Program-made: the position numbers and the translations under genes | The notes under the pieces: model-generated | Database searches by the model: none | What the model saw: only the letters and a program-made list of their open reading frames with translations | What the model was told of the DNA's origin: nothing | Part shown: piece after piece, positions 1 through 64,000 of the stretch | Layout of the letters: each line of letters starts with the position of its first letter | Position numbering within the stretch: the first letter of the stretch is position 1 | From: Oscillospiraceae bacterium | GTDB lineage: Bacteria; Bacillota; Clostridia; Oscillospirales; Oscillospiraceae | Direction of reading: 5' to 3' | Length of the DNA stretch: 64,000 nt | NCBI GenBank assembly: GCA_015068025.1 | Contig: SVLH01000006.1 | Coordinates: 9,920 to 73,919 of the forward strand

Positions 1-778
1 CCTGACCTACGATCGGGAACTGAAGGAGTTCAAGAGCCCCGAGGTGCTGGTGGAGAAGCTGAAGGAGCGCGACTTCCGCGAGAAGCTGAAGACCTACATC
101 AAGAGCGGCAAGTACAAGATGGGCATGCTCTCTCCCGCAACCGATCCCTACTGGGCCGACTGCTTCGAGTTCTTCACCGCCAAGGACAAGTCCCTGCTGA
201 ACAAGACTCTGCTGCAGGTGACCGAGGAGCGCACCACCGGTCTGCGCTCCGAGATGGTTTACAACAACTGTCTGGAAGTGCTGTTTGATATTGTTGTGGA
301 CGATCCCGAAGTGGAATGGGCGCTGATTAAGGACAAGCGGGAATACATGGGCACCAACCGCCTGATGCGCTCTCCCCGCTGCATGCCCATGACCGACTCC
401 CCCTCCTTCCCCGAGAAGTCCGACAAGTGGCTCAACTGCCTGGGTTACGGCAATCCGCCCCTGTCCTATACCACCATGGTGCGCTATCTGGTGGATGTCT
501 GCCGTGAAGGCGGCGTCATGAGTCTGGAGGAGGCCATCCGCAGAATGACCTCCCAGGCAGCCGACATGCTGGAGATCGGCGACCGCGGCCGCATCGCCGA
601 GGGCATGCAGGCCGACCTGGTGCTGATGGACTGGGAGAACCTGAACTATGTCGTGGATTTCAACGACCCCTCCAAGCAGCCCACCGGCATCCGCAATGTC
701 TGGGTCAACGGCACGCTGGCGATGAACGAAGGCGTTCTGACCCACGACCTGAACGGCCGTGTGCTGACCCGCAGCTGA
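1..778 (+). CDS. N-acyl-D-amino-acid deacylase-like amidohydrolase (5' truncated by window)
   Basis: C-terminal 'MSLEEAIRRMTSQAADMLEIGDRGRIAEGMQADLVL...GIRNVWVNG' is typical of the amidohydrolase_3/D-aminoacylase family; frame is open to the window edge. Confidence 0.7.
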   Translation, partial: LTYDRELKEFKSPEVLVEKLKERDFREKLKTYIKSGKYKMGMLSPATDPYWADCFEFFTAKDKSLLNKTLLQVTEERTTGLRSEMVYNNCLEVLFDIVVDDPEVEWALIKDKREYMGTNRLMRSPRCMPMTDSPSFPEKSDKWLNCLGYGNPPLSYTTMVRYLVDVCREGGVMSLEEAIRRMTSQAADMLEIGDRGRIAEGMQADLVLMDWENLNYVVDFNDPSKQPTGIRNVWVNGTLAMNEGVLTHDLNGRVLTRS

Positions 779-794
779 TTTTTCAATATGCGAA

Positions 795-833
795 ACAGGA
801 AGCCTCTGTCCATGCAGAGGCTTCCTGTCTTTT
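795..833 (+). terminator. Rho-independent terminator
   Basis: acaggaagcctctg-tccatg-cagaggcttcctgt inverted repeat followed by a T run. Confidence 0.8.
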
Positions 834-940
834 CCTGGGGCTGCACGGTTGACAAGGGGAAGGAAAAACGCCTATAATTCCTACAAACGGATCTCCGTGG
901 GCAGGAACTGCGCTGCGGAGAGGAACAGGAGGAACGCGCT

Positions 941-1867
941 GTGAGCCGTATTTATACATCTGTTGAGCAGCTTGTGGGCGGCACGCCCCTTTTGGAACTG
1001 ACCCATCTGGAACAGAAGCTGGGTCTGGAGGCTAAAATTCTGGCCAAGCTGGAGTCCTTCAATCCCGGCGGCTCTGCCAAAGACCGCGTGGCAAAGGCCA
1101 TGCTGGACGATGCGGAGGAGCGCGGAGTGGTGAAGCCGGGCGCGGTCATTATTGAACCCACCTCGGGCAATACGGGCATCGGTCTTGCTGCTGTGGCGGC
1201 AGTGCGGGGCTACCGCGCCGTCATCGTCATGCCCGACACCATGAGCATGGAGCGGCGGCAGCTGATGAAGGCCTACGGCGCGGAACTGGTGCTGACCCCC
1301 GGCGCCAGGGGCATGGCCGGCGCCATCGAAGAGGCGGAGCGGCTGGCGAAGGAGACCCCAAACAGCTTCATTCCCGGCCAGTTTGAAAACCCCGCCAACG
1401 CCGCAGCCCACTATGCCACCACCGGCCCGGAGATCTGGGCGGACACCGATGGCAATGTGGACATTTTCGTGGCAGGCGTGGGCACAGGCGGCACCATTAC
1501 CGGGACGGGTCGCTACCTGAAAGAGAAGAATCCCGCTCTGCGGGTGGTAGCCATCCAGCCCGCAAACTCTCCCGTACTCACTGGCGGCGCTGCCGGGCCT
1601 CACGGACTGCAGGGCATCGGCGCAAACTTCGTGCCCAAGGTGCTGGACACCGCCGCGTATGACGAAGTAGTCTCCGTGACAGAGGAGGACGCCTTCGAGT
1701 GCGTCCGTCAACTGGGCAGCGCCGAGGGCGTGCTGGCAGGTATCTCCGCAGGCGCTGCGCTGTGGGCAGCCATCGAGCAGGCAAAGCGCGCGGAAAACCG
1801 CGGCAAGACGATTGTGGTGCTGCTGCCCGACACGGGTGAGCGCTATCTCTCCGCAGGCATTTTCTGA
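941..1867 (+). CDS. cysK: cysteine synthase A
   Basis: [17 protein letters not shown]-lysine motif, [26 protein letters not shown]; TTGACA/TATAAT promoter at about 849-878. Confidence 0.95.
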
Positions 1868-2004
1868 AATCCCATCCGCCGCAGGCACGCGCTGTCTGCG
1901 GCGGTTTTTTGCGCCTTGTGGGAAAAATCTGCGAAACCACTATGGCACAGGCGGGAAAACATGGTATGATAAGACTGATGAATCAAACTGCAGGAGGTTT
2001 TTCC

Positions 2005-2526
2005 ATGAACGAAACGTTGAAAGTCATCCGCGAACGCCGCAGCATCCGCAAATATAAGACCGAGCAGATCAAGGATACCGAACTGAATGCCATTTTGGAG
2101 GCAGGCACCTGGGCGCCCACGGGCATGGGCAAGCAGTCCCCCGTGATGGTGCTGGTGCAGGACAAGGAAACCATTGAATATATGACCAAGCTGAACGCCG
2201 AGATTCAGGGTCGCCCCGGCACAGACCCCTTCTACGGCGCCCCCACCGTTGTGGTGGTGCTGGCAGACGGCGAGAATCCCAACTGGATGCGTGACGGCTC
2301 TCTGGTCATGGGCAACCTGATGCTGGCGGCCCATTCCGTGGGTGTCGGCTCCTGCTGGATTAACCGCGCGCTGGAACTGTTCGATATGCCCGAGGGAAAG
2401 GCCCTGCTGCGCAAATGGGGTCTGCCCGAAACGCTGCGCGGTGTGGGCAACTGCACCCTGGGCTATGCCGACGGCGAAGCACCTGCGCCCAAGCCCCGCA
2501 AGGACGGCTACATCGTGCGGGTGTGA
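2005..2526 (+). CDS. nitroreductase family protein
   Basis: RRSIRKY, LEAGTWAPTG, NLMLAAHSVGVGSCWI; RBS aggagg before the ATG at 2005. Confidence 0.9.
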   Translation: MNETLKVIRERRSIRKYKTEQIKDTELNAILEAGTWAPTGMGKQSPVMVLVQDKETIEYMTKLNAEIQGRPGTDPFYGAPTVVVVLADGENPNWMRDGSLVMGNLMLAAHSVGVGSCWINRALELFDMPEGKALLRKWGLPETLRGVGNCTLGYADGEAPAPKPRKDGYIVRV

Positions 2527-2527
2527 T

Positions 2528-3196
2528 ATGAAAGAGCTGACGTATCAGGCAGAGCGTGAACTTCTCTGCGAGGTCGGAAAGCGCATGTATGACCGCGGCT
2601 ACGTGGCAGCAAACGACGGCAACATCTCTCTGCGCGTGGCAGAAGATCGGCTGCTGATGACACCTTCGGGGGTCAGCAAGGGCCGCATGACGGCAGATAT
2701 GCTGCTGGTCACCGACCTGGAAGGCCGCGCGCTGGAGGGTGATCGCCACCCCACCTCCGAGGCAAAGATGCACTTGGCGGTGTATCGCAGCCGCAGCGAC
2801 GTGCGGGCGGTGGTGCATGCCCATCCGCCCATCTCCACAGCCTTTGCCGTGTGCCGCCGCGGACTGGAAACACCCTATGTGGCCGAGCTGGTGGTGGGTC
2901 TTGGCAGCGTGCCCTGTACGCCGAAATTTGCCATGCTGTCTACCGAGGAAGTGCCGCAGAGCATCCTGCCCTATGTGGCGGAGCATAACGCGCTGCTGCT
3001 GGCAAACCACGGCGTGCTGACTTGGGGCGGTGACCTTTGGGAGGCATTCGATCGGTTGGAAACCGTGGAGCACACGGCAAAAATCGTGCTCAATGCCCAC
3101 TTGCTGGGTGATCCCGCAGCGCTGACGGCGGAGGAGACCGACCGTCTGCGCGCCTTGCAGGGGATGTACCGCACGCTGAAAGAAAAGACGGTTTGA
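2528..3196 (+). CDS. class II aldolase/adducin family (Ald2/FucA/MtnB-like)
   Basis: [36 protein letters not shown]. Confidence 0.9.
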
Positions 3197-3198
3197 CT

Positions 3199-4272
3199 AT
3201 GGAGAGAAACGACATTCAAAAAGTGACCCACGCGCCCAACATCCGCTACGACAAAGCGGAGGAGGCGCTGTATATCATCGACCAGACCCGCCTCCCCAAC
3301 GAGGAGGTATTCCTGCGAGTAGAAACGGCGGAGGAACTGTATGACGCCATCCGACTGCTGCAGGTGCGGGGCGCACCCGCCATCGGCATCTTTGCCGCCT
3401 ATGCCCTCTATGTGCTGGCGCGGCAGATTCCCGCGGAAGCGGACGTTCTTGCCGAACTGAAAGACCGGGCCGCTTACTTGAACAGCGCCCGCCCCACGGC
3501 GGTGAATTTGGGCTGGGCACTGGGGGAGATGGTGAACGAGGCGGAAAAAAGCGCGGCGCTGCCCCGGAAGGAACTGCTGGAAGCGCTGTATGAAAAGGCG
3601 GCGGCCATCCACGATGACGACATCGCCAAATGCGCTGCCATCGCGGAATACGGTCTGTCCCTTGTGAAGGACGGCGACGGCATCCTGACCCACTGCAACG
3701 CAGGTCCGCTGGCAACCTCCCAGTACGGTACGGCGCTGGGCCCCATCCTGCTGGGCACAGAGCGGGGGATGACGCTGCGGGTCTTTTCCGACGAGACCCG
3801 CCCGCTGCTGCAGGGCGCGCGGCTGACAAGCTACGAGTTGGAGCGTGCCGGGGTGGATGTGACGCTGATCTGCGACAACATGGCCTCCATCGTAATGAAA
3901 AACGGATGGGTGCAGGCCTGTTTTGTAGGCTGTGACCGGGTGGCAGCCAACGGAGATACCGCCAACAAGATCGGCACTTCTGGCGTGGCCATTCTGGCAA
4001 AGCACTACGGGATTCCTTTTTATGTGCTGGGGCCCACCAGCACCGTCGACATGAACTGCCCCGACGGCGCGCACATTCCCATTGAGGAACGCAACGGCGA
4101 CGAGATCCGGACCATGTGGTATGAAAAGCCCATGGCGCTGCCCGAAGTGAAGTGTTACAACCCGGCCTTTGATGTGACGGATCACGACCTGATTACCGCC
4201 ATCGTTACCGAAAAGGGGATCTGCCGCCCGCCGTATACCGAGAGCCTTGCAGCTTTGTTTCGGGCGGAATAA
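3199..4272 (+). CDS. mtnA: S-methyl-5-thioribose-1-phosphate isomerase
   Basis: [55 protein letters not shown]. Confidence 0.95.
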
Positions 4273-4281
4273 AGGGAAAGG

Positions 4282-5586
4282 ATGTGGAGCAAGTTGCTGT
4301 TTTCCAACATTGACATTCTGGACGAACACTTTGACCATCGCACCGGCTGCTATGTGGGCGTGAAGGCGGGGCGCATCGCCTACATCGGCAAAACTGCGCC
4401 GCAGGAGGACTTTGGTGAGGTCTATGACGGCACCGGCAAGCTGCTCATGCCCGGCTTTTACAACGCCCACAGCCACTCCGCCATGACGCTGATGCGCGGC
4501 TATGCGGAGAATATGGCGCTGAACGATTGGCTGCACAAGCAGATCTTCCCCTTTGAGGCGAAGCTGGACAGCGAGGCCATCTACAACGGCACACTGCTGG
4601 CAGCGGCAGAGATGGTGCGCTTTGGCATCGTGTCCGCCACCGACATGTATTTTGACGGTGAGGCGGTGAGCCGGGCCGTGCTGGACTCCGGCATCAAGAT
4701 GAATTTCGGCCACTCCGTCACCTGCTTCGATGACCGGAGCGCAAGAGAACTGCCGGTCTATGGGGAGACCATGGATGTGCTGCGCCGCTTTCACAATGCA
4801 GAGGGCGGCCGGCTGAAACTGGATCTGGCTATCCACGCCGAATATACCTCCACGCCGAAGGTGGTGGAGGATATGGCCGCCATTGCAAAGGAAACGGGGC
4901 TGAACCTGCACCTCCACCTCTCCGAAACGCAGGCGGAACACGAGGCCTGTAAGGCGCGCCACGGTGGCCGCACCCCCGCCCGCTATTTCTGCGACGCCGG
5001 CGTGTTTGATGTTCCCGCCACCGCCGCCCACTGCGTCTGGCTGGAGGGAGAGGACTTCGACATCCTGAAAGAAAAGGGCGTCACCGTGGCCTGCAATCCC
5101 ATGAGCAACCTGAAGCTTGCCAGCGGCTTCTGCAACGTTCCGAAACTGCTGGATCTGGGCGTGAATGTGGCGCTGGGCACGGACAGCGTTGCCAGCAACA
5201 ACAGCCTGAATATGCTGGAGGAGATCAAACTGTTCGCCACGCTCTTTAAGGCCTCCACCGGCGACCCCACTGCCGTTACCCCGAAGCAGGCCCTTTACGC
5301 CGCCACCCGCGCCGGCGCCCTCTCCCAGGGACGGGCGGACTGCGGGCTGGTGAAGGAGGGCTTCCGGGCGGACCTGATCGTGCTGGATCTGCGTGATCGT
5401 CCCTACCTGCATCCCTGCCACGATATGCTGAATAATGTGGTCTTTTCCGCACAGGGCACGGATGTGTGCCTGACGATGGCGGACGGCCGCGTGCTGTATC
5501 GGGATGGAGCATACCCTACGCTGGACTTGACGTGTGTGGCCGCCAATGCGGAAGCCTCTGTGGCAAAGATCCTGCGCCAACTGTAA
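4282..5586 (+). CDS. mtaD: 5-methylthioadenosine/S-adenosylhomocysteine deaminase-like amidohydrolase
   Basis: PGFYNAHSH, HLHLSET, AAHCVW, NPMSNLKLASG, LGTDSVASNN; directly downstream of mtnA. Confidence 0.8.
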   Translation: MWSKLLFSNIDILDEHFDHRTGCYVGVKAGRIAYIGKTAPQEDFGEVYDGTGKLLMPGFYNAHSHSAMTLMRGYAENMALNDWLHKQIFPFEAKLDSEAIYNGTLLAAAEMVRFGIVSATDMYFDGEAVSRAVLDSGIKMNFGHSVTCFDDRSARELPVYGETMDVLRRFHNAEGGRLKLDLAIHAEYTSTPKVVEDMAAIAKETGLNLHLHLSETQAEHEACKARHGGRTPARYFCDAGVFDVPATAAHCVWLEGEDFDILKEKGVTVACNPMSNLKLASGFCNVPKLLDLGVNVALGTDSVASNNSLNMLEEIKLFATLFKASTGDPTAVTPKQALYAATRAGALSQGRADCGLVKEGFRADLIVLDLRDRPYLHPCHDMLNNVVFSAQGTDVCLTMADGRVLYRDGAYPTLDLTCVAANAEASVAKILRQL

Positions 5587-5591
5587 ACGAA

Positions 5592-5632
5592 AAAGAAGCC
5601 GCCGGAGCCTTTGCTCCGGCGGCTGTTTCTTT
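5592..5632. terminator. bidirectional terminator between convergent genes
   Basis: agccgccggagc/gctccggcggct hairpin flanked by A and T runs. Confidence 0.75.
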
Positions 5633-5641
5633 GATGAGGCG

Positions 5642-5827
5642 TCAGCGCTTGACGGAAATGGCGTTGACGGGGCAGCCGTTGGCGGCGGCGCCGACCCGGA
5701 CGAACTGGGCTTTTTCCGGCTGGGCGAGCACCGTGGAAAACCGGCCTTCAATGCGGAACACCTCCGGCGCCACATAGGCGCACATACCGCAGCCGATGCA
5801 GCGGGTGGTATCTATGGTGACGGTCAT
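5642..5827 (-). CDS. small single-cluster ferredoxin
   Basis: MTVTIDTTRCIGCGMCAYVAPEVF...AANGCPVNAI; RBS aaggag. Confidence 0.85.
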   Translation of the reverse strand: MTVTIDTTRCIGCGMCAYVAPEVFRIEGRFSTVLAQPEKAQFVRVGAAANGCPVNAISVKR

Positions 5828-6019
5828 GGGCAGACTCCTTTTCCTTTGATGCTTCCATTGTAATACACTGCGGCCCATCCGCCAAGTATTTTTTCAGGCG
5901 GCGGAACTTGTAAAATATCGCCACCATTTTGTTTCCGGATTGACATTTACAAGAAAAGCCTCCTGTGTTATCCTGAATACAATACAAGAAGTTGTTTGTC
6001 AAAGACTGGGAGGCACAAT

Positions 6020-9000
6020 ATGAAGCTAATTTTCCGAAAGACACTCTCCGTGCTGCTGGCGTTTGGTCTGCTGCTGCCGCTGTCGCTGCCCGCCCGGGCA
6101 TCCGATGCGCTGGGCAAGGATCTGATCAGCCAGAGCATGGTTTTAAATCAGGGCACGCAGATGACCACCGGCGTGTTCTGGAGCAGCAGCCAGTCCGACC
6201 TGCGCAGAGAAAATCTGATCACCTACACGCCCAACGAGTCCGTGAAACCCATCGTGACCTACGGCAGCGTGCTGACGGAGAAGAACACGGTTTCCCGCAC
6301 GGCGCGCCAGCTGGAGGCAGCGGGCTACCGCGTAGTGGCGGGCATGAACGGCGACTTTTACAATGTAAATAACGGCCTGCCCATCGGCGTGGTCATCACC
6401 GAGGGTGAGCTGCGCAGCAGCGACGCCGGCTATTACGCCATCGGCTTCCGCGCCGACGGAACGGCGGTGCTGGGCCGGCCCCAGGCGGCCACGTATCTGG
6501 ATCTGACGCCCCGCGCTCCCGCTGCCGCGGAGCCGGACGCGGGAGATCCCGCAGAAGAACCTGCGGAAATGCCCGAAGAAGCGCCCGTGGAGACGGCGGA
6601 AGTCCAGCAGGTGCTGCGCAAAGTCGCAGGCATCAACAAGGCGCGGGTCTCCAATGGTGGGATCTACGTCTATACCCGCGATTTCAATGCCGCCCACACC
6701 ACCGGAACGGTGGAGTCCGGCGTGGATGTAGTCTGCGCCGTGGTTGAAGGACGGCTGGCCATCGGGCAGACGATGAAGCTGCGGGTGGAGCGCGTGACGG
6801 AAACGTCCGCCGCCACCCACGTGGAGGAAGGACAGGTTGTGCTGTCCGCCAATGTGCAGTCCGGCGTCTATTATACATCCGCGCTGAAAGGGCTGACCGT
6901 GGGGCAGGAGATCACCCTGACCTGCACCTCTGCCGAACCGGTGTGGAATGAAGTGGAATATGCGGTGGGTGCGCTGTACTCTCTGGTGGAGAACGGGGCT
7001 GTGGTGTCCTCTCTGCCCGCCGGCGCCAATCCCCGCACTGCCGTCGGCCAGAAAAAGGACGGCACCCTGATCTTCTACACCATCGATGGACGGCAGGCCG
7101 ATCACTCCATCGGCGCCTCCATGACGCAGGTGGCGCAGCGGCTTGTTGAGCTGGGCTGCGTGACGGCGCTGTGCCTGGACGGCGGCGGCTCCACCACCCT
7201 TGCCGTGACCCAGCCGGACGCCCAGACGGCAACGCTGCTCAATCTGCCATCCGGCGGAAGCGAGCGAGCGGTTTCCAATCAGATTTTTCTGGTGGCGGAC
7301 GCCACGCCCACCGGACGGATCGGCTCGTTTCACATGAGTGCGGAAAACAGATTTGTGCTGGCCGGCGGCCGGGTAGAGGTTCGGGCAACGGCCATCGACA
7401 CCAACTATATCCCCATGCCGGACGCCCAGTATGACCTGTGGAGCAGTGCCGGCGCGCTGGAAGGGAACATACTGACCACACCGGAGGAGGGCGGAGATAT
7501 TATCGTCACCGCCGAAAGCGAGGGCAGACAGGGGATCACCACCGTCTATGCCATCACGAATCCGGACCGGCTGATGATTTGCAGCAGCAGCGGGGAAACG
7601 CTGAATGAGCTGAACGTTTCCCCCGGCACCACGATGCAGCTGCGGGGCACTGCCCTCTATGGCAACATTGTGCTGAAAACGAATGCCGAGCAGTTTACAT
7701 GGTCGGTGACAGGCAACATCGGCACGATCGATGAAGAAGGCGTGTTCCGTGCACATACCCCCGGCACGGGAACGATCACGGTCTCCGCTGCGGGAAAAAC
7801 GGCGAAAGTCCGGGTCACGGTGTCCGAAATGCCCTTGATGCGCATTGAGGATTTTGAGCAGGAACACACCATTTTTGATGTGGAACAGGACGAAAATGTG
7901 TCCGTGTCGCAGACGAAAGCGGAGGCATTTGTCCGCTTGGGTCGCACGGCGGGCGCGCTTACCTACACGCTGACGGAGGATGAAAACCAGACGCTGTCTG
8001 CCGTGTTCCGCACCGATGTTCCGTTGAACGGCGCATACAGCGCCGTGAATCTGTGGGTCTATGGCGACGGCTCCGGCAACCTGCTGGAACTGCTGTATCA
8101 CCACACGGAGGACGGAGAACAGCGCCGGCAGATCACCGTGCTGGACTTTACCGGCTGGCAGTCCTTTGCGGTGGAGCTCTGGAATGCGGATGCCCTGCTG
8201 GGCCTTGCGGTCAGCGGCGGACAGGCCGAGGAAGTGTATGAGGACAGCGGGACCCCTGCGGAGGATGCGGCTGTTGAGGAGACCGCTGCTGCAGAGACAG
8301 ACCCTGCTTCGGAAGAAAATGCTGCCGAGGAAGACGCTGCCGCGGAGGAAGACGCCGCTGCGCAGGAGCCTGCGGCAGAGGAAGTCGCCCCGGAGCCTGA
8401 CGGCACGATCTATATTGACCAGATCGTGTCCGCCTTCTGCGGTGTGATCGATCAGGAAGCGCCCGCCATTCTGCCTGTTTTGGAGAACGGGCAGCTCACG
8501 GCGGAGATCAAAGACGCGGTGGACGGCATCCTGCCGGCAGACGCCCTGCGCGCAAGTTATGACGGCGCGGCCCTGGAATTCCAATATGATGCGGAGACCG
8601 GTATGCTGACGGCCACGCTGCCGGAGAGCGACGGCGCGGCGCACCGTGTCACGGTGGCGGCGGCTGACGCATCCGGTAATCTGGGTCGTGCCTCGCTGGA
8701 CATTCCCGCGGGTGAGGACTGGACCTCCCGGTTTACGGATATGCAGGGTCATTGGAGCGAAGCCTATGTGGATTACCTGCATACCGCCGGCATTACCGGC
8801 GGCTATGCGGACGGCACCTTCCACCCGGACGAGAAGATCTCCCGTGCCCAGTTTGCGACCATGCTGTTCCGCTATCTGGGACTGGACGCGGAGCAGTATG
8901 CGGAGGTAGAGCTGCCCTTTGCGGATATTGACAAGATTCCCGCCTATGCGCTGCCTGCGATCAAGGCGCTGTATACGGAGGGTGTTGTGAACGGAAGTAC

Positions 9001-9268
9001 GGGAACCGACGGATTGCAGTATTTCAATCCCGGCAATACCCTGACCCGGGCACAGGCGGCGGCCATGCTGGGTCGTACCATGGAAAAGGGTTATGCTTCC
9101 GTGGAACTGCCCTTCACGGATGCAGCCGCGATCCCGAACTATGCCAGAGGCCACATCCAGACGCTGGCCGCCATCGGTGTGTTCGGCGGCTACGGCGACG
9201 GAACGTTCCGTCCCGGCAGCCCCCTCACCCGGGGACAGACGGCCAAGATCCTGTATCATCTGCTGTAA
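6020..9268 (+). CDS. secreted phosphodiester glycosidase (NAGPA-like) protein with Ig-like region and three C-terminal SLH domains
   Basis: signal peptide; AGMNGDFY, NPRTAVG, IDGRQ, LDGGGST motifs; SLH repeats (GYADGTFHPDEKISRAQFA, FNPGNTLTRAQAA, GYGDGTFRPGSPLTRGQTA). Confidence 0.85.
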   Translation: MKLIFRKTLSVLLAFGLLLPLSLPARASDALGKDLISQSMVLNQGTQMTTGVFWSSSQSDLRRENLITYTPNESVKPIVTYGSVLTEKNTVSRTARQLEAAGYRVVAGMNGDFYNVNNGLPIGVVITEGELRSSDAGYYAIGFRADGTAVLGRPQAATYLDLTPRAPAAAEPDAGDPAEEPAEMPEEAPVETAEVQQVLRKVAGINKARVSNGGIYVYTRDFNAAHTTGTVESGVDVVCAVVEGRLAIGQTMKLRVERVTETSAATHVEEGQVVLSANVQSGVYYTSALKGLTVGQEITLTCTSAEPVWNEVEYAVGALYSLVENGAVVSSLPAGANPRTAVGQKKDGTLIFYTIDGRQADHSIGASMTQVAQRLVELGCVTALCLDGGGSTTLAVTQPDAQTATLLNLPSGGSERAVSNQIFLVADATPTGRIGSFHMSAENRFVLAGGRVEVRATAIDTNYIPMPDAQYDLWSSAGALEGNILTTPEEGGDIIVTAESEGRQGITTVYAITNPDRLMICSSSGETLNELNVSPGTTMQLRGTALYGNIVLKTNAEQFTWSVTGNIGTIDEEGVFRAHTPGTGTITVSAAGKTAKVRVTVSEMPLMRIEDFEQEHTIFDVEQDENVSVSQTKAEAFVRLGRTAGALTYTLTEDENQTLSAVFRTDVPLNGAYSAVNLWVYGDGSGNLLELLYHHTEDGEQRRQITVLDFTGWQSFAVELWNADALLGLAVSGGQAEEVYEDSGTPAEDAAVEETAAAETDPASEENAAEEDAAAEEDAAAQEPAAEEVAPEPDGTIYIDQIVSAFCGVIDQEAPAILPVLENGQLTAEIKDAVDGILPADALRASYDGAALEFQYDAETGMLTATLPESDGAAHRVTVAAADASGNLGRASLDIPAGEDWTSRFTDMQGHWSEAYVDYLHTAGITGGYADGTFHPDEKISRAQFATMLFRYLGLDAEQYAEVELPFADIDKIPAYALPAIKALYTEGVVNGSTGTDGLQYFNPGNTLTRAQAAAMLGRTMEKGYASVELPFTDAAAIPNYARGHIQTLAAIGVFGGYGDGTFRPGSPLTRGQTAKILYHLL

Positions 9269-9275
9269 AACGAAT

Positions 9276-9313
9276 AGAAAAACCATCCACGCAAACGCGT
9301 GGATGGTTTTTCT
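9276..9313. terminator. bidirectional terminator ending the phage-derived tail operon and the SLH gene
   Basis: perfect hairpin agaaaaaccatccacgc-aaac-gcgtggatggtttttct immediately after the XkdU-like stop. Confidence 0.85.
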
Positions 9314-9823
9314 TTATGCCCGAAACTCCATGAAGATGCCGCCATGCAGGGTGGAAAAACGCGGCTGTGTGCCGGTCATGGCTCCCACAGGGGTCACCTC
9401 TATGGAGAGGTGGGCGGGCTTCAGGCGGGCAAGTGCCCGTTCCAGAGCAGCGGTGTCCTCCGGAACGCGATTGTTTGCGATCACATTCAGGAAAACACGA
9501 AAATTGGCGAAATCTTCCGTGATCTCGGCGCTGTCGGCACCGCCCAGCGTAGCCGCCAGCTCTGCCAGATATGCGGGGGTCAGCGTGCGGCCGCCCGCCA
9601 TGGCGATGCGGATGTCCAGCCGTCGCCTTTCCGCATTGCCGCCGGAGCGATCCTGCAGACCGTAATCTGCCTCCCAGAGGGAGAGCGCGTCCGTGGCGGT
9701 GTTGACACACACCTGCGCATTTTTGCTGGCCACGGCGTCCAGAAGAAAGGCCTCACCGGCGGCCACGGAGGAGAGGGTTTCCCCCACGGGGGAAAGGGTT
9801 GTTAAAAATTCCGGAAGCTTCAT
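9314..9823 (-). CDS. baseplate wedge/fibre-attachment protein, XkdU/YmfQ (DUF2313)-like
   Basis: 'VNTATDALSLWEADYGL...ERRRLDI' and 'LERALARLKPAHL' motifs; start overlaps the XkdT-like stop. Confidence 0.8.
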   Translation of the reverse strand: MKLPEFLTTLSPVGETLSSVAAGEAFLLDAVASKNAQVCVNTATDALSLWEADYGLQDRSGGNAERRRLDIRIAMAGGRTLTPAYLAELAATLGGADSAEITEDFANFRVFLNVIANNRVPEDTAALERALARLKPAHLSIEVTPVGAMTGTQPRFSTLHGGIFMEFRA

Positions 9824-10602
9824 GCGCCTGCCTCCTGCAAGGACAGCGTGCCGCACACCGGCACCGCGTTTTCGGCCAGGATCAGGCTCTGGTCGCCGCC
9901 ATTGAGAGCGAAGCCGCTCACATCCGCTACGCCCTCACAGTCCAGCAAAAGGCGCAGAGCCTTGGAGTAGCTGACCGTGGTGGTGCGCAGTGCCAGGTCA
10001 CGGCAGAAGCTTGTCAAAGCGGCGGTAAATGCGGCGCAGACGGCTTCGATCTCGGCACCGTCCATCAGTCTGACCGCGGCGGAAACGTTCAGCGCCGTTT
10101 CTTCGGCGGCAAGGACGCGCGCATCGGCGCCGATGGGGCGCTCTCGATCCACCGCGGCCTGCGCTGCGGCAAGAACTGCGGCAGAGGGCGCTTTTCCGTC
10201 CGAAGCCACCGCCACAATGTCCACGGTACCGTTTCCTCTGGCCAGAGGGAACACTTTCACGCGCAGGAGATCGGGGCTTTCCAGACACCAGGCCTCGTAG
10301 TGGTCGATGTTGCCGGAGGCGGGGATGCCGGCCAGCTTTTCCAGTGTGCGGGCGCGCAGATCCTCGTCGCTTTCGTTTTCGCGGCGCACAACGCCGCGGT
10401 CTGCGCAGACGGCGGTCAGCCAGTCGCCGATGGCGGTGGAAACGAAAGCGCGGCGTTCCAGTCCGTCAATGTCCATGCTCCACAGCTGTGCCATGCCGTC
10501 GGCACAGGCACGGAGCACGTCGCCGGCAAAGGTGCCCTCCCGTGTGCTGCCGGGGCCGGCATAGGCGTCCAGCAGCAGCGTCAACATTTCATCCTTGGTC
10601 AT
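9820..10602 (-). CDS. baseplate J/XkdT-like protein (internally shortened)
   Basis: REGTFAGD, ESDEDLRAR, SGNIDHYEAW, VFPLARGNGTVDIV, RPIGADARV. Confidence 0.9.
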   Translation of the reverse strand: MTKDEMLTLLLDAYAGPGSTREGTFAGDVLRACADGMAQLWSMDIDGLERRAFVSTAIGDWLTAVCADRGVVRRENESDEDLRARTLEKLAGIPASGNIDHYEAWCLESPDLLRVKVFPLARGNGTVDIVAVASDGKAPSAAVLAAAQAAVDRERPIGADARVLAAEETALNVSAAVRLMDGAEIEAVCAAFTAALTSFCRDLALRTTTVSYSKALRLLLDCEGVADVSGFALNGGDQSLILAENAVPVCGTLSLQEAGA

Positions 10603-11036
10603 CCGATGGGAACCTCCAGTTTCTGAATATATTCGTCATAAATGGTGTGTACGGTGAACGACGCCTCCACCAGACTGCCCGTCCTTGAAAAGGAAAAGGT
10701 GTCCACGGCGGTGATATAGGGCAGGATCAGCAGGGCATCCCGGATATACTGCTTCAGTCGGCTCTCCAGAATGCCCTGGTCGGTGACGCCGCCCAGCAGA
10801 TGTTCCAGCTCGTTGCCGTAATCTGCGGACCATGCGGTGCAGCAAAAGCGCCGGCTTTCCGGGTGCAGGGCGCGCCAGACCCATATTTTCACGGCCTCGG
10901 TGCCGGTCACGGTGTAAAAGCTGCCGTTTCGCATGGCCAAGGTGCCGGCGTCCCAGTCCACGGCCCATTCGGTAAACGGGGGGAGCGTGCTGTTTGCGGT
11001 TTGCGCGGATACAGTCCCCCAGTCCGGAAAGATCAT
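10599..11036 (-). CDS. XkdS/DUF2634 sheath-initiator-like baseplate protein
   Basis: EWAVDW, VTGTEAVKIWVWRAL, DYGNEL, IRDALLILPYI, FTVHTIY. Confidence 0.85.
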   Translation of the reverse strand: MIFPDWGTVSAQTANSTLPPFTEWAVDWDAGTLAMRNGSFYTVTGTEAVKIWVWRALHPESRRFCCTAWSADYGNELEHLLGGVTDQGILESRLKQYIRDALLILPYITAVDTFSFSRTGSLVEASFTVHTIYDEYIQKLEVPIG

Positions 11037-11293
11037 GTGCTTGCCTCCTCGATTTGAAATAAGATCACAAACCCCTCCTCACAGGGCAGCAAGGCCACCT
11101 CACAGCCCAGATCCTCCTGCTCGAATGTCGTTCCGTGGGGGCAGAACAGGCCGCGGCTGATCTCCCGGCCCCGTACCTGCAGCGTCAGGGGAGAGAGGGA
11201 GGTCAGCGTGCCGAACAAGCCAACGGGGTTTCCGGCGGGCTTTGTTTGCAGGAGATCCAGGAGATCTCCGTAAATCATTCCGTTTGTGCCCAT
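11033..11293 (-). CDS. XkdR/DUF2577-like small baseplate (spike) protein
   Basis: 'GTLTSLSPLTLQV' and 'LGCEVALLP' patterns; lies between the XkdQ- and XkdS-like genes. Confidence 0.65.
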   Translation of the reverse strand: MGTNGMIYGDLLDLLQTKPAGNPVGLFGTLTSLSPLTLQVRGREISRGLFCPHGTTFEQEDLGCEVALLPCEEGFVILFQIEEAST

Positions 11294-11364
11294 GATTTTG
11301 GCTTCCTCGCTTTCTTTGTTTGTGTTTTCCGCACGGAGGCTTGAAAAACGCCCGTGCGAAGCGG

Positions 11365-12258
11365 TCATTTCCGTATGAATTCCAGCTGCATGGCGGTGGT
11401 GTAGATGCCGCCCTCCCAGCGATGCTCCGCGGCGGTGACGGCGTATACGCCGTCCAGCCCCCACTCACTGCGGTGCAGTTCGACGGCACAGCCGCAGCGA
11501 TAGTTCAGGTTGCCCATCACCGTCACTTCGCCCCGCAGGCTCCGTCCGGTCAGCGCGGCCTTTGCCTGTGCCGCAGGGTCGTCGCCGTTTTGCGGCAGGA
11601 AGGTCTGGAACTGTCCGTAGGCAGAGATGTCGTCAGGGCACTCTGCCGCGGCGCGGGCGATGTTCTTCCGATCCACCACGGTGCAGCGGTTGACCATGTG
11701 TGCAAGGGATGCCGTGCCGGAGACTTCCAGCACCTGGGAGGGCTGCAGCACATAGACGATGTAGGCATGCTTTGTCACGCACAGGGCATCGTCCCGAATA
11801 GAGATCTCAAACTTCTCTCCCACGGTCTGCCGCAGGATGGAAAATGCACTTTCTCCGGAATAAGAGGCGAAAAAGCGCATCCCCGGCCCGGTCTCCACCG
11901 TGCCGACGGCAATGCCAAGTTCCTCGGCGACCTGCTCCACGATGTCCGCGCTCTCACCGAAGTATGCGCCCCGCAGCTCGTTGCGGGTGAGGAAGATGCC
12001 ACGGTCATACGCGGTGAGGATCACGCGTTCCGGCGTGCGTTCCAGCACATGGATGCTGCCCAGAAACGCCTCCTTGCCGTCGTCATCCAGCAGCCGGACG
12101 GGATCACCCAACGCGAGGGACAGTTTTTGGATATAGGTATCCGCGGCGGCCAGAAGGATGGTGGCAGTAAGGGTGGCGGCAGCTTCGCTGCGCGCCTTGT
12201 GCAGCGTCAGGGACTCCAGCACGGGAAGGATCATCTGCTGTCCGATGTATAGCTTCAC
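11365..12258 (-). CDS. XkdQ/YqbQ-like baseplate hub protein
   Basis: LGDPVRL..FLGSI, LTAYDRGIFL, AEELGIAVG, YGQFQ, YAVTAAEHRWEGGIYT; synteny. Confidence 0.85.
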   Translation of the reverse strand: MKLYIGQQMILPVLESLTLHKARSEAAATLTATILLAAADTYIQKLSLALGDPVRLLDDDGKEAFLGSIHVLERTPERVILTAYDRGIFLTRNELRGAYFGESADIVEQVAEELGIAVGTVETGPGMRFFASYSGESAFSILRQTVGEKFEISIRDDALCVTKHAYIVYVLQPSQVLEVSGTASLAHMVNRCTVVDRKNIARAAAECPDDISAYGQFQTFLPQNGDDPAAQAKAALTGRSLRGEVTVMGNLNYRCGCAVELHRSEWGLDGVYAVTAAEHRWEGGIYTTAMQLEFIRK

Positions 12259-12911
12259 AGCACGATCACCTTCCCGATCTGCAACTTGCGGGGATCGGAG
12301 ACCCCGTTTTTGGCGGCCAGTTCCTGCCAGCGGGTGCCGTCACCGAAGAAACGGCAGGCGATATCCCACAGGGTGTCGCCCTTTTTCACGGTGTAGGTCT
12401 GGGGCGTGACGCGCTCGTCCGTTCTGGCAGGTGCGGACTGCACCCCGCCGGACGGCGCTTTGCCGGACTGCGCCCCCACGGACTGCTTTTCCGCAAGAGC
12501 CGCCAGAGCGGATTTGAATTTGTACTCCCGCAGGGTGACGGAGATTCCCACATCCGGGTCACCTTCCCGCAGGTACTCCGTCACGTCCTCGATCAAAAAA
12601 GCATCGTTGATGTCGCTGCCGGAGAGGATCAGGCGGATGGGATCGCCGGAGTCCTGCCAGCTTTTCAGCATGGAGAGAATCGTCTCCGGGTCGTTCCCGT
12701 CGGAAAAGGGCGAGTGGGCGGCGGGGAGAAAGGTGGTCAGCCGCACCTCCCGCAGACCCCGTCCGCCCCAGAGATTCACGGTGCCGCCCATGGCCAGAGA
12801 AGCCACGCGGTTTCGGTTGGGGCGGGAAACGGAGATCTCCGCGGGGTTGACGGCAAAGTAAATACGTTCTGCTCCGTTGTTGTGCCAGAGCAAAACGGTT
12901 CTGGTGTTCAT
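12255..12911 (-). CDS. XkdP-like tube initiator with C-terminal LysM domain
   Basis: FAVNPAEI N-terminal domain; YTVKKGDTLWDIACRFFGDGTRWQELA..N...DPRKLQIG LysM. Confidence 0.9.
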   Translation of the reverse strand: MNTRTVLLWHNNGAERIYFAVNPAEISVSRPNRNRVASLAMGGTVNLWGGRGLREVRLTTFLPAAHSPFSDGNDPETILSMLKSWQDSGDPIRLILSGSDINDAFLIEDVTEYLREGDPDVGISVTLREYKFKSALAALAEKQSVGAQSGKAPSGGVQSAPARTDERVTPQTYTVKKGDTLWDIACRFFGDGTRWQELAAKNGVSDPRKLQIGKVIVL

Positions 12912-12921
12912 AACAGTCCTC

Positions 12922-13815
12922 CTATCTTACAGCGGCCGCATTGCGCAGCCCCGCCAGAATGCGGCGTGCTACCCGTTCTGCCAGCGCGTCTTCGTCGATG
13001 GCCTCCCGGGTTGGATACGATGTCCTGACGTCAGCGGCGTCTTTCAGCGCAATTTCTGCGGGTGGCGCAGCAGCTTCGCCCACGAACTGGTCATCGGAAG
13101 CGGCGGAGAGCTGTGCGGCTGGGGGGATGACCGGGTGTACCGTCGGCCATTCTGCCGGCGCACTGTGGGCAAATCCCGGCGCTGCAAGCTGCGGGATCTC
13201 AATGGAAGATACTGCTGCAGGCTGCCGGAGAATGGAAAGATTTCCCGAAGCGACGTTCTTGGGTGCGGCCCGTGTGGGGTCGACGGCAGGCGAAGCCTCC
13301 GGTACGGCAAGGGCTTCGCGGAAAACGGCAGGTGCCTCCGGAGCGGCCGGCGCTTCGTTGGAAACGGCAGGTGCTTCCGATGCGGCAAGGAGGCCCCGGG
13401 AAAGGGCGGGCAAGGGGGCGGGAACGGTGAGATCACCGCCCGCCGCATCTTCATCCGCGCCTGCCGGCAGGGATGCTTCTTCTGCCTGTGCGGTGCGCTC
13501 CGGGAGAGATTGATCCATCCCGCTCAGTTCCAGGATTGTCCGGACGGCAGATTGCGTTTCATCTTCCGAGAGAAATGCCATGATCTCGTCCGGCTGAAAA
13601 AGGCTGCCCGCCTTGCGCAGATCTTCTCCGGCCGCCTGCAGTTCCCTGCAGGCGGCGTAGAGGACGGCGCGCGCGCCACCGGCGCCGCGCAGCAGCGCGG
13701 TCAATTCTGCCGGAGGCAGCGCTTCCACGGTCAGAACGCCCAGCGCACCGCATGCGACCTGTGCGCGATTTCCTTTGCGGGAGAGGCGCTCCCGCAGAAT
13801 ATCCGTCAGAGCCAT
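12922..13815 (-). CDS. XkdN-like tail chaperone fused through an Ala/Pro-rich linker to a tape-measure-C-terminus-like helix
   Basis: first ~100 aa end in 'PDEIMAFLSEDETQSAVRTILELSGM'; low-complexity middle; C-terminus 'EAIDEDALAERVARRILAGLRNAAAVR'; occupies the chaperone+TMP slot. Confidence 0.55.
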   Translation of the reverse strand: MALTDILRERLSRKGNRAQVACGALGVLTVEALPPAELTALLRGAGGARAVLYAACRELQAAGEDLRKAGSLFQPDEIMAFLSEDETQSAVRTILELSGMDQSLPERTAQAEEASLPAGADEDAAGGDLTVPAPLPALSRGLLAASEAPAVSNEAPAAPEAPAVFREALAVPEASPAVDPTRAAPKNVASGNLSILRQPAAVSSIEIPQLAAPGFAHSAPAEWPTVHPVIPPAAQLSAASDDQFVGEAAAPPAEIALKDAADVRTSYPTREAIDEDALAERVARRILAGLRNAAAVR

Positions 13816-14258
13816 TATTCAGCGGCCTGAATGCGCTCCAGACACTGGAGATCGCTGGGGCGGAAGCGGAAGGGCAGCTTCTGCTGGTTCACCTCGCCCA
13901 TCTTGTAGCCGATGAAGGGCAGCTCGGTGAATGCCACGCCGGAGATGCTGTAGCGCTCCTCCATGCCGCCGGCGGCGTCGGGATCCTTCAGGGCGGTGGT
14001 GATGGTGCAGCGCTTGTCCAGGCCATTTTTGGCCTGCTCCAGAACCTCGAAGAAGCGGCTGTAGACCTGCTTCAGGGTCATGGTACCCTCGCCGGAATAG
14101 CCGGTGATCTTGCTGTCGATGTCCATGCCGAACTGCACCTTTTCCCGCTGCACCTTGACGGTGAGGGTCAGCTCGCTCAGTTCGGCAATGCGTGCGCCGT
14201 CCACCCAGACCTCGGCGAAGGAGCCGGACAGGGTGCGGTTTGCCTGTAAATTACTCAT
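13815..14258 (-). CDS. XkdM-like tail tube protein
   Basis: LSGSFAEVWVDG, SKITGYSGEGTMTL, LKDPDAAG...ER, KLPFRF. Confidence 0.92.
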   Translation of the reverse strand: MSNLQANRTLSGSFAEVWVDGARIAELSELTLTVKVQREKVQFGMDIDSKITGYSGEGTMTLKQVYSRFFEVLEQAKNGLDKRCTITTALKDPDAAGGMEERYSISGVAFTELPFIGYKMGEVNQQKLPFRFRPSDLQCLERIQAAE

Positions 14259-14276
14259 GATTCGTCATACCTCCTG

Positions 14277-15305
14277 TTACATGGCGATGCGCAGGGAGAG
14301 ATCTTCCATGGCGTCGCAGAATGTCAGGTTTGCCTCCAGAAAGACCTCACTGCCGGTGTTGGCGCGCAGGATCTCGGCGTCCGTCATGCCGTCGGTGTCG
14401 ATGCCCCTGGATTCCAGATAGGCCTTCTGCCCGGCAAAAGACACAAAGCAGCGGTTGTCGGCGGTCTTGTCCAGCACGTCGCCCGCCAGGGCGGTCAGAT
14501 AGGCGTTGATGGCGGTGACCAGCAGCAGTTTGTTGTCGTAATCGTTGAGAACCTTGCCGATATAGCCGGACTCGAAGGTTCTGGCGATATCGGTGCGGAT
14601 CAGGTCGATGCCCTCCACGATCTTGATCTTCTGGAAGGGTGCGCCCTTGTCGGCGGTCAGGCTGGTCAGGGAATTGACGGCGCGGCCCAGACGATAGCCG
14701 TCCTGTCCTCTGACGATGATGAGCTTGCCGGCGTCCACTTCGGCGTCGGCATCTTCGTAGCCTGTGCAGGACACCACCTCGTCCAGCGCCACATAGGTGG
14801 CGGAACGGGTCAGGGGGAGAGCCGCCAGAATGGCAGCAACGCGGACGGTGTAGTCGGCGGCGTCAATGGCGCCGTCGTCCAGGATCAGGTCGTCCGCGCA
14901 CAGATTCACAATTCCCTCGCAGTCGGATGCCGTATCGGCCACCACGGCCTTGACGCCGCGGCCACAGCTGCGCTGGTTCTTGATGAAACTCACGACCTCG
15001 TCGGACTCCATGCCGGGGGCGGCCAGCCAGTCGAAGGGCAGCCGCTCCAGAGCGGACAGCGCGCCGTCGCCGGCACGCAGGACGCACACCTTGGAGGGGG
15101 CGGCGCGGAATGCCAGCTTCAGCAGACGGTAATTGTCCGCGGTAAACTGCTCCGCGGGGACCTCGGAGAGATTGCGGTAGACGGCCTCGGCGGCCCCGCC
15201 GGCGGTGTTGTCGTCCAGCACCAGAGCCAGAATGCCGCGGGCAGAGCGGGTGATCGCGGATACGGCCGCGGTTTCAAATGCAATAAAAATTTCGGGTAAA
15301 CCCAA
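14277..15305 (-). CDS. contractile tail sheath protein (clostridial myophage/diffocin type)
   Basis: TTG start after GGAGG; MGLPEIFIAFETAAVSAITRSARGILALVL, RSATY, RAVNSLT, FQKIKIVE, YIGKVLNDYDNKLLL, DAMEDL. Confidence 0.93.
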   Translation of the reverse strand: MGLPEIFIAFETAAVSAITRSARGILALVLDDNTAGGAAEAVYRNLSEVPAEQFTADNYRLLKLAFRAAPSKVCVLRAGDGALSALERLPFDWLAAPGMESDEVVSFIKNQRSCGRGVKAVVADTASDCEGIVNLCADDLILDDGAIDAADYTVRVAAILAALPLTRSATYVALDEVVSCTGYEDADAEVDAGKLIIVRGQDGYRLGRAVNSLTSLTADKGAPFQKIKIVEGIDLIRTDIARTFESGYIGKVLNDYDNKLLLVTAINAYLTALAGDVLDKTADNRCFVSFAGQKAYLESRGIDTDGMTDAEILRANTGSEVFLEANLTFCDAMEDLSLRIAM

Positions 15306-15354
15306 TGAAAAAGCCTCCTTTTTCCGACCTGCCGCAGCAGGTGCGGTTAATCTG

Positions 15355-15777
15355 TCAAATCTCAAAATGCAGAATATTCATGCGATCTGTGGCCGGAGGA
15401 ACGGCAGTTTCCGCAGGCGGGACAGGAACGCACAGCTCCAGGGAGAATGTCAGACATTCCTCCTCCGTGCGGATGTTCAGCGGATGCAGGTTCCGGGGCG
15501 TACCGGCCAGCTCCAGCGGGATTCCCCGCAGCAGGGGCGGCACGAGGGAAGACAAAAGCGCCATGTTCCCATCCCGTTCCCGGTCACTGACGGCGGTGAC
15601 TGTCACCTGATAAGAGTGTTCCGCCTGCTGTCCGCCGCAGAGAAGAACGGTGCCGTTCTCCTGCACGGATACCGCCAGCAGGGGATATTCTCCCCGGATG
15701 CGGGTGCGGTCGGAAACGGTTTTCACACCGGCTTGCTCCTGCAAGTACGCCCTTACGGCCTCCTGAATGATCTTCAC
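15355..15777 (-). CDS. putative tail terminator/neck protein
   Basis: 140 aa ORF directly upstream of the sheath, GTG start overlapping the previous stop; assigned mainly by synteny. Confidence 0.55.
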   Translation of the reverse strand: MKIIQEAVRAYLQEQAGVKTVSDRTRIRGEYPLLAVSVQENGTVLLCGGQQAEHSYQVTVTAVSDRERDGNMALLSSLVPPLLRGIPLELAGTPRNLHPLNIRTEEECLTFSLELCVPVPPAETAVPPATDRMNILHFEI

Positions 15778-16124
15778 GGCTCTGCCACCTCCATGATGTC
15801 CACAACGGTCACACAGTGGGAGGGATAGAGAATGCTGTCGGACGTTCTTCCGTGAAACACTCTGCCCGCGGTGTCCGACACCTCGACCCGGTCTCCCAGC
15901 TGAAAGGTGCGCTGGGGAAGGGTATACAGGCTGAGGCGGTACGCCGCCTCCGGCAGCACATAGGTGCTGTCGGGAGGGGCGGGAGCCGCGACTCTTGCCA
16001 GTCGGCTGAGGGCGCATTTTTCGTTTTCACAGACCGGCCTTTCCCCGTCCGGCCCCATCCGCCACGCGGAAACGCGGTGGTAGTAGGTGCGGGAGAGGAT
16101 TGCCGCACAGGCGTTGTCGGTCAT
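15774..16124 (-). CDS. head-closure (stopper) protein
   Basis: 'TYYHRVSAWR...VCENEKCALS...LGDRVEV...YPSH' pattern of Firmicute phage head-closure proteins; synteny. Confidence 0.65.
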   Translation of the reverse strand: MTDNACAAILSRTYYHRVSAWRMGPDGERPVCENEKCALSRLARVAAPAPPDSTYVLPEAAYRLSLYTLPQRTFQLGDRVEVSDTAGRVFHGRTSDSILYPSHCVTVVDIMEVAEP

Positions 16125-16447
16125 GCGTCATCCCTCCCCAGCCGGCGGAGGCGGCGGAAGGGCGCAAGCCCTGCAAGGGGGCTTCCTGCGGCGCTGCCGG
16201 TGTCATAGGTGATGGAGGTGTCGCCGCGGGTCAGCGCCTTGACTGCCGTGCCGTTTCCGTCAGCAGCGGCTGCCACCAACTGCGCCAGCGGCAGCTCCAT
16301 CGCCTCGGGGACATCCTCTCTGCCGCAGTAGGCGAGGGCCCACAGCACCACCATGGAGGTCAGCGCGTCGCCGTTTTCTCCGAGGGAGCGGTCCAGAAGA
16401 AGTTCCGCCTTGCTCCGGACAGAGGGGATCTTGTCAGCGGCGCTCAT
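16121..16447 (-). CDS. head-tail connector (SPP1 gp15/HK97 gp6-like)
   Basis: 'ALAYCGREDVPEAME' and 'VKALTRGDTSITY' motifs; follows the capsid gene. Confidence 0.8.
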   Translation of the reverse strand: MSAADKIPSVRSKAELLLDRSLGENGDALTSMVVLWALAYCGREDVPEAMELPLAQLVAAAADGNGTAVKALTRGDTSITYDTGSAAGSPLAGLAPFRRLRRLGRDDA

Positions 16448-17379
16448 TACGCCTCCACGATGGCGCCGACGGAAGCCAGACGCTTTTCGGGCACGAACAG
16501 GTCGTACAGGTAGCGGGCCTGAATGGAGGTGCCGTCGAAGAACTGGTTTTCCTGGGGGCCGAACTGCTTGATGGAATCCAGCTTGCTGACCGCCAGGGGG
16601 GTGTCGCAGTGGGCGATGACCACGGCGATGTCCTGTGCGCCGGAGCCGGCAACGATGCCGCCGTCGTTTTCGTCGCCGTCCTGAATGGTCACGGCGGTCT
16701 TCATGCGATTCTGGGGCACGAAGATGCAGGGCAGGTCGTCCAGCATCATGACATTGTCATAGGTCACACCGTTGATGGAAACGCTGTTGCCGAAGGTGAT
16801 GCTGTGATAGGTGTCGTTGGCGGCCTCCAGGAAGGCGGTCTTGTTCTTGTGGCTGATGAGAGCCACATAGCCGTCCATCTCCTCGGCGTCGTCGCGGATG
16901 GTCTGCAGCAGACCGCTGACGGTGGCAATGGCGTTGTCCTTGGTCAGGGTCTGGGTGAGAATGTGGGTGTCGCTGTGGGCGCTGTCGGCGGCCAGAGAAT
17001 ACAGCTTGTTGATGCGATACATGTCCTGTTCACGCACCAGAGCAGAGCGGGAGAATTCGCGGATGACGTTCTCGGCGGTAACGATGAAGCCGGTGTCATT
17101 GGGGTCGGTGCGGTCCAGAGCGAACTTCACGCCGCGGTCCATGGAGAGGGGATAGCTCTTCCATGCGTTGGTCACCGTACCGCTGGGATAGGCGGAGCCG
17201 TCGGACTTGGTGGCGTCATAGCTGCCAAGGCCGGTGGTGGACAGGGTGGAGATCTCCACATTGCGGCCGCCGGCGAAACGGATCTTGCCTGCCTCGGGGA
17301 CCATCCATGCGGTGGCGGAAAGGGCGGTCATCTCCTCGTCGATGAACTGCTGGTATGCTTTTGCGTAGTCGAATGCCAT
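16447..17379 (-). CDS. phage major capsid protein
   Basis: 'FAGGRNVEISTLSTTGLGSYD...YPSGTVT..W..YPLSMDRG..F..D..D', 'EQDMYR', C-terminal 'QARYLYDLFV'; strong RBS aggagg. Confidence 0.85.
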   Translation of the reverse strand: MAFDYAKAYQQFIDEEMTALSATAWMVPEAGKIRFAGGRNVEISTLSTTGLGSYDATKSDGSAYPSGTVTNAWKSYPLSMDRGVKFALDRTDPNDTGFIVTAENVIREFSRSALVREQDMYRINKLYSLAADSAHSDTHILTQTLTKDNAIATVSGLLQTIRDDAEEMDGYVALISHKNKTAFLEAANDTYHSITFGNSVSINGVTYDNVMMLDDLPCIFVPQNRMKTAVTIQDGDENDGGIVAGSGAQDIAVVIAHCDTPLAVSKLDSIKQFGPQENQFFDGTSIQARYLYDLFVPEKRLASVGAIVEA

Positions 17380-17448
17380 TCAAAAAACCTCCTGAATTTG
17401 TTTTGCGGGCAGCTGCTCCCTTATGGCTGAAACCAGCCATTTGAGGCT

Positions 17449-17502
17449 ACTTTAGCGCAAAAAAAGACCCCTGCCGCGGGAAGCGTTTCCAAAAAACGCG
17501 GC
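17449..17502 (-). promoter_or_regulatory. putative activator-dependent promoter of the capsid-tail operon (GCCGCGTTTT-N8-GCTTCC-N24-TAAAGT)
   Basis: same boxes and spacing as upstream of the portal gene; a 7-bp hairpin (17423-17440) would sit at the transcript 5' end. Confidence 0.7.
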
Positions 17503-17516
17503 CCGCGGAGGGGAAC

Positions 17517-17546
17517 AAAAAAACGGCCGCTTCAGCAGCCGTTTTT
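17517..17546 (-). terminator. terminator insulating the capsid operon from the upstream membrane-protein gene
   Basis: aaaaacggc...gccgttttt hairpin with a T run on the minus strand. Confidence 0.7.
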
Positions 17547-17549
17547 GAT

Positions 17550-18017
17550 TCAGAACAGGTGGATCACACCGGCGGTGACCAGAGCAACGATGAGACCGGC
17601 GACGCAGACGCCGCCAAAGATGGCAGGCAGGGCGGTCTTTATCCGCATATCCAGCACGCCGGCCACCAACGCACCGGTCCAGGCGCCGGTGCCGGGCAGG
17701 GGGATGGCCACCAGGATAAAAAGACCCAGCGTGCGGTACTTCTTTACGGTCTGCCCCTTCAGGTGGGCTCGCCGTTCCAGCCGGTCGATCAGCCCGCCCA
17801 GCTTGGGGAAACTCCGCAGCCAGGCGAAGACCCGCCGCAGCAGGAGCAGGATAAAGGGGACGGGGATCGTGTTGCCGATGATGGAAATCATGGTGGCTGC
17901 GGGCACACTCAATCCGGCGGCCACGCCCATGGGCAGAGCGCCCCGCAATTCGATCACAGGCACCATGGACATGAAAAAGGTCATGGCCGCAGCGCCGAGT
18001 AAGCTTTCTCCAAACAT
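17550..18017 (-). CDS. COG2426/'small multi-drug export' family membrane protein
   Basis: SMVPVIELRGALP, IGNTIPVPFI, VAIPLPGTGAWTGAL. Confidence 0.9.
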   Translation of the reverse strand: MFGESLLGAAAMTFFMSMVPVIELRGALPMGVAAGLSVPAATMISIIGNTIPVPFILLLLRRVFAWLRSFPKLGGLIDRLERRAHLKGQTVKKYRTLGLFILVAIPLPGTGAWTGALVAGVLDMRIKTALPAIFGGVCVAGLIVALVTAGVIHLF

Positions 18018-18168
18018 AGTCCTCTCCGTTTCGCAGGCTGGCCTGCTTGTCTTTCTGCACAGTATGGTAGCACGAAAAGCGGTTTGCCGCAACGGGGATT
18101 TTTGCGTATTGTCGTTAAGAGACCCGGGTTTCTCCCGCACTCCCCCGGGGCGGCGGGGAATTAGAGGG

Positions 18169-18197
18169 TTGAAAAAAAGGAGGGCTTGCTCTATAAT
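18169..18197 (+). promoter_or_regulatory. sigma-A promoter
   Basis: TTGAAA-17-TATAAT upstream of the O-antigen-ligase-family gene. Confidence 0.7.
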
Positions 18198-18255
18198 GAT
18201 CGCGGTAAGAAAGGCCGAAACGGCGTATTTTATGAAAGCCCTGTAAGGGTAAGAG

Positions 18256-20688
18256 GTGAAACGAATGAAGCAAAGACGTTCCGGCGGGATCGCAGCGGAG
18301 AAGCGCGCAGACACGGTCAGATTCTGGCTGTTCGGCGGGCTGTTGTTCCTGTCTGCCACAGTCATGACCGGCTGGATGAGCGTTTTCCTGGCGGCGGCCG
18401 CCTGCGTAACCCTGTTTTTGCTGGGGAAAAGAGGGGCAGAGAACTTCCGGGAGCATCTGTGCATCCCGGTGATCGGTCTGCTGCTGTTTGCGCTGGCCAA
18501 TGGCGCGGCAGCGATCTATTCCCCCTTTGATGAAACGGCAGTGGCCGAATTCTATAAGATCTTTGCGGCGATCGCATTGTTCGCGGTGGCGATTACGCGG
18601 TTTGAGAAGAAGCATGTCCGCGGTCTCCTGTGGGGGATGGCGGGGGTCTGCGCGGCCATTTCCCTGTTGAGCATCGATCTGGCCTGCGACGGGATCTTGT
18701 TTGAGATATTTAGATCTGTAACAGAAATCCTTGGCGGCAGCTATACGGGCATGGAGGATGCCGGCGGTCGCGTGGGCGGACTCTATAACAATGCCAATGT
18801 CTTTGCCGGCCTTGTGTCCGTAGGTGCTGTTTCTGCGCTGTATCTGGCCGATTCCGAAGAAGAACGCGGGAAAAAACTGCCGGCCTGGCTGCTTGTCGGG
18901 CTGTGTGCGCAGGGCCTTCTGCTGTCTGCCAGCCGCGGCGGCCTGCTCTGCTTTGGCCTGGCGCTTCTGGTGTGGCTGATTGCAGCGGAAAAGACGGCGC
19001 GGCTGCGCCTGTTCCTGAAGATGCTGCTGGCGGCAGTGGCGGCGGGTGCGGCATCGGCGGTGGCGGCGGCTGCTGTTCGCGGCGGAACCGCATGGCTGGC
19101 GCTGATGGTGACGGTGCTGTCCGGCGCGGCGATGTGGGGGCTGGATCGCTTCCTCGCCGGCCGCCTGACCGGACTGCTGTCCGGCCGGGGAAAACTGGTG
19201 GCGGCCACCCTTGCCGTGATTTTCCTGCTCTGTGCGGGCTATGTGATTGCCGCGGTGGCAGTCAAAGGTCCCTATACCTTCACGGAAAGCGGACATCTGC
19301 GCCGTGAGATCGTGCTGGAAGCCGGAGACTACACCGTTTCCGGCGACTGGGACGGTGAGGTCTACGTTTGGGTGAGTACCGAAAACCGGGAGCAGCTGTT
19401 TCTGGACATTGGTGATGTCGCCTATGATGGCCTGCTGGAAAACGCGGCCTTTACGGTTCCGGAAGGAACCAGGCAGGTCACCTTCGGCATTTCCGCCCAG
19501 CCCGGCACCGTTCTGCGGGAGTTGGTGCTGTCTGATGGAACGAAGATCCCTCTGGACTATCCTCTGATCCCCGGTTTTCTGGAAGACCGTCTGCAGGGCA
19601 ATCTGTTTTTGAGCAGCAGCTTCCTTCTGCGCGTGCAGTTCATGAAGGACGCTTTGACGCTGTTTGCGCAGAAGCCGCTGCTGGGTCATGGTTTGAGCAG
19701 CACGGAGAATCTGTATGCCGCCGTTCAGCCCTTCCGCTATGAGAGCCGCTATGTGCATAACCATATTTTGCAGTTTATGAGCGATATGGGTCTTTTCGGC
19801 CTGTTGTCCTACCTGCTGCTGGCAGGGGGTGCTGCCTGGCTTCTGATCCGGAAACTGCGTCAGGAACGAGAGATGCAGACGGCCATGCTTCTGGGCGGAT
19901 GGGTCATGATAAACGCCCACAGCCTGATGGAGATCAACTTCTCCGTGCGCTCGTACCAGTGTGTGGCCATGGTGTTTTTTGCGGTGATTGTCATTGCCTG
20001 CGGCCATCCGCTGATCCAGGCGGCCTCGGTTCGGGGAAGAATTGCCGCAAAGCGGGCGGGGATCGCCGTTCAGGCGCTGCTGTGCCTGTATCTGGCGGTG
20101 TTCGGGGGGCTGCTGATGAGCCATCGGACGGTGAACGAGGAAGCCGCGGTCTTTTCCGGATCGTCCGTGCAGGAATACATGGATGCCTGGAGAAGCTACA
20201 TCCGGCGGGATGTGTTCACCACGGCACAGCACAAGCTGAATTTTGTGGGCAACGCAGTGCGTGCCGATGGGGATCAGTACCGGGAAGAGATGGAACGCTG
20301 GGCGGGGGATCTCCGCAGGAGCGGAACCTATACGAACTGTTCCGGCCTGGCCCGGCATTATTACCTGCCCAAAGGGGCGTATGAGGAGATGTTCGCCTGC
20401 TCCCGGGAAGGCATTGCACAAGTCGCCTCCTCTCCTGACGGCTGGAACCTGCAGATGAACTTTTACCGCAGCGAGGTGCTTCCCGTCATCGAGCCGGAGG
20501 AACTGGACGTCTATCTGGATGGCGTGCTGGCGCTGGAAACCTATCTGGAGGCGTACAATGCCGAACGGATGGAGGAGATCAGCCTGACGGAGGAAAACGA
20601 AGCCTTCCTGTCCGTTGCGAAGAAACTCCGGGAGAACCCCATAGATGCCGGAACGGCCTATATGGTGCTGTCCGCGGCAGCCGGCTGA
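18256..20688 (+). CDS. large O-antigen ligase/O-oligosaccharyltransferase-family (Wzy_C) membrane protein
   Basis: many TM segments; RVGGLYNNANVFA, SASRGG, R...MKDAL..F..KPLLGHG, YVHNHILQFMSDMGLFG. Confidence 0.8.
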   Translation: MKRMKQRRSGGIAAEKRADTVRFWLFGGLLFLSATVMTGWMSVFLAAAACVTLFLLGKRGAENFREHLCIPVIGLLLFALANGAAAIYSPFDETAVAEFYKIFAAIALFAVAITRFEKKHVRGLLWGMAGVCAAISLLSIDLACDGILFEIFRSVTEILGGSYTGMEDAGGRVGGLYNNANVFAGLVSVGAVSALYLADSEEERGKKLPAWLLVGLCAQGLLLSASRGGLLCFGLALLVWLIAAEKTARLRLFLKMLLAAVAAGAASAVAAAAVRGGTAWLALMVTVLSGAAMWGLDRFLAGRLTGLLSGRGKLVAATLAVIFLLCAGYVIAAVAVKGPYTFTESGHLRREIVLEAGDYTVSGDWDGEVYVWVSTENREQLFLDIGDVAYDGLLENAAFTVPEGTRQVTFGISAQPGTVLRELVLSDGTKIPLDYPLIPGFLEDRLQGNLFLSSSFLLRVQFMKDALTLFAQKPLLGHGLSSTENLYAAVQPFRYESRYVHNHILQFMSDMGLFGLLSYLLLAGGAAWLLIRKLRQEREMQTAMLLGGWVMINAHSLMEINFSVRSYQCVAMVFFAVIVIACGHPLIQAASVRGRIAAKRAGIAVQALLCLYLAVFGGLLMSHRTVNEEAAVFSGSSVQEYMDAWRSYIRRDVFTTAQHKLNFVGNAVRADGDQYREEMERWAGDLRRSGTYTNCSGLARHYYLPKGAYEEMFACSREGIAQVASSPDGWNLQMNFYRSEVLPVIEPEELDVYLDGVLALETYLEAYNAERMEEISLTEENEAFLSVAKKLRENPIDAGTAYMVLSAAAG

Positions 20689-20851
20689 ACAGGCGAAAAC
20701 GGAGCACAAGATAATGCGAGCGTTGCGACCCCCGGTGCAAGGTGTGCACCGGGGGTTTTCTGCGCAAAACCCGCGCGCTCCGGGCGCGGGAACGGAAGGG
20801 GGAAAACCGCCCCAATTCGCTGAAAATAAAAGGAAAAACCGAAGCCGGGGA

Positions 20852-20880
20852 TTGAACTGGCACGGCCTGCGTGGTATAAT
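20852..20880 (+). promoter_or_regulatory. sigma-A promoter of the glycan operon
   Basis: TTGAAC-17-TATAAT with extended -10 TG. Confidence 0.7.
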
Positions 20881-20988
20881 GTTAGTCGTATTATTATGGG
20901 TTGTTATGCCATCTGATCTTTGCCGCACCCGGTAAAAACAAGAAAGACCCGGCTGGCGGCGGAAATCATGCGGAAAGGAACATCGTGC

Positions 20989-22107
20989 ATGAAAAATCGG
21001 CTTTTCCTGTCCTCGCCCACCATACATGGGGAGGAGCAGGTGTTTGTGAAAGAGGCGTTCGACACCAACTGGGTTGCGCCGCTGGGGAAGAATGTCAACG
21101 AATTTGAAAAGGAATTGGCGGCGTATCTGGGCATCGGCCATGCCGCGGCGCTGACCTCCGGCACGGCGGCGCTGCACCTTGCTGTCAAGCTGGCCGGTGT
21201 GAAGCCGGGCGACAAAGTGTTTTGCAGTGACCTGACCTTCTCCGCCACGGTCAACCCTGTTAGCTACGAGGGTGCAAAGCAGGTGTTCATTGACAGCGAA
21301 CGGGACACCTGGAATATGGACCCTGCCGCGCTGGAAAAGGCCTTTGAGAAGTATCCGGACTGCAAATGCGTGGTGCTGGTGCACCTGTACGGCACACCGG
21401 CGAAGCTGGACGAGATCCGCGCCATCTGCGCCGCCCACGACGCCGTGCTGATCGAAGACGCGGCGGAGAGCCTGTCCGCCACCTATAAGGGACAGCAGAC
21501 CGGCACCTTCGGCCGCTACAATGCGGTGTCCTTCAACGGCAACAAGATCATCACCTCCTCCGGCGGCGGTATGCTGCTGTGCCACGAGGAAAGTGCCGCT
21601 GCAAAGGCGCGGTTCTGGGCCACCCAGTCCCGGGAGCCCTTCCCGTGGTATCAGCACGAGGAATTGGGCTACAACTACCGTATGAGCAACATCGTGGCGG
21701 GCATCGGCCGCGGCCAGCTGCTCCATCTGGAGGAACACCGCAGCCTGAAGGAGCGGATCTACCATACATACGAAAAGGGATTTGCCGGTTTGCCGGTGAA
21801 GATGAATCCGTATCTCGACTGTAGCCGTCCCAACTTCTGGCTCTCCTGTATTACCATTGACCCGGCCTGCGCCGTCACGCCGGAGCAGATCCGTCTGGCG
21901 CTGGAGGCCGAAAACATGGAAGCCAGACCCCTCTGGAAGCCCATGCACATGCAGCCGGTGTTTGCAGATCGGGACTTTGTTGCCGTGGAAGGCGGCGACG
22001 GCGTGGGCGGCGACCTGTTTGCCCGGGGACTGTGCCTGCCCAGTGATATCAAGATGACGGAAGAAGAACAGGCGGAGGTCATCCGCGTTGTGAGAGGACT
22101 GTTTTGA
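20989..22107 (+). CDS. DegT/DnrJ sugar aminotransferase (PglE/EpsN-like)
   Basis: [53 protein letters not shown]. Confidence 0.9.
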
Positions 22108-22727
22108 TGTATCAGCGCTTTTTCAAACGCTTTCTGGATATCGTTCTCTCCGGCTGCGCGCTGCTGGTGCTGTGGCCGGTGCTGCTGGTGGTGGCGGTAT
22201 TGGTGCGCGTGAAGCTGGGCAGCCCGGTGATCTTCTGTCAGGAGCGCCCCGGCAAGGATGAGAAGATCTTCAAAATGTACAAGTTCCGCTCCATGACCGA
22301 TGAACGGGACGAACACGGCGAGCTGCTGCCGGATGAGATCCGGCTGACGAAATTCGGCAGGCTTCTCCGTGCCACCAGTCTGGACGAGCTGCCGGAACTG
22401 TGGAATATCTTCAAAGGGGATATGTCCGTCGTCGGCCCCCGCCCTCTGTTGGTGAAGTATCTGCCCCTGTACAACGAGGAGCAGCGCCACCGCCACGACG
22501 TGCGCCCGGGTCTGACAGGGCTTGCGCAGGTGAATGGGCGCAACGCCATCAGCTGGGAGGAAAAATTTGCGCTGGATGTGCAGTATGTGAGGAACATCAC
22601 CTTCCTCCATGACGTGAAAATCGTGCTTGCCACCGTGGGAAAGGTCTTCCGACGGAGCGGCATCCATTCTGAAACTGCGGCGACCATGGAGGAGTTCCGT
22701 GGCACGCCGGTGGAGGCGGAACGATGA
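22107..22727 (+). CDS. initiating phosphoglycosyltransferase (PglC/EpsL-like)
   Basis: [43 protein letters not shown]. Confidence 0.92.
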
Positions 22728-23362
22728 GAGATCTGGTCATTATCGGCGCCGGAGATTTCGGCAGAGAGGTTTCGTGGGTCGTGGAGCGCAGCAACGCCTG
22801 CGATGCACAGTGGAACCTGCTGGGCTTTGTGGACGATGCGCCCGCCGTGCAGGGCATGGTTTTTGACGGCTATCCGGTGCTTGGCACAACGGCGTGGCTG
22901 GCACAGCGGACGGAGGAGACCTGGGTGGTCTGCTCCATCGGCACGGGTCGTGTCCGCAAGCAGGTGCTGGAGCGCGTGCTGCAGCAGGAGAATCTTCATC
23001 CCGCCACACTGATCGACCCCGCAGCCATCGTGGCCCGCGGTGCCCGGGTGGGCGAGGGCTGCGTTGTCTGTGCGGGCACGGTGCTGGCCATCCATGCGGA
23101 GCTGGCGCCTCACGTTATCGTGAACCTGAACTGTACCGTGGGACACGACACCGTTCTGGAGCCCTTCTGCACGATCCATCCCGGCACCAACCTCTCCGGA
23201 AAGGTGCTTGTGGGCGAGGGGTGCGATATCGGCACGGGGACGAAAGTGATCCAGGGCGTGCGCCTCTGCGCGGGCTGTGTCGTCGGCGCCGGCGCCGTGG
23301 TCACAAAAACCATTGACGAGCCGGGCACCTATGTGGGCGTCCCGGTCAGGAGGATCCGTTGA
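22724..23362 (+). CDS. PglD/NeuD-family sugar acetyltransferase
   Basis: [16 protein letters not shown], hexapeptide repeats, VGHD. Confidence 0.88.
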
Positions 23363-24603
23363 AAAAAACCGTTTGGATCATGAACCACTACGCCGGCAAT
23401 ATGTTTTTTGACCGGGGTGGGCGGCATTACAATTTTGCGAAATACCTGAAAAGAAGCGGCTACGAGCCGGTGGTGTTCTGCGCCAACAGCAGGCACAACG
23501 CCGAAGGACTCTGGTTTGAAAACGATGGTCTCTGGCACGAGCATACGGCGGAGGAGATCAATGTCCCCTTTGTGTTTGTGGCGGCCAGAGACTATGCGGG
23601 CAACGGAAAGCAGCGCGTGCTGAACATGGTGGATTTCTACCGCCATGTGAAGAAGGCGGCCAAAGCCTACGCCGCGCAGAACGGCAAGCCGGACGTCATT
23701 TTGGCCTCCTCCGTCCATCCCCTGACGCTGGTGGCCGGCATCCAACTGGCAAAGCACTTCGGTGTGAAGTGCATCTGCGAGGTGCGCGATCTCTGGCCGG
23801 AGAGCATCGTGGAGTATTCCTCCCGCCTGACGCGGAAGAATCCCGTGATCCGCCTGCTGTACGCCGGGGAGAAGTGGATCTACAAGAAAGCCGACGCGGT
23901 GCTGTTCACCTGCGAGGGCAGTTACGACTACATTCTGGAACAGGGCTGGGAGAAAGCGATCCCCCGGGAAAAGGTGTTTACCATCAACAACGGCGTGGAT
24001 CTGGAACAGTTCGATGCCAACCGGGCGCAGTTCACCGTTGAGGACGCGGATCTGGATGATCCCGAACAGTTCAAGGTGGTCTACACCGGCTCCATCCGCA
24101 GGGTCAACAATCTCGGTTTGCTGCTGGACGCCGCAAAGCAGGTGACGGATCCCCGGGTGAAGTTCCTCGTCTGGGGCGACGGCGACGAGCTTTCCGCCCT
24201 GCGGCAGCGGCTGTCGGATGAGGAGATCGAAAATGTTGTGTTCAAGGGACGGGTGGAAAAGCGCTGTGTGCCCGACATCGTCAGCCGTGCGGATCTGAAT
24301 TTTATGCACGGAACATCTTCCAACCTGTTTCGCTTTGGCATCAGCCCCAATAAACTGTTTGAGTATTTTGCGGCCGGCCGGCCGGTGCTTTCCGATCTGG
24401 AGGCCAAATACGACCCCACGGAAACGTTCCAATGCGGCGTGTTTGCCACCACCGGGGAAGAAATTGCCGCAGCTGTCCAGCGCCTTGCGGGCGCGCCGGC
24501 AGAGGAGTATGCGCAGCTTTGTTCCGGCAGCCGGAAGGCCGCACAGGAATATGATTTCTCCAATCTGACGAAGACGCTCATTGAGATCATTGAAAAGGGA
24601 TGA
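23359..24603 (+). CDS. GT4 glycosyltransferase (WbuB-like)
   Basis: EVRDLWPESI, NNGVD, YTGSI, SPNKLFEYFAAGRPV. Confidence 0.88.
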   Translation: MKKTVWIMNHYAGNMFFDRGGRHYNFAKYLKRSGYEPVVFCANSRHNAEGLWFENDGLWHEHTAEEINVPFVFVAARDYAGNGKQRVLNMVDFYRHVKKAAKAYAAQNGKPDVILASSVHPLTLVAGIQLAKHFGVKCICEVRDLWPESIVEYSSRLTRKNPVIRLLYAGEKWIYKKADAVLFTCEGSYDYILEQGWEKAIPREKVFTINNGVDLEQFDANRAQFTVEDADLDDPEQFKVVYTGSIRRVNNLGLLLDAAKQVTDPRVKFLVWGDGDELSALRQRLSDEEIENVVFKGRVEKRCVPDIVSRADLNFMHGTSSNLFRFGISPNKLFEYFAAGRPVLSDLEAKYDPTETFQCGVFATTGEEIAAAVQRLAGAPAEEYAQLCSGSRKAAQEYDFSNLTKTLIEIIEKG

Positions 24604-25337
24604 GGCAGATGAACTTTACCTATCAGGCCTATGCGGATATGCTTGCGCTTTTGAAGGACGGCGGCTATCGGTTTTGCGACTATCATACCTGCGCGCAGCA
24701 GCCCCGCTGCGTCATTCTTCGCCATGACATCGACACCAGTCTGGAGCAGGCGCTTCGACTGGCGGAAGTGGAGGCGGCGCAGGGCGTCCGCTCCACCTGG
24801 TTCGTGCTTCTCCGCACAGACTTTTACAATGTGTTTTCCCTGTCTGCCCGCCGGTCGCTGCAGAAGCTCCTTGCGCTGGGACACGAAGTGGGCCTGCACT
24901 TCGATGAAGTGGCCTACGGCCGTCCCCTTTCGGAGGAGGAGACCGTCCGGAACATTCAGACGGAGTGCGGCATTTTGTCCACGGTGCTGGAGCGGCCGGT
25001 GACCTGTGTTTCCATGCACCGCCCCTCTCAAGCGACGCTGGAAGCCGACCTGCAGATCCCGGGTATCGTGAATTCTTACGGCAAGACCTTTTTCCGTGAT
25101 TTCAAATACCTTTCCGACAGCCGCAGGCGCTGGCGGGAGCCGGTGCTGGACATCATCCGCACCGGGGAATATGACCGCCTGCATATCCTGACCCATGCCT
25201 TCTGGTATCATGAGCAGGAAGAGGATATTGCGGAAACGGTGGGAAATTTTGTGCGAGCCGCCAATGGGGAGCGCTATGTTCAGATGAAGGACAACATTAC
25301 GGATCTGGCTTCCATTCTGCGAGAGGACGAGGTTTGA
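24600..25337 (+). CDS. polysaccharide deacetylase-like protein
   Basis: ILRHDID, GHEVGLHFD, SMHRP, YLSDS, HILTHAFW. Confidence 0.65.
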   Translation: MRQMNFTYQAYADMLALLKDGGYRFCDYHTCAQQPRCVILRHDIDTSLEQALRLAEVEAAQGVRSTWFVLLRTDFYNVFSLSARRSLQKLLALGHEVGLHFDEVAYGRPLSEEETVRNIQTECGILSTVLERPVTCVSMHRPSQATLEADLQIPGIVNSYGKTFFRDFKYLSDSRRRWREPVLDIIRTGEYDRLHILTHAFWYHEQEEDIAETVGNFVRAANGERYVQMKDNITDLASILREDEV

Positions 25338-25338
25338 T

Positions 25339-26235
25339 ATGCTGAAAATTTCGGAGATTCTGGATTTTCTGACCCGGCAGGACATCTCCTTTGTGTTTGA
25401 GGGCGATGCGGCGGCGCAGGTGGAGGGCTTTTCCTCTCTGGCGCGCTACAAAGCCGGGTCCTTCACCTGGATCAAACACGAAGCCAATATTCCGGCCGGT
25501 TTTGACCTGTCCGGGATCGCTCTGGCCATCGTTTCGGACGAGGTGACCGTCCCTGTGCGGAATGTGATCCGCACCTCCCAGTCCAAGCGGGCGTTCTTTT
25601 CCGTGATGGAGCATTTTTACGGGGAAGAGGAAGCGCGCCCCGCCATTGGACAGTTCACCTACATCTCTCCCAAAGTGAAGCTGGGGAAGAACGTCCGCAT
25701 CGGCCACAACTGCACGCTGGACGGCGACATTACCATCGGAGACGGCACGGTGATCTGGAATCATGTGACCATCGTGAACCGGGTGCAGATCGGCGCAGAT
25801 TGCGACATCCGCTCCGGCGCGGTGGTCGGCCATGACGGATACGCCTACACGGAAGATGCCAACCACAGGAAAACCATGGTGAAGCACTTCGGCGGCGTGA
25901 CCATCGGCGACAATGTGTTGGTCGGCGAAAACGTCTGCATCAGCCGGGGCACCATCGATGACACCGTGCTGGAAGACGGCGTGAAGATCGATGCGCTGGG
26001 CCACATCGCACATAACTGCTGGTTTGAGCGGGACGCTGCCATGGCGGTTCCGTGCAGCGTCAGCGGCAGCGTCCGGGTTGGCCGCAATGCCTATCTTGCC
26101 GGCAGCATCATCCGCAATCAATGCACCGTTGGCGAAAACGCATTTGTCGGGCTGGGCGCCGTGGTTGTCCGGGACGTGCCCGCCGATGAAACGGTGGTTG
26201 GAAACCCTGCGAAACCATTGAAGAAGAAGGATTGA
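25339..26235 (+). CDS. LpxD-like hexapeptide acyltransferase
   Basis: VVGHDGYAY, HFGGVTIGDNV, ISRGTIDDTV, KIDALGHIAHN. Confidence 0.8.
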   Translation: MLKISEILDFLTRQDISFVFEGDAAAQVEGFSSLARYKAGSFTWIKHEANIPAGFDLSGIALAIVSDEVTVPVRNVIRTSQSKRAFFSVMEHFYGEEEARPAIGQFTYISPKVKLGKNVRIGHNCTLDGDITIGDGTVIWNHVTIVNRVQIGADCDIRSGAVVGHDGYAYTEDANHRKTMVKHFGGVTIGDNVLVGENVCISRGTIDDTVLEDGVKIDALGHIAHNCWFERDAAMAVPCSVSGSVRVGRNAYLAGSIIRNQCTVGENAFVGLGAVVVRDVPADETVVGNPAKPLKKKD

Positions 26236-26237
26236 TT

Positions 26238-27365
26238 ATGCAGTTTATTGATTTGAAAGCCCAGTACCGGGCCCTGAAAGAGGAGATCAACGCCAATATC
26301 CAGACGGTGCTGGACTCCGCGGCCTTCATCGGCGGCGCGCAGGTGAAGGAGCTGGAGAGCAAGCTGGCGGAATTCGCGGGCCGGAAATACTGCATTTCCT
26401 GCGCCAACGGCACGGATGCGCTGCAGATCGCCTTTATGATGCTGGGCGTAGGCGAGGGTGACGCGGTGTTCTGTCCTGATATGACCTTTATCGCCTCCAC
26501 GGAACCGGCGAAGATGCTGGGTGCAGTCAGCGTGTTCTGCGACATTACAAAGGACACCTACACCCTTTGTCCCGAAAGTCTGGAGCGCCAGATCAGGGCG
26601 GTGCTTGCAGAGGGGAAGTATACTCCCAAGGCAGTGGTGGCCGTGGACATTCTGGGCAACCCCTGTGATTACGATGCCATCCTGCCTGTCTGCGAGAAGT
26701 ACGGCCTGACTCTTGTGGAGGATGCGGCACAGAGCTTCGGCGCAAGCTATAAGGGCAAGCGGTGCTGCGCCTTCGGCCGCATCGCCACCACGTCGTTCTT
26801 CCCGGCAAAGCCCTTGGGCTGCTACGGCGACGGCGGCGCCATCTTCGTGGACGAGGATGAACTGAACGACCTGTGCCGCTCCATCTGCGTCCACGGCAAG
26901 GGAAAGGGCGGCAAGTACGACAATATCCGTGTGGGCGTGAACTCTCGTCTGGATACCCTGCAGGCCGCCATTCTGCTGCCCAAGCTGAAAGCGCTGGCAG
27001 AGTATGAAACGGATGCCCGCCAGACGGTGGCGCAGCGGTACAATACCGCCTTTGCGGGCAAGTGCGTTACCCCCTTCGTGGCGGAGGGCTGCCAGTCCAT
27101 CTGGGCGCAGTATGCCGCCCTGGCAAAGGACACGGAGACCCGTGACCGTGTGATCGCCCATCTGAAAGAAAAGAATATCCCCAATATGGTCTACTATCCC
27201 ACGCCCCAGCACGCGCTGCCGGTGTTCCGGAACGAGCCTACCTATGGGGAAGCCTATCAAAACGCCAATGACTATTGCGCCCGCACCTTCTCCCTGCCCA
27301 TGCACCCCTATCTGGAGGAGGCGGAGCAGCAGCAGGTCATCGACGCGGTGCTGGAGGTGCTGTAA
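26238..27365 (+). CDS. DegT aminotransferase (WbpE/WlbC-like)
   Basis: MQFIDLKAQY, NGTDAL, EDAAQSFGA, SFFPAKPLGCYGDGG, NSRLDTLQAA. Confidence 0.9.
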   Translation: MQFIDLKAQYRALKEEINANIQTVLDSAAFIGGAQVKELESKLAEFAGRKYCISCANGTDALQIAFMMLGVGEGDAVFCPDMTFIASTEPAKMLGAVSVFCDITKDTYTLCPESLERQIRAVLAEGKYTPKAVVAVDILGNPCDYDAILPVCEKYGLTLVEDAAQSFGASYKGKRCCAFGRIATTSFFPAKPLGCYGDGGAIFVDEDELNDLCRSICVHGKGKGGKYDNIRVGVNSRLDTLQAAILLPKLKALAEYETDARQTVAQRYNTAFAGKCVTPFVAEGCQSIWAQYAALAKDTETRDRVIAHLKEKNIPNMVYYPTPQHALPVFRNEPTYGEAYQNANDYCARTFSLPMHPYLEEAEQQQVIDAVLEVL

Positions 27366-27946
27366 TGGCCGAGAAGTATTTTGTGCATGAATCCAGCTAT
27401 GTGGACGAGGGCTGCGAGATCGGCGAAGACACCAGGATCTGGCACTTCTGCCACATCCAGAGCGGCGCCCGCATCGGTGCAGGCTGCTCTCTGGGACAGA
27501 ATGTGAACGTGAGCAACAACGTGGTGATCGGCAACGGCTGCAAGCTGCAGAACAACGTTTCCCTCTACGAAGGCGTGGAGCTGGAGGATCATGTCTTCTG
27601 CGGCCCCAGCTGTGTGTTCACCAACGATCTGACCCCCCGGGCCAAATACCCCAAGGGTCGGGCGAACTATAAAAAGACCCTCATTCGGGAAGGCGCTTCC
27701 ATCGGTGCCAATGCCACCGTTGTCTGCGGCCACACTGTGGGGCGCTGGGCGATGATCGGCGCAGGCGCCGTGGTGGCCTGCAATGTGCCGGATCACGCTC
27801 TGATGCTGGGCGTTCCCGCAAAGCGTGCGGGGTGGGTCTGCCAATGCGGCGCACGCTTGCGTCCCGATGGAATCACGTTTTTGCGGTGTTCTTCCTGCGG
27901 GCGGAACTACAAACAGGAAACAGACGAGCAAATAAAGGAGATTTGA
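27365..27946 (+). CDS. N-acetyltransferase (WbpD/WlbB-like)
   Basis: IWHFCH, SLGQNV, QNNVSLYEGV, CGPSCVFTND, GWVCQCG. Confidence 0.9.
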   Translation: MAEKYFVHESSYVDEGCEIGEDTRIWHFCHIQSGARIGAGCSLGQNVNVSNNVVIGNGCKLQNNVSLYEGVELEDHVFCGPSCVFTNDLTPRAKYPKGRANYKKTLIREGASIGANATVVCGHTVGRWAMIGAGAVVACNVPDHALMLGVPAKRAGWVCQCGARLRPDGITFLRCSSCGRNYKQETDEQIKEI

Positions 27947-27950
27947 TGCC

Positions 27951-29270
27951 ATGTCTATGAAGGAAGAACTGATTCGGAAAATTCAGGACAAGACCCTGAC
28001 CATGGGCGTCTGCGGTCTGGGCTATGTGGGTCTGCCTCTGGCGGTGGATAAGGCCAAGCATGGCTTCAAAACCATTGGCTTTGATGTCCAGAGCGAAAAG
28101 GTGGACATGGTCAATGCCGGCAGGAACTATATCGGTGACGTGGTGGATACCGACCTGCAGGAGCTGGTGGCATCGGGAATGCTGCGTGCCACCACAAACT
28201 TTGCAGAGATCTGCGATGTGGACTTCATCGCCATCTGCGTCCCCACCCCGCTGGACAAGCACCAGCAGCCGGACATCAGCTATGTCCGCAGCTCCACCAT
28301 TGAGATCGCCAAGCATTTGAAGCCCGGCACCATGGTGGTGCTGGAATCCACCACCTACCCCGGCACGACGGAAGAACTGCTCAAGCCCCTGATCGAGGAG
28401 CACAGCGGATTGAAGTGCGGCGTGGATTTCTATCTGGGCTTCTCTCCCGAACGAGTGGATCCGGGCAATCTGGTCTATAAGACCAGCAACACCCCGAAGG
28501 TGGTGGGCGCCATCGGCGAGGACGCCGCGGAGGTCATCTCCATGGTCTACCGTGCCATTCTGGAGGGCGATGTCCATACCGTCTCCTGCCCCGCCGTGGC
28601 GGAGATGGAGAAGATCCTGGAAAACACCTACCGCAACATCAACATCGGCCTGGTGAATGAGCTGGCCATCCTGTGCAATAAGATGAACATCAATATCTGG
28701 GAAGTCATCGATGCGGCCAAGACCAAGCCTTACGGCTTCCAGGCCTTCTATCCCGGCCCCGGTCTGGGCGGTCACTGCATCCCTCTGGATCCCTATTACC
28801 TCAGCTGGAAGGCGCGTGAGTTCGGCTTCCACACCAGCATGATCGAGTCCTCCATGATGATTAACGACCGTATGCCGGAGTATACCGTGGAGCGGGCGGG
28901 CAAGATCCTCAACCGCCATAAAAAGGCACTCAACGGCGCGAAGGTTCTGGTGCTGGGCGTGGCCTACAAGCAGGATATCGACGACTACCGCGAAAGCCCT
29001 GCCATCCGGGTGATCGGGGAGTTCCACAAGACCGGTGCCAATGTGGATTTCTACGACCCCTTCGTGCCCCGATACCGTGAAAACGGGCAGTGGTTCGAGG
29101 GTTTGGCGGAGATCGATCCTGAAATTATTCGCGGCTATGATCTGGTCTGCATCACCACGGCGCACAGCAAGGTGGACTATGAAATGGTCTGCACGGCGGG
29201 TGTGCCGGTGTTCGACTGCAAGAACGTCACCAAGGGGATTGCAGATCGCCAACATATCGAGGTGCTGTAA
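27951..29270 (+). CDS. UDP-GlcNAc 6-dehydrogenase (WbpA-like)
   Basis: GLGYVGLPLA, ICVPTP, ESTTYPG, SPERVDPG, GPGLGGHCIPLDP. Confidence 0.92.
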   Translation: MSMKEELIRKIQDKTLTMGVCGLGYVGLPLAVDKAKHGFKTIGFDVQSEKVDMVNAGRNYIGDVVDTDLQELVASGMLRATTNFAEICDVDFIAICVPTPLDKHQQPDISYVRSSTIEIAKHLKPGTMVVLESTTYPGTTEELLKPLIEEHSGLKCGVDFYLGFSPERVDPGNLVYKTSNTPKVVGAIGEDAAEVISMVYRAILEGDVHTVSCPAVAEMEKILENTYRNINIGLVNELAILCNKMNINIWEVIDAAKTKPYGFQAFYPGPGLGGHCIPLDPYYLSWKAREFGFHTSMIESSMMINDRMPEYTVERAGKILNRHKKALNGAKVLVLGVAYKQDIDDYRESPAIRVIGEFHKTGANVDFYDPFVPRYRENGQWFEGLAEIDPEIIRGYDLVCITTAHSKVDYEMVCTAGVPVFDCKNVTKGIADRQHIEVL

Positions 29271-30388
29271 TGGCCTATCAACGATGCACACACTGCGTGA
29301 TGGACAACCGGTCGGACACGACCATTGCCTTTGACGGGGAGGGCCGGTGCAATTACTGCCGTGACGTGGAAAAGCGTCTGCCGGAGACCTACTTTCCCAA
29401 CGAGGAAGGCCGGCGGCGGCTGGAGACTCTCATCGCGCAGATGAAAGAGGACTGCAAAAATGACCCCTACGACTGTCTGGTGGGCGTTTCCGGCGGAATC
29501 GACAGTTCCTACATCCTCTATCTGGGACACCGATACGGCCTGCGGATGCTGGCCGTCCATATTGACGACGGGCTGGACAATCCCGTGGCCCGGGAAAACC
29601 TGCGGAAACTCACGGAAAAGACCGGCACGGAGCTGATCTGTGTGGAGCCGGACCGTGCCGAATATGCGGATGTTCTGCGTGCCTTTTTGAAGGCATCCGT
29701 GCCGGGACTCGCCATTGCGCAGGACAACCTTATCATGAAGGCATTGCAGGATTACGGTGCGAAACACAACATCCGCTATTCGCTGGATGGCAGCAATTTC
29801 GCCCACGAGAGTATTCTGGAACGGGGCGATGGCGGCGTAAACGCCTGCGATGCCAGGTATATCCGCAGCGTCCACAAGCGGTTTGGAACGATCCCTCTGC
29901 GCAAAACGAAGTTCATGACGCTGACGGAGCGCTACATCCGCCGCCATGTGAGAGAGAATATGCGGCATGTGCGTCCGCTGAACGATATTCCCTACGATCT
30001 GGAGCAGGCCATTGCCGAACTGGAGGCATTCTGTGGGTTTCAGTACTACGGCGGCAAGCACTACGAGTCTGTGCTGACCCGCTTTATGCAGTGCTGGTAT
30101 CTGCCGGAAAAGTTCGGCATCGATAAGCGGAAGTCCCACTACTCCAGCCTGATTATGTCCGGCCAGATGACCCGGGACGAGGCGCTGGAAAAACTGGAGC
30201 AGCCGCTGTATCAAAGTGAGGAGTTGCTCCGTCAGGACAAGGCGTTTCTGGCAGACTATATCGGCGTTTCCATGGAGGAATTTGAGGCAATGGTGGCCCA
30301 GCCACCCAAGACGGAGCGGATGTATCCCCATTCCTGCCTCAACGAACTGGCGCCCATCGCACGAAAATTCAGAAAGTTTTTGGAGTGA
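29270..30388 (+). CDS. N-acetyl sugar amidotransferase (WbpG-like)
   Basis: CxxCVMD, YDCLVGVSGGIDSS, YGGKHYES, KFGIDKRK, MTRDEAL. Confidence 0.88.
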   Translation: MAYQRCTHCVMDNRSDTTIAFDGEGRCNYCRDVEKRLPETYFPNEEGRRRLETLIAQMKEDCKNDPYDCLVGVSGGIDSSYILYLGHRYGLRMLAVHIDDGLDNPVARENLRKLTEKTGTELICVEPDRAEYADVLRAFLKASVPGLAIAQDNLIMKALQDYGAKHNIRYSLDGSNFAHESILERGDGGVNACDARYIRSVHKRFGTIPLRKTKFMTLTERYIRRHVRENMRHVRPLNDIPYDLEQAIAELEAFCGFQYYGGKHYESVLTRFMQCWYLPEKFGIDKRKSHYSSLIMSGQMTRDEALEKLEQPLYQSEELLRQDKAFLADYIGVSMEEFEAMVAQPPKTERMYPHSCLNELAPIARKFRKFLE

Positions 30389-30411
30389 ACCTTTGACGGG
30401 AGGACGTTTTC

Positions 30412-31503
30412 ATGGCAAAAATCTGTCATATCGAGATCACACCCGCTGATGCCATGCCCCGTGTCTGGCGGGAGGCCGAAAGCGCCCGGGATCACGGCTT
30501 CTCTGTGGTGATTGTCGGAGAAGGGCGGAATGAAGAGCGGAACGGCATCTCCTATATGGGCTTTGAAAAGGCCCCGGGGCGGTTCCATCGCTTCTTTATT
30601 CGATCCCGGAAAATGGTAAATGCCGCCATCGCCTCCGATGCGGACATCATCCAGCTGCACTCTCCCGAACTGCTGCTGTACGCGGGAAAACTGAAGCAGC
30701 TGGGCAGGAAGGTCATCTTTGACAGCCACGAAAATTATCCCACGCAGATTCTAGGCAAGCCTTACATCCCCCTTTTCCTGCGAAAACTGGTTTCCAAAGC
30801 ATACAGCGCCTTTGAGACCGCTGTGTGCCGGAGGATCGACGCCGTTCTCAGCCCCTGCACCTTTCACGGCGCGGACATTTTTGAGGGTCGGGCAAAGCGC
30901 AGCGTGATCATCGCCAACTACTCCCGCACCGTTCCTGTGATACTCGCCGGTGAACCGCAGCGGCAGGCGGTGCATGCCGGCTTGCTGACGCCGGAGCGCG
31001 GCATTACCAAGGCCGCCGAAGCGATCATGAAAACCGACGGAAAACTGATCCTCTGCGGCGCCTTTGCGAACGAGGACTATCAGGCCAAAATCACCGCATA
31101 CCCCGCCGAAAAGGTGGACTACAGAGGCCTTCTGGACCGCAGGACGCTCTTTGAGGTGTACGGGACCTGCGCGGTGGGTGTCAGCACCCTGCTTCCCGTG
31201 GGGCAGTATGCCAATACAGATAACTTGAGCACAAAGATATACGAATATATGCAGTGCGGGATGCCGGTGGTCATGTCGGACTTCCCCTATGCGAAAGCAA
31301 AAAACGAGCAGTACCACTTTGGCATCTGCGTTGATCCGGAAAATGAAACGGAGATCGCGGAGGCCATTCAGTACCTGCTGGATCATCCGGAGGAAGCCCG
31401 CCGGATGGGCGAAAACGGCCGCCGTGCCGTAGAGGAAGCATTCAACTGGAGCGTGGAGGAGAAAAAGCTTCTGGCGCTCTATGAAGATATTTTGAAGGAT
31501 TGA
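30412..31503 (+). CDS. GT4 glycosyltransferase
   Basis: HSPELL, IFDSHENYP, TKIYEYMQCGMPVV, FNWSVEEKKL. Confidence 0.85.
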   Translation: MAKICHIEITPADAMPRVWREAESARDHGFSVVIVGEGRNEERNGISYMGFEKAPGRFHRFFIRSRKMVNAAIASDADIIQLHSPELLLYAGKLKQLGRKVIFDSHENYPTQILGKPYIPLFLRKLVSKAYSAFETAVCRRIDAVLSPCTFHGADIFEGRAKRSVIIANYSRTVPVILAGEPQRQAVHAGLLTPERGITKAAEAIMKTDGKLILCGAFANEDYQAKITAYPAEKVDYRGLLDRRTLFEVYGTCAVGVSTLLPVGQYANTDNLSTKIYEYMQCGMPVVMSDFPYAKAKNEQYHFGICVDPENETEIAEAIQYLLDHPEEARRMGENGRRAVEEAFNWSVEEKKLLALYEDILKD

Positions 31504-31515
31504 GGAGACGGAGAA

Positions 31516-32589
31516 ATGAAGTATGCTCTGATCGGCTGCGGCCGGATCGCCACCAATCACATCAAGGCTGCTGTGAACAACAAACTGGAGATCGTCGCCG
31601 TGTGCGACGTGCTGCCGGAGGCCATGGAGGCTCTGCTGGCAAAGCACGGTCTGGAGAAGGATGCCTCCATCAAGCGCTACACGGATTACAAAACCATGCT
31701 GGCGGAAAACGAGCTGGAACTGGTCAGCATCGCCACCGAGAGCGGTATCCACGCGGAGATTGCCCTGTACTGCATTGACCGGGGCGTGAACCTCATCATC
31801 GAAAAGCCCATGGCCATGTCCATGGCCGATGCGGACGAGATCATCCGCCGGAGTGAGGAAAAGGGCGTCAAGGTTTCCGCCTGCCACCAGAACCGCTTCA
31901 ATATTGCCGTGCAGGAACTGCGCGCCGCGCTGGAGGCCGGCCGATTCGGCCGCCTGTCTCACGGCAGCATCCATGTCCGCTGGAACCGCAACCGCGGCTA
32001 TTACGATCAGGCGCCCTGGCGGGGCACCTGGGCGCAGGACGGCGGGTGCCTGATGAACCAGTGCATCCACGGCATCGACCTGCTGCGCTGGATGATGGGC
32101 GACGAGGTGGAGGAAGTCTACGGCGTCACGGCGCAGCAGTTCCACGACTATCTGCAGGCCGAGGATGTGGGCATGGCCGTGGTGAAGTTCAAAAACGGCG
32201 CGGTGGGCACCATTGAGGGCACCACCAACGTCTACCCCAAAAATCTGGAGGAAACGCTGTACATCTTCGGCGAGAACGGTACGGTGAAGATCGGCGGCAC
32301 GTCCACCAACAATATCGACGTCTGGGACTTTGCCGACGAAGGGGAGGCAGACCGGAAGAACAAGGGCCTGCAGGAAGCCACCAGCAATGTCTACGGCAAC
32401 GGCCACACCAGCCTCTTTGCTGACATGATGGATGCCATCCGCCGCGATCGCAAACCCTATGTGGACGCGGTGGCAGGCCGCAATGCGCTGGAAATGATCC
32501 TTGCCATCTATAAGAGCCAGAAGACCGGAGCGCCGGTCAAGCTGCCGCTGACGGACTTTGCCAGCCTGTCCATGGAAGGAGAATTCTGA
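31516..32589 (+). CDS. Gfo/Idh/MocA oxidoreductase (WbpB/WlbA-like)
   Basis: IGCGRIA, IEKPMA, HQNRFN, WRGTWAQDGGCLMNQCIH. Confidence 0.88.
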   Translation: MKYALIGCGRIATNHIKAAVNNKLEIVAVCDVLPEAMEALLAKHGLEKDASIKRYTDYKTMLAENELELVSIATESGIHAEIALYCIDRGVNLIIEKPMAMSMADADEIIRRSEEKGVKVSACHQNRFNIAVQELRAALEAGRFGRLSHGSIHVRWNRNRGYYDQAPWRGTWAQDGGCLMNQCIHGIDLLRWMMGDEVEEVYGVTAQQFHDYLQAEDVGMAVVKFKNGAVGTIEGTTNVYPKNLEETLYIFGENGTVKIGGTSTNNIDVWDFADEGEADRKNKGLQEATSNVYGNGHTSLFADMMDAIRRDRKPYVDAVAGRNALEMILAIYKSQKTGAPVKLPLTDFASLSMEGEF

Positions 32590-32590
32590 T

Positions 32591-34087
32591 ATGCCCCTGC
32601 TCAAGCCAACTGCCGCCTGGAAGCGGTACATTCCGCTCTGGCAGGAGGCGGTGTTTCCCCTCTGCTTTGCCCTGACGGGACTGCTGCACTTTTTCCTTTT
32701 TTATCTGGGTCTTGCTTTTGAAGAAAATGCTGCCCGCGAGACGCTGTTTGCTGTCGGCTGTGCGCTGTATGCCGTGGTGTGCGGTCTCTCGTTCCTGCGC
32801 GTCATCAAGGAGCGCCTGCTGCCGGGCAAAACCTGGGTGCTTCTGGCGCTGCCGGCGTTGTTTTTCGGCGCCTGTTTCCTGCTGCGCATGAAGGAACACG
32901 GCCTGTCCGGCGGCACGCTGTCTGCTGCAGGGCAGTTTGTCGTGCTTTGTGTGCCTGCCTTTTTTGCGGGCGTGTGCTGTGCAGCGCGGCGCAAAGAAGC
33001 GGCGGTTTTTCCACTGCTGGACAAGATGAGCTTTCTGGCGCTGCCGGCGGTGATCGTCTATGTGAACGGTGCGCTGTTCCATTGCAATCCGTTTGGCTGG
33101 AATCAGGATTTTGGCATCTTAAGCTATATGACCTTCGCCTACGCCCTGATGCCATTCCTGCTGGCACAGCTCCTGTGCTTTTGCGGGAAGGAGCCCCTTC
33201 ACATCCCGTTTTATCACAAGGAAGTGCGCCATCCCCAGTGGATCCGGGGCGGAATGATCGTTCTGTTCTGGACGGCGATCATCGCATCGGGCACCCGAGG
33301 TGCGTATTTCTGTGTCATCGGCTTCTGCATCCTGCTGGTTCTGTTTCGGCTGCGCAGCAGGAACGGAACGCTGAAACGAGCGGGCGCGGCAGCGCTTGCC
33401 GTGACGGCTATGCTCCTGTTCAGCATCTTCGTGTATGCGCCGAAAGGCTTTCACGTTGGACGCATGGAAACCTTCCTGGAAGGGTTGATGCAGGGCCAGA
33501 TCATCACCGACTCCGGACAGAATGAGGATGTGGATCAGTACCTGGATGATCTGGTTGCCGCCGACGGAGGAGAACAGGTCGTCAACCGCCCCGACAAAGA
33601 GCCCCCCCAGACGGAGCCGACTCCTCCCGAAGAAGTGACACCCCCCGAGGAAACAATGCCTCCCGAAGAAGAGGCTCCTCCGGAAGAGATGCCTCCCCCG
33701 GTTTCTGACATGAACCTGCAGATCGGCAACCGCGGGACGCTGTACAAACTGGCAATGATGGAATTTATGAAATCTCCCGTGACAGGCATGGGCCCCGGAA
33801 ACTATACGCTGAAGTACGGCAAGTATCCCCATAATGTGCTTCTGGAGCTGCTGTGCGAAACGGGTCTTGCGGGAACGATCCCTCTGGTGACGCTGATCCT
33901 CTGGGCAGTCATACGGCTGCTCCTGATCGGCAGAAAACGGCCGGAAGTCAGCAGCATTGTGCTGATTTTCGCGGCTTTTGCCATTCAGGCGTGTATCAGC
34001 GGTTCGCTGTGGAACTGTCCCGCCCTGCTGTGCGCACTGGGCTACGGCCTTGCTGCTTTGGGAAAGGAACCGGAAAAAACTTTGTGA
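32591..34087 (+). CDS. O-antigen polymerase/ligase-family membrane protein with a Pro/Glu repeat loop
   Basis: multi-TM; SGTRGA, R..LY..A...F..SPVTGMG, YPHNVLLELLCETG; PPEE repeats at about 33600-33700. Confidence 0.75.
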   Translation: MPLLKPTAAWKRYIPLWQEAVFPLCFALTGLLHFFLFYLGLAFEENAARETLFAVGCALYAVVCGLSFLRVIKERLLPGKTWVLLALPALFFGACFLLRMKEHGLSGGTLSAAGQFVVLCVPAFFAGVCCAARRKEAAVFPLLDKMSFLALPAVIVYVNGALFHCNPFGWNQDFGILSYMTFAYALMPFLLAQLLCFCGKEPLHIPFYHKEVRHPQWIRGGMIVLFWTAIIASGTRGAYFCVIGFCILLVLFRLRSRNGTLKRAGAAALAVTAMLLFSIFVYAPKGFHVGRMETFLEGLMQGQIITDSGQNEDVDQYLDDLVAADGGEQVVNRPDKEPPQTEPTPPEEVTPPEETMPPEEEAPPEEMPPPVSDMNLQIGNRGTLYKLAMMEFMKSPVTGMGPGNYTLKYGKYPHNVLLELLCETGLAGTIPLVTLILWAVIRLLLIGRKRPEVSSIVLIFAAFAIQACISGSLWNCPALLCALGYGLAALGKEPEKTL

Positions 34088-34106
34088 GAGGAGGGAGATC
34101 TGCCTC

Positions 34107-35612
34107 ATGAAACACAACAAGATCCTCAAGGCGCTGTTCTCGGTGACCGGCGTCATCCTGCTGTCGAAACTGTTGGGTTTCGTGAAACAGATGGTCACGG
34201 CCGGCGTGTTTGGCGCCACCATTGAAACAGACCTCATCCACCTTTCCGAAGGATTTGTCGGAAACATCAAATATGTTCTGGTGCAGACTCTGCTGACGGC
34301 CTTTGTGGCAGTCTATCTCCACACGAAGGAAGAGGACGACGGCGCGGCCCGCCGCTTTGCGGCCGACACCGGCAGAGCCTTTACCGCCATCACCGCGGTC
34401 ATGGTGGCAGTGGTCATGCTGTTTGCCCCGCAGATCGCCCGGATCATTGCCCCCAGCTATCCGGCCGAGCTTACAGCCCGTCTGGCGATGTATCTGCGGA
34501 TCTTTTCGCCGGCGCTGGTATTGTTTGTCTGGATTGCGGTGTTCCATGCGCTGCTGAACGCAAACCAGCGGTTCATCCCCGGAGAACTGGAAGGTGCCAA
34601 TCAAAGTCTGATCCTGCTGGCGCTGGTGGCGGGGCTTGCCTCCGTCCTGGGAGTGCGGATCCTTGTCGTTGCCTTCCTTGCCGCGGCAGTCTGGAACGCG
34701 CTGTTTCTGGGCGTGGTGTCCCGCCGATACTGGGAAGCCGCCCGCAGTAATCCCTTCCGCAACCCGGCGGTGAAAGAATTGCTGCGCATGACCGGCCCGC
34801 TGCTGTTGGGATATGCCATGGTGTACATCAACCAGCAGGTGGGAAATATTCTGGTCTCCGGGCTGGAGGCGGGCACCGTGACCGCCATGGACTACGCGGC
34901 AGTGCTTTTCAATCTGGTGGGCACGCTGATCGGCTCCTTCTGCTCCATTTTGTTTACGTACATTACGAAGAAGATCTCCCAGAAAGATCACGAGTCTGCG
35001 GCAAGGCTGACGCTCCGTGCTGCGGTGCTGCTTGTGGCGGTGTTTTTGCCCATCAGCATTCTGATGATCCTGTGTGCGGAGGATATCGTAACCATTGTGT
35101 ACGGCCGCGGTGCCTTTGCGGCCGACAACATCCGCGTTGCTGCGGATGCGCTGGTGGGCTTCTCCCTCGGTGTTGTTCCTCTGGTGGTGCGTGACCTGTT
35201 CAGCCGCGTGCAGTACGCCTATCAGGATTCCAAACAGCCTATGATTAACAGCACCGTCTCCATTGCCGTCAACATCGGCTTGAGCGTTGCCCTGTGCCCG
35301 GTCTTGGGCGTGCTGGGCGTGAGCATGGCGGGCAGCGTGTCGCTTCTGGTCTGCGGCGGGCTGAATCTGATTACCGCCCGGCGGCACAATGCGTTTCTGC
35401 GCTACGGCGAACTGCTGAAATGCCTGCCGTGGCTGTGCGTGGGCAGCGTGGTCTGCCTGCTGACCGCCCGCTGGAGCATTGGCTGTTGGCAGACGCAGGG
35501 CGCGTTGCTTCGCTTTGCTCTGGTGACCCTGACGGCCGGCGGCGCGTATGCGCTCTCCGTCAGCCCCCTGCTGCTGCGGCTGCTCCGCAAGGAAAATGAG
35601 CCTGCGGCTTGA
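34107..35612 (+). CDS. MurJ/MviN-family flippase
   Basis: SKLLGFVK, FGATIETD, IVYGRGAF, QDSKQPM; many hydrophobic segments. Confidence 0.85.
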   Translation: MKHNKILKALFSVTGVILLSKLLGFVKQMVTAGVFGATIETDLIHLSEGFVGNIKYVLVQTLLTAFVAVYLHTKEEDDGAARRFAADTGRAFTAITAVMVAVVMLFAPQIARIIAPSYPAELTARLAMYLRIFSPALVLFVWIAVFHALLNANQRFIPGELEGANQSLILLALVAGLASVLGVRILVVAFLAAAVWNALFLGVVSRRYWEAARSNPFRNPAVKELLRMTGPLLLGYAMVYINQQVGNILVSGLEAGTVTAMDYAAVLFNLVGTLIGSFCSILFTYITKKISQKDHESAARLTLRAAVLLVAVFLPISILMILCAEDIVTIVYGRGAFAADNIRVAADALVGFSLGVVPLVVRDLFSRVQYAYQDSKQPMINSTVSIAVNIGLSVALCPVLGVLGVSMAGSVSLLVCGGLNLITARRHNAFLRYGELLKCLPWLCVGSVVCLLTARWSIGCWQTQGALLRFALVTLTAGGAYALSVSPLLLRLLRKENEPAA

Positions 35613-35643
35613 TATGGAAACATGATTGGAAAGGACGATCTGT

Positions 35644-37575
35644 ATGTGCGGGATCAGCGGATATTTGAATCTTTCCTCTGGCGTGCAGACCGGCATCCTT
35701 CGCAGGATGAACGATGTGATCCGCCACCGCGGGCCGGACGATGAAGGCTATGCCCTGATCGGCCCGCAGAAGTGCGCGAATTGTGGCGGGCCGGACTCCG
35801 ACCCCCGATTGGAGCTGCCTCTGCTGGAACAGACGGACGCTTCCGGGGCCTTTTTGGGTCTGGGGCATCGCCGCCTGAGCATTCTGGATCTCTCGCCTGC
35901 CGGCCACCAACCCATGGGACTTGCGGAGCGCGGGTTGACTGTGACCTATAACGGAGAGATCTATAACTACCCGGAACTGAAGGCGGAACTGACCGCGCTG
36001 GGCCATGTGTTTCACACCGCCAGCGACACGGAAGTGCTGCTGGCAGCTTACAGCCAGTGGGGAGAAGACTGCCTGTCTCACTTCAACGGCATGTGGGGCT
36101 TTGCCCTCTGGGACAGCCGGGAGAGAAAACTGTTCTGTGCCCGGGATCGGCTGGGAGCCAAGCCGTTCCACTATTATCATCAGGGCGATTTTTTGCTGTT
36201 CGGCTCGGAACTGAAGCAGCTCTGTCAGGATGAAACCATCCAAAAGCACTTCGACAACGCCACCCTTGCGGCGAACCTGATGTATCACCTGAGCGATTAC
36301 AATGACCGCACGCTGATCGAAAATATGCGCGTTTTGAGACCGGGCCATAAGCTGGTGGTTCGGCTCTCGTCGGACTGCCGGCACATCGAGGAGTTCACGG
36401 TCTCGCCCTACTGGCAGCTGGAAACCGGCTATCGGGAAGACTTCTCCGCTGCACAGTGGCAGGAGATGGTGGAGGAGGAATTCTCCCGCGCCTGCCGCTG
36501 GCGTCTGCGCAGTGACGCGCCTGTGGGTGCGCTGCTCTCCGGCGGTCTGGACTCCTCCTGCATGGTCACAGAACTCTGCAGCCAGCTGGGCGACCCCGCT
36601 GCCCTGCAGACCTTCACCACCAGTTATCCCGGCCATTCCGACTGCGATGAGTGGCATTTTGCCGACATGGTCAACCGTGCCTGCGGCTGCACCGGCCACC
36701 AGTTCATTCCTGACCCCACGGATGACATCGAACGCCGCTTTGAAAACGTGGTGTGGCACGTGGAGGGCTTCAGCGGCCCTGCGCTGCTTGGCCCATCCAT
36801 GCTGCTGGAGGACATCCGTCGTCGGGGCATCAAAGTGATCCTGAACGGCCAGTGCGGCGACGAGACCATGTTCGGCTACGAGCGGTATTATGCGTATTAC
36901 TTTGCGGATCTCCTGAAAAAAGGAAGGGTCGGCACGGCGCTGCGGGAATTCCGTCTGGCATCACAAAACTCCAGATTCTCGGCGGGCACGCTGCTGCAGA
37001 TGATGGTGTATTTTAACCTGCCTGCGGTGCGGGATACCCGCCAGCTGCGGCGCAGCGGCGCCTTTGTCCGGCAGGAACTTCTGCAGGAGCGTGACTGCGA
37101 GGAGCTGCACAATCTTCTCTATCCTGCCAACCTCCAGCAGCTGCAGAAAACCGAACTGACGGCCACCCAACTGCCCCACATCGTCCGCTATGATGACCGG
37201 CTGTATATGGCGGCCTCTATCGAAAGCCGCATCCCCTTTATGGACTATCGCTTTGTCCAGCTTTCCGCGCAGATTCCCCCCCACATGAAAATCGAAGACG
37301 GCTATACCAAGAGCATCATGCGAAAGATCTTTGACAGCCGGATGCCGAAGGAAGTGACCTGGCGGACGAACAAAATGGGCTTCGGTGCACCGGAAGCACA
37401 GTGGATGGCGGCCTTTTCCAGGGCGTATCTGCTGGACCAGCTCAGCACCGCAAAAACAGCGCCCTATTTCCACACAGACAGACTTGCAAAACTGGTAGAG
37501 GAACAGCCTGCGAACCCCGCAATTTTTGCGTTTTTGCAGGCGGAGCAGTTTGCCCGGCAGTTTAGCGTAGACTAA
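35644..37575 (+). CDS. asnB: asparagine synthase-like glutamine amidotransferase (likely sugar amidation)
   Basis: MCGI N-terminal Cys, HRGPD, HRRLSILD, NGEIYN, LLSGGLDSS, ESRIPF. Confidence 0.88.
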   Translation: MCGISGYLNLSSGVQTGILRRMNDVIRHRGPDDEGYALIGPQKCANCGGPDSDPRLELPLLEQTDASGAFLGLGHRRLSILDLSPAGHQPMGLAERGLTVTYNGEIYNYPELKAELTALGHVFHTASDTEVLLAAYSQWGEDCLSHFNGMWGFALWDSRERKLFCARDRLGAKPFHYYHQGDFLLFGSELKQLCQDETIQKHFDNATLAANLMYHLSDYNDRTLIENMRVLRPGHKLVVRLSSDCRHIEEFTVSPYWQLETGYREDFSAAQWQEMVEEEFSRACRWRLRSDAPVGALLSGGLDSSCMVTELCSQLGDPAALQTFTTSYPGHSDCDEWHFADMVNRACGCTGHQFIPDPTDDIERRFENVVWHVEGFSGPALLGPSMLLEDIRRRGIKVILNGQCGDETMFGYERYYAYYFADLLKKGRVGTALREFRLASQNSRFSAGTLLQMMVYFNLPAVRDTRQLRRSGAFVRQELLQERDCEELHNLLYPANLQQLQKTELTATQLPHIVRYDDRLYMAASIESRIPFMDYRFVQLSAQIPPHMKIEDGYTKSIMRKIFDSRMPKEVTWRTNKMGFGAPEAQWMAAFSRAYLLDQLSTAKTAPYFHTDRLAKLVEEQPANPAIFAFLQAEQFARQFSVD

Positions 37576-37616
37576 AAAACAAAAAAACAAGAGCGGATGG
37601 CAAAGCCATCCGCTCT
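37575..37616. terminator. terminator ending the portal-fibre operon (possibly bidirectional)
   Basis: agagcggatggc-aaa-gccatccgctct hairpin; long T tract on the minus strand. Confidence 0.8.
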
Positions 37617-37620
37617 CTCG

Positions 37621-37767
37621 TTATGCCTGTGCCTCCAGTTCCGTCAGGAGAAGGGCGCGTTCCGCCTCGGTCAGTCTGGGGTACTCCTGCAAAATATCAT
37701 CCAGCGCCTCACCGGCATCCATTCTGCGCTGTACCACACGGCACAAAAGCTTCAGAGCCAGAGTCAT
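37621..37767 (-). CDS. 48-aa phage-type small protein at the XkdX position (not in ORF track)
   Basis: MTLALKLLCRVVQRRMDAGEALDDILQEYPRLTEAERALLLTELEAQA; ATGA overlap with the upstream stop and a GGAGGTGA RBS. Confidence 0.7.
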   Translation of the reverse strand: MTLALKLLCRVVQRRMDAGEALDDILQEYPRLTEAERALLLTELEAQA

Positions 37768-38048
37768 ACTGCCTCACCTCCAAACAGCAGCATGGCGATG
37801 AGGGCTTCCACATCCGCCAGCATCGTTTCCACAGCCGCCATACGATGCTCATGAGAGGGATTTTTTCTGCGCCAATCCGCGCGCAGGGTCTCAGAGCAGT
37901 CGGGGCGGGAAGAAAGCTCGCAGTCAGCTGCAAAGCAATCGTAAATGACGCCTTCCTCCGTTACTGCGCTTTCTGCTGTGTAGGAAACCGCTTTTTTGAT
38001 GGTGAGCACGGGCGTTTTCGTCCCGATTTTGTACAAATACAAGGTCAT
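37764..38048 (-). CDS. putative tail-fibre chaperone (XkdW position)
   Basis: RBS ggagg; C-terminal coiled segment 'EHRMAAVETMLADVEALIAMLLFGGEAV' as often seen in genes following fibres. Confidence 0.55.
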   Translation of the reverse strand: MTLYLYKIGTKTPVLTIKKAVSYTAESAVTEEGVIYDCFAADCELSSRPDCSETLRADWRRKNPSHEHRMAAVETMLADVEALIAMLLFGGEAV

Positions 38049-38060
38049 GATCGTTCCTCC

Positions 38061-39155
38061 TTACAGCAGCGAGCCGTTGGCCGCTACGATGAGTCCGCCG
38101 CTTTTCACGTTGCTGCTTCCACCCAGCGTGCTGGGGGTGCTGTCGGCGAGCAGCACGATGCCGCCGTTCCATACGAAGGCGCCGACGCCGTTTCCGGAAA
38201 AGTTTTCCGCCTGCGTGCAGGTAACGGTCACCAGAGACATCAGCCCGGCAAACACCACCGTGGAGAACTGTTTGACAGAGCAGTTCTCCAGCATCACGGA
38301 GGAAAAGTGGAGCGCATTGACGGCGCGGACGCCGGCTTCCTGATTGTGTCCCGTCAAAGCGCATCCGTTCAGTCGGACGCCGCGGCAGTTTTCGATCTGG
38401 ATCAGACCGGAATTGGAGGGCAGTCCGGCAGGTGCGTTGATCTGCAGGTTCAAAAGCTGCACATAGGCGCTGCAGTCGATCAGGGAAATCTTGTTTTGGA
38501 TCACGCAGCCGCCGGAGTGGTCGGCCGTGATGCGGATGATCCCAGGGCCGTGAAAGCCCTGAATCCGCAGGGGCGTTGTCAGGGTGCCGGTGGCGTTGAT
38601 GATGATGCTCTCCTGCAGGAAACGAGGCTGCGCGTCCAAAAACGCCTGCAGATCTCCGGCGTCCAGATGATAGGTGTTTTGAGGGACTGCACCGGCAAGT
38701 TCCACTCTTGCCCTGATGGGAGCCAGCGCTCCCTCTGTCAGCAGCCCGGCGGGGGAGCAGGTGACGGTGGCCTCTGCGTCCTCCAGAACTGTCTCCTCCA
38801 GATAGAAGCGCAAAACGGCGCTGCTGCCGGCGGTGATGTGCATTGCCTCGGTCAGACGATAGATCTTATACAGGATCTCTCCCTCGTCGGGATCCTGCGC
38901 ATATACGCCCAGTTCCGTCAGGGTGTAGTTGCCTGCGGCATTGGCAGCGACCAGCGTGGCGGGGATCACGGCGGTGTTGCCGTTGCGGCTGGGGGTGTTG
39001 ACGGCCAGCGTCTGCTGAATCTGATTCAAAGCAGCGGCTTTGGCGTGCGTAGTGCCGCTGCCGGCCAAAACCCTGGTGACCGTCAGCGCTGCGCCGGCGG
39101 ACAGCTTTGCCGCCAGTTCCAGCCCTTTTTCTGTAAAAATACCATAGATTTCCAT
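38061..39155 (-). CDS. tail fibre/receptor-binding protein: collar-fibre N-domain plus beta-helix-like C-domain
   Basis: 'FTEKGLELAAK...VTRVLAGSG' and 'YTLTELGVYAQDPDEGEILY' baseplate-attachment motifs; repeated short strands (IENCRGVRLNGC, VMLENCSV). Confidence 0.8.
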   Translation of the reverse strand: MEIYGIFTEKGLELAAKLSAGAALTVTRVLAGSGTTHAKAAALNQIQQTLAVNTPSRNGNTAVIPATLVAANAAGNYTLTELGVYAQDPDEGEILYKIYRLTEAMHITAGSSAVLRFYLEETVLEDAEATVTCSPAGLLTEGALAPIRARVELAGAVPQNTYHLDAGDLQAFLDAQPRFLQESIIINATGTLTTPLRIQGFHGPGIIRITADHSGGCVIQNKISLIDCSAYVQLLNLQINAPAGLPSNSGLIQIENCRGVRLNGCALTGHNQEAGVRAVNALHFSSVMLENCSVKQFSTVVFAGLMSLVTVTCTQAENFSGNGVGAFVWNGGIVLLADSTPSTLGGSSNVKSGGLIVAANGSLL

Positions 39156-39167
39156 ACTCATCCTCCG

Positions 39168-39458
39168 TTATCGGATCCGCTGGATCCCGCGTCTGGGACG
39201 CTGGGGTGCGGGTGCTGTTACGACAGGGGGTTGCTGGGGCAGGCGGGAGCGAATGTCGCCGGCCAGAGCCTCCTGATAGGCGGAGCGAAACTGCTCGGCT
39301 CGCTGATCGGTGTCCCCATCATCCGCGCCGATGAGCAGGGGTGCAAAGGATGCGGGGATGCCCGCTCGCTCCAAAGCCTCTCTGGCGCGATGGGTCTGTT
39401 CCCGCTGATGCTTTTCCAGCCGCAGCGTTTCCAGTTCCTGTTTTTCTTCTTCGGTCAT
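39168..39458 (-). CDS. capsid scaffolding protein (DUF4355-like, short)
   Basis: 'AREALERAGIPASFAPLLIGAD...F...Y...L...I..RL...PP' scaffold pattern; directly after the portal gene. Confidence 0.7.
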   Translation of the reverse strand: MTEEEKQELETLRLEKHQREQTHRAREALERAGIPASFAPLLIGADDGDTDQRAEQFRSAYQEALAGDIRSRLPQQPPVVTAPAPQRPRRGIQRIR

Positions 39459-39500
39459 TGTGGTTCTCCTTTCCTCCGTGTCAATGATGTTGAGCGGCAC

Positions 39501-40757
39501 TTACTGCGCTTGCTGTTCTGCTTCCATGCGCCGCAGTTCTTCCTCGGCGTCCGTCACCCAGGGCAGATGTTCCAGAATGGTGCGTGTGGACAGCACCGGG
39601 GTGAGGGAGAGCAGGGTTCGGGCCATGGCCTCGTGATCCTGGGGCAGATTTTTGTAGAAGGTGGCTTTGCCCTCCGCCAGTCCTGCGCCGCAGCCCAGAA
39701 CGGCCAGGCCGCCGTCCAGCGCGGACAGGAAGGCCGTCAATCCTTCTCTGAAGCTGCGCTCCTTGGCAGCGCGCACCTGCTCGATGCCCCACAGCTTGTA
39801 CTGCAGCGCCACGCCGGAGGCGTTGCCGGCAAAGCCCTCGTCGGAGAGGTCGGGGGTCATGGACAGCTGCAGGATGCTGCGGCGGAGATTGTTTTCCAGC
39901 TGCGCAAGAGCCTCGTGGTTCAGGTTCTTCACCACGAATTCTGCCCTGCCGCCCTCTGCCAGAGAGAGGACGCGGGTGCGGTTGGCGTTGTCGATGTCAC
40001 CCTGGGTCGTCCCCTGCATGCCGTACAGCGCCAGGAAGGCGTTTGCCACGGACTGCATGTCATCCATGGCGCCGGAGAGCAGGAGATTGTAGGCGTCCAC
40101 CAGACCCGTCACCTGCTGGAAGTCGCCGCAGCCCTGACAGTTGTTGGAGAAGGGGATCAGAGGCAGAGTGCGGAGCAGATTTTCCTCCGGGGCGCCCAGA
40201 CGGACATTGGTTCCGTTCCAGACGAAGGGGTACAGGCGATCCGCCTGATACAAAATGCCCCTGGTCTCTCCCTTTTGCCCCTGAAACAGGCGGACGGATC
40301 CCACAAGAGGAGCCCCGGCCGTTCCGGCGCGGATGGAAAAGCAGGAGAGGGGATCGCACCGGCAGGCCTTCAGTCCGCTGCGCTCCAGCCAGACCAGCAG
40401 AAAGCCTGTGCCGCAGATGCTTAAGTCCCGGCCCAGGTCAAAGAGCAGATGCTCCAGCCCCAGCTCGGCGGACAGGGCGGAAAAGACCTGGCCTGTCTCC
40501 GGGCGGTCGAAGGCCATGGTGGGGGGGAGCCCCAGAAAGTATCCGGTGTGCACCTCGGTGATGTAGCGGGGGAAGGGGACGCGGAGCAGGTTGTTGGGCC
40601 GTCCCCGGACGGCCTCGCCTTTTGGAACGGGCTGCTGACCCCGGTAATAGTCAAACAGTCGTTCCCGCTGGGGACGGACGCGTCGGAAGAAGTCGGCAAC
40701 CGCATCCGACAAAACTTCTTCGGTCAGCGTTTCGGCGCAAATATAGTCCTGATTCAA
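39501..40757 (-). CDS. SPP1 gp6-like phage portal protein
   Basis: RLFDYYRG, PNNLL..PFPRYI...TGYFLG.P, SNN.QG.GDF...L.DAYN, PDLSDEGFAGNASGVALQYKL, LPWVTD.EEEL. Confidence 0.93.
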   Translation of the reverse strand: MNQDYICAETLTEEVLSDAVADFFRRVRPQRERLFDYYRGQQPVPKGEAVRGRPNNLLRVPFPRYITEVHTGYFLGLPPTMAFDRPETGQVFSALSAELGLEHLLFDLGRDLSICGTGFLLVWLERSGLKACRCDPLSCFSIRAGTAGAPLVGSVRLFQGQKGETRGILYQADRLYPFVWNGTNVRLGAPEENLLRTLPLIPFSNNCQGCGDFQQVTGLVDAYNLLLSGAMDDMQSVANAFLALYGMQGTTQGDIDNANRTRVLSLAEGGRAEFVVKNLNHEALAQLENNLRRSILQLSMTPDLSDEGFAGNASGVALQYKLWGIEQVRAAKERSFREGLTAFLSALDGGLAVLGCGAGLAEGKATFYKNLPQDHEAMARTLLSLTPVLSTRTILEHLPWVTDAEEELRRMEAEQQAQ

Positions 40758-40784
40758 AAGTCAGACCTCCTTTCGGTTGTTTAC

Positions 40785-40838
40785 AGGGTAATGAAAGGCG
40801 GGAAAGAAAACTTCGGAAGCAGGACAGTAAAACGCGGC
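40785..40838 (-). promoter_or_regulatory. putative activator-dependent promoter of the portal operon (GCCGCGTTTT-N8-GCTTCC-N24-TACCCT)
   Basis: boxes and both spacer lengths match the motif upstream of the capsid gene. Confidence 0.7.
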
Positions 40839-40982
40839 AATTCGCTATTTTTTCAGAAATACTTTCTTTTAACGACCTGATGTGGTATGATTGCACTTGC
40901 ATAAAAATGACCCGTCTGTGTGGAAGTCCCGCGGCGGCGGTGTCAGTAACGGCTGTAAAAGCCTGAAAGGGAAACTTACGAT

Positions 40983-42878
40983 ATGAATCGTTTTCGAAAA
41001 CATCTTCTTTTCCTGTGCGACAGCTTGATCCTGCTTGCTGTCGTGCTGCTGCTGTCCCCCCTTTCCCTCCGGTATGGGTTCACGGACGCTGTGGGACAGG
41101 GACATCTGCCGGAGCATTTTCTGCTGCTCTACGGCTGTACGGTGCTGTTTCAGCTCCTGTTTCACAACTACGACAGTCTTTGGCGCTATGCGGAGAGCCG
41201 GGAATACCTGTTCCTGCTGGTCGCGGCCTTCTGTGGCTTTTTCGTTTATGAAATAGTCAGCCGTTTTGTTCTGGGCGGCGCGATCTCCTTCCTTCTGCTG
41301 TGTGCTGTGGCCGGTATCTGGGTGCTTGGCATGCTGCTGCTGCGCTTTTCTTACCGTGTCTACCGCAGCCGCGTCCTGTTCCGGAGAGATGGCACGAAGA
41401 TCCCGGCGGCCATTGTCGGTGCGGGCGCTGCCGGCGTGCAGCTTCTGGAAGAGCTTCGCAGCAATCCGGACAGTCGTTACGCGGTCCAGTGCTTCTTTGA
41501 CGATGATCCCACCAAGCTCCATAAGCGCATCCGCGGCGTTGAAGTAAAGGGCAGCATTGCCGATGTCCCGGCGCGTCTGCGTGCCATGGATATCCGGGAG
41601 GTGCTGGTGGCCATCCCCTCTGCATCGGAAGGGCGCCGGCACGAGATCCTGCAAACGCTTTCGGAACTGGACAGAGTTCGCATCACCGTTTTGCCCGGCA
41701 CGCTGGATCTCATCGATCAGCAGCCCATTCACGGCCAGCTTCGCGAGATCCGGATCGAGGATCTTCTGGGCCGCCAGCCTGTGCAGCTGGACGATGCGCC
41801 GGTGCGCGGGTATTTGAGCGGAAAAACCGTTATGGTCACAGGCGGAGGCGGCTCCATCGGATCGGAGCTGTGCCGCCAGATCGCCAGACACAACCCGAAG
41901 AAGCTGGTGATCGTGGACATTTATGAAAACAATGCCTACGATATCCAGCAGGAACTGCGGTATGCCTTTGGCGAGGCATTGGATCTGGCGGTGGAGATCG
42001 CATCGGTTCGGGACGCGGACCGTCTGCAGCAGCTGTTTTCACATTACCATCCCCAGGTGGTGTTCCATGCGGCAGCTCACAAGCATGTGCCGCTGATGGA
42101 GCAAAGCCCCCAGGAGGCCGTGCGGAACAATGTATTCGGCACGCTGAATCTGGTGCGGACGGCAAACGAATTCGGCGTGGAAAAATTCATTCAGATCTCC
42201 ACGGACAAGGCGGTCAATCCCACCTCTGTCATGGGTGCCACGAAGCGCCTGTGCGAGATGATCCTGCAATCCATGAAGGGTCGGAGCGATACGACCTTTG
42301 CCGCGGTGCGCTTTGGCAATGTGCTGGGCTCCAACGGCAGCGTTGTCCCGCTGTTCAAGCGGCAGATCGCGGCAGGCGGCCCTATTACCATTACCGATAA
42401 GCGGATCATCCGCTATTTTATGACCATCCCCGAGGCCGCCCAGCTGGTGCTGCACGCCGGCGCCATGGCGCAGCAGAACGAGCTGTATGTGCTGGATATG
42501 GGACGACCGGTGAAGATCCTGAATCTGGCGGAGCACCTGATCCGCCTGTCGGGTCATGTGCCCTACCGCGATATCGACATTGTGGAGACCGGCCTCCGCC
42601 CCGGTGAAAAGCTGTACGAGGAACTGCTGGTAGCCAGTCGAAACATTGAAAAAACGGAAAACGAGCAGATCTTCATTGAGCGGCAGCCGGCCATCACACC
42701 GGAGGAGTTGCAAAGCAAGCTGGCGGTTCTGGAAGCGGCGCTGGAGAAGAACGACCCCTCTGTGATCCGTGCAGCCATCCATCAGGTTGTGCCGTATTTC
42801 TACGAGCCGGAGGAGCTGAATGACCGGCAGGGAAACGAAGTGAAGATCCCCGAACAGGAAGCGGTCGCGGCCCGATAA
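40983..42878 (+). CDS. membrane-bound UDP-GlcNAc 4,6-dehydratase (PglF/CapD/EpsC-like)
   Basis: N-terminal TMs; IEDLLGR, VTGGGGSIGSELCRQ, HAAAHKHVPLME, ISTDKAVNP, VRFGNVLGSNGSV, GLRPGEKLYEEL. Confidence 0.93.
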   Translation: MNRFRKHLLFLCDSLILLAVVLLLSPLSLRYGFTDAVGQGHLPEHFLLLYGCTVLFQLLFHNYDSLWRYAESREYLFLLVAAFCGFFVYEIVSRFVLGGAISFLLLCAVAGIWVLGMLLLRFSYRVYRSRVLFRRDGTKIPAAIVGAGAAGVQLLEELRSNPDSRYAVQCFFDDDPTKLHKRIRGVEVKGSIADVPARLRAMDIREVLVAIPSASEGRRHEILQTLSELDRVRITVLPGTLDLIDQQPIHGQLREIRIEDLLGRQPVQLDDAPVRGYLSGKTVMVTGGGGSIGSELCRQIARHNPKKLVIVDIYENNAYDIQQELRYAFGEALDLAVEIASVRDADRLQQLFSHYHPQVVFHAAAHKHVPLMEQSPQEAVRNNVFGTLNLVRTANEFGVEKFIQISTDKAVNPTSVMGATKRLCEMILQSMKGRSDTTFAAVRFGNVLGSNGSVVPLFKRQIAAGGPITITDKRIIRYFMTIPEAAQLVLHAGAMAQQNELYVLDMGRPVKILNLAEHLIRLSGHVPYRDIDIVETGLRPGEKLYEELLVASRNIEKTENEQIFIERQPAITPEELQSKLAVLEAALEKNDPSVIRAAIHQVVPYFYEPEELNDRQGNEVKIPEQEAVAAR

Positions 42879-42892
42879 ACCACCGAAAACAC

Positions 42893-42935
42893 AAAAAAGC
42901 ACCTCGCACAATTTGTGCGAGGTGCTTCTCGTTTG
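42893..42935. terminator. bidirectional terminator
   Basis: aagcacctcgcaca/tgtgcgaggtgctt hairpin between convergent genes. Confidence 0.8.
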
Positions 42936-42937
42936 TT

Positions 42938-43537
42938 TCAGATGTCCCGTCTGCCTTCCAGCGCCCGCATCAGCGTGGCGTCATCGGCAAATTCCAGATG
43001 ACCGCCCACGGGGATGCCGTAGGCAAGGCGCGTGACACGCACTTCAAAGGGGCGGAGCAGCCGTGCCAGATACATGGCGGTGGCCTCGCCTTCGGTGTCC
43101 GGGTTGGTGGCCATAATGACCTCCTGCACGCCGCCCTTTGCAACACGGTCCAGCAGCGGCTTGATGGCCAGATCGTCCGGCCCCACATGGTTCATGGGGG
43201 AGATCACACCGTGCAGCACATGATAGTGACCGCTGTATTCCCGGCTGCGCTCAATGGCCACCACGTCCCGGGGGTCTGCCACCACGCAGATGGTGGCTGC
43301 ATCCCGCTTGGGGGATGCGCAGATGGGGCACAGGCCGCCTGCGGTAAAGTTCTGGCACACGGGGCAGCAGGTGACGGAGTGTTTGGCATCCAGAATGGCG
43401 GCCGCAAATTCGGCGGCCTCCTCTTCGGGCAGACCCAGCACATGGAAGGCCAGCCGTTGGGCGGACTTGCTTCCGATGCCCGGCAGGCGGGCGAATTGCT
43501 CTACCAGCTTTTCCAGCGGTGCGGGAAAGTATTCCAT
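42938..43537 (-). CDS. recR: recombination mediator RecR
   Basis: LPGIGSKSAQRLA, C4 zinc finger, YHVLHG, ATNPDTEGEATA, TRLAYGIPVG. Confidence 0.97.
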   Translation of the reverse strand: MEYFPAPLEKLVEQFARLPGIGSKSAQRLAFHVLGLPEEEAAEFAAAILDAKHSVTCCPVCQNFTAGGLCPICASPKRDAATICVVADPRDVVAIERSREYSGHYHVLHGVISPMNHVGPDDLAIKPLLDRVAKGGVQEVIMATNPDTEGEATAMYLARLLRPFEVRVTRLAYGIPVGGHLEFADDATLMRALEGRRDI

Positions 43538-43576
43538 AAGCGTGATGCTCCTTTAAGCGTCAGGTATGTCGGGATT

Positions 43577-44221
43577 TCAGCCGCGCAGCAGGGCGATGCG
43601 CTCGGGGATGTTCTCTGCCTTGTATACGGCACTGCCTGCCACCAGCACGTTGGCGCCGGCGTCGATGCAGGTCTTGCAGGTGTCGGGAGCCACGCCGCCG
43701 TCCACTTCCAGCTCGCAGGCGGGGTTCTTTTCGTCGATGAAGGCGCGGATGGCGGAGACCTTGGGCATCATGTCGGCCATGAACTTCTGACCGCCGAAGC
43801 CGGGCTCCACGGTCATGACAAGGATCAGCTCCACCTTCTCGATAAAGGGCAGCACAGCTTCTGCGGGGGTCTTGGGCTTGACCACGATGCCGGCCTTCTT
43901 GCCCTTGGCGTGGATCTTGTCGATGGCAGCGTGGATGTTTTCCTCGGTGTCGGACTCCACATGAACAGTCACCAGATCGGCGCCGGCGTCGCAGAACTGC
44001 TCCACATAGCGCACGGGTTCAACGATCATCAGATGCACATCCAGGAACATATCGGTTACCTTGCGGATGGACTCCACAACGGGGATGCCGATGGAGATGT
44101 TGGGCACGAACACGCCGTCCATCACGTCCACATGGACATAGTCGGCGGCGGCGATGCGGTGGATATCCCGCTCCAGATTGGCAAAATCGGCAGAGAGGAT
44201 GGAAGGAGCGATTTTGATCAT
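43577..44221 (-). CDS. rpe: ribulose-phosphate 3-epimerase
   Basis: IAPSILSADF, HVDVMDGVFVPN, DVHLM, MTVEPGFGGQKF, EVDGG. Confidence 0.97.
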   Translation of the reverse strand: MIKIAPSILSADFANLERDIHRIAAADYVHVDVMDGVFVPNISIGIPVVESIRKVTDMFLDVHLMIVEPVRYVEQFCDAGADLVTVHVESDTEENIHAAIDKIHAKGKKAGIVVKPKTPAEAVLPFIEKVELILVMTVEPGFGGQKFMADMMPKVSAIRAFIDEKNPACELEVDGGVAPDTCKTCIDAGANVLVAGSAVYKAENIPERIALLRG

Positions 44222-44435
44222 AGGAAAGCCCTCTTTCTGTAAGATTTGCGGCGGCAGAACCGGCGCTGGGGGACAGGGCCGGTGTCACGGCAGAACGCGG
44301 CGCATAGGATGGTGCAGGCGGCAGGCGCCCCTGAACCATGTTTCTGCGCAGTGCCTGCCTCTCGGGTGCGGCGCCGCCGCTTTTTTGAATACGGAGCCGG
44401 TGGGGAGAACCTGCCGGCTCTTTTTTGCTGCCATT

Positions 44436-44464
44436 AGTGTACCAAACTCCGGAAGCGAAAGCAA
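44436..44464 (-). promoter_or_regulatory. sigma-A promoter for rpe-recR, implying a ~210 nt leader
   Basis: TTGCTT-17-TACACT with extended TG. Confidence 0.6.
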
Positions 44465-44559
44465 CCAATGACAAAAAATTTTGCTTGTTGCAAAAACAAC
44501 CGAAAGCCGCAGTATATTATGATATTCTAATGCCAACCTAGAAGAAAGGCGGTGAGCTT

Positions 44560-44859
44560 TTGAAAGAGCGCATCGATTATGGGACCCGGGCGGAGCTGCT
44601 CAAAGCGCTGGCGCACCCGGTGCGGCTGCAGATCGTCCACGATCTTCTGGAGAACGGCTGCCGCAATGTGCGCTGTATGGAAGCGCGGGTGGGGATCTCC
44701 CAGTCCTGCATTTCCCAGCATTTGCAGAAACTGCGGCTGGCCGGTGTCGTGTCGGCGGAGCGAAACGGAAACGAGGTATACTACCGTGTGGCCTCGCCCC
44801 GTGTGGCGGCGCTGGTGGACGCATGGATGAGCGAGGAGGCGGATGTGCGTGTCGTATGA
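44560..44859 (+). CDS. ArsR/SmtB family regulator
   Basis: LKALAHPVRLQI, SQSCISQHLQKLR..GVV...RNGNEVYY. Confidence 0.92.
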   Translation: MKERIDYGTRAELLKALAHPVRLQIVHDLLENGCRNVRCMEARVGISQSCISQHLQKLRLAGVVSAERNGNEVYYRVASPRVAALVDAWMSEEADVRVV

Positions 44860-45670
44860 TGTTCTGGTCATCGGCGGCGGCCCTGCGGGGCTGTCCGCGG
44901 CGCTGAATGTACGCGCCAGAGGCCTGCGCGTGCTGGTAGTCTCCAATCCGATGGAGGAGAACCCGCTCTGGAAAGCAGAGCAGGTGGATAATTACATTGG
45001 TCTTCCCGGTGTTTCCGGCGCAGAGCTGCTTCGCACCATGCACCGCCATGCGGAGCGGGCAGGCGCAGAGTTCCGGACAGGAAAAGTCCTCAATGCTATG
45101 CGCATGGAAAATACCTGGTATGTGGGAATCGACAGCGACATGGAAAACGCCTCTGCGCTGGTTCTGGCGGCAGGTGTTTCCCGGGGCAGAAAGTTTCCCG
45201 GCGAGGCGGAATTTCTGGGTCGGGGCGTCAGTTACTGCGCCACCTGCGACGGGATGCTGTATCGCGGGAAGAACGTAGCGGTTCTCGGTTACAGTGACAC
45301 TGCCCGCCACGAAGCGGATTTTTTGCAGAGCATCGGCTGTTCTGTCACATATTTTGACAGACCGCAGGACTGCGAGATCTCCGGCGACTCCGCAGTCACC
45401 TCGCTTACCTGCGGCGGTGAAACGTATGCGGTGGACGGCGTGTTTCTGCTCCGTCCCACCATGGCACCCACAGACATCTTCCCCACGCTGGCATTGGAGG
45501 GCGGCTATGTGACCACGGACCGTGCCATGGCCACCAACCTGCCCGGCCTGTTTGCGGCGGGCGACTGTACCGGCCTTCCGCTGCAGGTGTCCAAGGCCGC
45601 CGGCGAGGGACTGATCGCCGGCCAGAGCGCCGCGAAATGGGTCGTGAAACAAAAAAGAAAGCAAATATAA
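44843..45670 (+). CDS. trxB: thioredoxin reductase-like FAD oxidoreductase
   Basis: IGGGPAG, GRGVSYCATCDG, TNLPGLFAAGDC. Confidence 0.85.
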   Translation: MCVSYDVLVIGGGPAGLSAALNVRARGLRVLVVSNPMEENPLWKAEQVDNYIGLPGVSGAELLRTMHRHAERAGAEFRTGKVLNAMRMENTWYVGIDSDMENASALVLAAGVSRGRKFPGEAEFLGRGVSYCATCDGMLYRGKNVAVLGYSDTARHEADFLQSIGCSVTYFDRPQDCEISGDSAVTSLTCGGETYAVDGVFLLRPTMAPTDIFPTLALEGGYVTTDRAMATNLPGLFAAGDCTGLPLQVSKAAGEGLIAGQSAAKWVVKQKRKQI

Positions 45671-45694
45671 TGTGCATGATAAAGGAGAATGCGT

Positions 45695-46012
45695 ATGGCG
45701 ATCAAGCATTTGAAAACAATGGAATTTAATGCGGCGGTGGACGCCGCCCCTCTGGCAATGGTGGATTTCTGGGCGTCCTGGTGCGGCCCCTGCAAGATGC
45801 TGGCTCCTGCGATGGATGCCCTTGCAGAGCAGTACGAGGGCCGTGTTCTGGTCGGCAAGGTCAACGTGGACGAAGAACCCGAACTGGCCCGTATGTTCGG
45901 TGTGATGAGCATCCCCACGGTGGTGTTCCTGAAAAATGGCCGCGAGTTCGACCGCAAGGTGGGTCTCATGCCCGCCGAGTCCTTCGCGCAGGTACTGGAC
46001 AAAAATCTGTAA
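45695..46012 (+). CDS. trxA: thioredoxin
   Basis: VDFWASWCGPCK, SIPT. Confidence 0.95.
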   Translation: MAIKHLKTMEFNAAVDAAPLAMVDFWASWCGPCKMLAPAMDALAEQYEGRVLVGKVNVDEEPELARMFGVMSIPTVVFLKNGREFDRKVGLMPAESFAQVLDKNL

Positions 46013-46077
46013 GCACATAAAATAGCCGCCTCACATCTGTGGGGCGGCTTTCGTATTGCGGTCTGCGGCCGGACAGG

Positions 46078-46956
46078 TCATTTCTGTTTGCACAGCCTGC
46101 CGCCGAAGTTAAAGAGCAGCACACCGATGAGGATGATGCCGCCGCCCACAAGGGTGGCCTTGTCGGGGACTTCTCCTGCCAGCAAAAAGCCGAGGATGCT
46201 GGTCAGAAAGGGTGTGACGAACATATAGTTGCTCACCTGCGAGGTCTGCTTCGCCTTGGAAAAGGCCTTGGCCCATGCCACAAAGGCGATGGCGCTGGAG
46301 AAGATGCCGAGGACGGCGAGGTAGAGAAACTGGATGGCGGGCGCGCGGACAATCTCCCGTGCGGCAGCGGGGGAGAATACTGCCAGCAGCGCCGTGCCGA
46401 AAAAGATGCTGTATGTGGAGCATTGCAGGGCGGAGTAGGTCTGGGTGAGCTTGCGCTGCAGCAGGTTGTAGATGCCCAGCGCCAGCGCGGCGATCAGCAG
46501 CCAGAACAGGCCGGCGTTGACGGAAAAGGTGCTGTTCATCAGGGTCAAAACGACAACGCCGCAAAATTCGACGACAATGGCGACCCATTGATAGACCCGC
46601 AGCTTCTCGCCATAGAGAAAGCGGGCGAACAGGGCGGTGATGACGGGCGCGGTGGCGATGACCACGCTGGCGGTGGCCGCCGTGACAGCGGCCTGCCCCT
46701 GGTTGAAGGCGACCATGTAGAGGAAGAATCCCACGGCGCCGGAAAGCAGAAACACAGGCAGGTCCTTTTTGCGGGGCGGCCTGATTTTCAGGATGACCGC
46801 CACCACGACCAATGCAAGGGAGGCGGTCAGGTAGCGGAGAAAGCCCAGAGAAAAGGCGGTAAAATATTGCAGCGTCAGCCGCGTTAAGACATAAGCCAGC
46901 GACCAGAAGAGAATGGTCACCATGGCATAGGGGTGAAAACTGTTTTTGATGTTCAT
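46078..46956 (-). CDS. DMT/EamA family transporter
   Basis: two EamA-like repeats of hydrophobic helices; GEKL. Confidence 0.88.
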   Translation of the reverse strand: MNIKNSFHPYAMVTILFWSLAYVLTRLTLQYFTAFSLGFLRYLTASLALVVVAVILKIRPPRKKDLPVFLLSGAVGFFLYMVAFNQGQAAVTAATASVVIATAPVITALFARFLYGEKLRVYQWVAIVVEFCGVVVLTLMNSTFSVNAGLFWLLIAALALGIYNLLQRKLTQTYSALQCSTYSIFFGTALLAVFSPAAAREIVRAPAIQFLYLAVLGIFSSAIAFVAWAKAFSKAKQTSQVSNYMFVTPFLTSILGFLLAGEVPDKATLVGGGIILIGVLLFNFGGRLCKQK

Positions 46957-46977
46957 TGTACCACCTCAAATGATCGG

Positions 46978-48363
46978 TCAGTTCAGGAACAGCTCTGCCA
47001 GAAGCTCCATGGCTTCATCCAGCCGTTCCGGGGTCAGGCTGGCGTAGTTGACCACCAGCGTGTGTGCCTGCTCCGGTTGGGGAACGGCGGCGTATTCCGT
47101 CAGGAAGCCCAGCCGCACGCCGCGTTCGGCGGCTCTCTGCCGCAGGGACTCATCGCTCTCCTCTGTGTCCAGCCGCAGCAGGAAGTGAAGACCGGCGCCC
47201 TGCTCCTGAATGGAGATGCGGTGGGCGAAGGGACTGGTGCGAAAGGCCTCCAGCACGGCGGTGCGGCGGAAGCGGTATTCCTTGCGCATCCGGGAGAGGT
47301 GCTGCTCATAGTAGCCGCCCTCCAGAAAGCGGGTCAGCACGTGCTGTTCCAGCGCCGGAACGGTGCAGGCATAGAAGTCCAGTTCCTGCCGGTACCGTTC
47401 CAGAAGCCGGGGCGGCAGCACCATGAAGCCGATACGCATAGCGGGGGAGATGGTCTGGGAAAAGGTGTTCATGTAGATGACGCGCTCGCTGCGGTCGATA
47501 CTCTGCAGGGTGGGGATGGGTCGCCCGCTGAAGCGAAGCTCGCTGTCATAGTCGTCCTCGATGATGGTGCCGCCCTGTTCCTCTGCCCAGCGCAGCAGCG
47601 CCTGCCGTCGACCGATGGAGGTGACCAGGCCGGTGGGATAGTGGTGGGCGGGGGAGATATGGATCACATTGGCACCTGCGGCACGCAGGGCGTCCACATC
47701 CATGCCCTGAGCGTCCAGCGGAACGGAACGGCAGCGGACGCCGCACTTCTGATAGACCTGTCGGATTTTTGGATAGCCGGGTTCTTCCACGGCAAACACG
47801 GCGTTTGATCCCAGCAGCTGCGCCAGCAGAAGATAGAGATATTCCGCACCGGCACCTACGACGATCTGCTCCGGCGACACCGCCATGCCCTTGTAGTTCC
47901 GCAGGTTGTCCGCCAGCGCCTTGCGCAGAGCGTACAGCCCCTGATGGGCGGTGGGAGCGAGGAAGGCGTTTTCGGACAGTACCTGCCGGGTCAGCCGCGC
48001 CCATGCGGCCACGGGAAAGCGGCTGCCGTCGGTCTGGTTGCGCCCCAGATCCAGCCGCCATGGGGGAGCGGGCGGCTCGTCGGGGATACGGAGCGCAGCG
48101 GCGGGGGCGGCGGGGGAGCGCTCCACCGGGCAGACGAAAAATCCCCGTTTCGGCAGGGTGTACAGATATCCCTCCGCCTCCAGCTGGGCATAGGCGCTCT
48201 CCACGGTGATGACGGAAAGCCGCAGATGCTCTGCCAGTGCCCGCTTGGAGGGCAGGCGCTCGCCGGCAGACAGTTTGCCGTCCAGAATGTCCTGGCGGAT
48301 GCGGTGGTACAGATATTCGTAAAGGGGCAGCGCGCCCCGCTCTTCCATGGGGTATGTCAGCAT
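46978..48363 (-). CDS. MocR/PdxR-family PLP-dependent GntR regulator
   Basis: LPSKRALA..L..SVITVE.AY..L.AEGY wHTH; EEPGY, SPAHHYPTG, IEDDYDSE. Confidence 0.92.
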   Translation of the reverse strand: MLTYPMEERGALPLYEYLYHRIRQDILDGKLSAGERLPSKRALAEHLRLSVITVESAYAQLEAEGYLYTLPKRGFFVCPVERSPAAPAAALRIPDEPPAPPWRLDLGRNQTDGSRFPVAAWARLTRQVLSENAFLAPTAHQGLYALRKALADNLRNYKGMAVSPEQIVVGAGAEYLYLLLAQLLGSNAVFAVEEPGYPKIRQVYQKCGVRCRSVPLDAQGMDVDALRAAGANVIHISPAHHYPTGLVTSIGRRQALLRWAEEQGGTIIEDDYDSELRFSGRPIPTLQSIDRSERVIYMNTFSQTISPAMRIGFMVLPPRLLERYRQELDFYACTVPALEQHVLTRFLEGGYYEQHLSRMRKEYRFRRTAVLEAFRTSPFAHRISIQEQGAGLHFLLRLDTEESDESLRQRAAERGVRLGFLTEYAAVPQPEQAHTLVVNYASLTPERLDEAMELLAELFLN

Positions 48364-48515
48364 GCCGCTCTCACCTGACCTTATGAAAAAGTGTAAATGT
48401 TATTATTTAAAGCATACCACAAGGCGGAGGGAAAGGCAACTGCTCTGCTCGCCGGATAAAAAACTCCCCTGCGGTTCTGGATGCCGCAGGGGATCTGTAT
48501 GCTATAGGAAGGGGA

Positions 48516-49331
48516 TCAGTCGCTGTCCCACTCGTTGTTGGAGCCCGCCGATTGTGCGTCGGGGTTGAAGCCCACACCGGAGGTCTGCTTGGCGATCTCA
48601 AAGTATCCCAGTTCCGTGCAGGTCTTGACCGGCAGATAGAACATGGATACCATCAGCGTCCAGAGCCCGCTCAGCAGCACCCAGCCCCAGCCGGGCAGAA
48701 CGGAGTACAGAGCGAATTCGGAGGGCATCTGGGTGGCGCCGGAAAGCACTGCGGCGGTGATTTCCATGGAGAGCAGGCCGCTTTCCACCGCGATGGGGAG
48801 GGAGGTCAGCAGTCCCCAGCCGATGTAGCTCAGATCCAGAGAAAACAGCTGCGCCTTGTAGCCGATGGTCTGCACTCTGCTCATGTTCATTGCCTGCAGG
48901 ATGCCGATGCCGGGATTTTCGTAGAGGTTGTACAGTGCGAAGCGGTAGCGGTAGGCGGTAACGATGCCGGGGATGACGAACACCATGGACCACAGAGCGA
49001 CCCGGATGGAGATCATGAGCGCCAGGCCGATGAGCTTTCCGGCAAAGGCGAAGCCGTCAAACAGCGTCAGGTATTCCGCCCGCTCATTTCTGCGCACAGC
49101 CATACAGTACAGCACGAAACCGGCAAAGAGAACGGTAATCAGCAGAGTGGAAAAGATGGAGAGGAAGGTGGAGGCGGTGCCTTTCGCCGGCGCAAAGGCC
49201 AGGGCCATGGAAATGGCCAGTTCCAGCGCGCAGTACAGGGCGGTGATGCCCTTGGGGGAGACCTGTGCATCGGCCAGCAGGGTCTTCATCTCGGCTTTCA
49301 GTTGTTTTCTGTCAATCAGTTGAGGTGCCAT
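48516..49331 (-). CDS. DUF975 family membrane protein
   Basis: LWSMVFVIPGIVTAYRY, ENPGIG..A...S....GYK..LF.LDLSYIGW. Confidence 0.85.
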   Translation of the reverse strand: MAPQLIDRKQLKAEMKTLLADAQVSPKGITALYCALELAISMALAFAPAKGTASTFLSIFSTLLITVLFAGFVLYCMAVRRNERAEYLTLFDGFAFAGKLIGLALMISIRVALWSMVFVIPGIVTAYRYRFALYNLYENPGIGILQAMNMSRVQTIGYKAQLFSLDLSYIGWGLLTSLPIAVESGLLSMEITAAVLSGATQMPSEFALYSVLPGWGWVLLSGLWTLMVSMFYLPVKTCTELGYFEIAKQTSGVGFNPDAQSAGSNNEWDSD

Positions 49332-49650
49332 GAGGATGCTCCTTCCGGGGAGAGCCGGTATGTCCGGCGGGATTTTTCAGTAGTGTATCATGTTTTCGGG
49401 GCATTGACAAGGGTGCGCCGGGCACAGGAAAGTGAGGAACTGGGGAAAAACAACTGTTTCTGTCAAATATCTGTCAAAAAAACCGAATATTTCCCGAAAA
49501 AACGATTCCGTCTCCCTAGACAATTCTAAAATCAGGGTGTAAAATGTAATGCAGTATGTGATAATGTCGCATCGTGCGTCCATTTCTGCTCCGGAGGCAG
49601 AAGGAGGGGCGGGTGCAGACATTGTCAGGAGAAAAAATGAGGTGAAGACA

Positions 49651-51036
49651 ATGGCACAAGCTTTCTTTGGCGGCGTTCATCCCAATGACATGAAAGCCGC
49701 GACCAATGAAAAGGCCATCCAGCAGTTGCCCCCCCCGGCAGAGGTGGTCATCCCCATGTCGATGCACTTTGGCGCACCTTGCACCCCCATTGTTAAGGTT
49801 GGTGACCATGTTAAGGTGGGCCAGAAGATCGGCGAGTTCCGTGGACTGGGCGCACCCATCCACGCCAGCATCTCCGGCACCGTCAAGGCTGTTGAGCCCC
49901 GTCCCTATTCCATGGGCGGCAGCATGATGGCGGTCGTCATTGAGAACGATTTTCAGGAAGAATTGAGCGAAGAAGTCGTCGCTCCCGCCGATCCCGACGC
50001 GCTGACCGTGGAGGAGATGGTGGAGATCGTCAAGAATGCCGGCATCGTCGGCATGGGCGGCGCGACCTTCCCCACTCATGTCAAGATCTCCGGCGGTATC
50101 GGCAAGGTGGACACCGTGCTCATCAACGGCGCGGAGTGCGAGCCTTACCTGACCGACGACCACCGCATGATGCTGGAGCGTCCCGAGGAGATCATCGGCG
50201 GCGCCACGTATCTTGCCAAGATGTTTGGCGTGGAGAACGTCATCATCGGCGTGGAGGACAACAAGCGAAACGGCATCGATATGCTCAACAAGGTCATTGC
50301 GGAAAAGCACGCCCCTGTTCGCGTGCAGCCTCTGCATTGCCGTTACCCCCAGGGCGGTGAAAAGCAGCTCTGCCAGGCCATCACCGGCAAGCAGGTGCCT
50401 CCCGGCGGTCTGCCCAGCAACATCGGCTGCGCGGTGTTCAATATCAACACCACCAGCGCCATCTACCGCGCCATCACCAAGGGCATGCCCATGATCAGCC
50501 GTACGATGACGGTGGCGGGCAGCGGCGTTGTGGAGCCCAAGAACCTGGAAGTGCCCATCGGCACGCCCATCTTCCACGTGTTTGACGCCTGCGGCGGCCT
50601 GAAGAAGGGTACATACAAGCTCATCATGGGCGGCCCCATGATGGGTATGGCGCAGTACACCGTGGACGTTCCTGTGGGCAAGGGCACCGGCGCCATGCTG
50701 GCCTTCTGCGACAAGGAAGAGCAGACCGTTGCCCATCCCCAGTGCATCCGCTGCGGCAAGTGCGTTGCCGTCTGCCCCGTGCATCTGGAGCCTCTGTTCA
50801 TGTATCAGTATGCGGAAAAGGGCATGGTGGATGAGCTGAACGAGGCTCACATCATGGACTGCATGGAGTGCGGCGCCTGCGCTTATGCCTGCCCCGCCCG
50901 TATGCACCTGACCCAGATGTTCAAAACCGGCAAGCAGTTGGTGAAGGATAAGGCTGCCGCCGACAAGGCCGCCGCCGAGGCCAAGAAGGCCGCGGAGGAA
51001 GCCAAGGCAGCAGAGAAGGAGGCTGTGACGAAATGA
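49651..51036 (+). CDS. rnfC: Rnf complex subunit C
   Basis: GGVHP, AGIVGMGGATFPTHVK, NGAECEPY, YPQGGEKQL, two 4Fe-4S motifs. Confidence 0.97.
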   Translation: MAQAFFGGVHPNDMKAATNEKAIQQLPPPAEVVIPMSMHFGAPCTPIVKVGDHVKVGQKIGEFRGLGAPIHASISGTVKAVEPRPYSMGGSMMAVVIENDFQEELSEEVVAPADPDALTVEEMVEIVKNAGIVGMGGATFPTHVKISGGIGKVDTVLINGAECEPYLTDDHRMMLERPEEIIGGATYLAKMFGVENVIIGVEDNKRNGIDMLNKVIAEKHAPVRVQPLHCRYPQGGEKQLCQAITGKQVPPGGLPSNIGCAVFNINTTSAIYRAITKGMPMISRTMTVAGSGVVEPKNLEVPIGTPIFHVFDACGGLKKGTYKLIMGGPMMGMAQYTVDVPVGKGTGAMLAFCDKEEQTVAHPQCIRCGKCVAVCPVHLEPLFMYQYAEKGMVDELNEAHIMDCMECGACAYACPARMHLTQMFKTGKQLVKDKAAADKAAAEAKKAAEEAKAAEKEAVTK

Positions 51037-52049
51037 CCGATTACAAGAATCTGAAGCTCATTGCCACTTCTAACCCCCACATCCGCGGCAGCGAGACCAC
51101 TCGCTCCATCATGCTGGATGTGATCGTGGCCATGGTGCCCGCTCTGGTGTGGGCCGTTCTGGTGTTCGGCCTGAAGGCCCTGACCCTGACGGCTGTGTCC
51201 GTGATCGCCTGTGTGTTCTTCGAGTGGCTGTACCGTGTGCTGATGAAGAAGCCGCAGTCCGTGGGCGATTTGTCCGCGGTGGTCACCGGTATGCTGCTGG
51301 CGCTCATCAGCCCTGTGACCATCAACTATTGGATGATTATCATCGGCGACTTCTTCGCCATCATTGTGGTCAAGCAGCTCTTCGGCGGCATCGGCAAGAA
51401 CTTTATCAACCCCGCTCTGGCCGGCCGCGCCTTCCTGGTTGGCAGCTATGCCGGTGCCATGACCTCTTGGTGGAACCCCGCCGTCGGCAAGGCGCCTCTG
51501 TTCGGCACTCCCGAGATCGATAGCTTTGCCACTCCCATGTCTTACCTGAAGAACGGCGACCTGGAGAGCCTGAAGGGTCTGTACGGCATCAAGGAGATGT
51601 TCCTTGGCCAGCACGGCGGCTCCATGGGTGAGATCTCCGCTCTGCTGCTGCTCATCGGCGGCGTGTACCTGATCTGGCGCAAGGTCATCAACTGGCAGAC
51701 CCCCGTTGCCTATATCGGCACCGTGGCGGTTATCAGCTTCCTGTTCCCCAAGGCCGGCACCGGTCTGGAGTGGATGCTGTACAGCGTGTTCGGCGGCGGT
51801 CTGATGCTGGGTGCCTTCTTCATGGCCACCGACTATGCCACCTCTCCCGTCACCAAGAAAGGCCAGCTGATCTTCGGCATCGGCTGCGGCCTGTTCACGG
51901 TGTTCATCCGTTACTTCGGCTCCTACAACGAGGGCGTTTGCTATTCCATCATGGTGATGAACTGCTGCACCGCTCTGATTGACAAGTATACCAAGCCCAC
52001 CCGCTTTGGTATCGTGAAATCCGATAAGAAGGAGGCGGCTGTGAAATGA
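51033..52049 (+). CDS. rnfD: Rnf complex subunit D
   Basis: NPHI, KQLFGGIGKN..NPALAGR, ATP FMN site, FFMATD. Confidence 0.96.
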   Translation: MTDYKNLKLIATSNPHIRGSETTRSIMLDVIVAMVPALVWAVLVFGLKALTLTAVSVIACVFFEWLYRVLMKKPQSVGDLSAVVTGMLLALISPVTINYWMIIIGDFFAIIVVKQLFGGIGKNFINPALAGRAFLVGSYAGAMTSWWNPAVGKAPLFGTPEIDSFATPMSYLKNGDLESLKGLYGIKEMFLGQHGGSMGEISALLLLIGGVYLIWRKVINWQTPVAYIGTVAVISFLFPKAGTGLEWMLYSVFGGGLMLGAFFMATDYATSPVTKKGQLIFGIGCGLFTVFIRYFGSYNEGVCYSIMVMNCCTALIDKYTKPTRFGIVKSDKKEAAVK

Positions 52050-52678
52050 GCAAGGAAGTCAAGACCAGAGAAAAGGTCAATATGGACCCCAAGTACATCA
52101 TTGAATTGACTGTCAAGCTGTTTGTCACCTGCCTCGTGGTGGCCGGTCTGCTGGGCGGCGTCAACGCCATCACCGCAGATAAGATCGCCGCCATCAACTG
52201 GGAAAAGACCCAGAAGGCCATGAGGGAAGTCGTTCTCGACAAGGAGAACAGCACCTTCACCGAGGCGCTGGAGCTGACCGATGAGATGACCGAGGCCGCC
52301 GCTGTCGGCGGCAAGCTGACCGAGCTGTACGGCGTGCAGGTGGGCGGCGAGACCGTGGGCTATGCCATGAAGATCGTGGCCTCCGGCTCCCAGGGCAACA
52401 TCGAAATGATGGTCGGCGTGGATGCCGAGGATGCCGTCACCGGCGTTTCCGTGGTCAAGAACTCCGAGACCGCCGGTATCGGTTCCAGGGTCATGGAGAA
52501 CGAGCCTCTCAAGTCCACCGGAATCGGCGTTCTGGATCAGTTCAAGGGCAAGAGCGCGGCGGATGGCGAGCTGGTCGCCACAAAAAACATCGAGATCATC
52601 GGCGGCGCCACCGTGTCCACCAGGGGCGTCACCGCCGGCGTGAATGCTGCGCTGGCCGTGGCCGCTGTGCTGGGCTGA
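52046..52678 (+). CDS. rnfG: Rnf complex subunit G
   Basis: ETAGIGS, GATVST FMN-binding motif. Confidence 0.93.
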   Translation: MSKEVKTREKVNMDPKYIIELTVKLFVTCLVVAGLLGGVNAITADKIAAINWEKTQKAMREVVLDKENSTFTEALELTDEMTEAAAVGGKLTELYGVQVGGETVGYAMKIVASGSQGNIEMMVGVDAEDAVTGVSVVKNSETAGIGSRVMENEPLKSTGIGVLDQFKGKSAADGELVATKNIEIIGGATVSTRGVTAGVNAALAVAAVLG

Positions 52679-52696
52679 GAAAGGAGGATCTGACGT

Positions 52697-53317
52697 ATGA
52701 ATCTGAAAAAACAGTTTATGGAAGGCCTCCTGACCCAGAACCCCGTTCTGGTGCAGGTTCTGGGCATGTGCTCCACCATGGCCATCACCACCTCGTTCTT
52801 TAACGGTCTGGGTATGGGCGTCGCCGTTCTGGTGATCCTGACCCTGTCCAACATGATCGTTGCGGCCATCCGCAAGATCATCCCCGATAAGATCCGTATC
52901 GCCATGTTTATCGTGGTCATCGCCGGTTTCGTTACCATGGTCGATTTGCTGATCCAGGCGTTTGTTCCCGCTCTGGCTGAATCCCTGGGCGTGTTCATTC
53001 CCCTGATCGTCGTCAACTGCATCATCCTGGGCCGTGCCGAGGGCTTCTCCTACAAGAACGGCGTGGGTGCCTCCTTCTTCGACGGCGTGTTCCAGGGCAT
53101 TGGCTACACCGTGGTTCTGCTGGCCATGTGTATTATCCGTGAGTTCCTGGGCAACGGCACCTTCGGCGGCGGCCTGCTGGGCGTTGACGGCAAGGGCATC
53201 GAGATCTTCCACGCCGACTTCGGCGCCGGTATGATGACCCTGCCCGTGGGTGGCTTCCTGGTTCTGGGCGCCCTCATTGCTCTGATGCAGTGGGCTCTGT
53301 CCAAGTCCAAGAAATAA
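52697..53317 (+). CDS. rnfE: Rnf complex subunit E
   Basis: NPVLVQVLGMCS, IPLIVVNCIILGRAE. Confidence 0.96.
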   Translation: MNLKKQFMEGLLTQNPVLVQVLGMCSTMAITTSFFNGLGMGVAVLVILTLSNMIVAAIRKIIPDKIRIAMFIVVIAGFVTMVDLLIQAFVPALAESLGVFIPLIVVNCIILGRAEGFSYKNGVGASFFDGVFQGIGYTVVLLAMCIIREFLGNGTFGGGLLGVDGKGIEIFHADFGAGMMTLPVGGFLVLGALIALMQWALSKSKK

Positions 53318-53332
53318 GGAGGGAGAACAATA

Positions 53333-53923
53333 ATGGATCAGATTTTTGACCTTCTGGCGATCACGCTGGGCGCCATTCTGGCAAACAACTTTATCTTCTC
53401 CCAGTTCCTGGGCATCTGCCCCTTCCTGGGCGTTTCCAAGAAGATCGATACCGCCGTTGGCATGGGTCTCGCCGTTACCTTCGTTATGGGACTTGCCTCT
53501 GCGGTGTGCTACGCGGTGAACAAATTCGTCCTGTTCCCCCTGGAGCTGGGCTATATGCAGACCGTGGCCTTCATTCTGGTCATCGCGTCTCTGGTGCAGT
53601 TCATCGAAATGTTCCTGCAGAAGTCCATGCCCGCTCTGTACACCGCTCTGGGCGTGTATCTGCCTCTGATCACCACCAACTGCGCTGTTCTGGGTGTGGT
53701 TCTGCTGAACGTGCAGAACGACTACAATTTCATTTCCTCTGTGGTGTACGGCATCACCGGCGGTCTGGGCTTCCTGGTTGCCATCGTGCTGTTTGCCAGC
53801 ATCCGTGAGCGTCTGGTGTTTGCCGACTATCCCAAGAGCTGGGAAGGCTTCCCCATCGCTCTGGTCACCGCCGGTCTGATGGCCCTGGCATTCATGGGCT
53901 TCTCCGGCCTGAAGGTCTGGTAA
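53333..53923 (+). CDS. rnfA: Rnf complex subunit A
   Basis: FLGICPFLGVSK, YLPLITTNCAVLG. Confidence 0.96.
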   Translation: MDQIFDLLAITLGAILANNFIFSQFLGICPFLGVSKKIDTAVGMGLAVTFVMGLASAVCYAVNKFVLFPLELGYMQTVAFILVIASLVQFIEMFLQKSMPALYTALGVYLPLITTNCAVLGVVLLNVQNDYNFISSVVYGITGGLGFLVAIVLFASIRERLVFADYPKSWEGFPIALVTAGLMALAFMGFSGLKVW

Positions 53924-53936
53924 GGAGGGCGCTGAA

Positions 53937-54851
53937 ATGATTGGTAACATTATTAATGCGATCGCGGTGCTCGGTGTTCTGGGCGCTGTGTTCGGCCTGA
54001 TCCTGGCCATCGCCTCCAAGATTTTCGAGGTGAAGAAGGATCCTCGTGAAGAAGCTATCCTGAGCCATCTGGCCGGTGCCAACTGCGGCGGCTGCGGCTA
54101 TCCCGGCTGCGGCGGCTGTGCTGCCGCTATTCTGGCTGGCGAGGCTCCCGTTACCGCCTGTGCCCCTGCCGGCGCTGAAAATGCAGCCGCCATCGCAGAG
54201 ATCATGGGCATGGCTGCTCCCACCGGCGAGCGGCAGGTGGCCTTTGTCCGCTGCACCGGCGGCGTCAACGCCAAGAAGCGCTATGACTATGTGGGCATTG
54301 CCGACTGCGTGGCCGCCACCAAGGTTGCCGGCGGCCCTCTGGAGTGCCAGTTCGGCTGCCTGGGCTTCGGCTCCTGCGTGTCTGCCTGCCAGTTCGGTGC
54401 CATGTCCATCGGCGAAAACGGCGCTGCCGTGGTCGACCCCGAGAAGTGCACCAACTGCGGCGCCTGCATGAGTGCCTGCCCCCGCAAGCTGATCGTTTCC
54501 GTTCCCGCCAACCCCAAGAAGGTCCACGTGACCTGCGCCAACCTGGAAAAGGGCAAGGCCGCCATGAGCGTCTGTTCCGTTTCCTGCATCGGCTGCGGTC
54601 TGTGCGAGAAGGAATGCAAGAAGGACGCCATCCACGTGGTCAACGGCGTTGCCGTGGTGGACTATGACAAGTGCGTGGGCTGCAAGCTCTGCACCAAGGT
54701 CTGCCCCCGCGATGCCATCATCCCCGTGGCGACCGTCGAGGAGAAGGAAAAGTACAAGGAACTGAAGAAGGCACAGGCCGAGAAAGCCGCTGCCGCCGCC
54801 AAGGCTGCCGCTGAAGCTGCCAAGGTCGCGGAAGCTCCCGCTGCCGAGTAA
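53937..54851 (+). CDS. rnfB: Rnf complex subunit B
   Basis: GANCGGCGYPGC and multiple ferredoxin motifs. Confidence 0.96.
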   Translation: MIGNIINAIAVLGVLGAVFGLILAIASKIFEVKKDPREEAILSHLAGANCGGCGYPGCGGCAAAILAGEAPVTACAPAGAENAAAIAEIMGMAAPTGERQVAFVRCTGGVNAKKRYDYVGIADCVAATKVAGGPLECQFGCLGFGSCVSACQFGAMSIGENGAAVVDPEKCTNCGACMSACPRKLIVSVPANPKKVHVTCANLEKGKAAMSVCSVSCIGCGLCEKECKKDAIHVVNGVAVVDYDKCVGCKLCTKVCPRDAIIPVATVEEKEKYKELKKAQAEKAAAAAKAAAEAAKVAEAPAAE

Positions 54852-54862
54852 TTCCAGCCTGC

Positions 54863-54902
54863 GAAATACCCCGAATCTTTCGATTCGGGGTATTTTTTTG
54901 TT
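54863..54902 (+). terminator. rnf operon terminator
   Basis: aaataccccgaatc/gattcggggtattt hairpin plus T run. Confidence 0.85.
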
Positions 54903-54941
54903 GCATTTTTCTGACAGAGGGTCTATGATGAAGGCAATTCA

Positions 54942-55044
54942 GGCAGAGTAGGAACACACGTGTGAAATAGTGCCGGAAAAACGGGGAGTTGTTTTCCGGA
55001 CGAAAGGGCGAAAGCCTGCAGTGTGTGTTCCGCATCCCGCTGCC
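54942..55044 (+). ncRNA. THF riboswitch
   Basis: GGCAGAGTAGG...AGTGCCGG...ACGGGGAGTTG...CCGGACGAAAG...CGCATCCCGCTGCC matches the THF-I layout; upstream of folT-folC. Confidence 0.9.
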
Positions 55045-55124
55045 GCATAAGAGCCTGTTTTTTCAGCTTCCTCTGTGCGGCGTTCCGGTTTCGGACTGCC
55101 GAAAACACAGAAGGAGGTATTTTT

Positions 55125-55664
55125 ATGCCCAAATTCAATGCCAGACGCATCTGCTACATTGCGCTCCTTGCCGCTATGTACTATGTGCTCAACCTTATGG
55201 AGATCCGCACGCCGGGCAATCTCCATATCACACTGGATGCCCTGCCTGTTATGGTCAGCGCCTTACTGGTCGGCCCGCTGGATGCCGCCCTGGTGGCCTT
55301 TTTCGGAGAAACGCTGAACCAGCTCCTTGGTTACGGTGCTACCGCCACCACACTGCTCTGGGCGGTTCCGCCGGTGCTGTTTGCGCTGATTATCGCCATG
55401 ACCGCAAGAGGTCAGAAAGAGAAGCGGCTGGAAGAGCGGGCGATTCTCTGTTATGCGGTCTGCATTGCGGCTGCCCTGGTGCGGACGGCAGGCAACACAG
55501 CGGTCATCTGGCTGGACAGCGTGATCTATAAATACTATTCCTTCGCCTATGTCTTCGGCTCCGCCGCCATCCGCTTTGTCACGGGGGTGATCGCTGCCGT
55601 GCTGGTGGCGACGGTGACCATGCCGTTGGTGAAGCTGCTGCGGCGGCAGAATTTTTTGAAGTGA
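55125..55664 (+). CDS. folT: ECF transporter S component, folate family
   Basis: S-component hydrophobic pattern; THF riboswitch upstream, folC downstream. Confidence 0.75.
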   Translation: MPKFNARRICYIALLAAMYYVLNLMEIRTPGNLHITLDALPVMVSALLVGPLDAALVAFFGETLNQLLGYGATATTLLWAVPPVLFALIIAMTARGQKEKRLEERAILCYAVCIAAALVRTAGNTAVIWLDSVIYKYYSFAYVFGSAAIRFVTGVIAAVLVATVTMPLVKLLRRQNFLK

Positions 55665-55667
55665 GAG

Positions 55668-56945
55668 ATGCCTATGACGGGTCAGGAAGCAATCGCATAC
55701 ATTCATACCTATAACTGGGAAAAGCACGAGCCGGGGCTTCACCGCATCCGGCAGCTGCTCCGTGCGCTGGGCGACCCGCATAAGGGACTGAAATTCGTCC
55801 ACGTGGCCGGTACCAACGGCAAGGGCAGTACCTGCGCCATGCTGGCCTCGGTGCTGCAGGAGGCGGGATACCGGGTGGGGCTGAATACCTCGCCCTACAT
55901 CATGACCTTCCACGAGCGCATCCGCGTGAATGGCGAGATGATCCCGGACGAAGCGCTGGCCAATCTGACGGAGCGCATCCGTCCCATCGCAGAAGACATG
56001 GAGGAACACCCCACGGAGTTTGAGCTCATCACGGCGCTTGCTATGCTGTATTTCAAGGAACAGCGCTGTGACATTGTGGTGCTGGAGGTGGGTCTTGGCG
56101 GTGCGCTGGATGCCTCCAACGTGATCGACTGCCCGGAGGTCTCCGTCCTGACGGCCATGGGCATGGATCACATGGGGATCCTCGGCACCACCATGGCGGA
56201 GATCGCCGCGGCGAAAGCCGGCATCGTGAAGGAAGGCGGCGCCGTGGTCAGCTACGGCGGCTGCGCCGAGGCGGATGCGGTATTCCGCTCCGTTTGCGGG
56301 GAGCGCGGTGCTGCGCTGCGGGAAGTGGATTTTGTCCGATTACAGCGGGTGGAGGTGAGCCTGGACGGCGCTGTGTTTGACTTTGCGCCTTATCAGGGGC
56401 TGTGCCTCCCGTTGACCGGCCTGTACCAGACGAGAAATGCCGCCACGGCGCTGACGGCACTGGAGGTTCTGGCGGCAAAGGGGTGGAATATACCGGAAGA
56501 TGCCGTCCACAGGGGCCTTGCGAATGTACGCTGGCCTGCCCGGTTTGAGGTGCTGGGGAAAGAGCCGCTGTTTTTGCTGGACGGCGCCCATAACGCCCAC
56601 GGTGTCCGTGCGGCGGCGGAGAGTTTGTCAGTGCTGCTGCCGGACAGGAAAGTCGTGATGATCCTGGGCGTTCTGGCGGACAAAGACGTGGAGGAAATGA
56701 TGGACCGGCTGGCGCCCCTGGCGGAGCGGGCCTTTGTGATCCGGCCCGACAGCCCCCGTGCTATGAGTGCACAGACCCTGTGCGCTATGCTGCGGGTGCG
56801 GGGCGTGGAGGCACAGGAGTGCGTATGTGCGGAGCAGGCTGTGGAACAGGCGCTGAACGCCGCGGGAAGCGGCGGCGCCGTCTGTGCGCTGGGGTCGCTG
56901 TATCTGTCCGGCGCCGTGCGGGAAGCGGCGGGGAAGCTGCTTTGA
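55668..56945 (+). CDS. folC: folylpolyglutamate synthase/dihydrofolate synthase
   Basis: HVAGTNGKGST, ERIRVNG, TEFE, LEVGLGGALDASN, LDGAHN. Confidence 0.95.
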   Translation: MPMTGQEAIAYIHTYNWEKHEPGLHRIRQLLRALGDPHKGLKFVHVAGTNGKGSTCAMLASVLQEAGYRVGLNTSPYIMTFHERIRVNGEMIPDEALANLTERIRPIAEDMEEHPTEFELITALAMLYFKEQRCDIVVLEVGLGGALDASNVIDCPEVSVLTAMGMDHMGILGTTMAEIAAAKAGIVKEGGAVVSYGGCAEADAVFRSVCGERGAALREVDFVRLQRVEVSLDGAVFDFAPYQGLCLPLTGLYQTRNAATALTALEVLAAKGWNIPEDAVHRGLANVRWPARFEVLGKEPLFLLDGAHNAHGVRAAAESLSVLLPDRKVVMILGVLADKDVEEMMDRLAPLAERAFVIRPDSPRAMSAQTLCAMLRVRGVEAQECVCAEQAVEQALNAAGSGGAVCALGSLYLSGAVREAAGKLL

Positions 56946-57045
56946 ACAAATGGGAAAAGGACTGCCTCCGGGCAGTCCTTTTTGTTGAAAACAGGCGCTT
57001 TCCGGCCGCCGGCGCTTTGTTCACAAATTGTTTATCATCCATCCA

Positions 57046-57105
57046 TTGACATTGGCTGACCCAGGTGGTAAACTGCGTTTAGCACTCCGGGGGGGCGAGT
57101 GCTAA
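57046..57105 (+). promoter_or_regulatory. sigma-A promoter plus CIRCE operator
   Basis: TTGACA-17-TAAACT, then perfect TTAGCACTC-N9-GAGTGCTAA at 57079-57105. Confidence 0.97.
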
Positions 57106-57138
57106 AGGCGCCGCCCCGGAGAAAGACAGAGGTGCTTC

Positions 57139-58185
57139 GTGGAACTGACAGACCGGAAAAAGCAAATATTGAAGCTGGTGGTGGAGGAGTATATCCGCTC
57201 CGCCGAACCGGTCGGCTCCAAGACCATCGCCGCCGAAATGTCCGGCAGAGTCAGTTCCGCCACCATCCGGAATGAGCTGGCCGATCTGGTGGAAATGGGC
57301 TATCTGGAGCAGCCCCACACCTCGGCAGGCCGTATTCCTTCCCCCAGAGGCTACCGCATCTACGTCAACGAGCTGATGGAACAGCAGAAGCTGTCGGTTG
57401 CCGAAACGGAAAAGATCAACCAGTCCCTGCAGCTGAAGATGGAGGAGCTGGACCGTGTCATTTCCCAGGCGGGGCGGGCGGTGTCGTCCTTTGTGAACTA
57501 CCCCACTTATATGACGGCGGCCCGAAAGACCCGGCTGACCGCCCGGCGATTTGAACTGCTGCCGGTGGATGATCACAGCTGCATCGTTGTGGTGATGATG
57601 GACGGCAACCGTGTCAGAAGCCAGCTCATCCGTCAGCAGCTGAAGGTGGATGTGGAGCAGTTCCCTGTGCTGGTGAATCTGCTGGGCAGCCATTTCACGG
57701 GCATCACCACCGAGGAGATGAACCTGCGGCTGATGAACGTGGCGGAACAGCTTCCGCCGCAGGTGTTTTTGCTGCTGAGCCAGATCGTGGGCTATGCGGT
57801 AGAGCAGCTGGAGAGCATGGGCCACCACGAGGTCATCACCTCTGGCGCAAGGGAACTGCTGAAACTGCCGGAGTTCCGTGATGCCGACAAGGCGCACCAG
57901 CTGATGAGCTTTCTGGCGGACAGCAAGGAAAACCTGCCCATGCCGGACGAAGGCCCCATGAAGATCCTGATCGGCCCGGAGAACATCAGCGATGCACTGA
58001 AAGACACCAGTGTTGTGGTGGCAAGCTACGACATTGGCGACGATATGCGGGGACTGATCGGCGTGGTCGGCCCCACCAGAATGGATTATGCGACGGTCGC
58101 GGCGCGGCTCTCCGGCTTTGCCGATGGCCTGACCCGACTGTTTGGAAAGCAGGGATTACCCCCGAAGGAGGACACACACGAATGA
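57139..58185 (+). CDS. hrcA: heat-inducible repressor HrcA
   Basis: EPVGSK, SSATIRNE, QPHTSAGRIPS, GPTRMDY. Confidence 0.97.
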   Translation: MELTDRKKQILKLVVEEYIRSAEPVGSKTIAAEMSGRVSSATIRNELADLVEMGYLEQPHTSAGRIPSPRGYRIYVNELMEQQKLSVAETEKINQSLQLKMEELDRVISQAGRAVSSFVNYPTYMTAARKTRLTARRFELLPVDDHSCIVVVMMDGNRVRSQLIRQQLKVDVEQFPVLVNLLGSHFTGITTEEMNLRLMNVAEQLPPQVFLLLSQIVGYAVEQLESMGHHEVITSGARELLKLPEFRDADKAHQLMSFLADSKENLPMPDEGPMKILIGPENISDALKDTSVVVASYDIGDDMRGLIGVVGPTRMDYATVAARLSGFADGLTRLFGKQGLPPKEDTHE

Positions 58186-58775
58186 GCGACGAGATCAAGC
58201 AGCCGCAGGACGACGCTGTGGAACAGCAGGCTGCACCGGAGGCAGACGCAGCACCCGAAGCGGATGCGGCGGAAAAGGCTGCCAAGGGCAAGAAGAAAAA
58301 GGATAAGGGCTACACCTTCACCCGTGAACAGGTGGAGCAGATGGAACTGGCTGTGAAGCAGCTGGACTCTGTGAAGGATCAGTTCGTGCGGCTGACCGCC
58401 GAATACGACAACTACCGCAAGCGCACCACCAAGGAAAAGGACAACATCTATCAGGATGCCAAGGCGGACACCGTCAAGGCGTTTCTGGATGTGTACGATA
58501 ATCTGGAGCGCGCCGCCGCCGCAGAAGGCGGGGAGGACTCCCCCCACAAGAAGGGTCTGGAGATGATCCTCCAGCAGTACAAGAGTATTCTGGAAAAGCT
58601 GGGCGTTACGGAGATCGAGGCCAAGGGCAAGCCCTTCGACCCCGAGACGATGAACGCCGTCATGCACATCGACGATGAGTCGCTGGGCGAAAACGAAGTG
58701 GCGCAGGTCTTTCAGGCCGGCTTCGTGATGGGTGACAAGGTCATCCGCTACGCGATCGTGCAGGTCGCAAACTGA
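58182..58775 (+). CDS. grpE: nucleotide exchange factor GrpE
   Basis: RLTAEYDNYRKR, FDP...NAV, VIRYAIVQV. Confidence 0.95.
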   Translation: MSDEIKQPQDDAVEQQAAPEADAAPEADAAEKAAKGKKKKDKGYTFTREQVEQMELAVKQLDSVKDQFVRLTAEYDNYRKRTTKEKDNIYQDAKADTVKAFLDVYDNLERAAAAEGGEDSPHKKGLEMILQQYKSILEKLGVTEIEAKGKPFDPETMNAVMHIDDESLGENEVAQVFQAGFVMGDKVIRYAIVQVAN

Positions 58776-58819
58776 ATCGCAATCAATAAAAATTTTTCGA
58801 TATATTGGAGGAAATTATT

Positions 58820-60667
<1,848 letters not shown>

Positions 60668-60734
60668 GAGCCGATGAAACCGTCATAAGGGACAGGAATG
60701 CCTGTCCCTTATGTGGCGTGACTAGGAGTTTGAT

Positions 60735-61877
60735 ATGGCGCAGGAAAAACGGGATTATTATGAAGTTCTGGGCGTAAACAAGGGCGCCTCGGACGATGAG
60801 ATCAAAAAAGCATATAAGAAATTGGCGCGCCAGTACCATCCGGACCTGAACCCGGACAACAAGGAGGCGGAGGAGAAGTTCAAGGAGGTCAACGAGGCCT
60901 ACGAGATCCTCTCCGATGCCGACAAGAAGGCGCGCTATGACCAGTTTGGCCATGCTGGCGTGGATCCCAACTTCGGGGCAGGCGGCGGCTACGGCGGCGG
61001 TTTTGGCGGCGGCTTCGACTTTGGTGATCTGGGCGACATTTTCGGCAGCTTCTTCGGCGGCGGCTTCGGCAGCGGGCGCCGGAACAACCCCAATGCACCG
61101 GCGCGTGGCGAGAGCATTCGCATTTCTCTGGCGATCAGCTTTGAGGAGGCTGCCTTCGGCTGTGAAAAGGCCGTGACCGTGGAGCGCATGGAACAGTGCG
61201 AAACCTGCCACGGCAACGGCTGTGCGGCAGGCACCACGCCGGAGATCTGTCCGGATTGCCACGGCACCGGCACGGTGCAGGTGCGGCGGCAGACCCCCAT
61301 GGGCGTGTTTGCCACCAGCGCACCCTGCGGCAAGTGCGGCGGCAAGGGCAAGATCATCCACCAGCCCTGCGGCGACTGCCGGGGAGCCGGCCTTGTGCGC
61401 AAGCGCCGTACCATTCAGGCCACCATCCCCGCCGGCATCGACAACGGCCAGACCATCTCCGTGCGGGGACAGGGTCATGCGGGCAAAAACGGCGGAAGCG
61501 CAGGCGACCTGCTCATCACCGTTACCGTTCGCCCCCACGAATTGTTCCGCCGGGAGGGCACTTCCGTTCTCTGCGAGGCGCCCATTACCTTCGCCCAGGC
61601 GGTGCTGGGCGCGGAGCTGGAGATCCCCACCATCGACGGCAAGGTGAAATACGACCTGCCCGAGGGCACCCAGAGCGGTACTACCTTCCGCCTCAAGGGC
61701 AAGGGCATCCCCTCCCTCAACGGCCGCGGCCGCGGCGACCAGTATGTGACCGTTTACATTGAAACGCCCCGCAACCTCAACAAGGAGCAGAAGGAAGCGC
61801 TGCGGAAATTTGCGGAGAGCGTGGGAGAAAACAACTACGAAGAGCGGAAAAAGTTCTTCAAAAAATTCAAAAAGTAA
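60735..61877 (+). CDS. dnaJ: chaperone DnaJ
   Basis: J domain with HPD, G/F region, four CxxCxGxG motifs. Confidence 0.99.
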
Positions 61878-61981
61878 TGCAAGGGACAGGGCGGAGATTG
61901 ATTTTTCTTCCGCCCTGTCGTACAATACAAGCAGCAACTTGCCCCAAAGAGATGAATCATAAATCAAGGGAGAAGAATACT

Positions 61982-62419
61982 ATGAAAATTGCACTGGGTT
62001 GTGACCACGGCGGCTACGAGCTGAAAGAGTACATCAAGGGCGTCATCGAGAAGCTGGGCCACGAATACGAGGATTTCGGCTGCCATAATCTGGACAGCTG
62101 CGACTACCCCGATTTCGGCGCTGCCGCCGCCAGGGCTGTGGCAGAAGGCAAGTGTGAAAAGGGCATCGTGGTTTGCACCTCCGGCATTGGCATTTCCATC
62201 GCCGCCAATAAGGTCAAGGGCATCCGCTGCGCACACTGCGCCGACTGCCTGCAGGCAGAGATGACCCGCCGTCATAACGACGCCAACGTCATGGCCATTG
62301 GCGCCGGCTTCACCGGCAGGAACATGGCCGAGCGTATGGTGGAAGTGTTCCTGACCACCGAGTTTGAGGGCGGCCGCCATCAGCGCCGCGTGGACAAGAT
62401 CATGGCGCTGGAGGGCTGA
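61982..62419 (+). CDS. rpiB: ribose-5-phosphate isomerase B
   Basis: GCDHGG, DYPD, CTSGIG, ANKVKGIR, HNDAN, FEGGRH. Confidence 0.95.
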   Translation: MKIALGCDHGGYELKEYIKGVIEKLGHEYEDFGCHNLDSCDYPDFGAAAARAVAEGKCEKGIVVCTSGIGISIAANKVKGIRCAHCADCLQAEMTRRHNDANVMAIGAGFTGRNMAERMVEVFLTTEFEGGRHQRRVDKIMALEG

Positions 62420-62458
62420 TCGCCCAAAGCGAAAGAAAGAGAAGGGAGGACAGGAAGC

Positions 62459-63505
62459 GTGTCGAGCATTCGCGGAAACAGCGCTTATCGCGGGAATTAT
62501 CGCGGGCGCAGTCCCAAGGGTAACAGCATTTTGGCGGTTTTGCTGGTTCTGGTGATCCTTGCGGCGCTTTCTGTCCTGCTGCTGCAGCGGTATATTGTTT
62601 ACGATGAAGCCGGCCGCCCTGCGCTGGAACTGCCCTGGCAGCAGGGACGAGAGGAAACGCCCGAACTGCTTCCTCCGCTGGAGGACTTTGAACTGGTGAT
62701 CCAGGCCCCGGAAGAGGAGGATCCGACTCCCGGCGAAGCTGACTGGACGGTGCTGGAACTCCCTGCCATGCTGACGCAGGCGGCCTGGCAGCAGGTGCAG
62801 GCGGAGGAGGGGCTGGATGCCGTTGTGGTCACGCTGAAGGATGCGGCTGGCACCGTGTATTTTGAAGGTGCTGCGGCGCTTGCGGAGGCCATCGTTCTGC
62901 CGGAGGGCGGCGATGTGCTGCCGGAGGTGGCCGAAAGCAGCCTCCATACGGTGGCGCGCATCACCTGCTTTGCAGATCCCAGGGCTGCCGTACACGGTGC
63001 AGCCGACCGCGCGCTGCAGGATGTGAACGGCTACGTGTTCTACGACGGGAACAACCGCCCGTGGCTGGACCCCGGTAAGCCGGCGGCGCGCAGTTACCTT
63101 TGCGCCATGGCGGCAGAAGCTGCCGCGCTGGGCTTTGACGAGGTGCTGCTGACGGAGATCGGCTATCCCACTCTGGGCAAGCTGGATCAGATCGCTTACA
63201 CGCCCGGAGATCGCGCTGCGTATGTCGCGGCGTTTTTGCAGGAGATGCGGCTGGCGCTGGACGCCTACGAGATCCGTCTCTGCGTGGAACTGCCGGACAT
63301 TGTGCTGCTGGAGGGAAGCGAAACGGCTTCTGCGTTGGTGCTGTCGAAGATCGCACCGCTGGTGGACGGCATCTATGCCCGCGCCCCGGAAGCGCAGAGA
63401 GAGGCGCTCTCTGCCGCGGTGGCGGCCGCCGCCCCGGAACTGGCCCTTGTGCTGCTTCCCCCGGAGGAAGCAACTGCCGCAGTGCCCCCTGCCCCGGCAG
63501 AGTGA
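62459..63505 (+). CDS. membrane-anchored putative glycoside hydrolase (DUF4015-like)
   Basis: N-terminal TM; AVVVTLKD..G, ARITCFAD, WLDP, GFDEVLL...YP. Confidence 0.7.
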   Translation: MSSIRGNSAYRGNYRGRSPKGNSILAVLLVLVILAALSVLLLQRYIVYDEAGRPALELPWQQGREETPELLPPLEDFELVIQAPEEEDPTPGEADWTVLELPAMLTQAAWQQVQAEEGLDAVVVTLKDAAGTVYFEGAAALAEAIVLPEGGDVLPEVAESSLHTVARITCFADPRAAVHGAADRALQDVNGYVFYDGNNRPWLDPGKPAARSYLCAMAAEAAALGFDEVLLTEIGYPTLGKLDQIAYTPGDRAAYVAAFLQEMRLALDAYEIRLCVELPDIVLLEGSETASALVLSKIAPLVDGIYARAPEAQREALSAAVAAAAPELALVLLPPEEATAAVPPAPAE

Positions 63506-63825
63506 AGCATGAAACACAGAAGAAAAGGCCTGCCCGAAAGGGCGGGCTTTTTTCGGTTCAAAATGAATATTTGAATGAATATTCATTTTTGGGGAGAGGG
63601 GTTGTGAGGCAATATAAAGGAAATGGACAGAAAATAGAGAGAAAAAACGGGGGATTTAAAGGAAAACTGCAAATATTTATTCATTTTTGACTGGAAAAGC
63701 ATTGACATCCGGCGGCAAGAGTGGTAAGGTATCCACTGTCGGCAAAGGAAGAAAATTCTTTTTGCCGTGACACTTTGGAAAGCGTCCGCAAGGGCGTAAT
63801 ATGATTGGAAAAGGAAGTTATCATT

Positions 63826-64000
63826 ATGAAGAAACTGTTTGCACTGCTGCTGGCTGTCGTGATGGTTCTCTCTCTGGCCGCCTGCGGCGAGAAGAAGGAC
63901 GACACCACCGGCAAAGAGGAAAACCCCGCTGTTGAGAACACCTACAACACCAAGACCCCCGGCGTCCTGACTGTCGCCACCAGCCCCGACTATGCTCCCT
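63826..64000 (+). CDS. amino-acid ABC transporter substrate-binding lipoprotein (3' truncated by window)
   Basis: MKKLFALLLAVVMVLSLAAC lipobox; GVLTVATSPDYAP. Confidence 0.85.
   Translation, partial: MKKLFALLLAVVMVLSLAACGEKKDDTTGKEENPAVENTYNTKTPGVLTVATSPDYAP

Follow-up and report, generated by a model that had tools for sequence, protein, structure and literature searches.

The window, a stretch of 64,000 nucleotides from the Oscillospiraceae genome G000 (1.54 Mb, 71% complete), carries two minus-strand blocks of phage-type structural genes. Block 1 consists of 13 abutting stop-free ORFs (9314-17379) and block 2 of five (37621-40757), in agreement with the preliminary description, which had reported two minus-strand blocks of intact, coupled genes. 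The first gene of block 1 encodes the major capsid protein (16447..17379, 310 aa), which matched phrog_422 (E 1e-57) and was 31% identical to the phiCD119 capsid. It is followed by head-tail adaptors 1 (16121..16447, 108 aa) and 2 (15774..16124, 116 aa), both with weak matches (phrog_132, E 6e-5; phrog_615, E 1e-4), and by a tail terminator/completion protein (15355..15777, 140 aa), which had no family match; its positional counterparts in L128 and in the prophage L019 matched phrog_525. The contractile tail sheath (14277..15305, 342 aa; phrog_1480, E 1e-105; PF04984, PF17482) has a TTG start behind a ribosome-binding site, and the tail tube (13815..14258, 147 aa) matched PF09393 (E 5e-28). 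A fusion gene (12922..13815, 297 aa) is followed by an XkdP-like tube initiator with a C-terminal LysM domain (12255..12911, 218 aa; PF01476; phrog_380; position in related prophages), the XkdQ (YqbQ) baseplate hub (11365..12258, 297 aa; PF24032, E 7e-19; PDB 8v3w_H, E 0.002), a shortened XkdR-like spike (11033..11293, 86 aa; position and alignment to prophage genes, no family match), the XkdS sheath initiator (10599..11036, 145 aa; PF10934, E 1e-22), XkdT/baseplate J (9820..10602, 260 aa; PF04865, E 1e-30; alignment) and an XkdU/Mu gp48-like baseplate wedge (9314..9823, 169 aa; PF10076, E 1e-13; phrog_521). The PHROG label "endolysin" of the XkdP-like gene reflects its LysM domain.

In block 2, an SPP1-type portal (39501..40757, 418 aa; PF05133, E 8e-61) has a TTG start that upstream alignments showed to be conserved in relatives. 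Behind it lie the head scaffold (39168..39458, 96 aa; PF14265; phrog_172; alignment), the tail fibre/spike (38061..39161, 366 aa; N-terminus phrog_7037; alignment; structure model) and two post-fibre genes conserved with the fibre, of which the first (37764..38048, 94 aa) had no family match and the second (37621..37767, 48 aa) matched phrog_28526 (E 3e-5). Most of the gene roles proposed earlier were supported by Pfam or PHROG; the tail terminator, the spike and the two post-fibre genes, having no Pfam match, keep names given by position.

Each block ends in its own strong intrinsic terminator on the minus strand, a 17-pair hairpin after block 1 (9276..9313) and a 13-pair hairpin with a T run after block 2 (37589..37617), and is flanked by host genes, both as previously stated. 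The neighbours of block 1 are genes for an SLH protein and a small-multidrug-export family protein. Between the blocks lies a plus-strand host surface-polysaccharide cluster (18256..37575; Wzy_C, DegT, Bac_transf, glycosyltransferases, MurJ and Asn_synthase by Pfam), which continues beyond block 2 with a CapD-like gene (40983-42878); block 2 is bordered by this gene and an asparagine-synthase-like gene of the cluster. A scan of 65 window ORFs detected no gene for a terminase, an integrase, replication or lysis, which bears out the earlier reading. The two-block split is genuine. Mis-assembly, which had been named as a possible cause, was rejected because the two blocks also sit apart on a single contig in six relatives (G078, with the same neighbours, G148, G165, G086, G298 and G448) and because contigs from public sequencing runs bridged three junctions between host and block, at 9300, 37600 and 40800. 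Among the bridging runs, X1 and X5 possibly represent the source sample; runs X7 and X8, from two other studies, bridged 37560-37956. For the junction at 17400-17690, no bridging piece was present among the matches listed.

The earlier list of head and tail genes held, but it had overlooked that the gene at 12922-13815 is the sole remainder of the tail chaperone and tape measure. By profile and alignment evidence, the fusion protein comprises a chaperone part (residues 1-100), a linker predicted to be disordered (106-269) and a tape-measure C-terminal helix at its tip (275-296). The N-terminal part matched a prophage tail assembly chaperone (probability 93%, E 4e-7), and the tip matched a tape-measure end (42% over 26 aa, E 0.28). 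The hydrophobic membrane segment present in prophage tape measures is absent from the fusion protein. Despite length changes from 189 to 483 codons, the gene is in frame in 15 of 16 loci. Other parts are shortened as well. XkdT lacks an internal stretch of about 90 aa that its prophage homologues have, a deletion common to all carriers; the scaffold retains only the C-terminal part of homologues of 220-226 aa; and the hub matched the C. difficile hub-hydrolase CD1368 (581 aa) over its hub part alone (residues 32-311). The truncations are identical in kind in a carrier of another family, with a capsid identity of 55%. Compared with related prophages, MuF, a gp10-like neck gene and the tape-measure body are missing. 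With the tape-measure body and MuF gone, the DNA could possibly never be injected.

Packaging, lysis and regulator genes had been expected elsewhere, and all three were found on two other contigs of G000. A large terminase of 524 aa (phrog_38, E 3e-102) lies on contig C6 between host genes and forms an operon with a Mor activator gene (PF08765). In alignment, its Walker A, Walker B and nuclease acidic residues are those of an intact prophage enzyme, and from these conserved residues it is predicted to be catalytically intact. The terminase-Mor operon occupies the same site in G078 and is transcribed divergently from the capsid gene in the majority of the other carriers. Two queries detected no small terminase, and the family search lacked a positive control. 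A lysis cassette of XhlA, holin and M15 endolysin lies on contig C13. The element in G000 comprises four loci with intact reading frames on three contigs (C39, C6 and C13), between host genes; no integrase was found on these contigs among the matches listed (4 of 6 tyrosine matches of G000).

The two orphan loci are both preceded by motif A, an 18-bp operator, which has two exact sites in the 1.54-Mb assembly, both at these loci, compared with 0.16 expected. Of 22 loci, 14 have motif A with at most one mismatch upstream of the terminase and 8 gave no match; neither of two prophages has it there. Upstream of the capsid gene, motif B (17476..17495, minus strand), a GGAA-N4-TTCC dyad, stands about 21 nt before a -10-like hexamer and is the predicted Mor-binding site of the head-tail operon. 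With a score matrix built from relatives, this site ranked first of 1402 upstream regions (score 25.3, next 14.4). A motif-B half-site (40811..40831, minus strand) lies 74 nt before the portal gene, spaced as at the strong sites in G086 and G101; with a score of 4.2 and rank 135/1402, it is weak by itself.

The fibre has a conserved baseplate-binding N-terminus and a variable, pectate-lyase-like beta-helix (158-366). Its structure model had a pLDDT of 88 and was similar to 7xks (Z 17.6, rmsd 2.5, 191 aligned). The tip evolves fast (30-46% identity). The beta-helix fibre gene usually lies inside a surface-polysaccharide cluster, and G182 and G148 have two fibre operons.

Among 165 genomes of the genus, 12 had a capsid orthologue (70-93%), as had 4 of 400 genomes of the family and 1 of 400 of the order, and the carriers are scattered over the host tree; one carrier, L114, is cultured. 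In G072 (98% complete), capsid and portal were not found. The dN/dS was below 0.55 for every gene in seven pairs, so that the predicted purifying selection was observed. Between G000 and G078, the dS of head-tail and terminase genes was 0.18-0.63, compared with 0.42 for hrcA, and element dS was like host dS in three sister pairs. Vertical descent, for which a test had been proposed, was supported for the head-tail and terminase genes, whose distances followed host distances (Mantel r 0.86, 13 genomes); within the genus, those of the portal-fibre block did not (r 0.31, p 0.14), and the pairs G148-G165 and G298-G448 were also discordant, the latter with an element distance of 0.11 and a host distance of 0.41. 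On sequence comparison, the portal-fibre block is swapped laterally between species. Some copies are decaying, which had been named as a sign against the proposal, with stops in capsid, sheath and terminase of G077, single stops in the L116 terminase and the G079 hub, and, in G450, a fibre truncated next to a transposase. Codon adaptation tracks particle stoichiometry and is highest in high-copy genes (capsid 0.75, tube 0.76 and sheath 0.65, compared with 0.45-0.59 for six host genes).

A patchy distribution with closest relatives in complete prophages would have spoken against the proposal. The distribution is patchy, but no close intact phage was found in the phage collections searched. In IMG/VR, all 12 hits had the same streamlined layout and none was a whole phage; among 50,697 phage records, the best matches were 32% for capsid, 31% for portal and 53% for terminase (to Mushu). 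These records include one 4.9-kb fragment of the element itself, which was set aside from the best matches. The Mu-like myophages of Oscillospiraceae (the G017 and G021 prophages and Mushu) have the same order, Mor-terminase-portal-scaffold-capsid-neck-sheath-tube-baseplate, with identities to the element of 53-57% for terminase, 43-45% for sheath and 27% for capsid. The element differs from them in lacking the transposase, small terminase, NusG-like gene, MuF, gp10-like neck gene and tape-measure body, and by a long branch of about 1.1 substitutions per site. A search of G000 with the G017 and G021 prophage proteins gave no match for the transposase, small terminase or MuF. On this search, an active Mu-like prophage, in which transposase and replication genes adjoin the structural genes, was rejected.

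The contractile tail and baseplate are shared with R-type tailocins, which by definition have no head or packaging genes; a head-less tailocin of the diffocin type was excluded by the intact capsid, portal, scaffold and terminase under purifying selection. PBSX of Bacillus subtilis has a fixed head, an Xkd-type contractile tail and XhlA-holin-endolysin genes with no autonomous cycle; its genes, among them those for both terminase subunits and for a long tape measure, lie at a single locus. The element resembles PBSX in its fixed chromosomal head, Xkd-type contractile tail and XhlA-holin-endolysin (Pfam) and in having no autonomous cycle, and differs in its four loci, its Mu-type terminase with no small subunit detected, Mor, the fusion and the fibre in a glycan cluster. 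To our knowledge, few GTA-like systems with contractile tails are known (PBSX).

Like FpGTA of Faecalibacterium as described in PMC12946183, the element belongs to gut Clostridia, has at least two dispersed operons with no replication genes among them, and includes head, terminase, fibre and lysis genes. FpGTA, compared here by that description, is podovirus-like, includes a candidate small terminase and occurs in nearly all members of its genus, whereas the element has a sheath, tube and baseplate and is rare. RcGTA of Rhodobacter, in the accounts of PMC7296036 and PMC9662315, is likewise multi-locus with a very short tape measure, and its polysaccharide-binding fibres and DNA uptake by competence proteins would have counterparts in the element; its tail is non-contractile, its tape measure structured and its phage ancestry different. 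BaGTA of Bartonella, as described in PMC2697382, shares a separate phage-type primase-helicase origin near host-surface genes, present in 8 of 18 carriers here, but the sequences are unrelated, the host phylum is another, and the module is optional, with no G000 match and an amplification that is predicted only. According to the GTA viriform criteria as given in PMC9662315, particle proteins are caudoviricete-like, the genes are endogenised, often at several loci, and inherited mostly vertically, the whole gene set is unpackageable, and random host DNA is packed and delivered. By its gene matches, the element has caudoviricete-like head, tail and terminase proteins that could build a particle, and it is fully endogenised at four loci between host genes. 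These span at least 98 kb in G000, compared with 53 kb for phiCD119 and 37 kb for Mushu; in most other carriers, the blocks lie within 18-45 kb. GTA-like packaging not assigned to genes has been described in Oscillospiraceae (PMC12946183; 10.64898/2026.07.08.737213), as has a run-off-like peak (10.64898/2026.07.08.737213).

The Rep and primase-helicase module of the 8 carriers was not found in G000 (71% complete), and Rep had no match among 72,556 plasmids. Iteron-like repeats occur in the linker of 9 of 10 Rep-bearing and 3 of 7 Rep-less loci, and ParAB adjoins the blocks in G086, G101, G178 and G450. In G019 and G165, a tyrosine integrase lies 6-8 kb from the helicase and abuts an inverted S-layer gene pair, and in L190 an integrase-like domain directly follows the helicase. 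In 10 of 12 genomes, no integrase was found on element contigs among the matches listed, a further 36 weaker matches lying outside that listing.

An unrelated near-core particle cluster, cluster B, for which no publication was found in the literature searched, is present in 120 of 165 genus genomes. It was found in 4 of 14 carriers compared with 116 of 151 non-carriers, and, with a weaker contrast among high-quality genomes, in 3 of 6 compared with 61 of 72 (p 0.07), counts in which kin are not independent; its site is empty in G000 and G086. Cluster B is like the element in its compact head and contractile tail, short tape measure and motif A operator. It differs in that only baseplate J (27%) and LysM align and in being a single locus with a small terminase and a protease. 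The element apparently stands in for cluster B under one operator. Since the holin family is widespread (102/165 genus genomes) and motif A lies upstream of lysis genes in non-carriers too, the C13 cassette may have been inherited from cluster B.

With the missing genes located, purifying selection, broad co-divergence with the host and no close intact phage in the collections searched, the proposal of a host-maintained head and contractile-tail machine is supported. We consider it fairly probable that the four loci form one phage-derived particle system, a second, undescribed GTA-like system of Oscillospiraceae. Its small heads and short contractile tails would carry random host DNA to kin. 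A host regulator would bind motif A and switch on terminase-Mor and the lysis genes, probably in a minority of cells, and Mor would act at motif B to turn on both the capsid-tail and the portal-fibre operon, as the motif position and the Mu precedent suggest. The large terminase, with no small subunit detected, would start packaging without sequence preference, and XhlA, holin and M15 endolysin would release the particles. The beta-helix fibre would bind the surface polysaccharide encoded by the neighbouring genes, and the sheath would contract through S-layer and wall. Because the tape-measure remnant has no membrane segment, the DNA would be left outside the membrane for ComEA/ComEC uptake (both proteins identified by short motifs only) and RecA recombination. 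In the relatives with Rep and primase-helicase, these would over-replicate the S-layer/glycan region, and surface genes would therefore be preferentially packed.

A bolder and doubtful extension is that two unrelated contractile GTAs are interchangeable under one operator, with a disordered-ruler tail, small-terminase-free packing and a coat-matched spread of surface genes through the glycan-cluster fibre and run-off replication; with the fibre gene inside the surface-polysaccharide cluster, lock and key would thus be inherited together. A multi-locus contractile-tailed GTA-like system in a Gram-positive host would be new. If true, the exchange of one domesticated phage for another under a single operator, a fibre tied to host glycan genes and a tail with no real tape measure would be new as well. 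The analysis gives a complete parts list, including operator, activator and the cultured carrier L114, and bears on how phages become domesticated, on kin-limited gene flow and on the control of tail length.

It is unlikely that the particle is instead a PBSX-like killer, in which host DNA would be stuffing, the action that of a bacteriocin and the targets of the fibre foreign glycans; with the fibre beside the owner's glycan genes, self-killing would thereby be avoided. PBSX, as described in PMC12946183, packs DNA without injecting it and has the action of a tailocin, and the Xkd-type contractile tail of the element fits this use. The fast-evolving fibre tip (30-46%), the decoupling of the portal-fibre block from the host tree (r 0.31, p 0.14), the two fibre operons of G182 and G148 and the patchy presence fit an arms race, and the missing MuF and the reduced tape measure also speak for a killer. 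However, a remnant with no hydrophobic segment and a hub without the CD1368 hydrolase part would make pore formation weaker, and DNA transfer better accounts for the run-off-type module and for the apparent replacement of cluster B. Less probable than a killer is a selfish mobile island or satellite-like element, in which Rep, primase-helicase, ParAB and sometimes an integrase would enable the element to replicate and to move, taking neighbouring surface genes along, and G000 holds a scattered derivative, recently tamed or doomed. The Rep module of 8/18 carriers, ParAB beside the blocks, the integrases of G019, G165 and L190, the iteron-like repeats, the compact arrangement in most carriers and the small G298-G448 element distance are consistent with mobility. 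Nevertheless, three sister pairs have equal dS for element and host, a small terminase for self-specific packaging was not detected, Rep is unmatched among plasmids, 10 of 12 genomes showed no integrase on element contigs among the matches listed, and the G019/G165 integrase abuts the inverted S-layer gene pair. Moreover, G000 and G078 retain intact, dispersed particle genes without Rep.

The GTA-like reading was also weighed against a slowly decaying prophage remnant, or another use (decoy, DNA-release lysis or spare-tail donor) with neither transfer nor killing, which we regard as the least probable account. The element is rare, often lost and pseudogenised in G077, and its tape measure, MuF, gp10-like neck gene and small terminase are missing. 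However, all 18 window genes are intact, the fusion gene stays in frame in 15/16 loci through its length changes, its truncations are repeated in another family, where the capsid is 55% identical, promoters were regained after the splits, and codon adaptation follows particle stoichiometry.

Block 1 (window 9314-17379, minus strand), with the capsid, sheath, tube and baseplate genes, was found to comprise 13 abutting, stop-free genes, and block 2 (37621-40757, minus strand), with the portal, scaffold, fibre and two post-fibre genes, comprised five. A strong hairpin closes each of them, so that the preliminary description of two separate, intact, terminator-closed blocks was confirmed; the GC of both was close to that of the host. 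A surface-polysaccharide cluster of 19 kb separates the blocks; block 2 interrupts it, with an asparagine-synthase-like gene on one side and a CapD-like gene on the other. The source genome (G000; 1.54 Mb, 39 contigs, 71% complete) carries the window on contig C39 (9920-73919). Mis-assembly as the source of the split was ruled out, because a related genome (G078) had the identical arrangement and neighbours, the blocks lay apart on a single contig in five further genomes, and the host/block junctions at 9300, 37600 and 40800 were spanned by contigs from public runs. In sigma-70 scans, a canonical promoter was absent before either block. A small-multidrug-export family gene (PF06695; window 17550-18017, minus strand) precedes the capsid gene in G000, and in many carriers this gene separates the terminase from the capsid gene.

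The packaging, lysis and regulator genes, earlier suggested to lie elsewhere or be absent, were located on other contigs of the same genome. Relatives have a third module, facing away from the capsid gene on the opposite strand, which encodes a large terminase and a Mor activator, frequently together with a Rep3-type initiator and a primase-helicase. When G000 was searched with the relatives' genes, the large terminase (524 aa, 82% to the query) and Mor (90 aa, 78%) were found as an orphan two-gene operon on contig C6 (6712-8582), at the same site as in G078, and the ATPase and nuclease motifs of the terminase match the enzyme of an intact prophage. The Pfam terminase families PF04466 and PF03237 gave zero matches in G000, which is misleading because no Pfam family matches this Mu-type terminase. 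An orphan cassette on contig C13 (14229-15136), located via neighbouring genes, encodes an XhlA-like protein, a small membrane protein and an M15 endolysin, and would provide lysis. The small membrane protein, of a PHROG family of unknown function, is a putative holin from its position before the lysin; neither holin PF05105 nor a CHAP endolysin was found in G000. A related cassette in G182 is divergent from the portal operon. As for the small terminase, tblastn with the protein of G021 gave no match in G000, and the Mu gp27 family profile gave none in five genomes; the positive control of the profile was silent too, and the gene is therefore only not found with these queries. Directly before the terminase, G178, G072 and G150 encode an 83-aa single-membrane protein (phrog_462; L126:9296-9547, L134:1484-1735), which is a relic of a Mu-like middle operon. 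A 4.9-kb "phage" record from human faeces (L293, MT838800.1) is the terminase-Mor-Rep part of the element with an adjoining host gene.

Two motifs bear on how these loci would be regulated. Motif A (TTGCAY-N6-RTGCAA) has exactly two sites in G000 against 0.16 expected, one before terminase-Mor and one before the lysis cassette, and its half-sites at other spacers of 2-12 gave one site in all. With up to one mismatch, it was found upstream of the terminase gene at 14 of the 22 loci, close kin among them, and in 0 of 2 prophages. At 14 of 18 related loci, the capsid gene has upstream of it a dyad, motif B, whose centre lies about 43 bases before the predicted start; with a matrix built from these loci, the G000 capsid site ranked 1 of 1402. 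The portal gene is preceded by a strong motif B in G086 and G101 and by a weak one in G000. Motif B is likely the Mor site, because the Mor protein of phage Mu recognizes a dyad with its centre at -43.5, which takes the place of the -35 box (PMC4390567). That motif A is specific to the element or bound by its Mor was ruled out by its occurrence in non-carriers.

Searching non-carriers for motif A uncovered cluster B, a particle cluster of 13 kb running from small terminase to baseplate, which is unrelated in sequence to the candidate system and lies under motif A (L267:6044-19467 on contig C66 of G091; also L276, L277, L290, L291 and L292). Its capsid, at 72-85% identity, was present in 120 of the 165 genomes of the genus, among them 64 of the 78 high-quality ones, as a single copy except in two fragmented assemblies. 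Cluster B was found in 4/14 carriers of the candidate system vs 116/151 non-carriers (Fisher p 0.0004; p ~0.001 when completeness was accounted for and two kin pairs were merged; 3/6 vs 61/72, p 0.07, in high-quality genomes only). In G135 and G019 it is followed by a lipoprotein-like gene and a two-component pair, and in G019 a tRNA adjoins it. The equivalent site in G000, on C13, is assembled and contains none of the B genes, and that of G086 has motif A and a lysin only. The holin family occurs in 102 of 165 genus genomes, and among 26 non-carrier loci, motif A precedes the lysis cassette in six, as four exact and two near sites. The simplest reading is functional redundancy, the candidate system having plugged into the operator of cluster B, so that the C13 cassette may be a shared host asset. 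A KdpDE-like pair beside cluster B as the reader of motif A was unsupported, because G000 has motif A yet only 35-36% matches to the regulator. The interior of cluster B lacks fibre and lysis genes, and orphan fibre-like and lysis genes stand elsewhere under the same operator. Orphan genes of 160-190 aa directly behind motif A (L180:1550-2110, L268:11362-11850, L273:3676-4185), two of them adjoining S-layer genes, share a phage-fibre-like N-terminus and are candidate accessory fibres of the regulon. Motif A also occurs near phage-type replication-initiator-like genes (L271:6952-7908 in G091, L282:612-845 in G010, L279:5345-5725 in G182), a hint of run-off origins under the same regulator.

The closest intact relatives were Mu-like prophages in G017 and G021; L131, L132, L019 and L020 from these genomes are apparently complete Mu-like transposable myophage prophages with an SPP1-type portal. 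Compared with them, the candidate system lacks MuF, a gp10-like neck gene and, as far as the above queries reach, the small terminase; its scaffold has 96 aa rather than ~225, its baseplate J has a 90-aa internal deletion, and its spike is short. Whereas the prophages have a chaperone and a tape measure (744-832 aa), both are merged into one gene in the candidate system, with a folded chaperone domain, a predicted-disordered linker and a terminal helix. This fusion gene, of 189-483 codons, is conserved at its ends and unalignable in the middle, and its frame is kept in 15 of 16 loci, all but the decayed G077. Its protein has 0 hydrophobic windows vs 20-34 in the prophage proteins. Foldseek gave it no match at E 0.001, just weak chaperone rows; the comparison alignment had eight rows, one of them a prophage chaperone, which favours the chaperone match. 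The streamlined design is old, because the short baseplate J and the fusion recur in another family at 55% capsid identity, where the tail operon still ends with the fibre.

At a threshold of 70% identity, the capsid was found in 12 of 165 genus genomes including G000 (a 13th match, at 27%, was a prophage), 4 of 400 genomes from the family, which belong to four other genera, and 1 of 400 from the order; a species-wide pattern scan gave 17 loci. Orthologues thus exist, in a patchy distribution, with carriers scattered over a 49-genome host tree and parts of the system only in G072 and G075. Nei-Gojobori dN/dS was below 0.55 for all genes in seven pairs, in line with the predicted values well below 1, and decay was visible in G077 and in a few single genes elsewhere. 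Between G000 and G078, dS was 0.18-0.63 for the head-tail and terminase genes (hrcA 0.42, grpE 0.25) and 0.91-1.59 for the portal-fibre block. The same pattern was seen for G019-G165 (0.18-0.68 vs 0.94-1.20); the portal-fibre block had no dS excess in G086-G101, and in G148-G165 the head-tail block was too distant as well. Tree distances were compared using FastTree trees and a host tree built from two genes only, leaving out the broken or partial G077, G150, G072, G075 and G454, and G079 for the portal. Vertical phylogeny, earlier suggested as a check, held for the head-tail and terminase genes (r 0.86, or 0.82 when restricted to the genus). It did not hold for the portal inside the genus (r 0.31, p 0.14), for G148-G165, or for G298-G448, whose elements are too alike relative to their hosts. 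Together, the dS, tree-distance and distribution patterns argue for an old domestication, mostly vertical, with many losses and some lateral exchange. Two different portal-scaffold-fibre operons are present in G182 (L156:1-3306 and L157), at 69% and 74% to the portal of the window; one of them additionally carries an XkdU fragment and a divergent lysis cassette.

We speculated that the element could instead be a mobile island or satellite-like element, in favour of which ParAB, an occasional integrase and iteron-like repeats lie near it. Rep, present in 8 of 18 carriers, is in every case a neighbour of terminase-Mor, in a setting of S-layer and glycan genes; its dN/dS was 0.07-0.15, and it had no match in the plasmid collection searched. 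A search of G000 (71% complete) with the relatives' genes found neither Rep nor the primase-helicase. The Rep module parallels the Bartonella run-off origin (PMC2697382) and a run-off-like peak that is reported from Pelethomonas in the absence of a particle cluster (10.64898/2026.07.08.737213). We consider a mobile island improbable, and a host-maintained particle system, rather than debris, very probable; that this host-maintained system transfers genes is somewhat favoured. The analysis shows its loci, reading frames, motifs, selection and distribution directly, and the system would work like a GTA, with predicted regulation, non-specific packaging, glycan binding, delivery and lysis. No description of it was found in the open-access literature, subscription papers being outside that scope; the Coprocola, Pelethomonas and Butyricicoccaceae clusters in supplementary figures of the Pelethomonas preprint could include a related element. 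Arrays of 20-bp repeats (L047:11262-11871 and equivalents), at spacings of 33 and 45 bp and in either orientation about a CTCACRTGAG palindrome, lie inside the tape-measure linker and flank Rep; they are absent from G000, G078, G182 and G298, and are possibly iterons or partition sites coded in frame.

The fibre combines a conserved N-terminus with a variable right-handed beta-helix, as judged from alignment, model and fold comparison (best Foldseek E 0.002, the comparison barely covering the N-terminal 157 aa). Many polysaccharide-binding tailspikes have this fold, and a common fold alone proves no function; glycan binding is a prediction. In an uncontrolled count, a gene for polysaccharide synthesis stood within ~3 kb of the fibre in 10 of the 14 genomes where the fibre was located. 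It is at the edge of the polysaccharide cluster in G148 and not visibly near glycan genes in G019, G178 and G182. The fibre trio stands among glycan genes in G086 and G101, with portal and scaffold elsewhere, and in G072, where no portal was found. Such linkage would be favoured by kin targeting and by avoiding self-killing alike. In G165 (L048:9132-15897) and G019 (L138:310-6467), a tyrosine recombinase is followed by two convergent S-layer genes sharing an inverted 660-bp repeat (81-85%), possibly reflecting S-layer switching or an island integrase.

What the first reader, a model, noticed from the sequence alone, without database searches (positions are those of the whole stretch)
17449..17502. 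Identical tripartite promoter motif upstream of both phage-derived operons
Seen on the minus strand: upstream of the capsid gene, GCCGCGTTTT-ttggaaac-GCTTCC-(24 nt)-TAAAGT (17502-17449); upstream of the portal gene, GCCGCGTTTT-actgtcct-GCTTCC-(24 nt)-TACCCT (40838-40785). The 16 box nucleotides and both spacer lengths are the same, while the spacer sequences differ, so this looks like selected sites rather than a recent duplication. Neither has a TTGACA-like -35 at 17 nt from the TAnnnT box. Inference: a shared dedicated activator or alternative sigma-like factor co-induces two operons 23 kb apart. This is the strongest sequence evidence that the split system is functional.
Basis: partly seen in the sequence, partly recalled or inferred. 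Interest (0 to 1): 0.85.

Follow-up and report, generated by a model that had tools for sequence, protein, structure and literature searches.

The report
Mor-box regulon of split phage particle
Two scattered clusters of virus-derived head and tail genes in a gut bacterium share one promoter design that is likely the binding site of a phage-Mu-type activator encoded elsewhere in the genome, which would switch on a domesticated, probably DNA-carrying particle in one step.

Summary
The two 16-base matches are the only exact ones in the 1.5-Mb Oscillibacter-like genome.

The boxes were drawn wrongly. In relatives the conserved element is a dyad, GAA-N4-TTC, followed by one base, 24 nt and TAnnnT. 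It precedes 20 of 20 capsid orthologs and 14 of 17 portal orthologs. In some relatives it also precedes terminase, fibre and lysis genes.

The genome's only Mor/C-family activator gene follows a large-terminase gene on another contig. Six of nine Mor-encoding phage loci carry the same dyad right behind mor. Mu Mor/C bind a dyad at -43.5 of promoters that lack a -35.

It is therefore most likely a Mor box that was copied in front of each piece of a broken-up phage late operon. The genes are under purifying selection and track host phylogeny. The particle is most likely a GTA/PBSX-like DNA packager. Binding, transcription starts, particles and gene transfer are all untested.

The parts
17449..17503 (-). 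Capsid-operon promoter: T-tract 17495-17493, dyad GAA-ACGC-TTC 17489-17480, -10 TAAAGT 17454-17449; predicted start near 17442
   Evidence: (rank 1 of 3.07 million positions with a matrix trained without it)
17459..17513 (-). G+C-rich hairpin plus U-tract overlapping the capsid promoter; likely an insulating terminator
   Evidence: -33.4 kcal/mol, z -3.4; three orthologs z -3.7 to -4.7; weak consensus, 6 of 11 pairs with a compensatory change
40785..40839 (-). Portal-operon promoter: T-tract 40831-40829, degenerate dyad GTC-CTGC-TTC 40825-40816, -10 TACCCT 40790-40785; predicted start near 40778
   Evidence: (rank 2); no hairpin
16447..17379 (-). Major capsid protein
   Evidence: phrog_422, E 1e-57
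15355..16447 (-). Two head-tail adaptors and a conserved 129-aa connector-position gene
   Evidence: phrog_132, phrog_615
13815..15365 (-). Contractile sheath and tail tube
   Evidence: PF04984, PF17482, PF09393
12922..13815 (-). 297-aa protein: tail-assembly-chaperone-like N-terminus plus a low-complexity linker of variable length, standing where related phages have chaperone plus 744-832-aa tape measure
   Evidence: N-terminus vs phage chaperones E about 0.001; C-terminus no match to tape measure
9314..12911 (-). LysM hub, YqbQ-like, XkdR-like, sheath initiator, short baseplate J, Mu gp48-like
39168..40757 (-). SPP1-type portal and short (96 aa) head scaffold
   Evidence: PF05133, PF14265
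37621..39161 (-). Tail fibre and two small conserved genes
   Evidence: phrog_7037
18256..37575 (+). Host surface-polysaccharide cluster separating the two operons; continues as a Polysacc_synt_2 gene at 40983-42878
   Evidence: middle part largely non-homologous to the closest relative
17550..18017 (-). Host small multidrug-export gene, a chromosomal landmark beside the element or its remnants in several relatives
   Evidence: PF06695

Best explanation
The two sites are copies of one promoter design (a GAA-N4-TTC dyad centred 30.5 bp upstream of a TAnnnT box, with no -35) that is likely bound by the genome's single Mor/C-family activator, which would co-induce the separated head-tail and portal-fibre operons of a domesticated, probably DNA-packaging phage particle. 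Proposed order of events: (1) an unidentified trigger, possibly acting through a second palindrome TGCAC-N6-GTGCA, turns on the terL-mor operon (G000:C6:6712-8582); (2) Mor binds the dyads and recruits the housekeeping RNA polymerase, as Mu Mor and C do; (3) capsid, tail, portal, scaffold and fibre are made together; (4) TerL, with no small terminase found, fills heads with host DNA; (5) a separate holin-endolysin cassette lyses the cell. The ancestor had one such promoter behind mor driving one long late operon; as that operon broke up, each piece acquired a copy. Shown: sequence, conservation, geometry, gene identities, co-occurrence, purifying selection. Inferred: binding, transcription starts, trigger, particle, cargo. 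My odds: 0.85 that this is a Mor box; 0.55 that the particle works as a gene transfer agent.
For: Leave-one-out scores are >=11 for 20 of 20 capsid and 13 of 17 portal upstream regions, against 42 of 3.07 million background positions. One more portal site lies further upstream. In two others the portal upstream has no site; in G160 the portal lies inside the terL operon, which has one. Dyad symmetry peaks at the predicted centre, 0.60 vs at most 0.41 elsewhere (33 sites). Sites not used in training precede a fibre gene (G156, G072), terL (G072, G158, G160), a holin (G158), a holin plus CHAP endolysin (G072) and repA-mor (G160). Mor PF08765 is present in 20 of 20 tested genomes that carry element genes vs 31 of 121 genus genomes; it follows terL in 17 of them. 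The same dyad lies directly behind mor in FP_Mushu, MT835795 and prophages of G121 (0 of 100 shuffles each), G020 and G021 (1 of 100 each) and G161 (no shuffle run). Five of these six have a 25-nt spacer, which puts the centre at -43.5 if the -10 box starts at -12. Mu Mor/C bind a 16-bp dyad centred at -43.5 at promoters lacking a -35 (PMC4390567, PMC2582627). dN/dS is 0.04-0.37 for 13 element genes; Mantel rho against DnaK is 0.66-0.88. TerL ATPase- and nuclease-type motifs are present (motif labels from my own knowledge).
Against: There are no binding or transcription-start data. The window's portal site has GTC instead of GAA in the left half. G157's portal upstream scores -2.0. Only 8 of 19 terL upstream regions score >=12 and this genome's scores -2.0. 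Three of nine phage loci (BalMu-1, the G093 prophage, Villandry) do not score above shuffles. The plain pattern was not enriched over its reversed control in 5 genomes (18 vs 18 matches; 8 of the 18 were at element operons), and three of the other matches score 20-23 with no element gene seen. G161's only Mor is prophage-type. The element is patchy: 7 of 121 genus genomes have the close capsid; one copy has stops (G077), and remnants without terL exist (G140, G062, G109). No tape measure or minor head protein was seen in the operons, so DNA delivery is uncertain. The Mantel correlation is partly driven by deep splits.
Confidence: 0.72

Rival explanations
1. Same Mor regulon, but the particle is a PBSX-like killer: it may package host DNA yet acts by its contractile tail on relatives with a different surface polysaccharide, while the co-inherited polysaccharide cassette gives self-immunity.
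For: Contractile sheath and baseplate, no full tape measure. The portal-scaffold-fibre operon sits in the polysaccharide cluster and diverges faster than the rest in two sister pairs: 71.5% vs 85-87% nucleotide identity to G145; dS 0.9-1.4 vs 0.3-0.6. PBSX is described as non-injecting and tailocin-like in PMC12946183.
Against: Capsid, portal and TerL are as constrained as tail genes. Nine of 17 terL-mor loci carry a replication initiator next to mor, which a pure killer does not need.
Confidence: 0.22
2. The sites are sensors for the Mor/C protein of an incoming Mu-like or related phage; the element is a helper-dependent satellite or an assembly-interference defence.
For: Gut phages such as FP_Mushu carry the same dyad. 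No Mu-gp27-type small terminase was found in 7 of 8 element genomes, and the eighth has it on other contigs. A Rep plus primase-helicase module is satellite-like.
Against: The element keeps its own mor under purifying selection and uses a 24-nt rather than 25-nt spacer. It is spread over three or more loci interleaved with host genes. No integrase was recognised beside the window's operons, but no dedicated integrase search was run.
Confidence: 0.12
3. The motif is bound by a host regulator (LacI/CcpA, Rex or LexA type), or is mainly a terminator hairpin.
For: GAA-N4-TTC resembles Rex and cre operators (recalled, not tested). The capsid site folds into a hairpin with a U-tract.
Against: Only the two element operons score above 13 among 1384 upstream regions of called genes (28.0 and 23.4; next 12.2). 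The portal site does not fold (z 0.5). The distance to TAnnnT is fixed. The same dyad follows mor in unrelated phages.
Confidence: 0.07
4. A decaying prophage whose shared letters are chance or leftover.
For: Patchy distribution needing at least 5 gains or losses on a quick DnaK tree; pseudogenes and remnants in some relatives.
Against: About 8e-5 chance for the pair; conservation in 20 genomes; dN/dS far below 1; new promoter copies wherever a module has moved.
Confidence: 0.04

Closest known systems
Phage Mu middle and late promoters with Mor and C activators (PF08765)
   Same: -10 box, no -35, imperfect dyad at about -43 with a GC-rich centre and an A/T tract upstream; activator of the same Pfam family.
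   Different: Gram-positive host; dyad GAA-N4-TTC; 24-nt spacer, one base shorter than in five related phage loci; sites sit before dispersed chromosomal operons; binding not shown.
Bacillus PBSX
   Same: Head plus contractile tail gene order (YqbQ/Xkd-like families); host-resident.
   Different: PBSX is one cluster with its own sigma-like late factor, small terminase and long tape measure (recalled). This element is split, Mor-linked, has a Mu-gp28-like TerL and no full tape measure.
FpGTA of Faecalibacterium (PMC12946183, section read)
   Same: Gut Clostridia; multi-locus, with head/packaging and fibre/lysis operons far apart.
   Different: FpGTA is podovirus-like, has TerS and is near-ubiquitous in its genus; the passages read describe no promoter or regulator. 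Sequence homology to FpGTA was not tested.
BaGTA of Bartonella (10.1101/2024.11.20.624540, abstract read)
   Same: Dispersed loci under one phage-derived regulator; a replication module beside a variable surface-gene region.
   Different: BaGTA uses the antiterminator BrrG; here an activator box is repeated at each locus. Run-off replication is only inferred, and no Rep was found in this (71% complete) genome.
Intact Mor-encoding myoviral prophages of the same genus (G093, G017, G021, G109)
   Same: TerL 54-56%, sheath 43-45%, Mor 43-44%, capsid 27% identical; same tail gene order; a promoter-like site right behind mor.
   Different: They keep TerS, a NusG-like gene, a minor-head-position gene, tape measure and lysis genes in one operon.

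Membership tests
Mor/C-activated promoter | -10 hexamer without a recognisable -35 | tested here: met
Mor/C-activated promoter | Imperfect dyad centred near -43.5 | tested here: met
   centre 30.5 bp before the -10 box, -42.5 if that box starts at -12; the real start site is unmapped
Mor/C-activated promoter | Mor/C-family gene linked to the regulated genes | tested here: met
   PF08765 E 2e-18 after terL; single match in the genome
Mor/C-activated promoter | Activator binds the dyad and is required for transcription | not testable with these tools
   indirect only: same dyad behind mor in 6 of 9 phage loci
Gene transfer agent (criteria of PMC9662315) | Particle proteins derived from tailed phages | tested here: met
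Gene transfer agent (criteria of PMC9662315) | Endogenised, often over several loci | tested here: met
   three loci in this genome, host genes between them; flat contig depth across the polysaccharide-portal region in run X1
Gene transfer agent (criteria of PMC9662315) | Mostly vertical, co-diversifying with the host | tested here: inconclusive
   Mantel rho 0.66-0.88 with one marker, but patchy and the portal operon appears exchanged
Gene transfer agent (criteria of PMC9662315) | Packages random host DNA, less than its own genome | not testable with these tools
   TerL, portal and capsid intact; no particle data
Gene transfer agent (criteria of PMC9662315) | Delivers DNA to other cells | not testable with these tools
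   no full tape measure makes this uncertain
R-type tailocin | Contractile tail without head and packaging genes | tested here: not met
   capsid, portal and TerL present and conserved
Intact prophage | Contiguous genome with small terminase, tape measure and lysis genes | tested here: not met
Capsid-forming phage satellite | One contiguous excisable unit lacking tail genes | tested here: not met
   full tail operon, dispersed loci

The most novel reading that the evidence does not exclude
A previously undescribed gene transfer agent of gut Oscillospiraceae: a contractile-tailed particle run by a Mu-type Mor regulon of three to five dispersed operons. Its Mor-linked Rep and primase-helicase module amplifies the surrounding S-layer and polysaccharide locus, so the particle preferentially shuttles cell-surface cassettes together with its own tail-fibre module, as a dedicated serotype-switching device.
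Probability: 0.25. Interest if true: 0.92.

Novelty: new variant of a known kind. Interest (0 to 1): 0.78.

Why it matters
Virome studies report GTA-like packaging by Oscillospiraceae. The passages I read name no gene cluster for them (PMC12946183, section on GTA-like packaging; 10.64898/2026.07.08.737213, section 12). This finding supplies a candidate cluster, a candidate master switch (one 90-aa protein) and its operator. Induction can therefore be tested directly in a cultured strain, Oscillibacter valericigenes An890. It shows how a phage late operon can break into pieces and stay coordinated by re-seeding one activator box. It also gives the likely Mor/C operator of Firmicutes phages such as FP_Mushu, and a search motif for other dispersed modules.

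Tried and rejected
The literal 16-mer as the motif: no exact hit in 60 relatives.

Third-ranked genomic site C12:47129, before a 25-aa ORF: the ORF is conserved, but the site scores 16.5 only in the nearest relative and 6.2, 0.8 and 4.3 in three others, so I rejected it.

PBSX-type terminase searches (PF04466, TIGR01547) found nothing in this genome. The real TerL is a different family, found through gene neighbourhoods.

Sigma-54, Spo0A, LexA, Rex and cre readings were considered from memory and dropped on spacing and on the lack of a wider regulon.

A single-sequence fold of the capsid was uninformative (pLDDT 30). The idea that the 297-aa protein ends like a tape measure got no HMM support.

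No RNA holder was listed among sequencing runs. The first TerS search had no positive control; it was repeated with prophage-bearing genomes, which rang. The DnaK tree is the quick one; the careful search did not finish.

Rows dropped: four distant prophage capsids (L028-L031) and duplicate genomes before motif building; L051, L063 and L065 from the first matrix; also L061 from the second.

Earlier-finding look-ups returned nothing. Literature searches that found no description of this element or operator, judged from listings. The library lacks most subscription papers.

Full report
OBSERVATION. They are the only exact matches in the window and in the 1.54-Mb, 71%-complete assembly. Only 26 of 320,400 pairs of upstream regions reach the same similarity when anchored on TAnnnT. 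Neither site has a sigma-70 -35/-10 pair. Contigs from two public runs reproduce the portal site.

SETTING. Close homologs of the capsid come mostly from Oscillibacter and other Oscillospiraceae, plus records labelled Clostridia or unclassified (17 loci). The first site heads an operon of capsid, adaptors, sheath, tube and baseplate (17379-9314). The second heads portal, a short scaffold, a tail fibre and two small genes (40757-37621). A surface-polysaccharide cluster lies between them.

WHAT THE MOTIF REALLY IS. The literal 16-mer has no exact match in 60 relatives. In 34 aligned sites GAA is present at 32, 31 and 29; TTC at 26, 26 and 34; and T, A, T of the -10 at 30, 33 and 33. The core is therefore a dyad GAA-N4-TTC, preceded by a T-tract and followed by one base, 24 nt and TAnnnT. 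Symmetry peaks at the dyad centre, 30.5 bp before the -10 box. A matrix trained without the window's sites ranks them 1 and 2 of 3.07 million positions. Leave-one-out scores are at least 11 for 20 of 20 capsid and 13 of 17 portal regions. Of the other four, one has the site further upstream, one (G160) lies inside a terL operon that has the site, one (G159) is on a contig too short to judge, and one (G157) scores -2.0. Ten of 12 IMG/VR capsid loci have upstream sequence, and all ten carry the site, though many are near-copies. The capsid site also overlaps a strong hairpin with a U-tract that the portal site lacks. I read it as an insulating terminator; the consensus-fold support is weak.

THE FACTOR. 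Gene maps of 16 regions showed a conserved two-gene unit in 11, divergent from the capsid operon in 10 of them. The genes are a large terminase (phrog_38, E 3e-102) and a Mor-family late activator (PF08765). In this genome they lie on contig C6 at 6712-8286 and 8310-8582. Mor has a single match here. It is found in 20 of 20 tested genomes with element genes against 31 of 121 genus genomes, and it follows terL in 17; G161's only copy is prophage-type. From passages of PMC4390567 and PMC2582627, Mu Mor and C bind a 16-bp dyad centred at -43.5 at promoters with a -10 but no -35. Passages of 10.1101/2025.05.02.651988 describe recruitment of the sigma-70 holoenzyme. The strongest test was external: the matrix was run on the DNA just behind mor in nine phage or prophage loci. 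FP_Mushu, MT835795 and G121 beat all 100 shuffles; G020 and G021 beat 99; G161 shows the same letters but was not shuffled. BalMu-1, G093 and Villandry did not pass. Five of the six positives have a 25-nt spacer, which is exactly Mu's geometry if the -10 starts at -12. G150 and G157, one lineage, differ in the Mor helix-turn-helix region and mostly have GAA-N4-GAC sites. This is a single event, and GAC also occurs at portal sites of genomes with a canonical Mor, so it is only suggestive.

THE REGULON. Sites not in the training set precede an extra fibre gene in G156, terL in G072, G158 and G160, a holin in G158, a fibre gene and a holin plus CHAP endolysin in G072, and a repA-mor unit in G160. 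Against this: only 8 of 19 terL upstream regions score at least 12, and this genome's does not. The bare pattern is no more frequent than its reversed control (18 vs 18). A second palindrome, TGCAC-N6-GTGCA, aligns before terL in 14 of 19 genomes and before mor in three remnants. Its strict form occurs twice in this genome: before terL, and before a hemolysin-like, holin-like and endolysin trio on C13. It also precedes similar genes in at least two genomes without the element, so it is likely a wider host or phage signal. Its factor is unknown.

IS THE SYSTEM ALIVE. Thirteen element genes have dN/dS of 0.04-0.37, and distances correlate with DnaK at rho 0.66-0.88. The element is patchy: 7 of 121 genus genomes have the close capsid, needing at least 5 changes on a quick tree. 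Remnants beside the same host gene in G140, G062 and G109 suggest repeated loss. Compared with intact related prophages, the operons lack the small terminase (PF11985 not found in 7 of 8 element genomes; controls rang), the minor-head-position gene, the NusG-like gene and the long tape measure. The portal-fibre operon is only 71.5% identical to that of the closest relative, against 85-87% for the flanks, and the polysaccharide middle is mostly non-homologous. This suggests the fibre module is exchanged with the surface cassette; two other sister pairs do not show the excess. Nine of 17 terL-mor loci continue into a Rep3-type initiator, followed in the mapped regions by a primase-helicase. This genome shows no Rep.

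MECHANISM AND VERDICT. Most likely Mor, made from the terL operon after an unknown trigger, binds the dyads and co-induces the scattered structural operons. TerL then packages host DNA into contractile-tailed particles. The Mor-box reading is well supported by comparison (0.85) but unproven. The particle meets the genomic GTA criteria of PMC9662315 (passages) except that vertical inheritance is inconclusive; packaging and delivery cannot be tested here. A PBSX-like killer and a phage-triggered satellite remain open.

PRIOR WORK. PMC12946183 (passages and one section) and 10.64898/2026.07.08.737213 (passages and one section) report GTA-like packaging in Oscillospiraceae. The second reports a run-off-replication-like peak in Pelethomonas without a convincing cluster. 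Its supplementary figures S16 and S18, which I could not see, may show a related element. For BaGTA I read the abstract only. Searches listed no paper describing this element or operator. I class it as a new variant of a known kind.

Noticed in passing
G000:C6:6605 and G000:C13:14162 (outside the window): A second palindrome, TTGCAY-N6-RTGCAA, occurs exactly twice in the genome: before terL-mor and before a hemolysin-like/holin-like/endolysin trio (C13:14229-15136). Its factor is unknown.
   Followed up: partly
window 37621-40757: The portal-scaffold-fibre operon diverges about twice as much from the nearest relative as its flanks and sits in a swapped polysaccharide cassette; G150 has two such operons.
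   Followed up: partly
L103:7083-10723: A Rep3-type initiator and a primase-helicase follow mor in many relatives, directly beside S-layer genes; G160 has a RepA_N gene upstream of mor instead. Possible run-off replication.
   Followed up: partly
window 12922-13815: Chaperone-like N-terminus, low-complexity linker and conserved C-terminal helix (192-426 aa overall in relatives) replace the tape measure.
   Followed up: partly
L219 (G000:C12:47040-46963): An unannotated 25-aa ORF with the core GDVDDLIFQD, a strong ribosome site and a conserved CATATACT box, kept in all five genomes aligned, downstream of tRNA genes; perhaps a sporulation gene.
   Followed up: partly
L288-L307: In about 15 genus genomes, mostly without this element, a hemolysin-like gene directly follows another baseplate-like gene: possibly a second domesticated tail cluster.
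   Followed up: no
L067 (G019:C22:109300-111900): A separate TerS-TerL-portal cluster in O. valericigenes An890, without the motif; absent from this assembly by tblastn.
   Followed up: no
L140, L222 (G072:C3): A 98%-complete genome keeps terL-mor-rep, fibre and lysis modules, the terL, fibre and lysis modules each with the site, but no capsid was found in the genome and no portal or tail genes in 80 kb.
   Followed up: partly
L284 (MT838800): A 4.9-kb record deposited as a phage scaffold is the terL-mor-rep piece of this element; 12 IMG/VR contigs are likewise pieces of it.
   Followed up: partly
window 17423-17440 (-): A short perfect hairpin in the predicted capsid leader; similar hairpins appear in several orthologs.
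   Followed up: no
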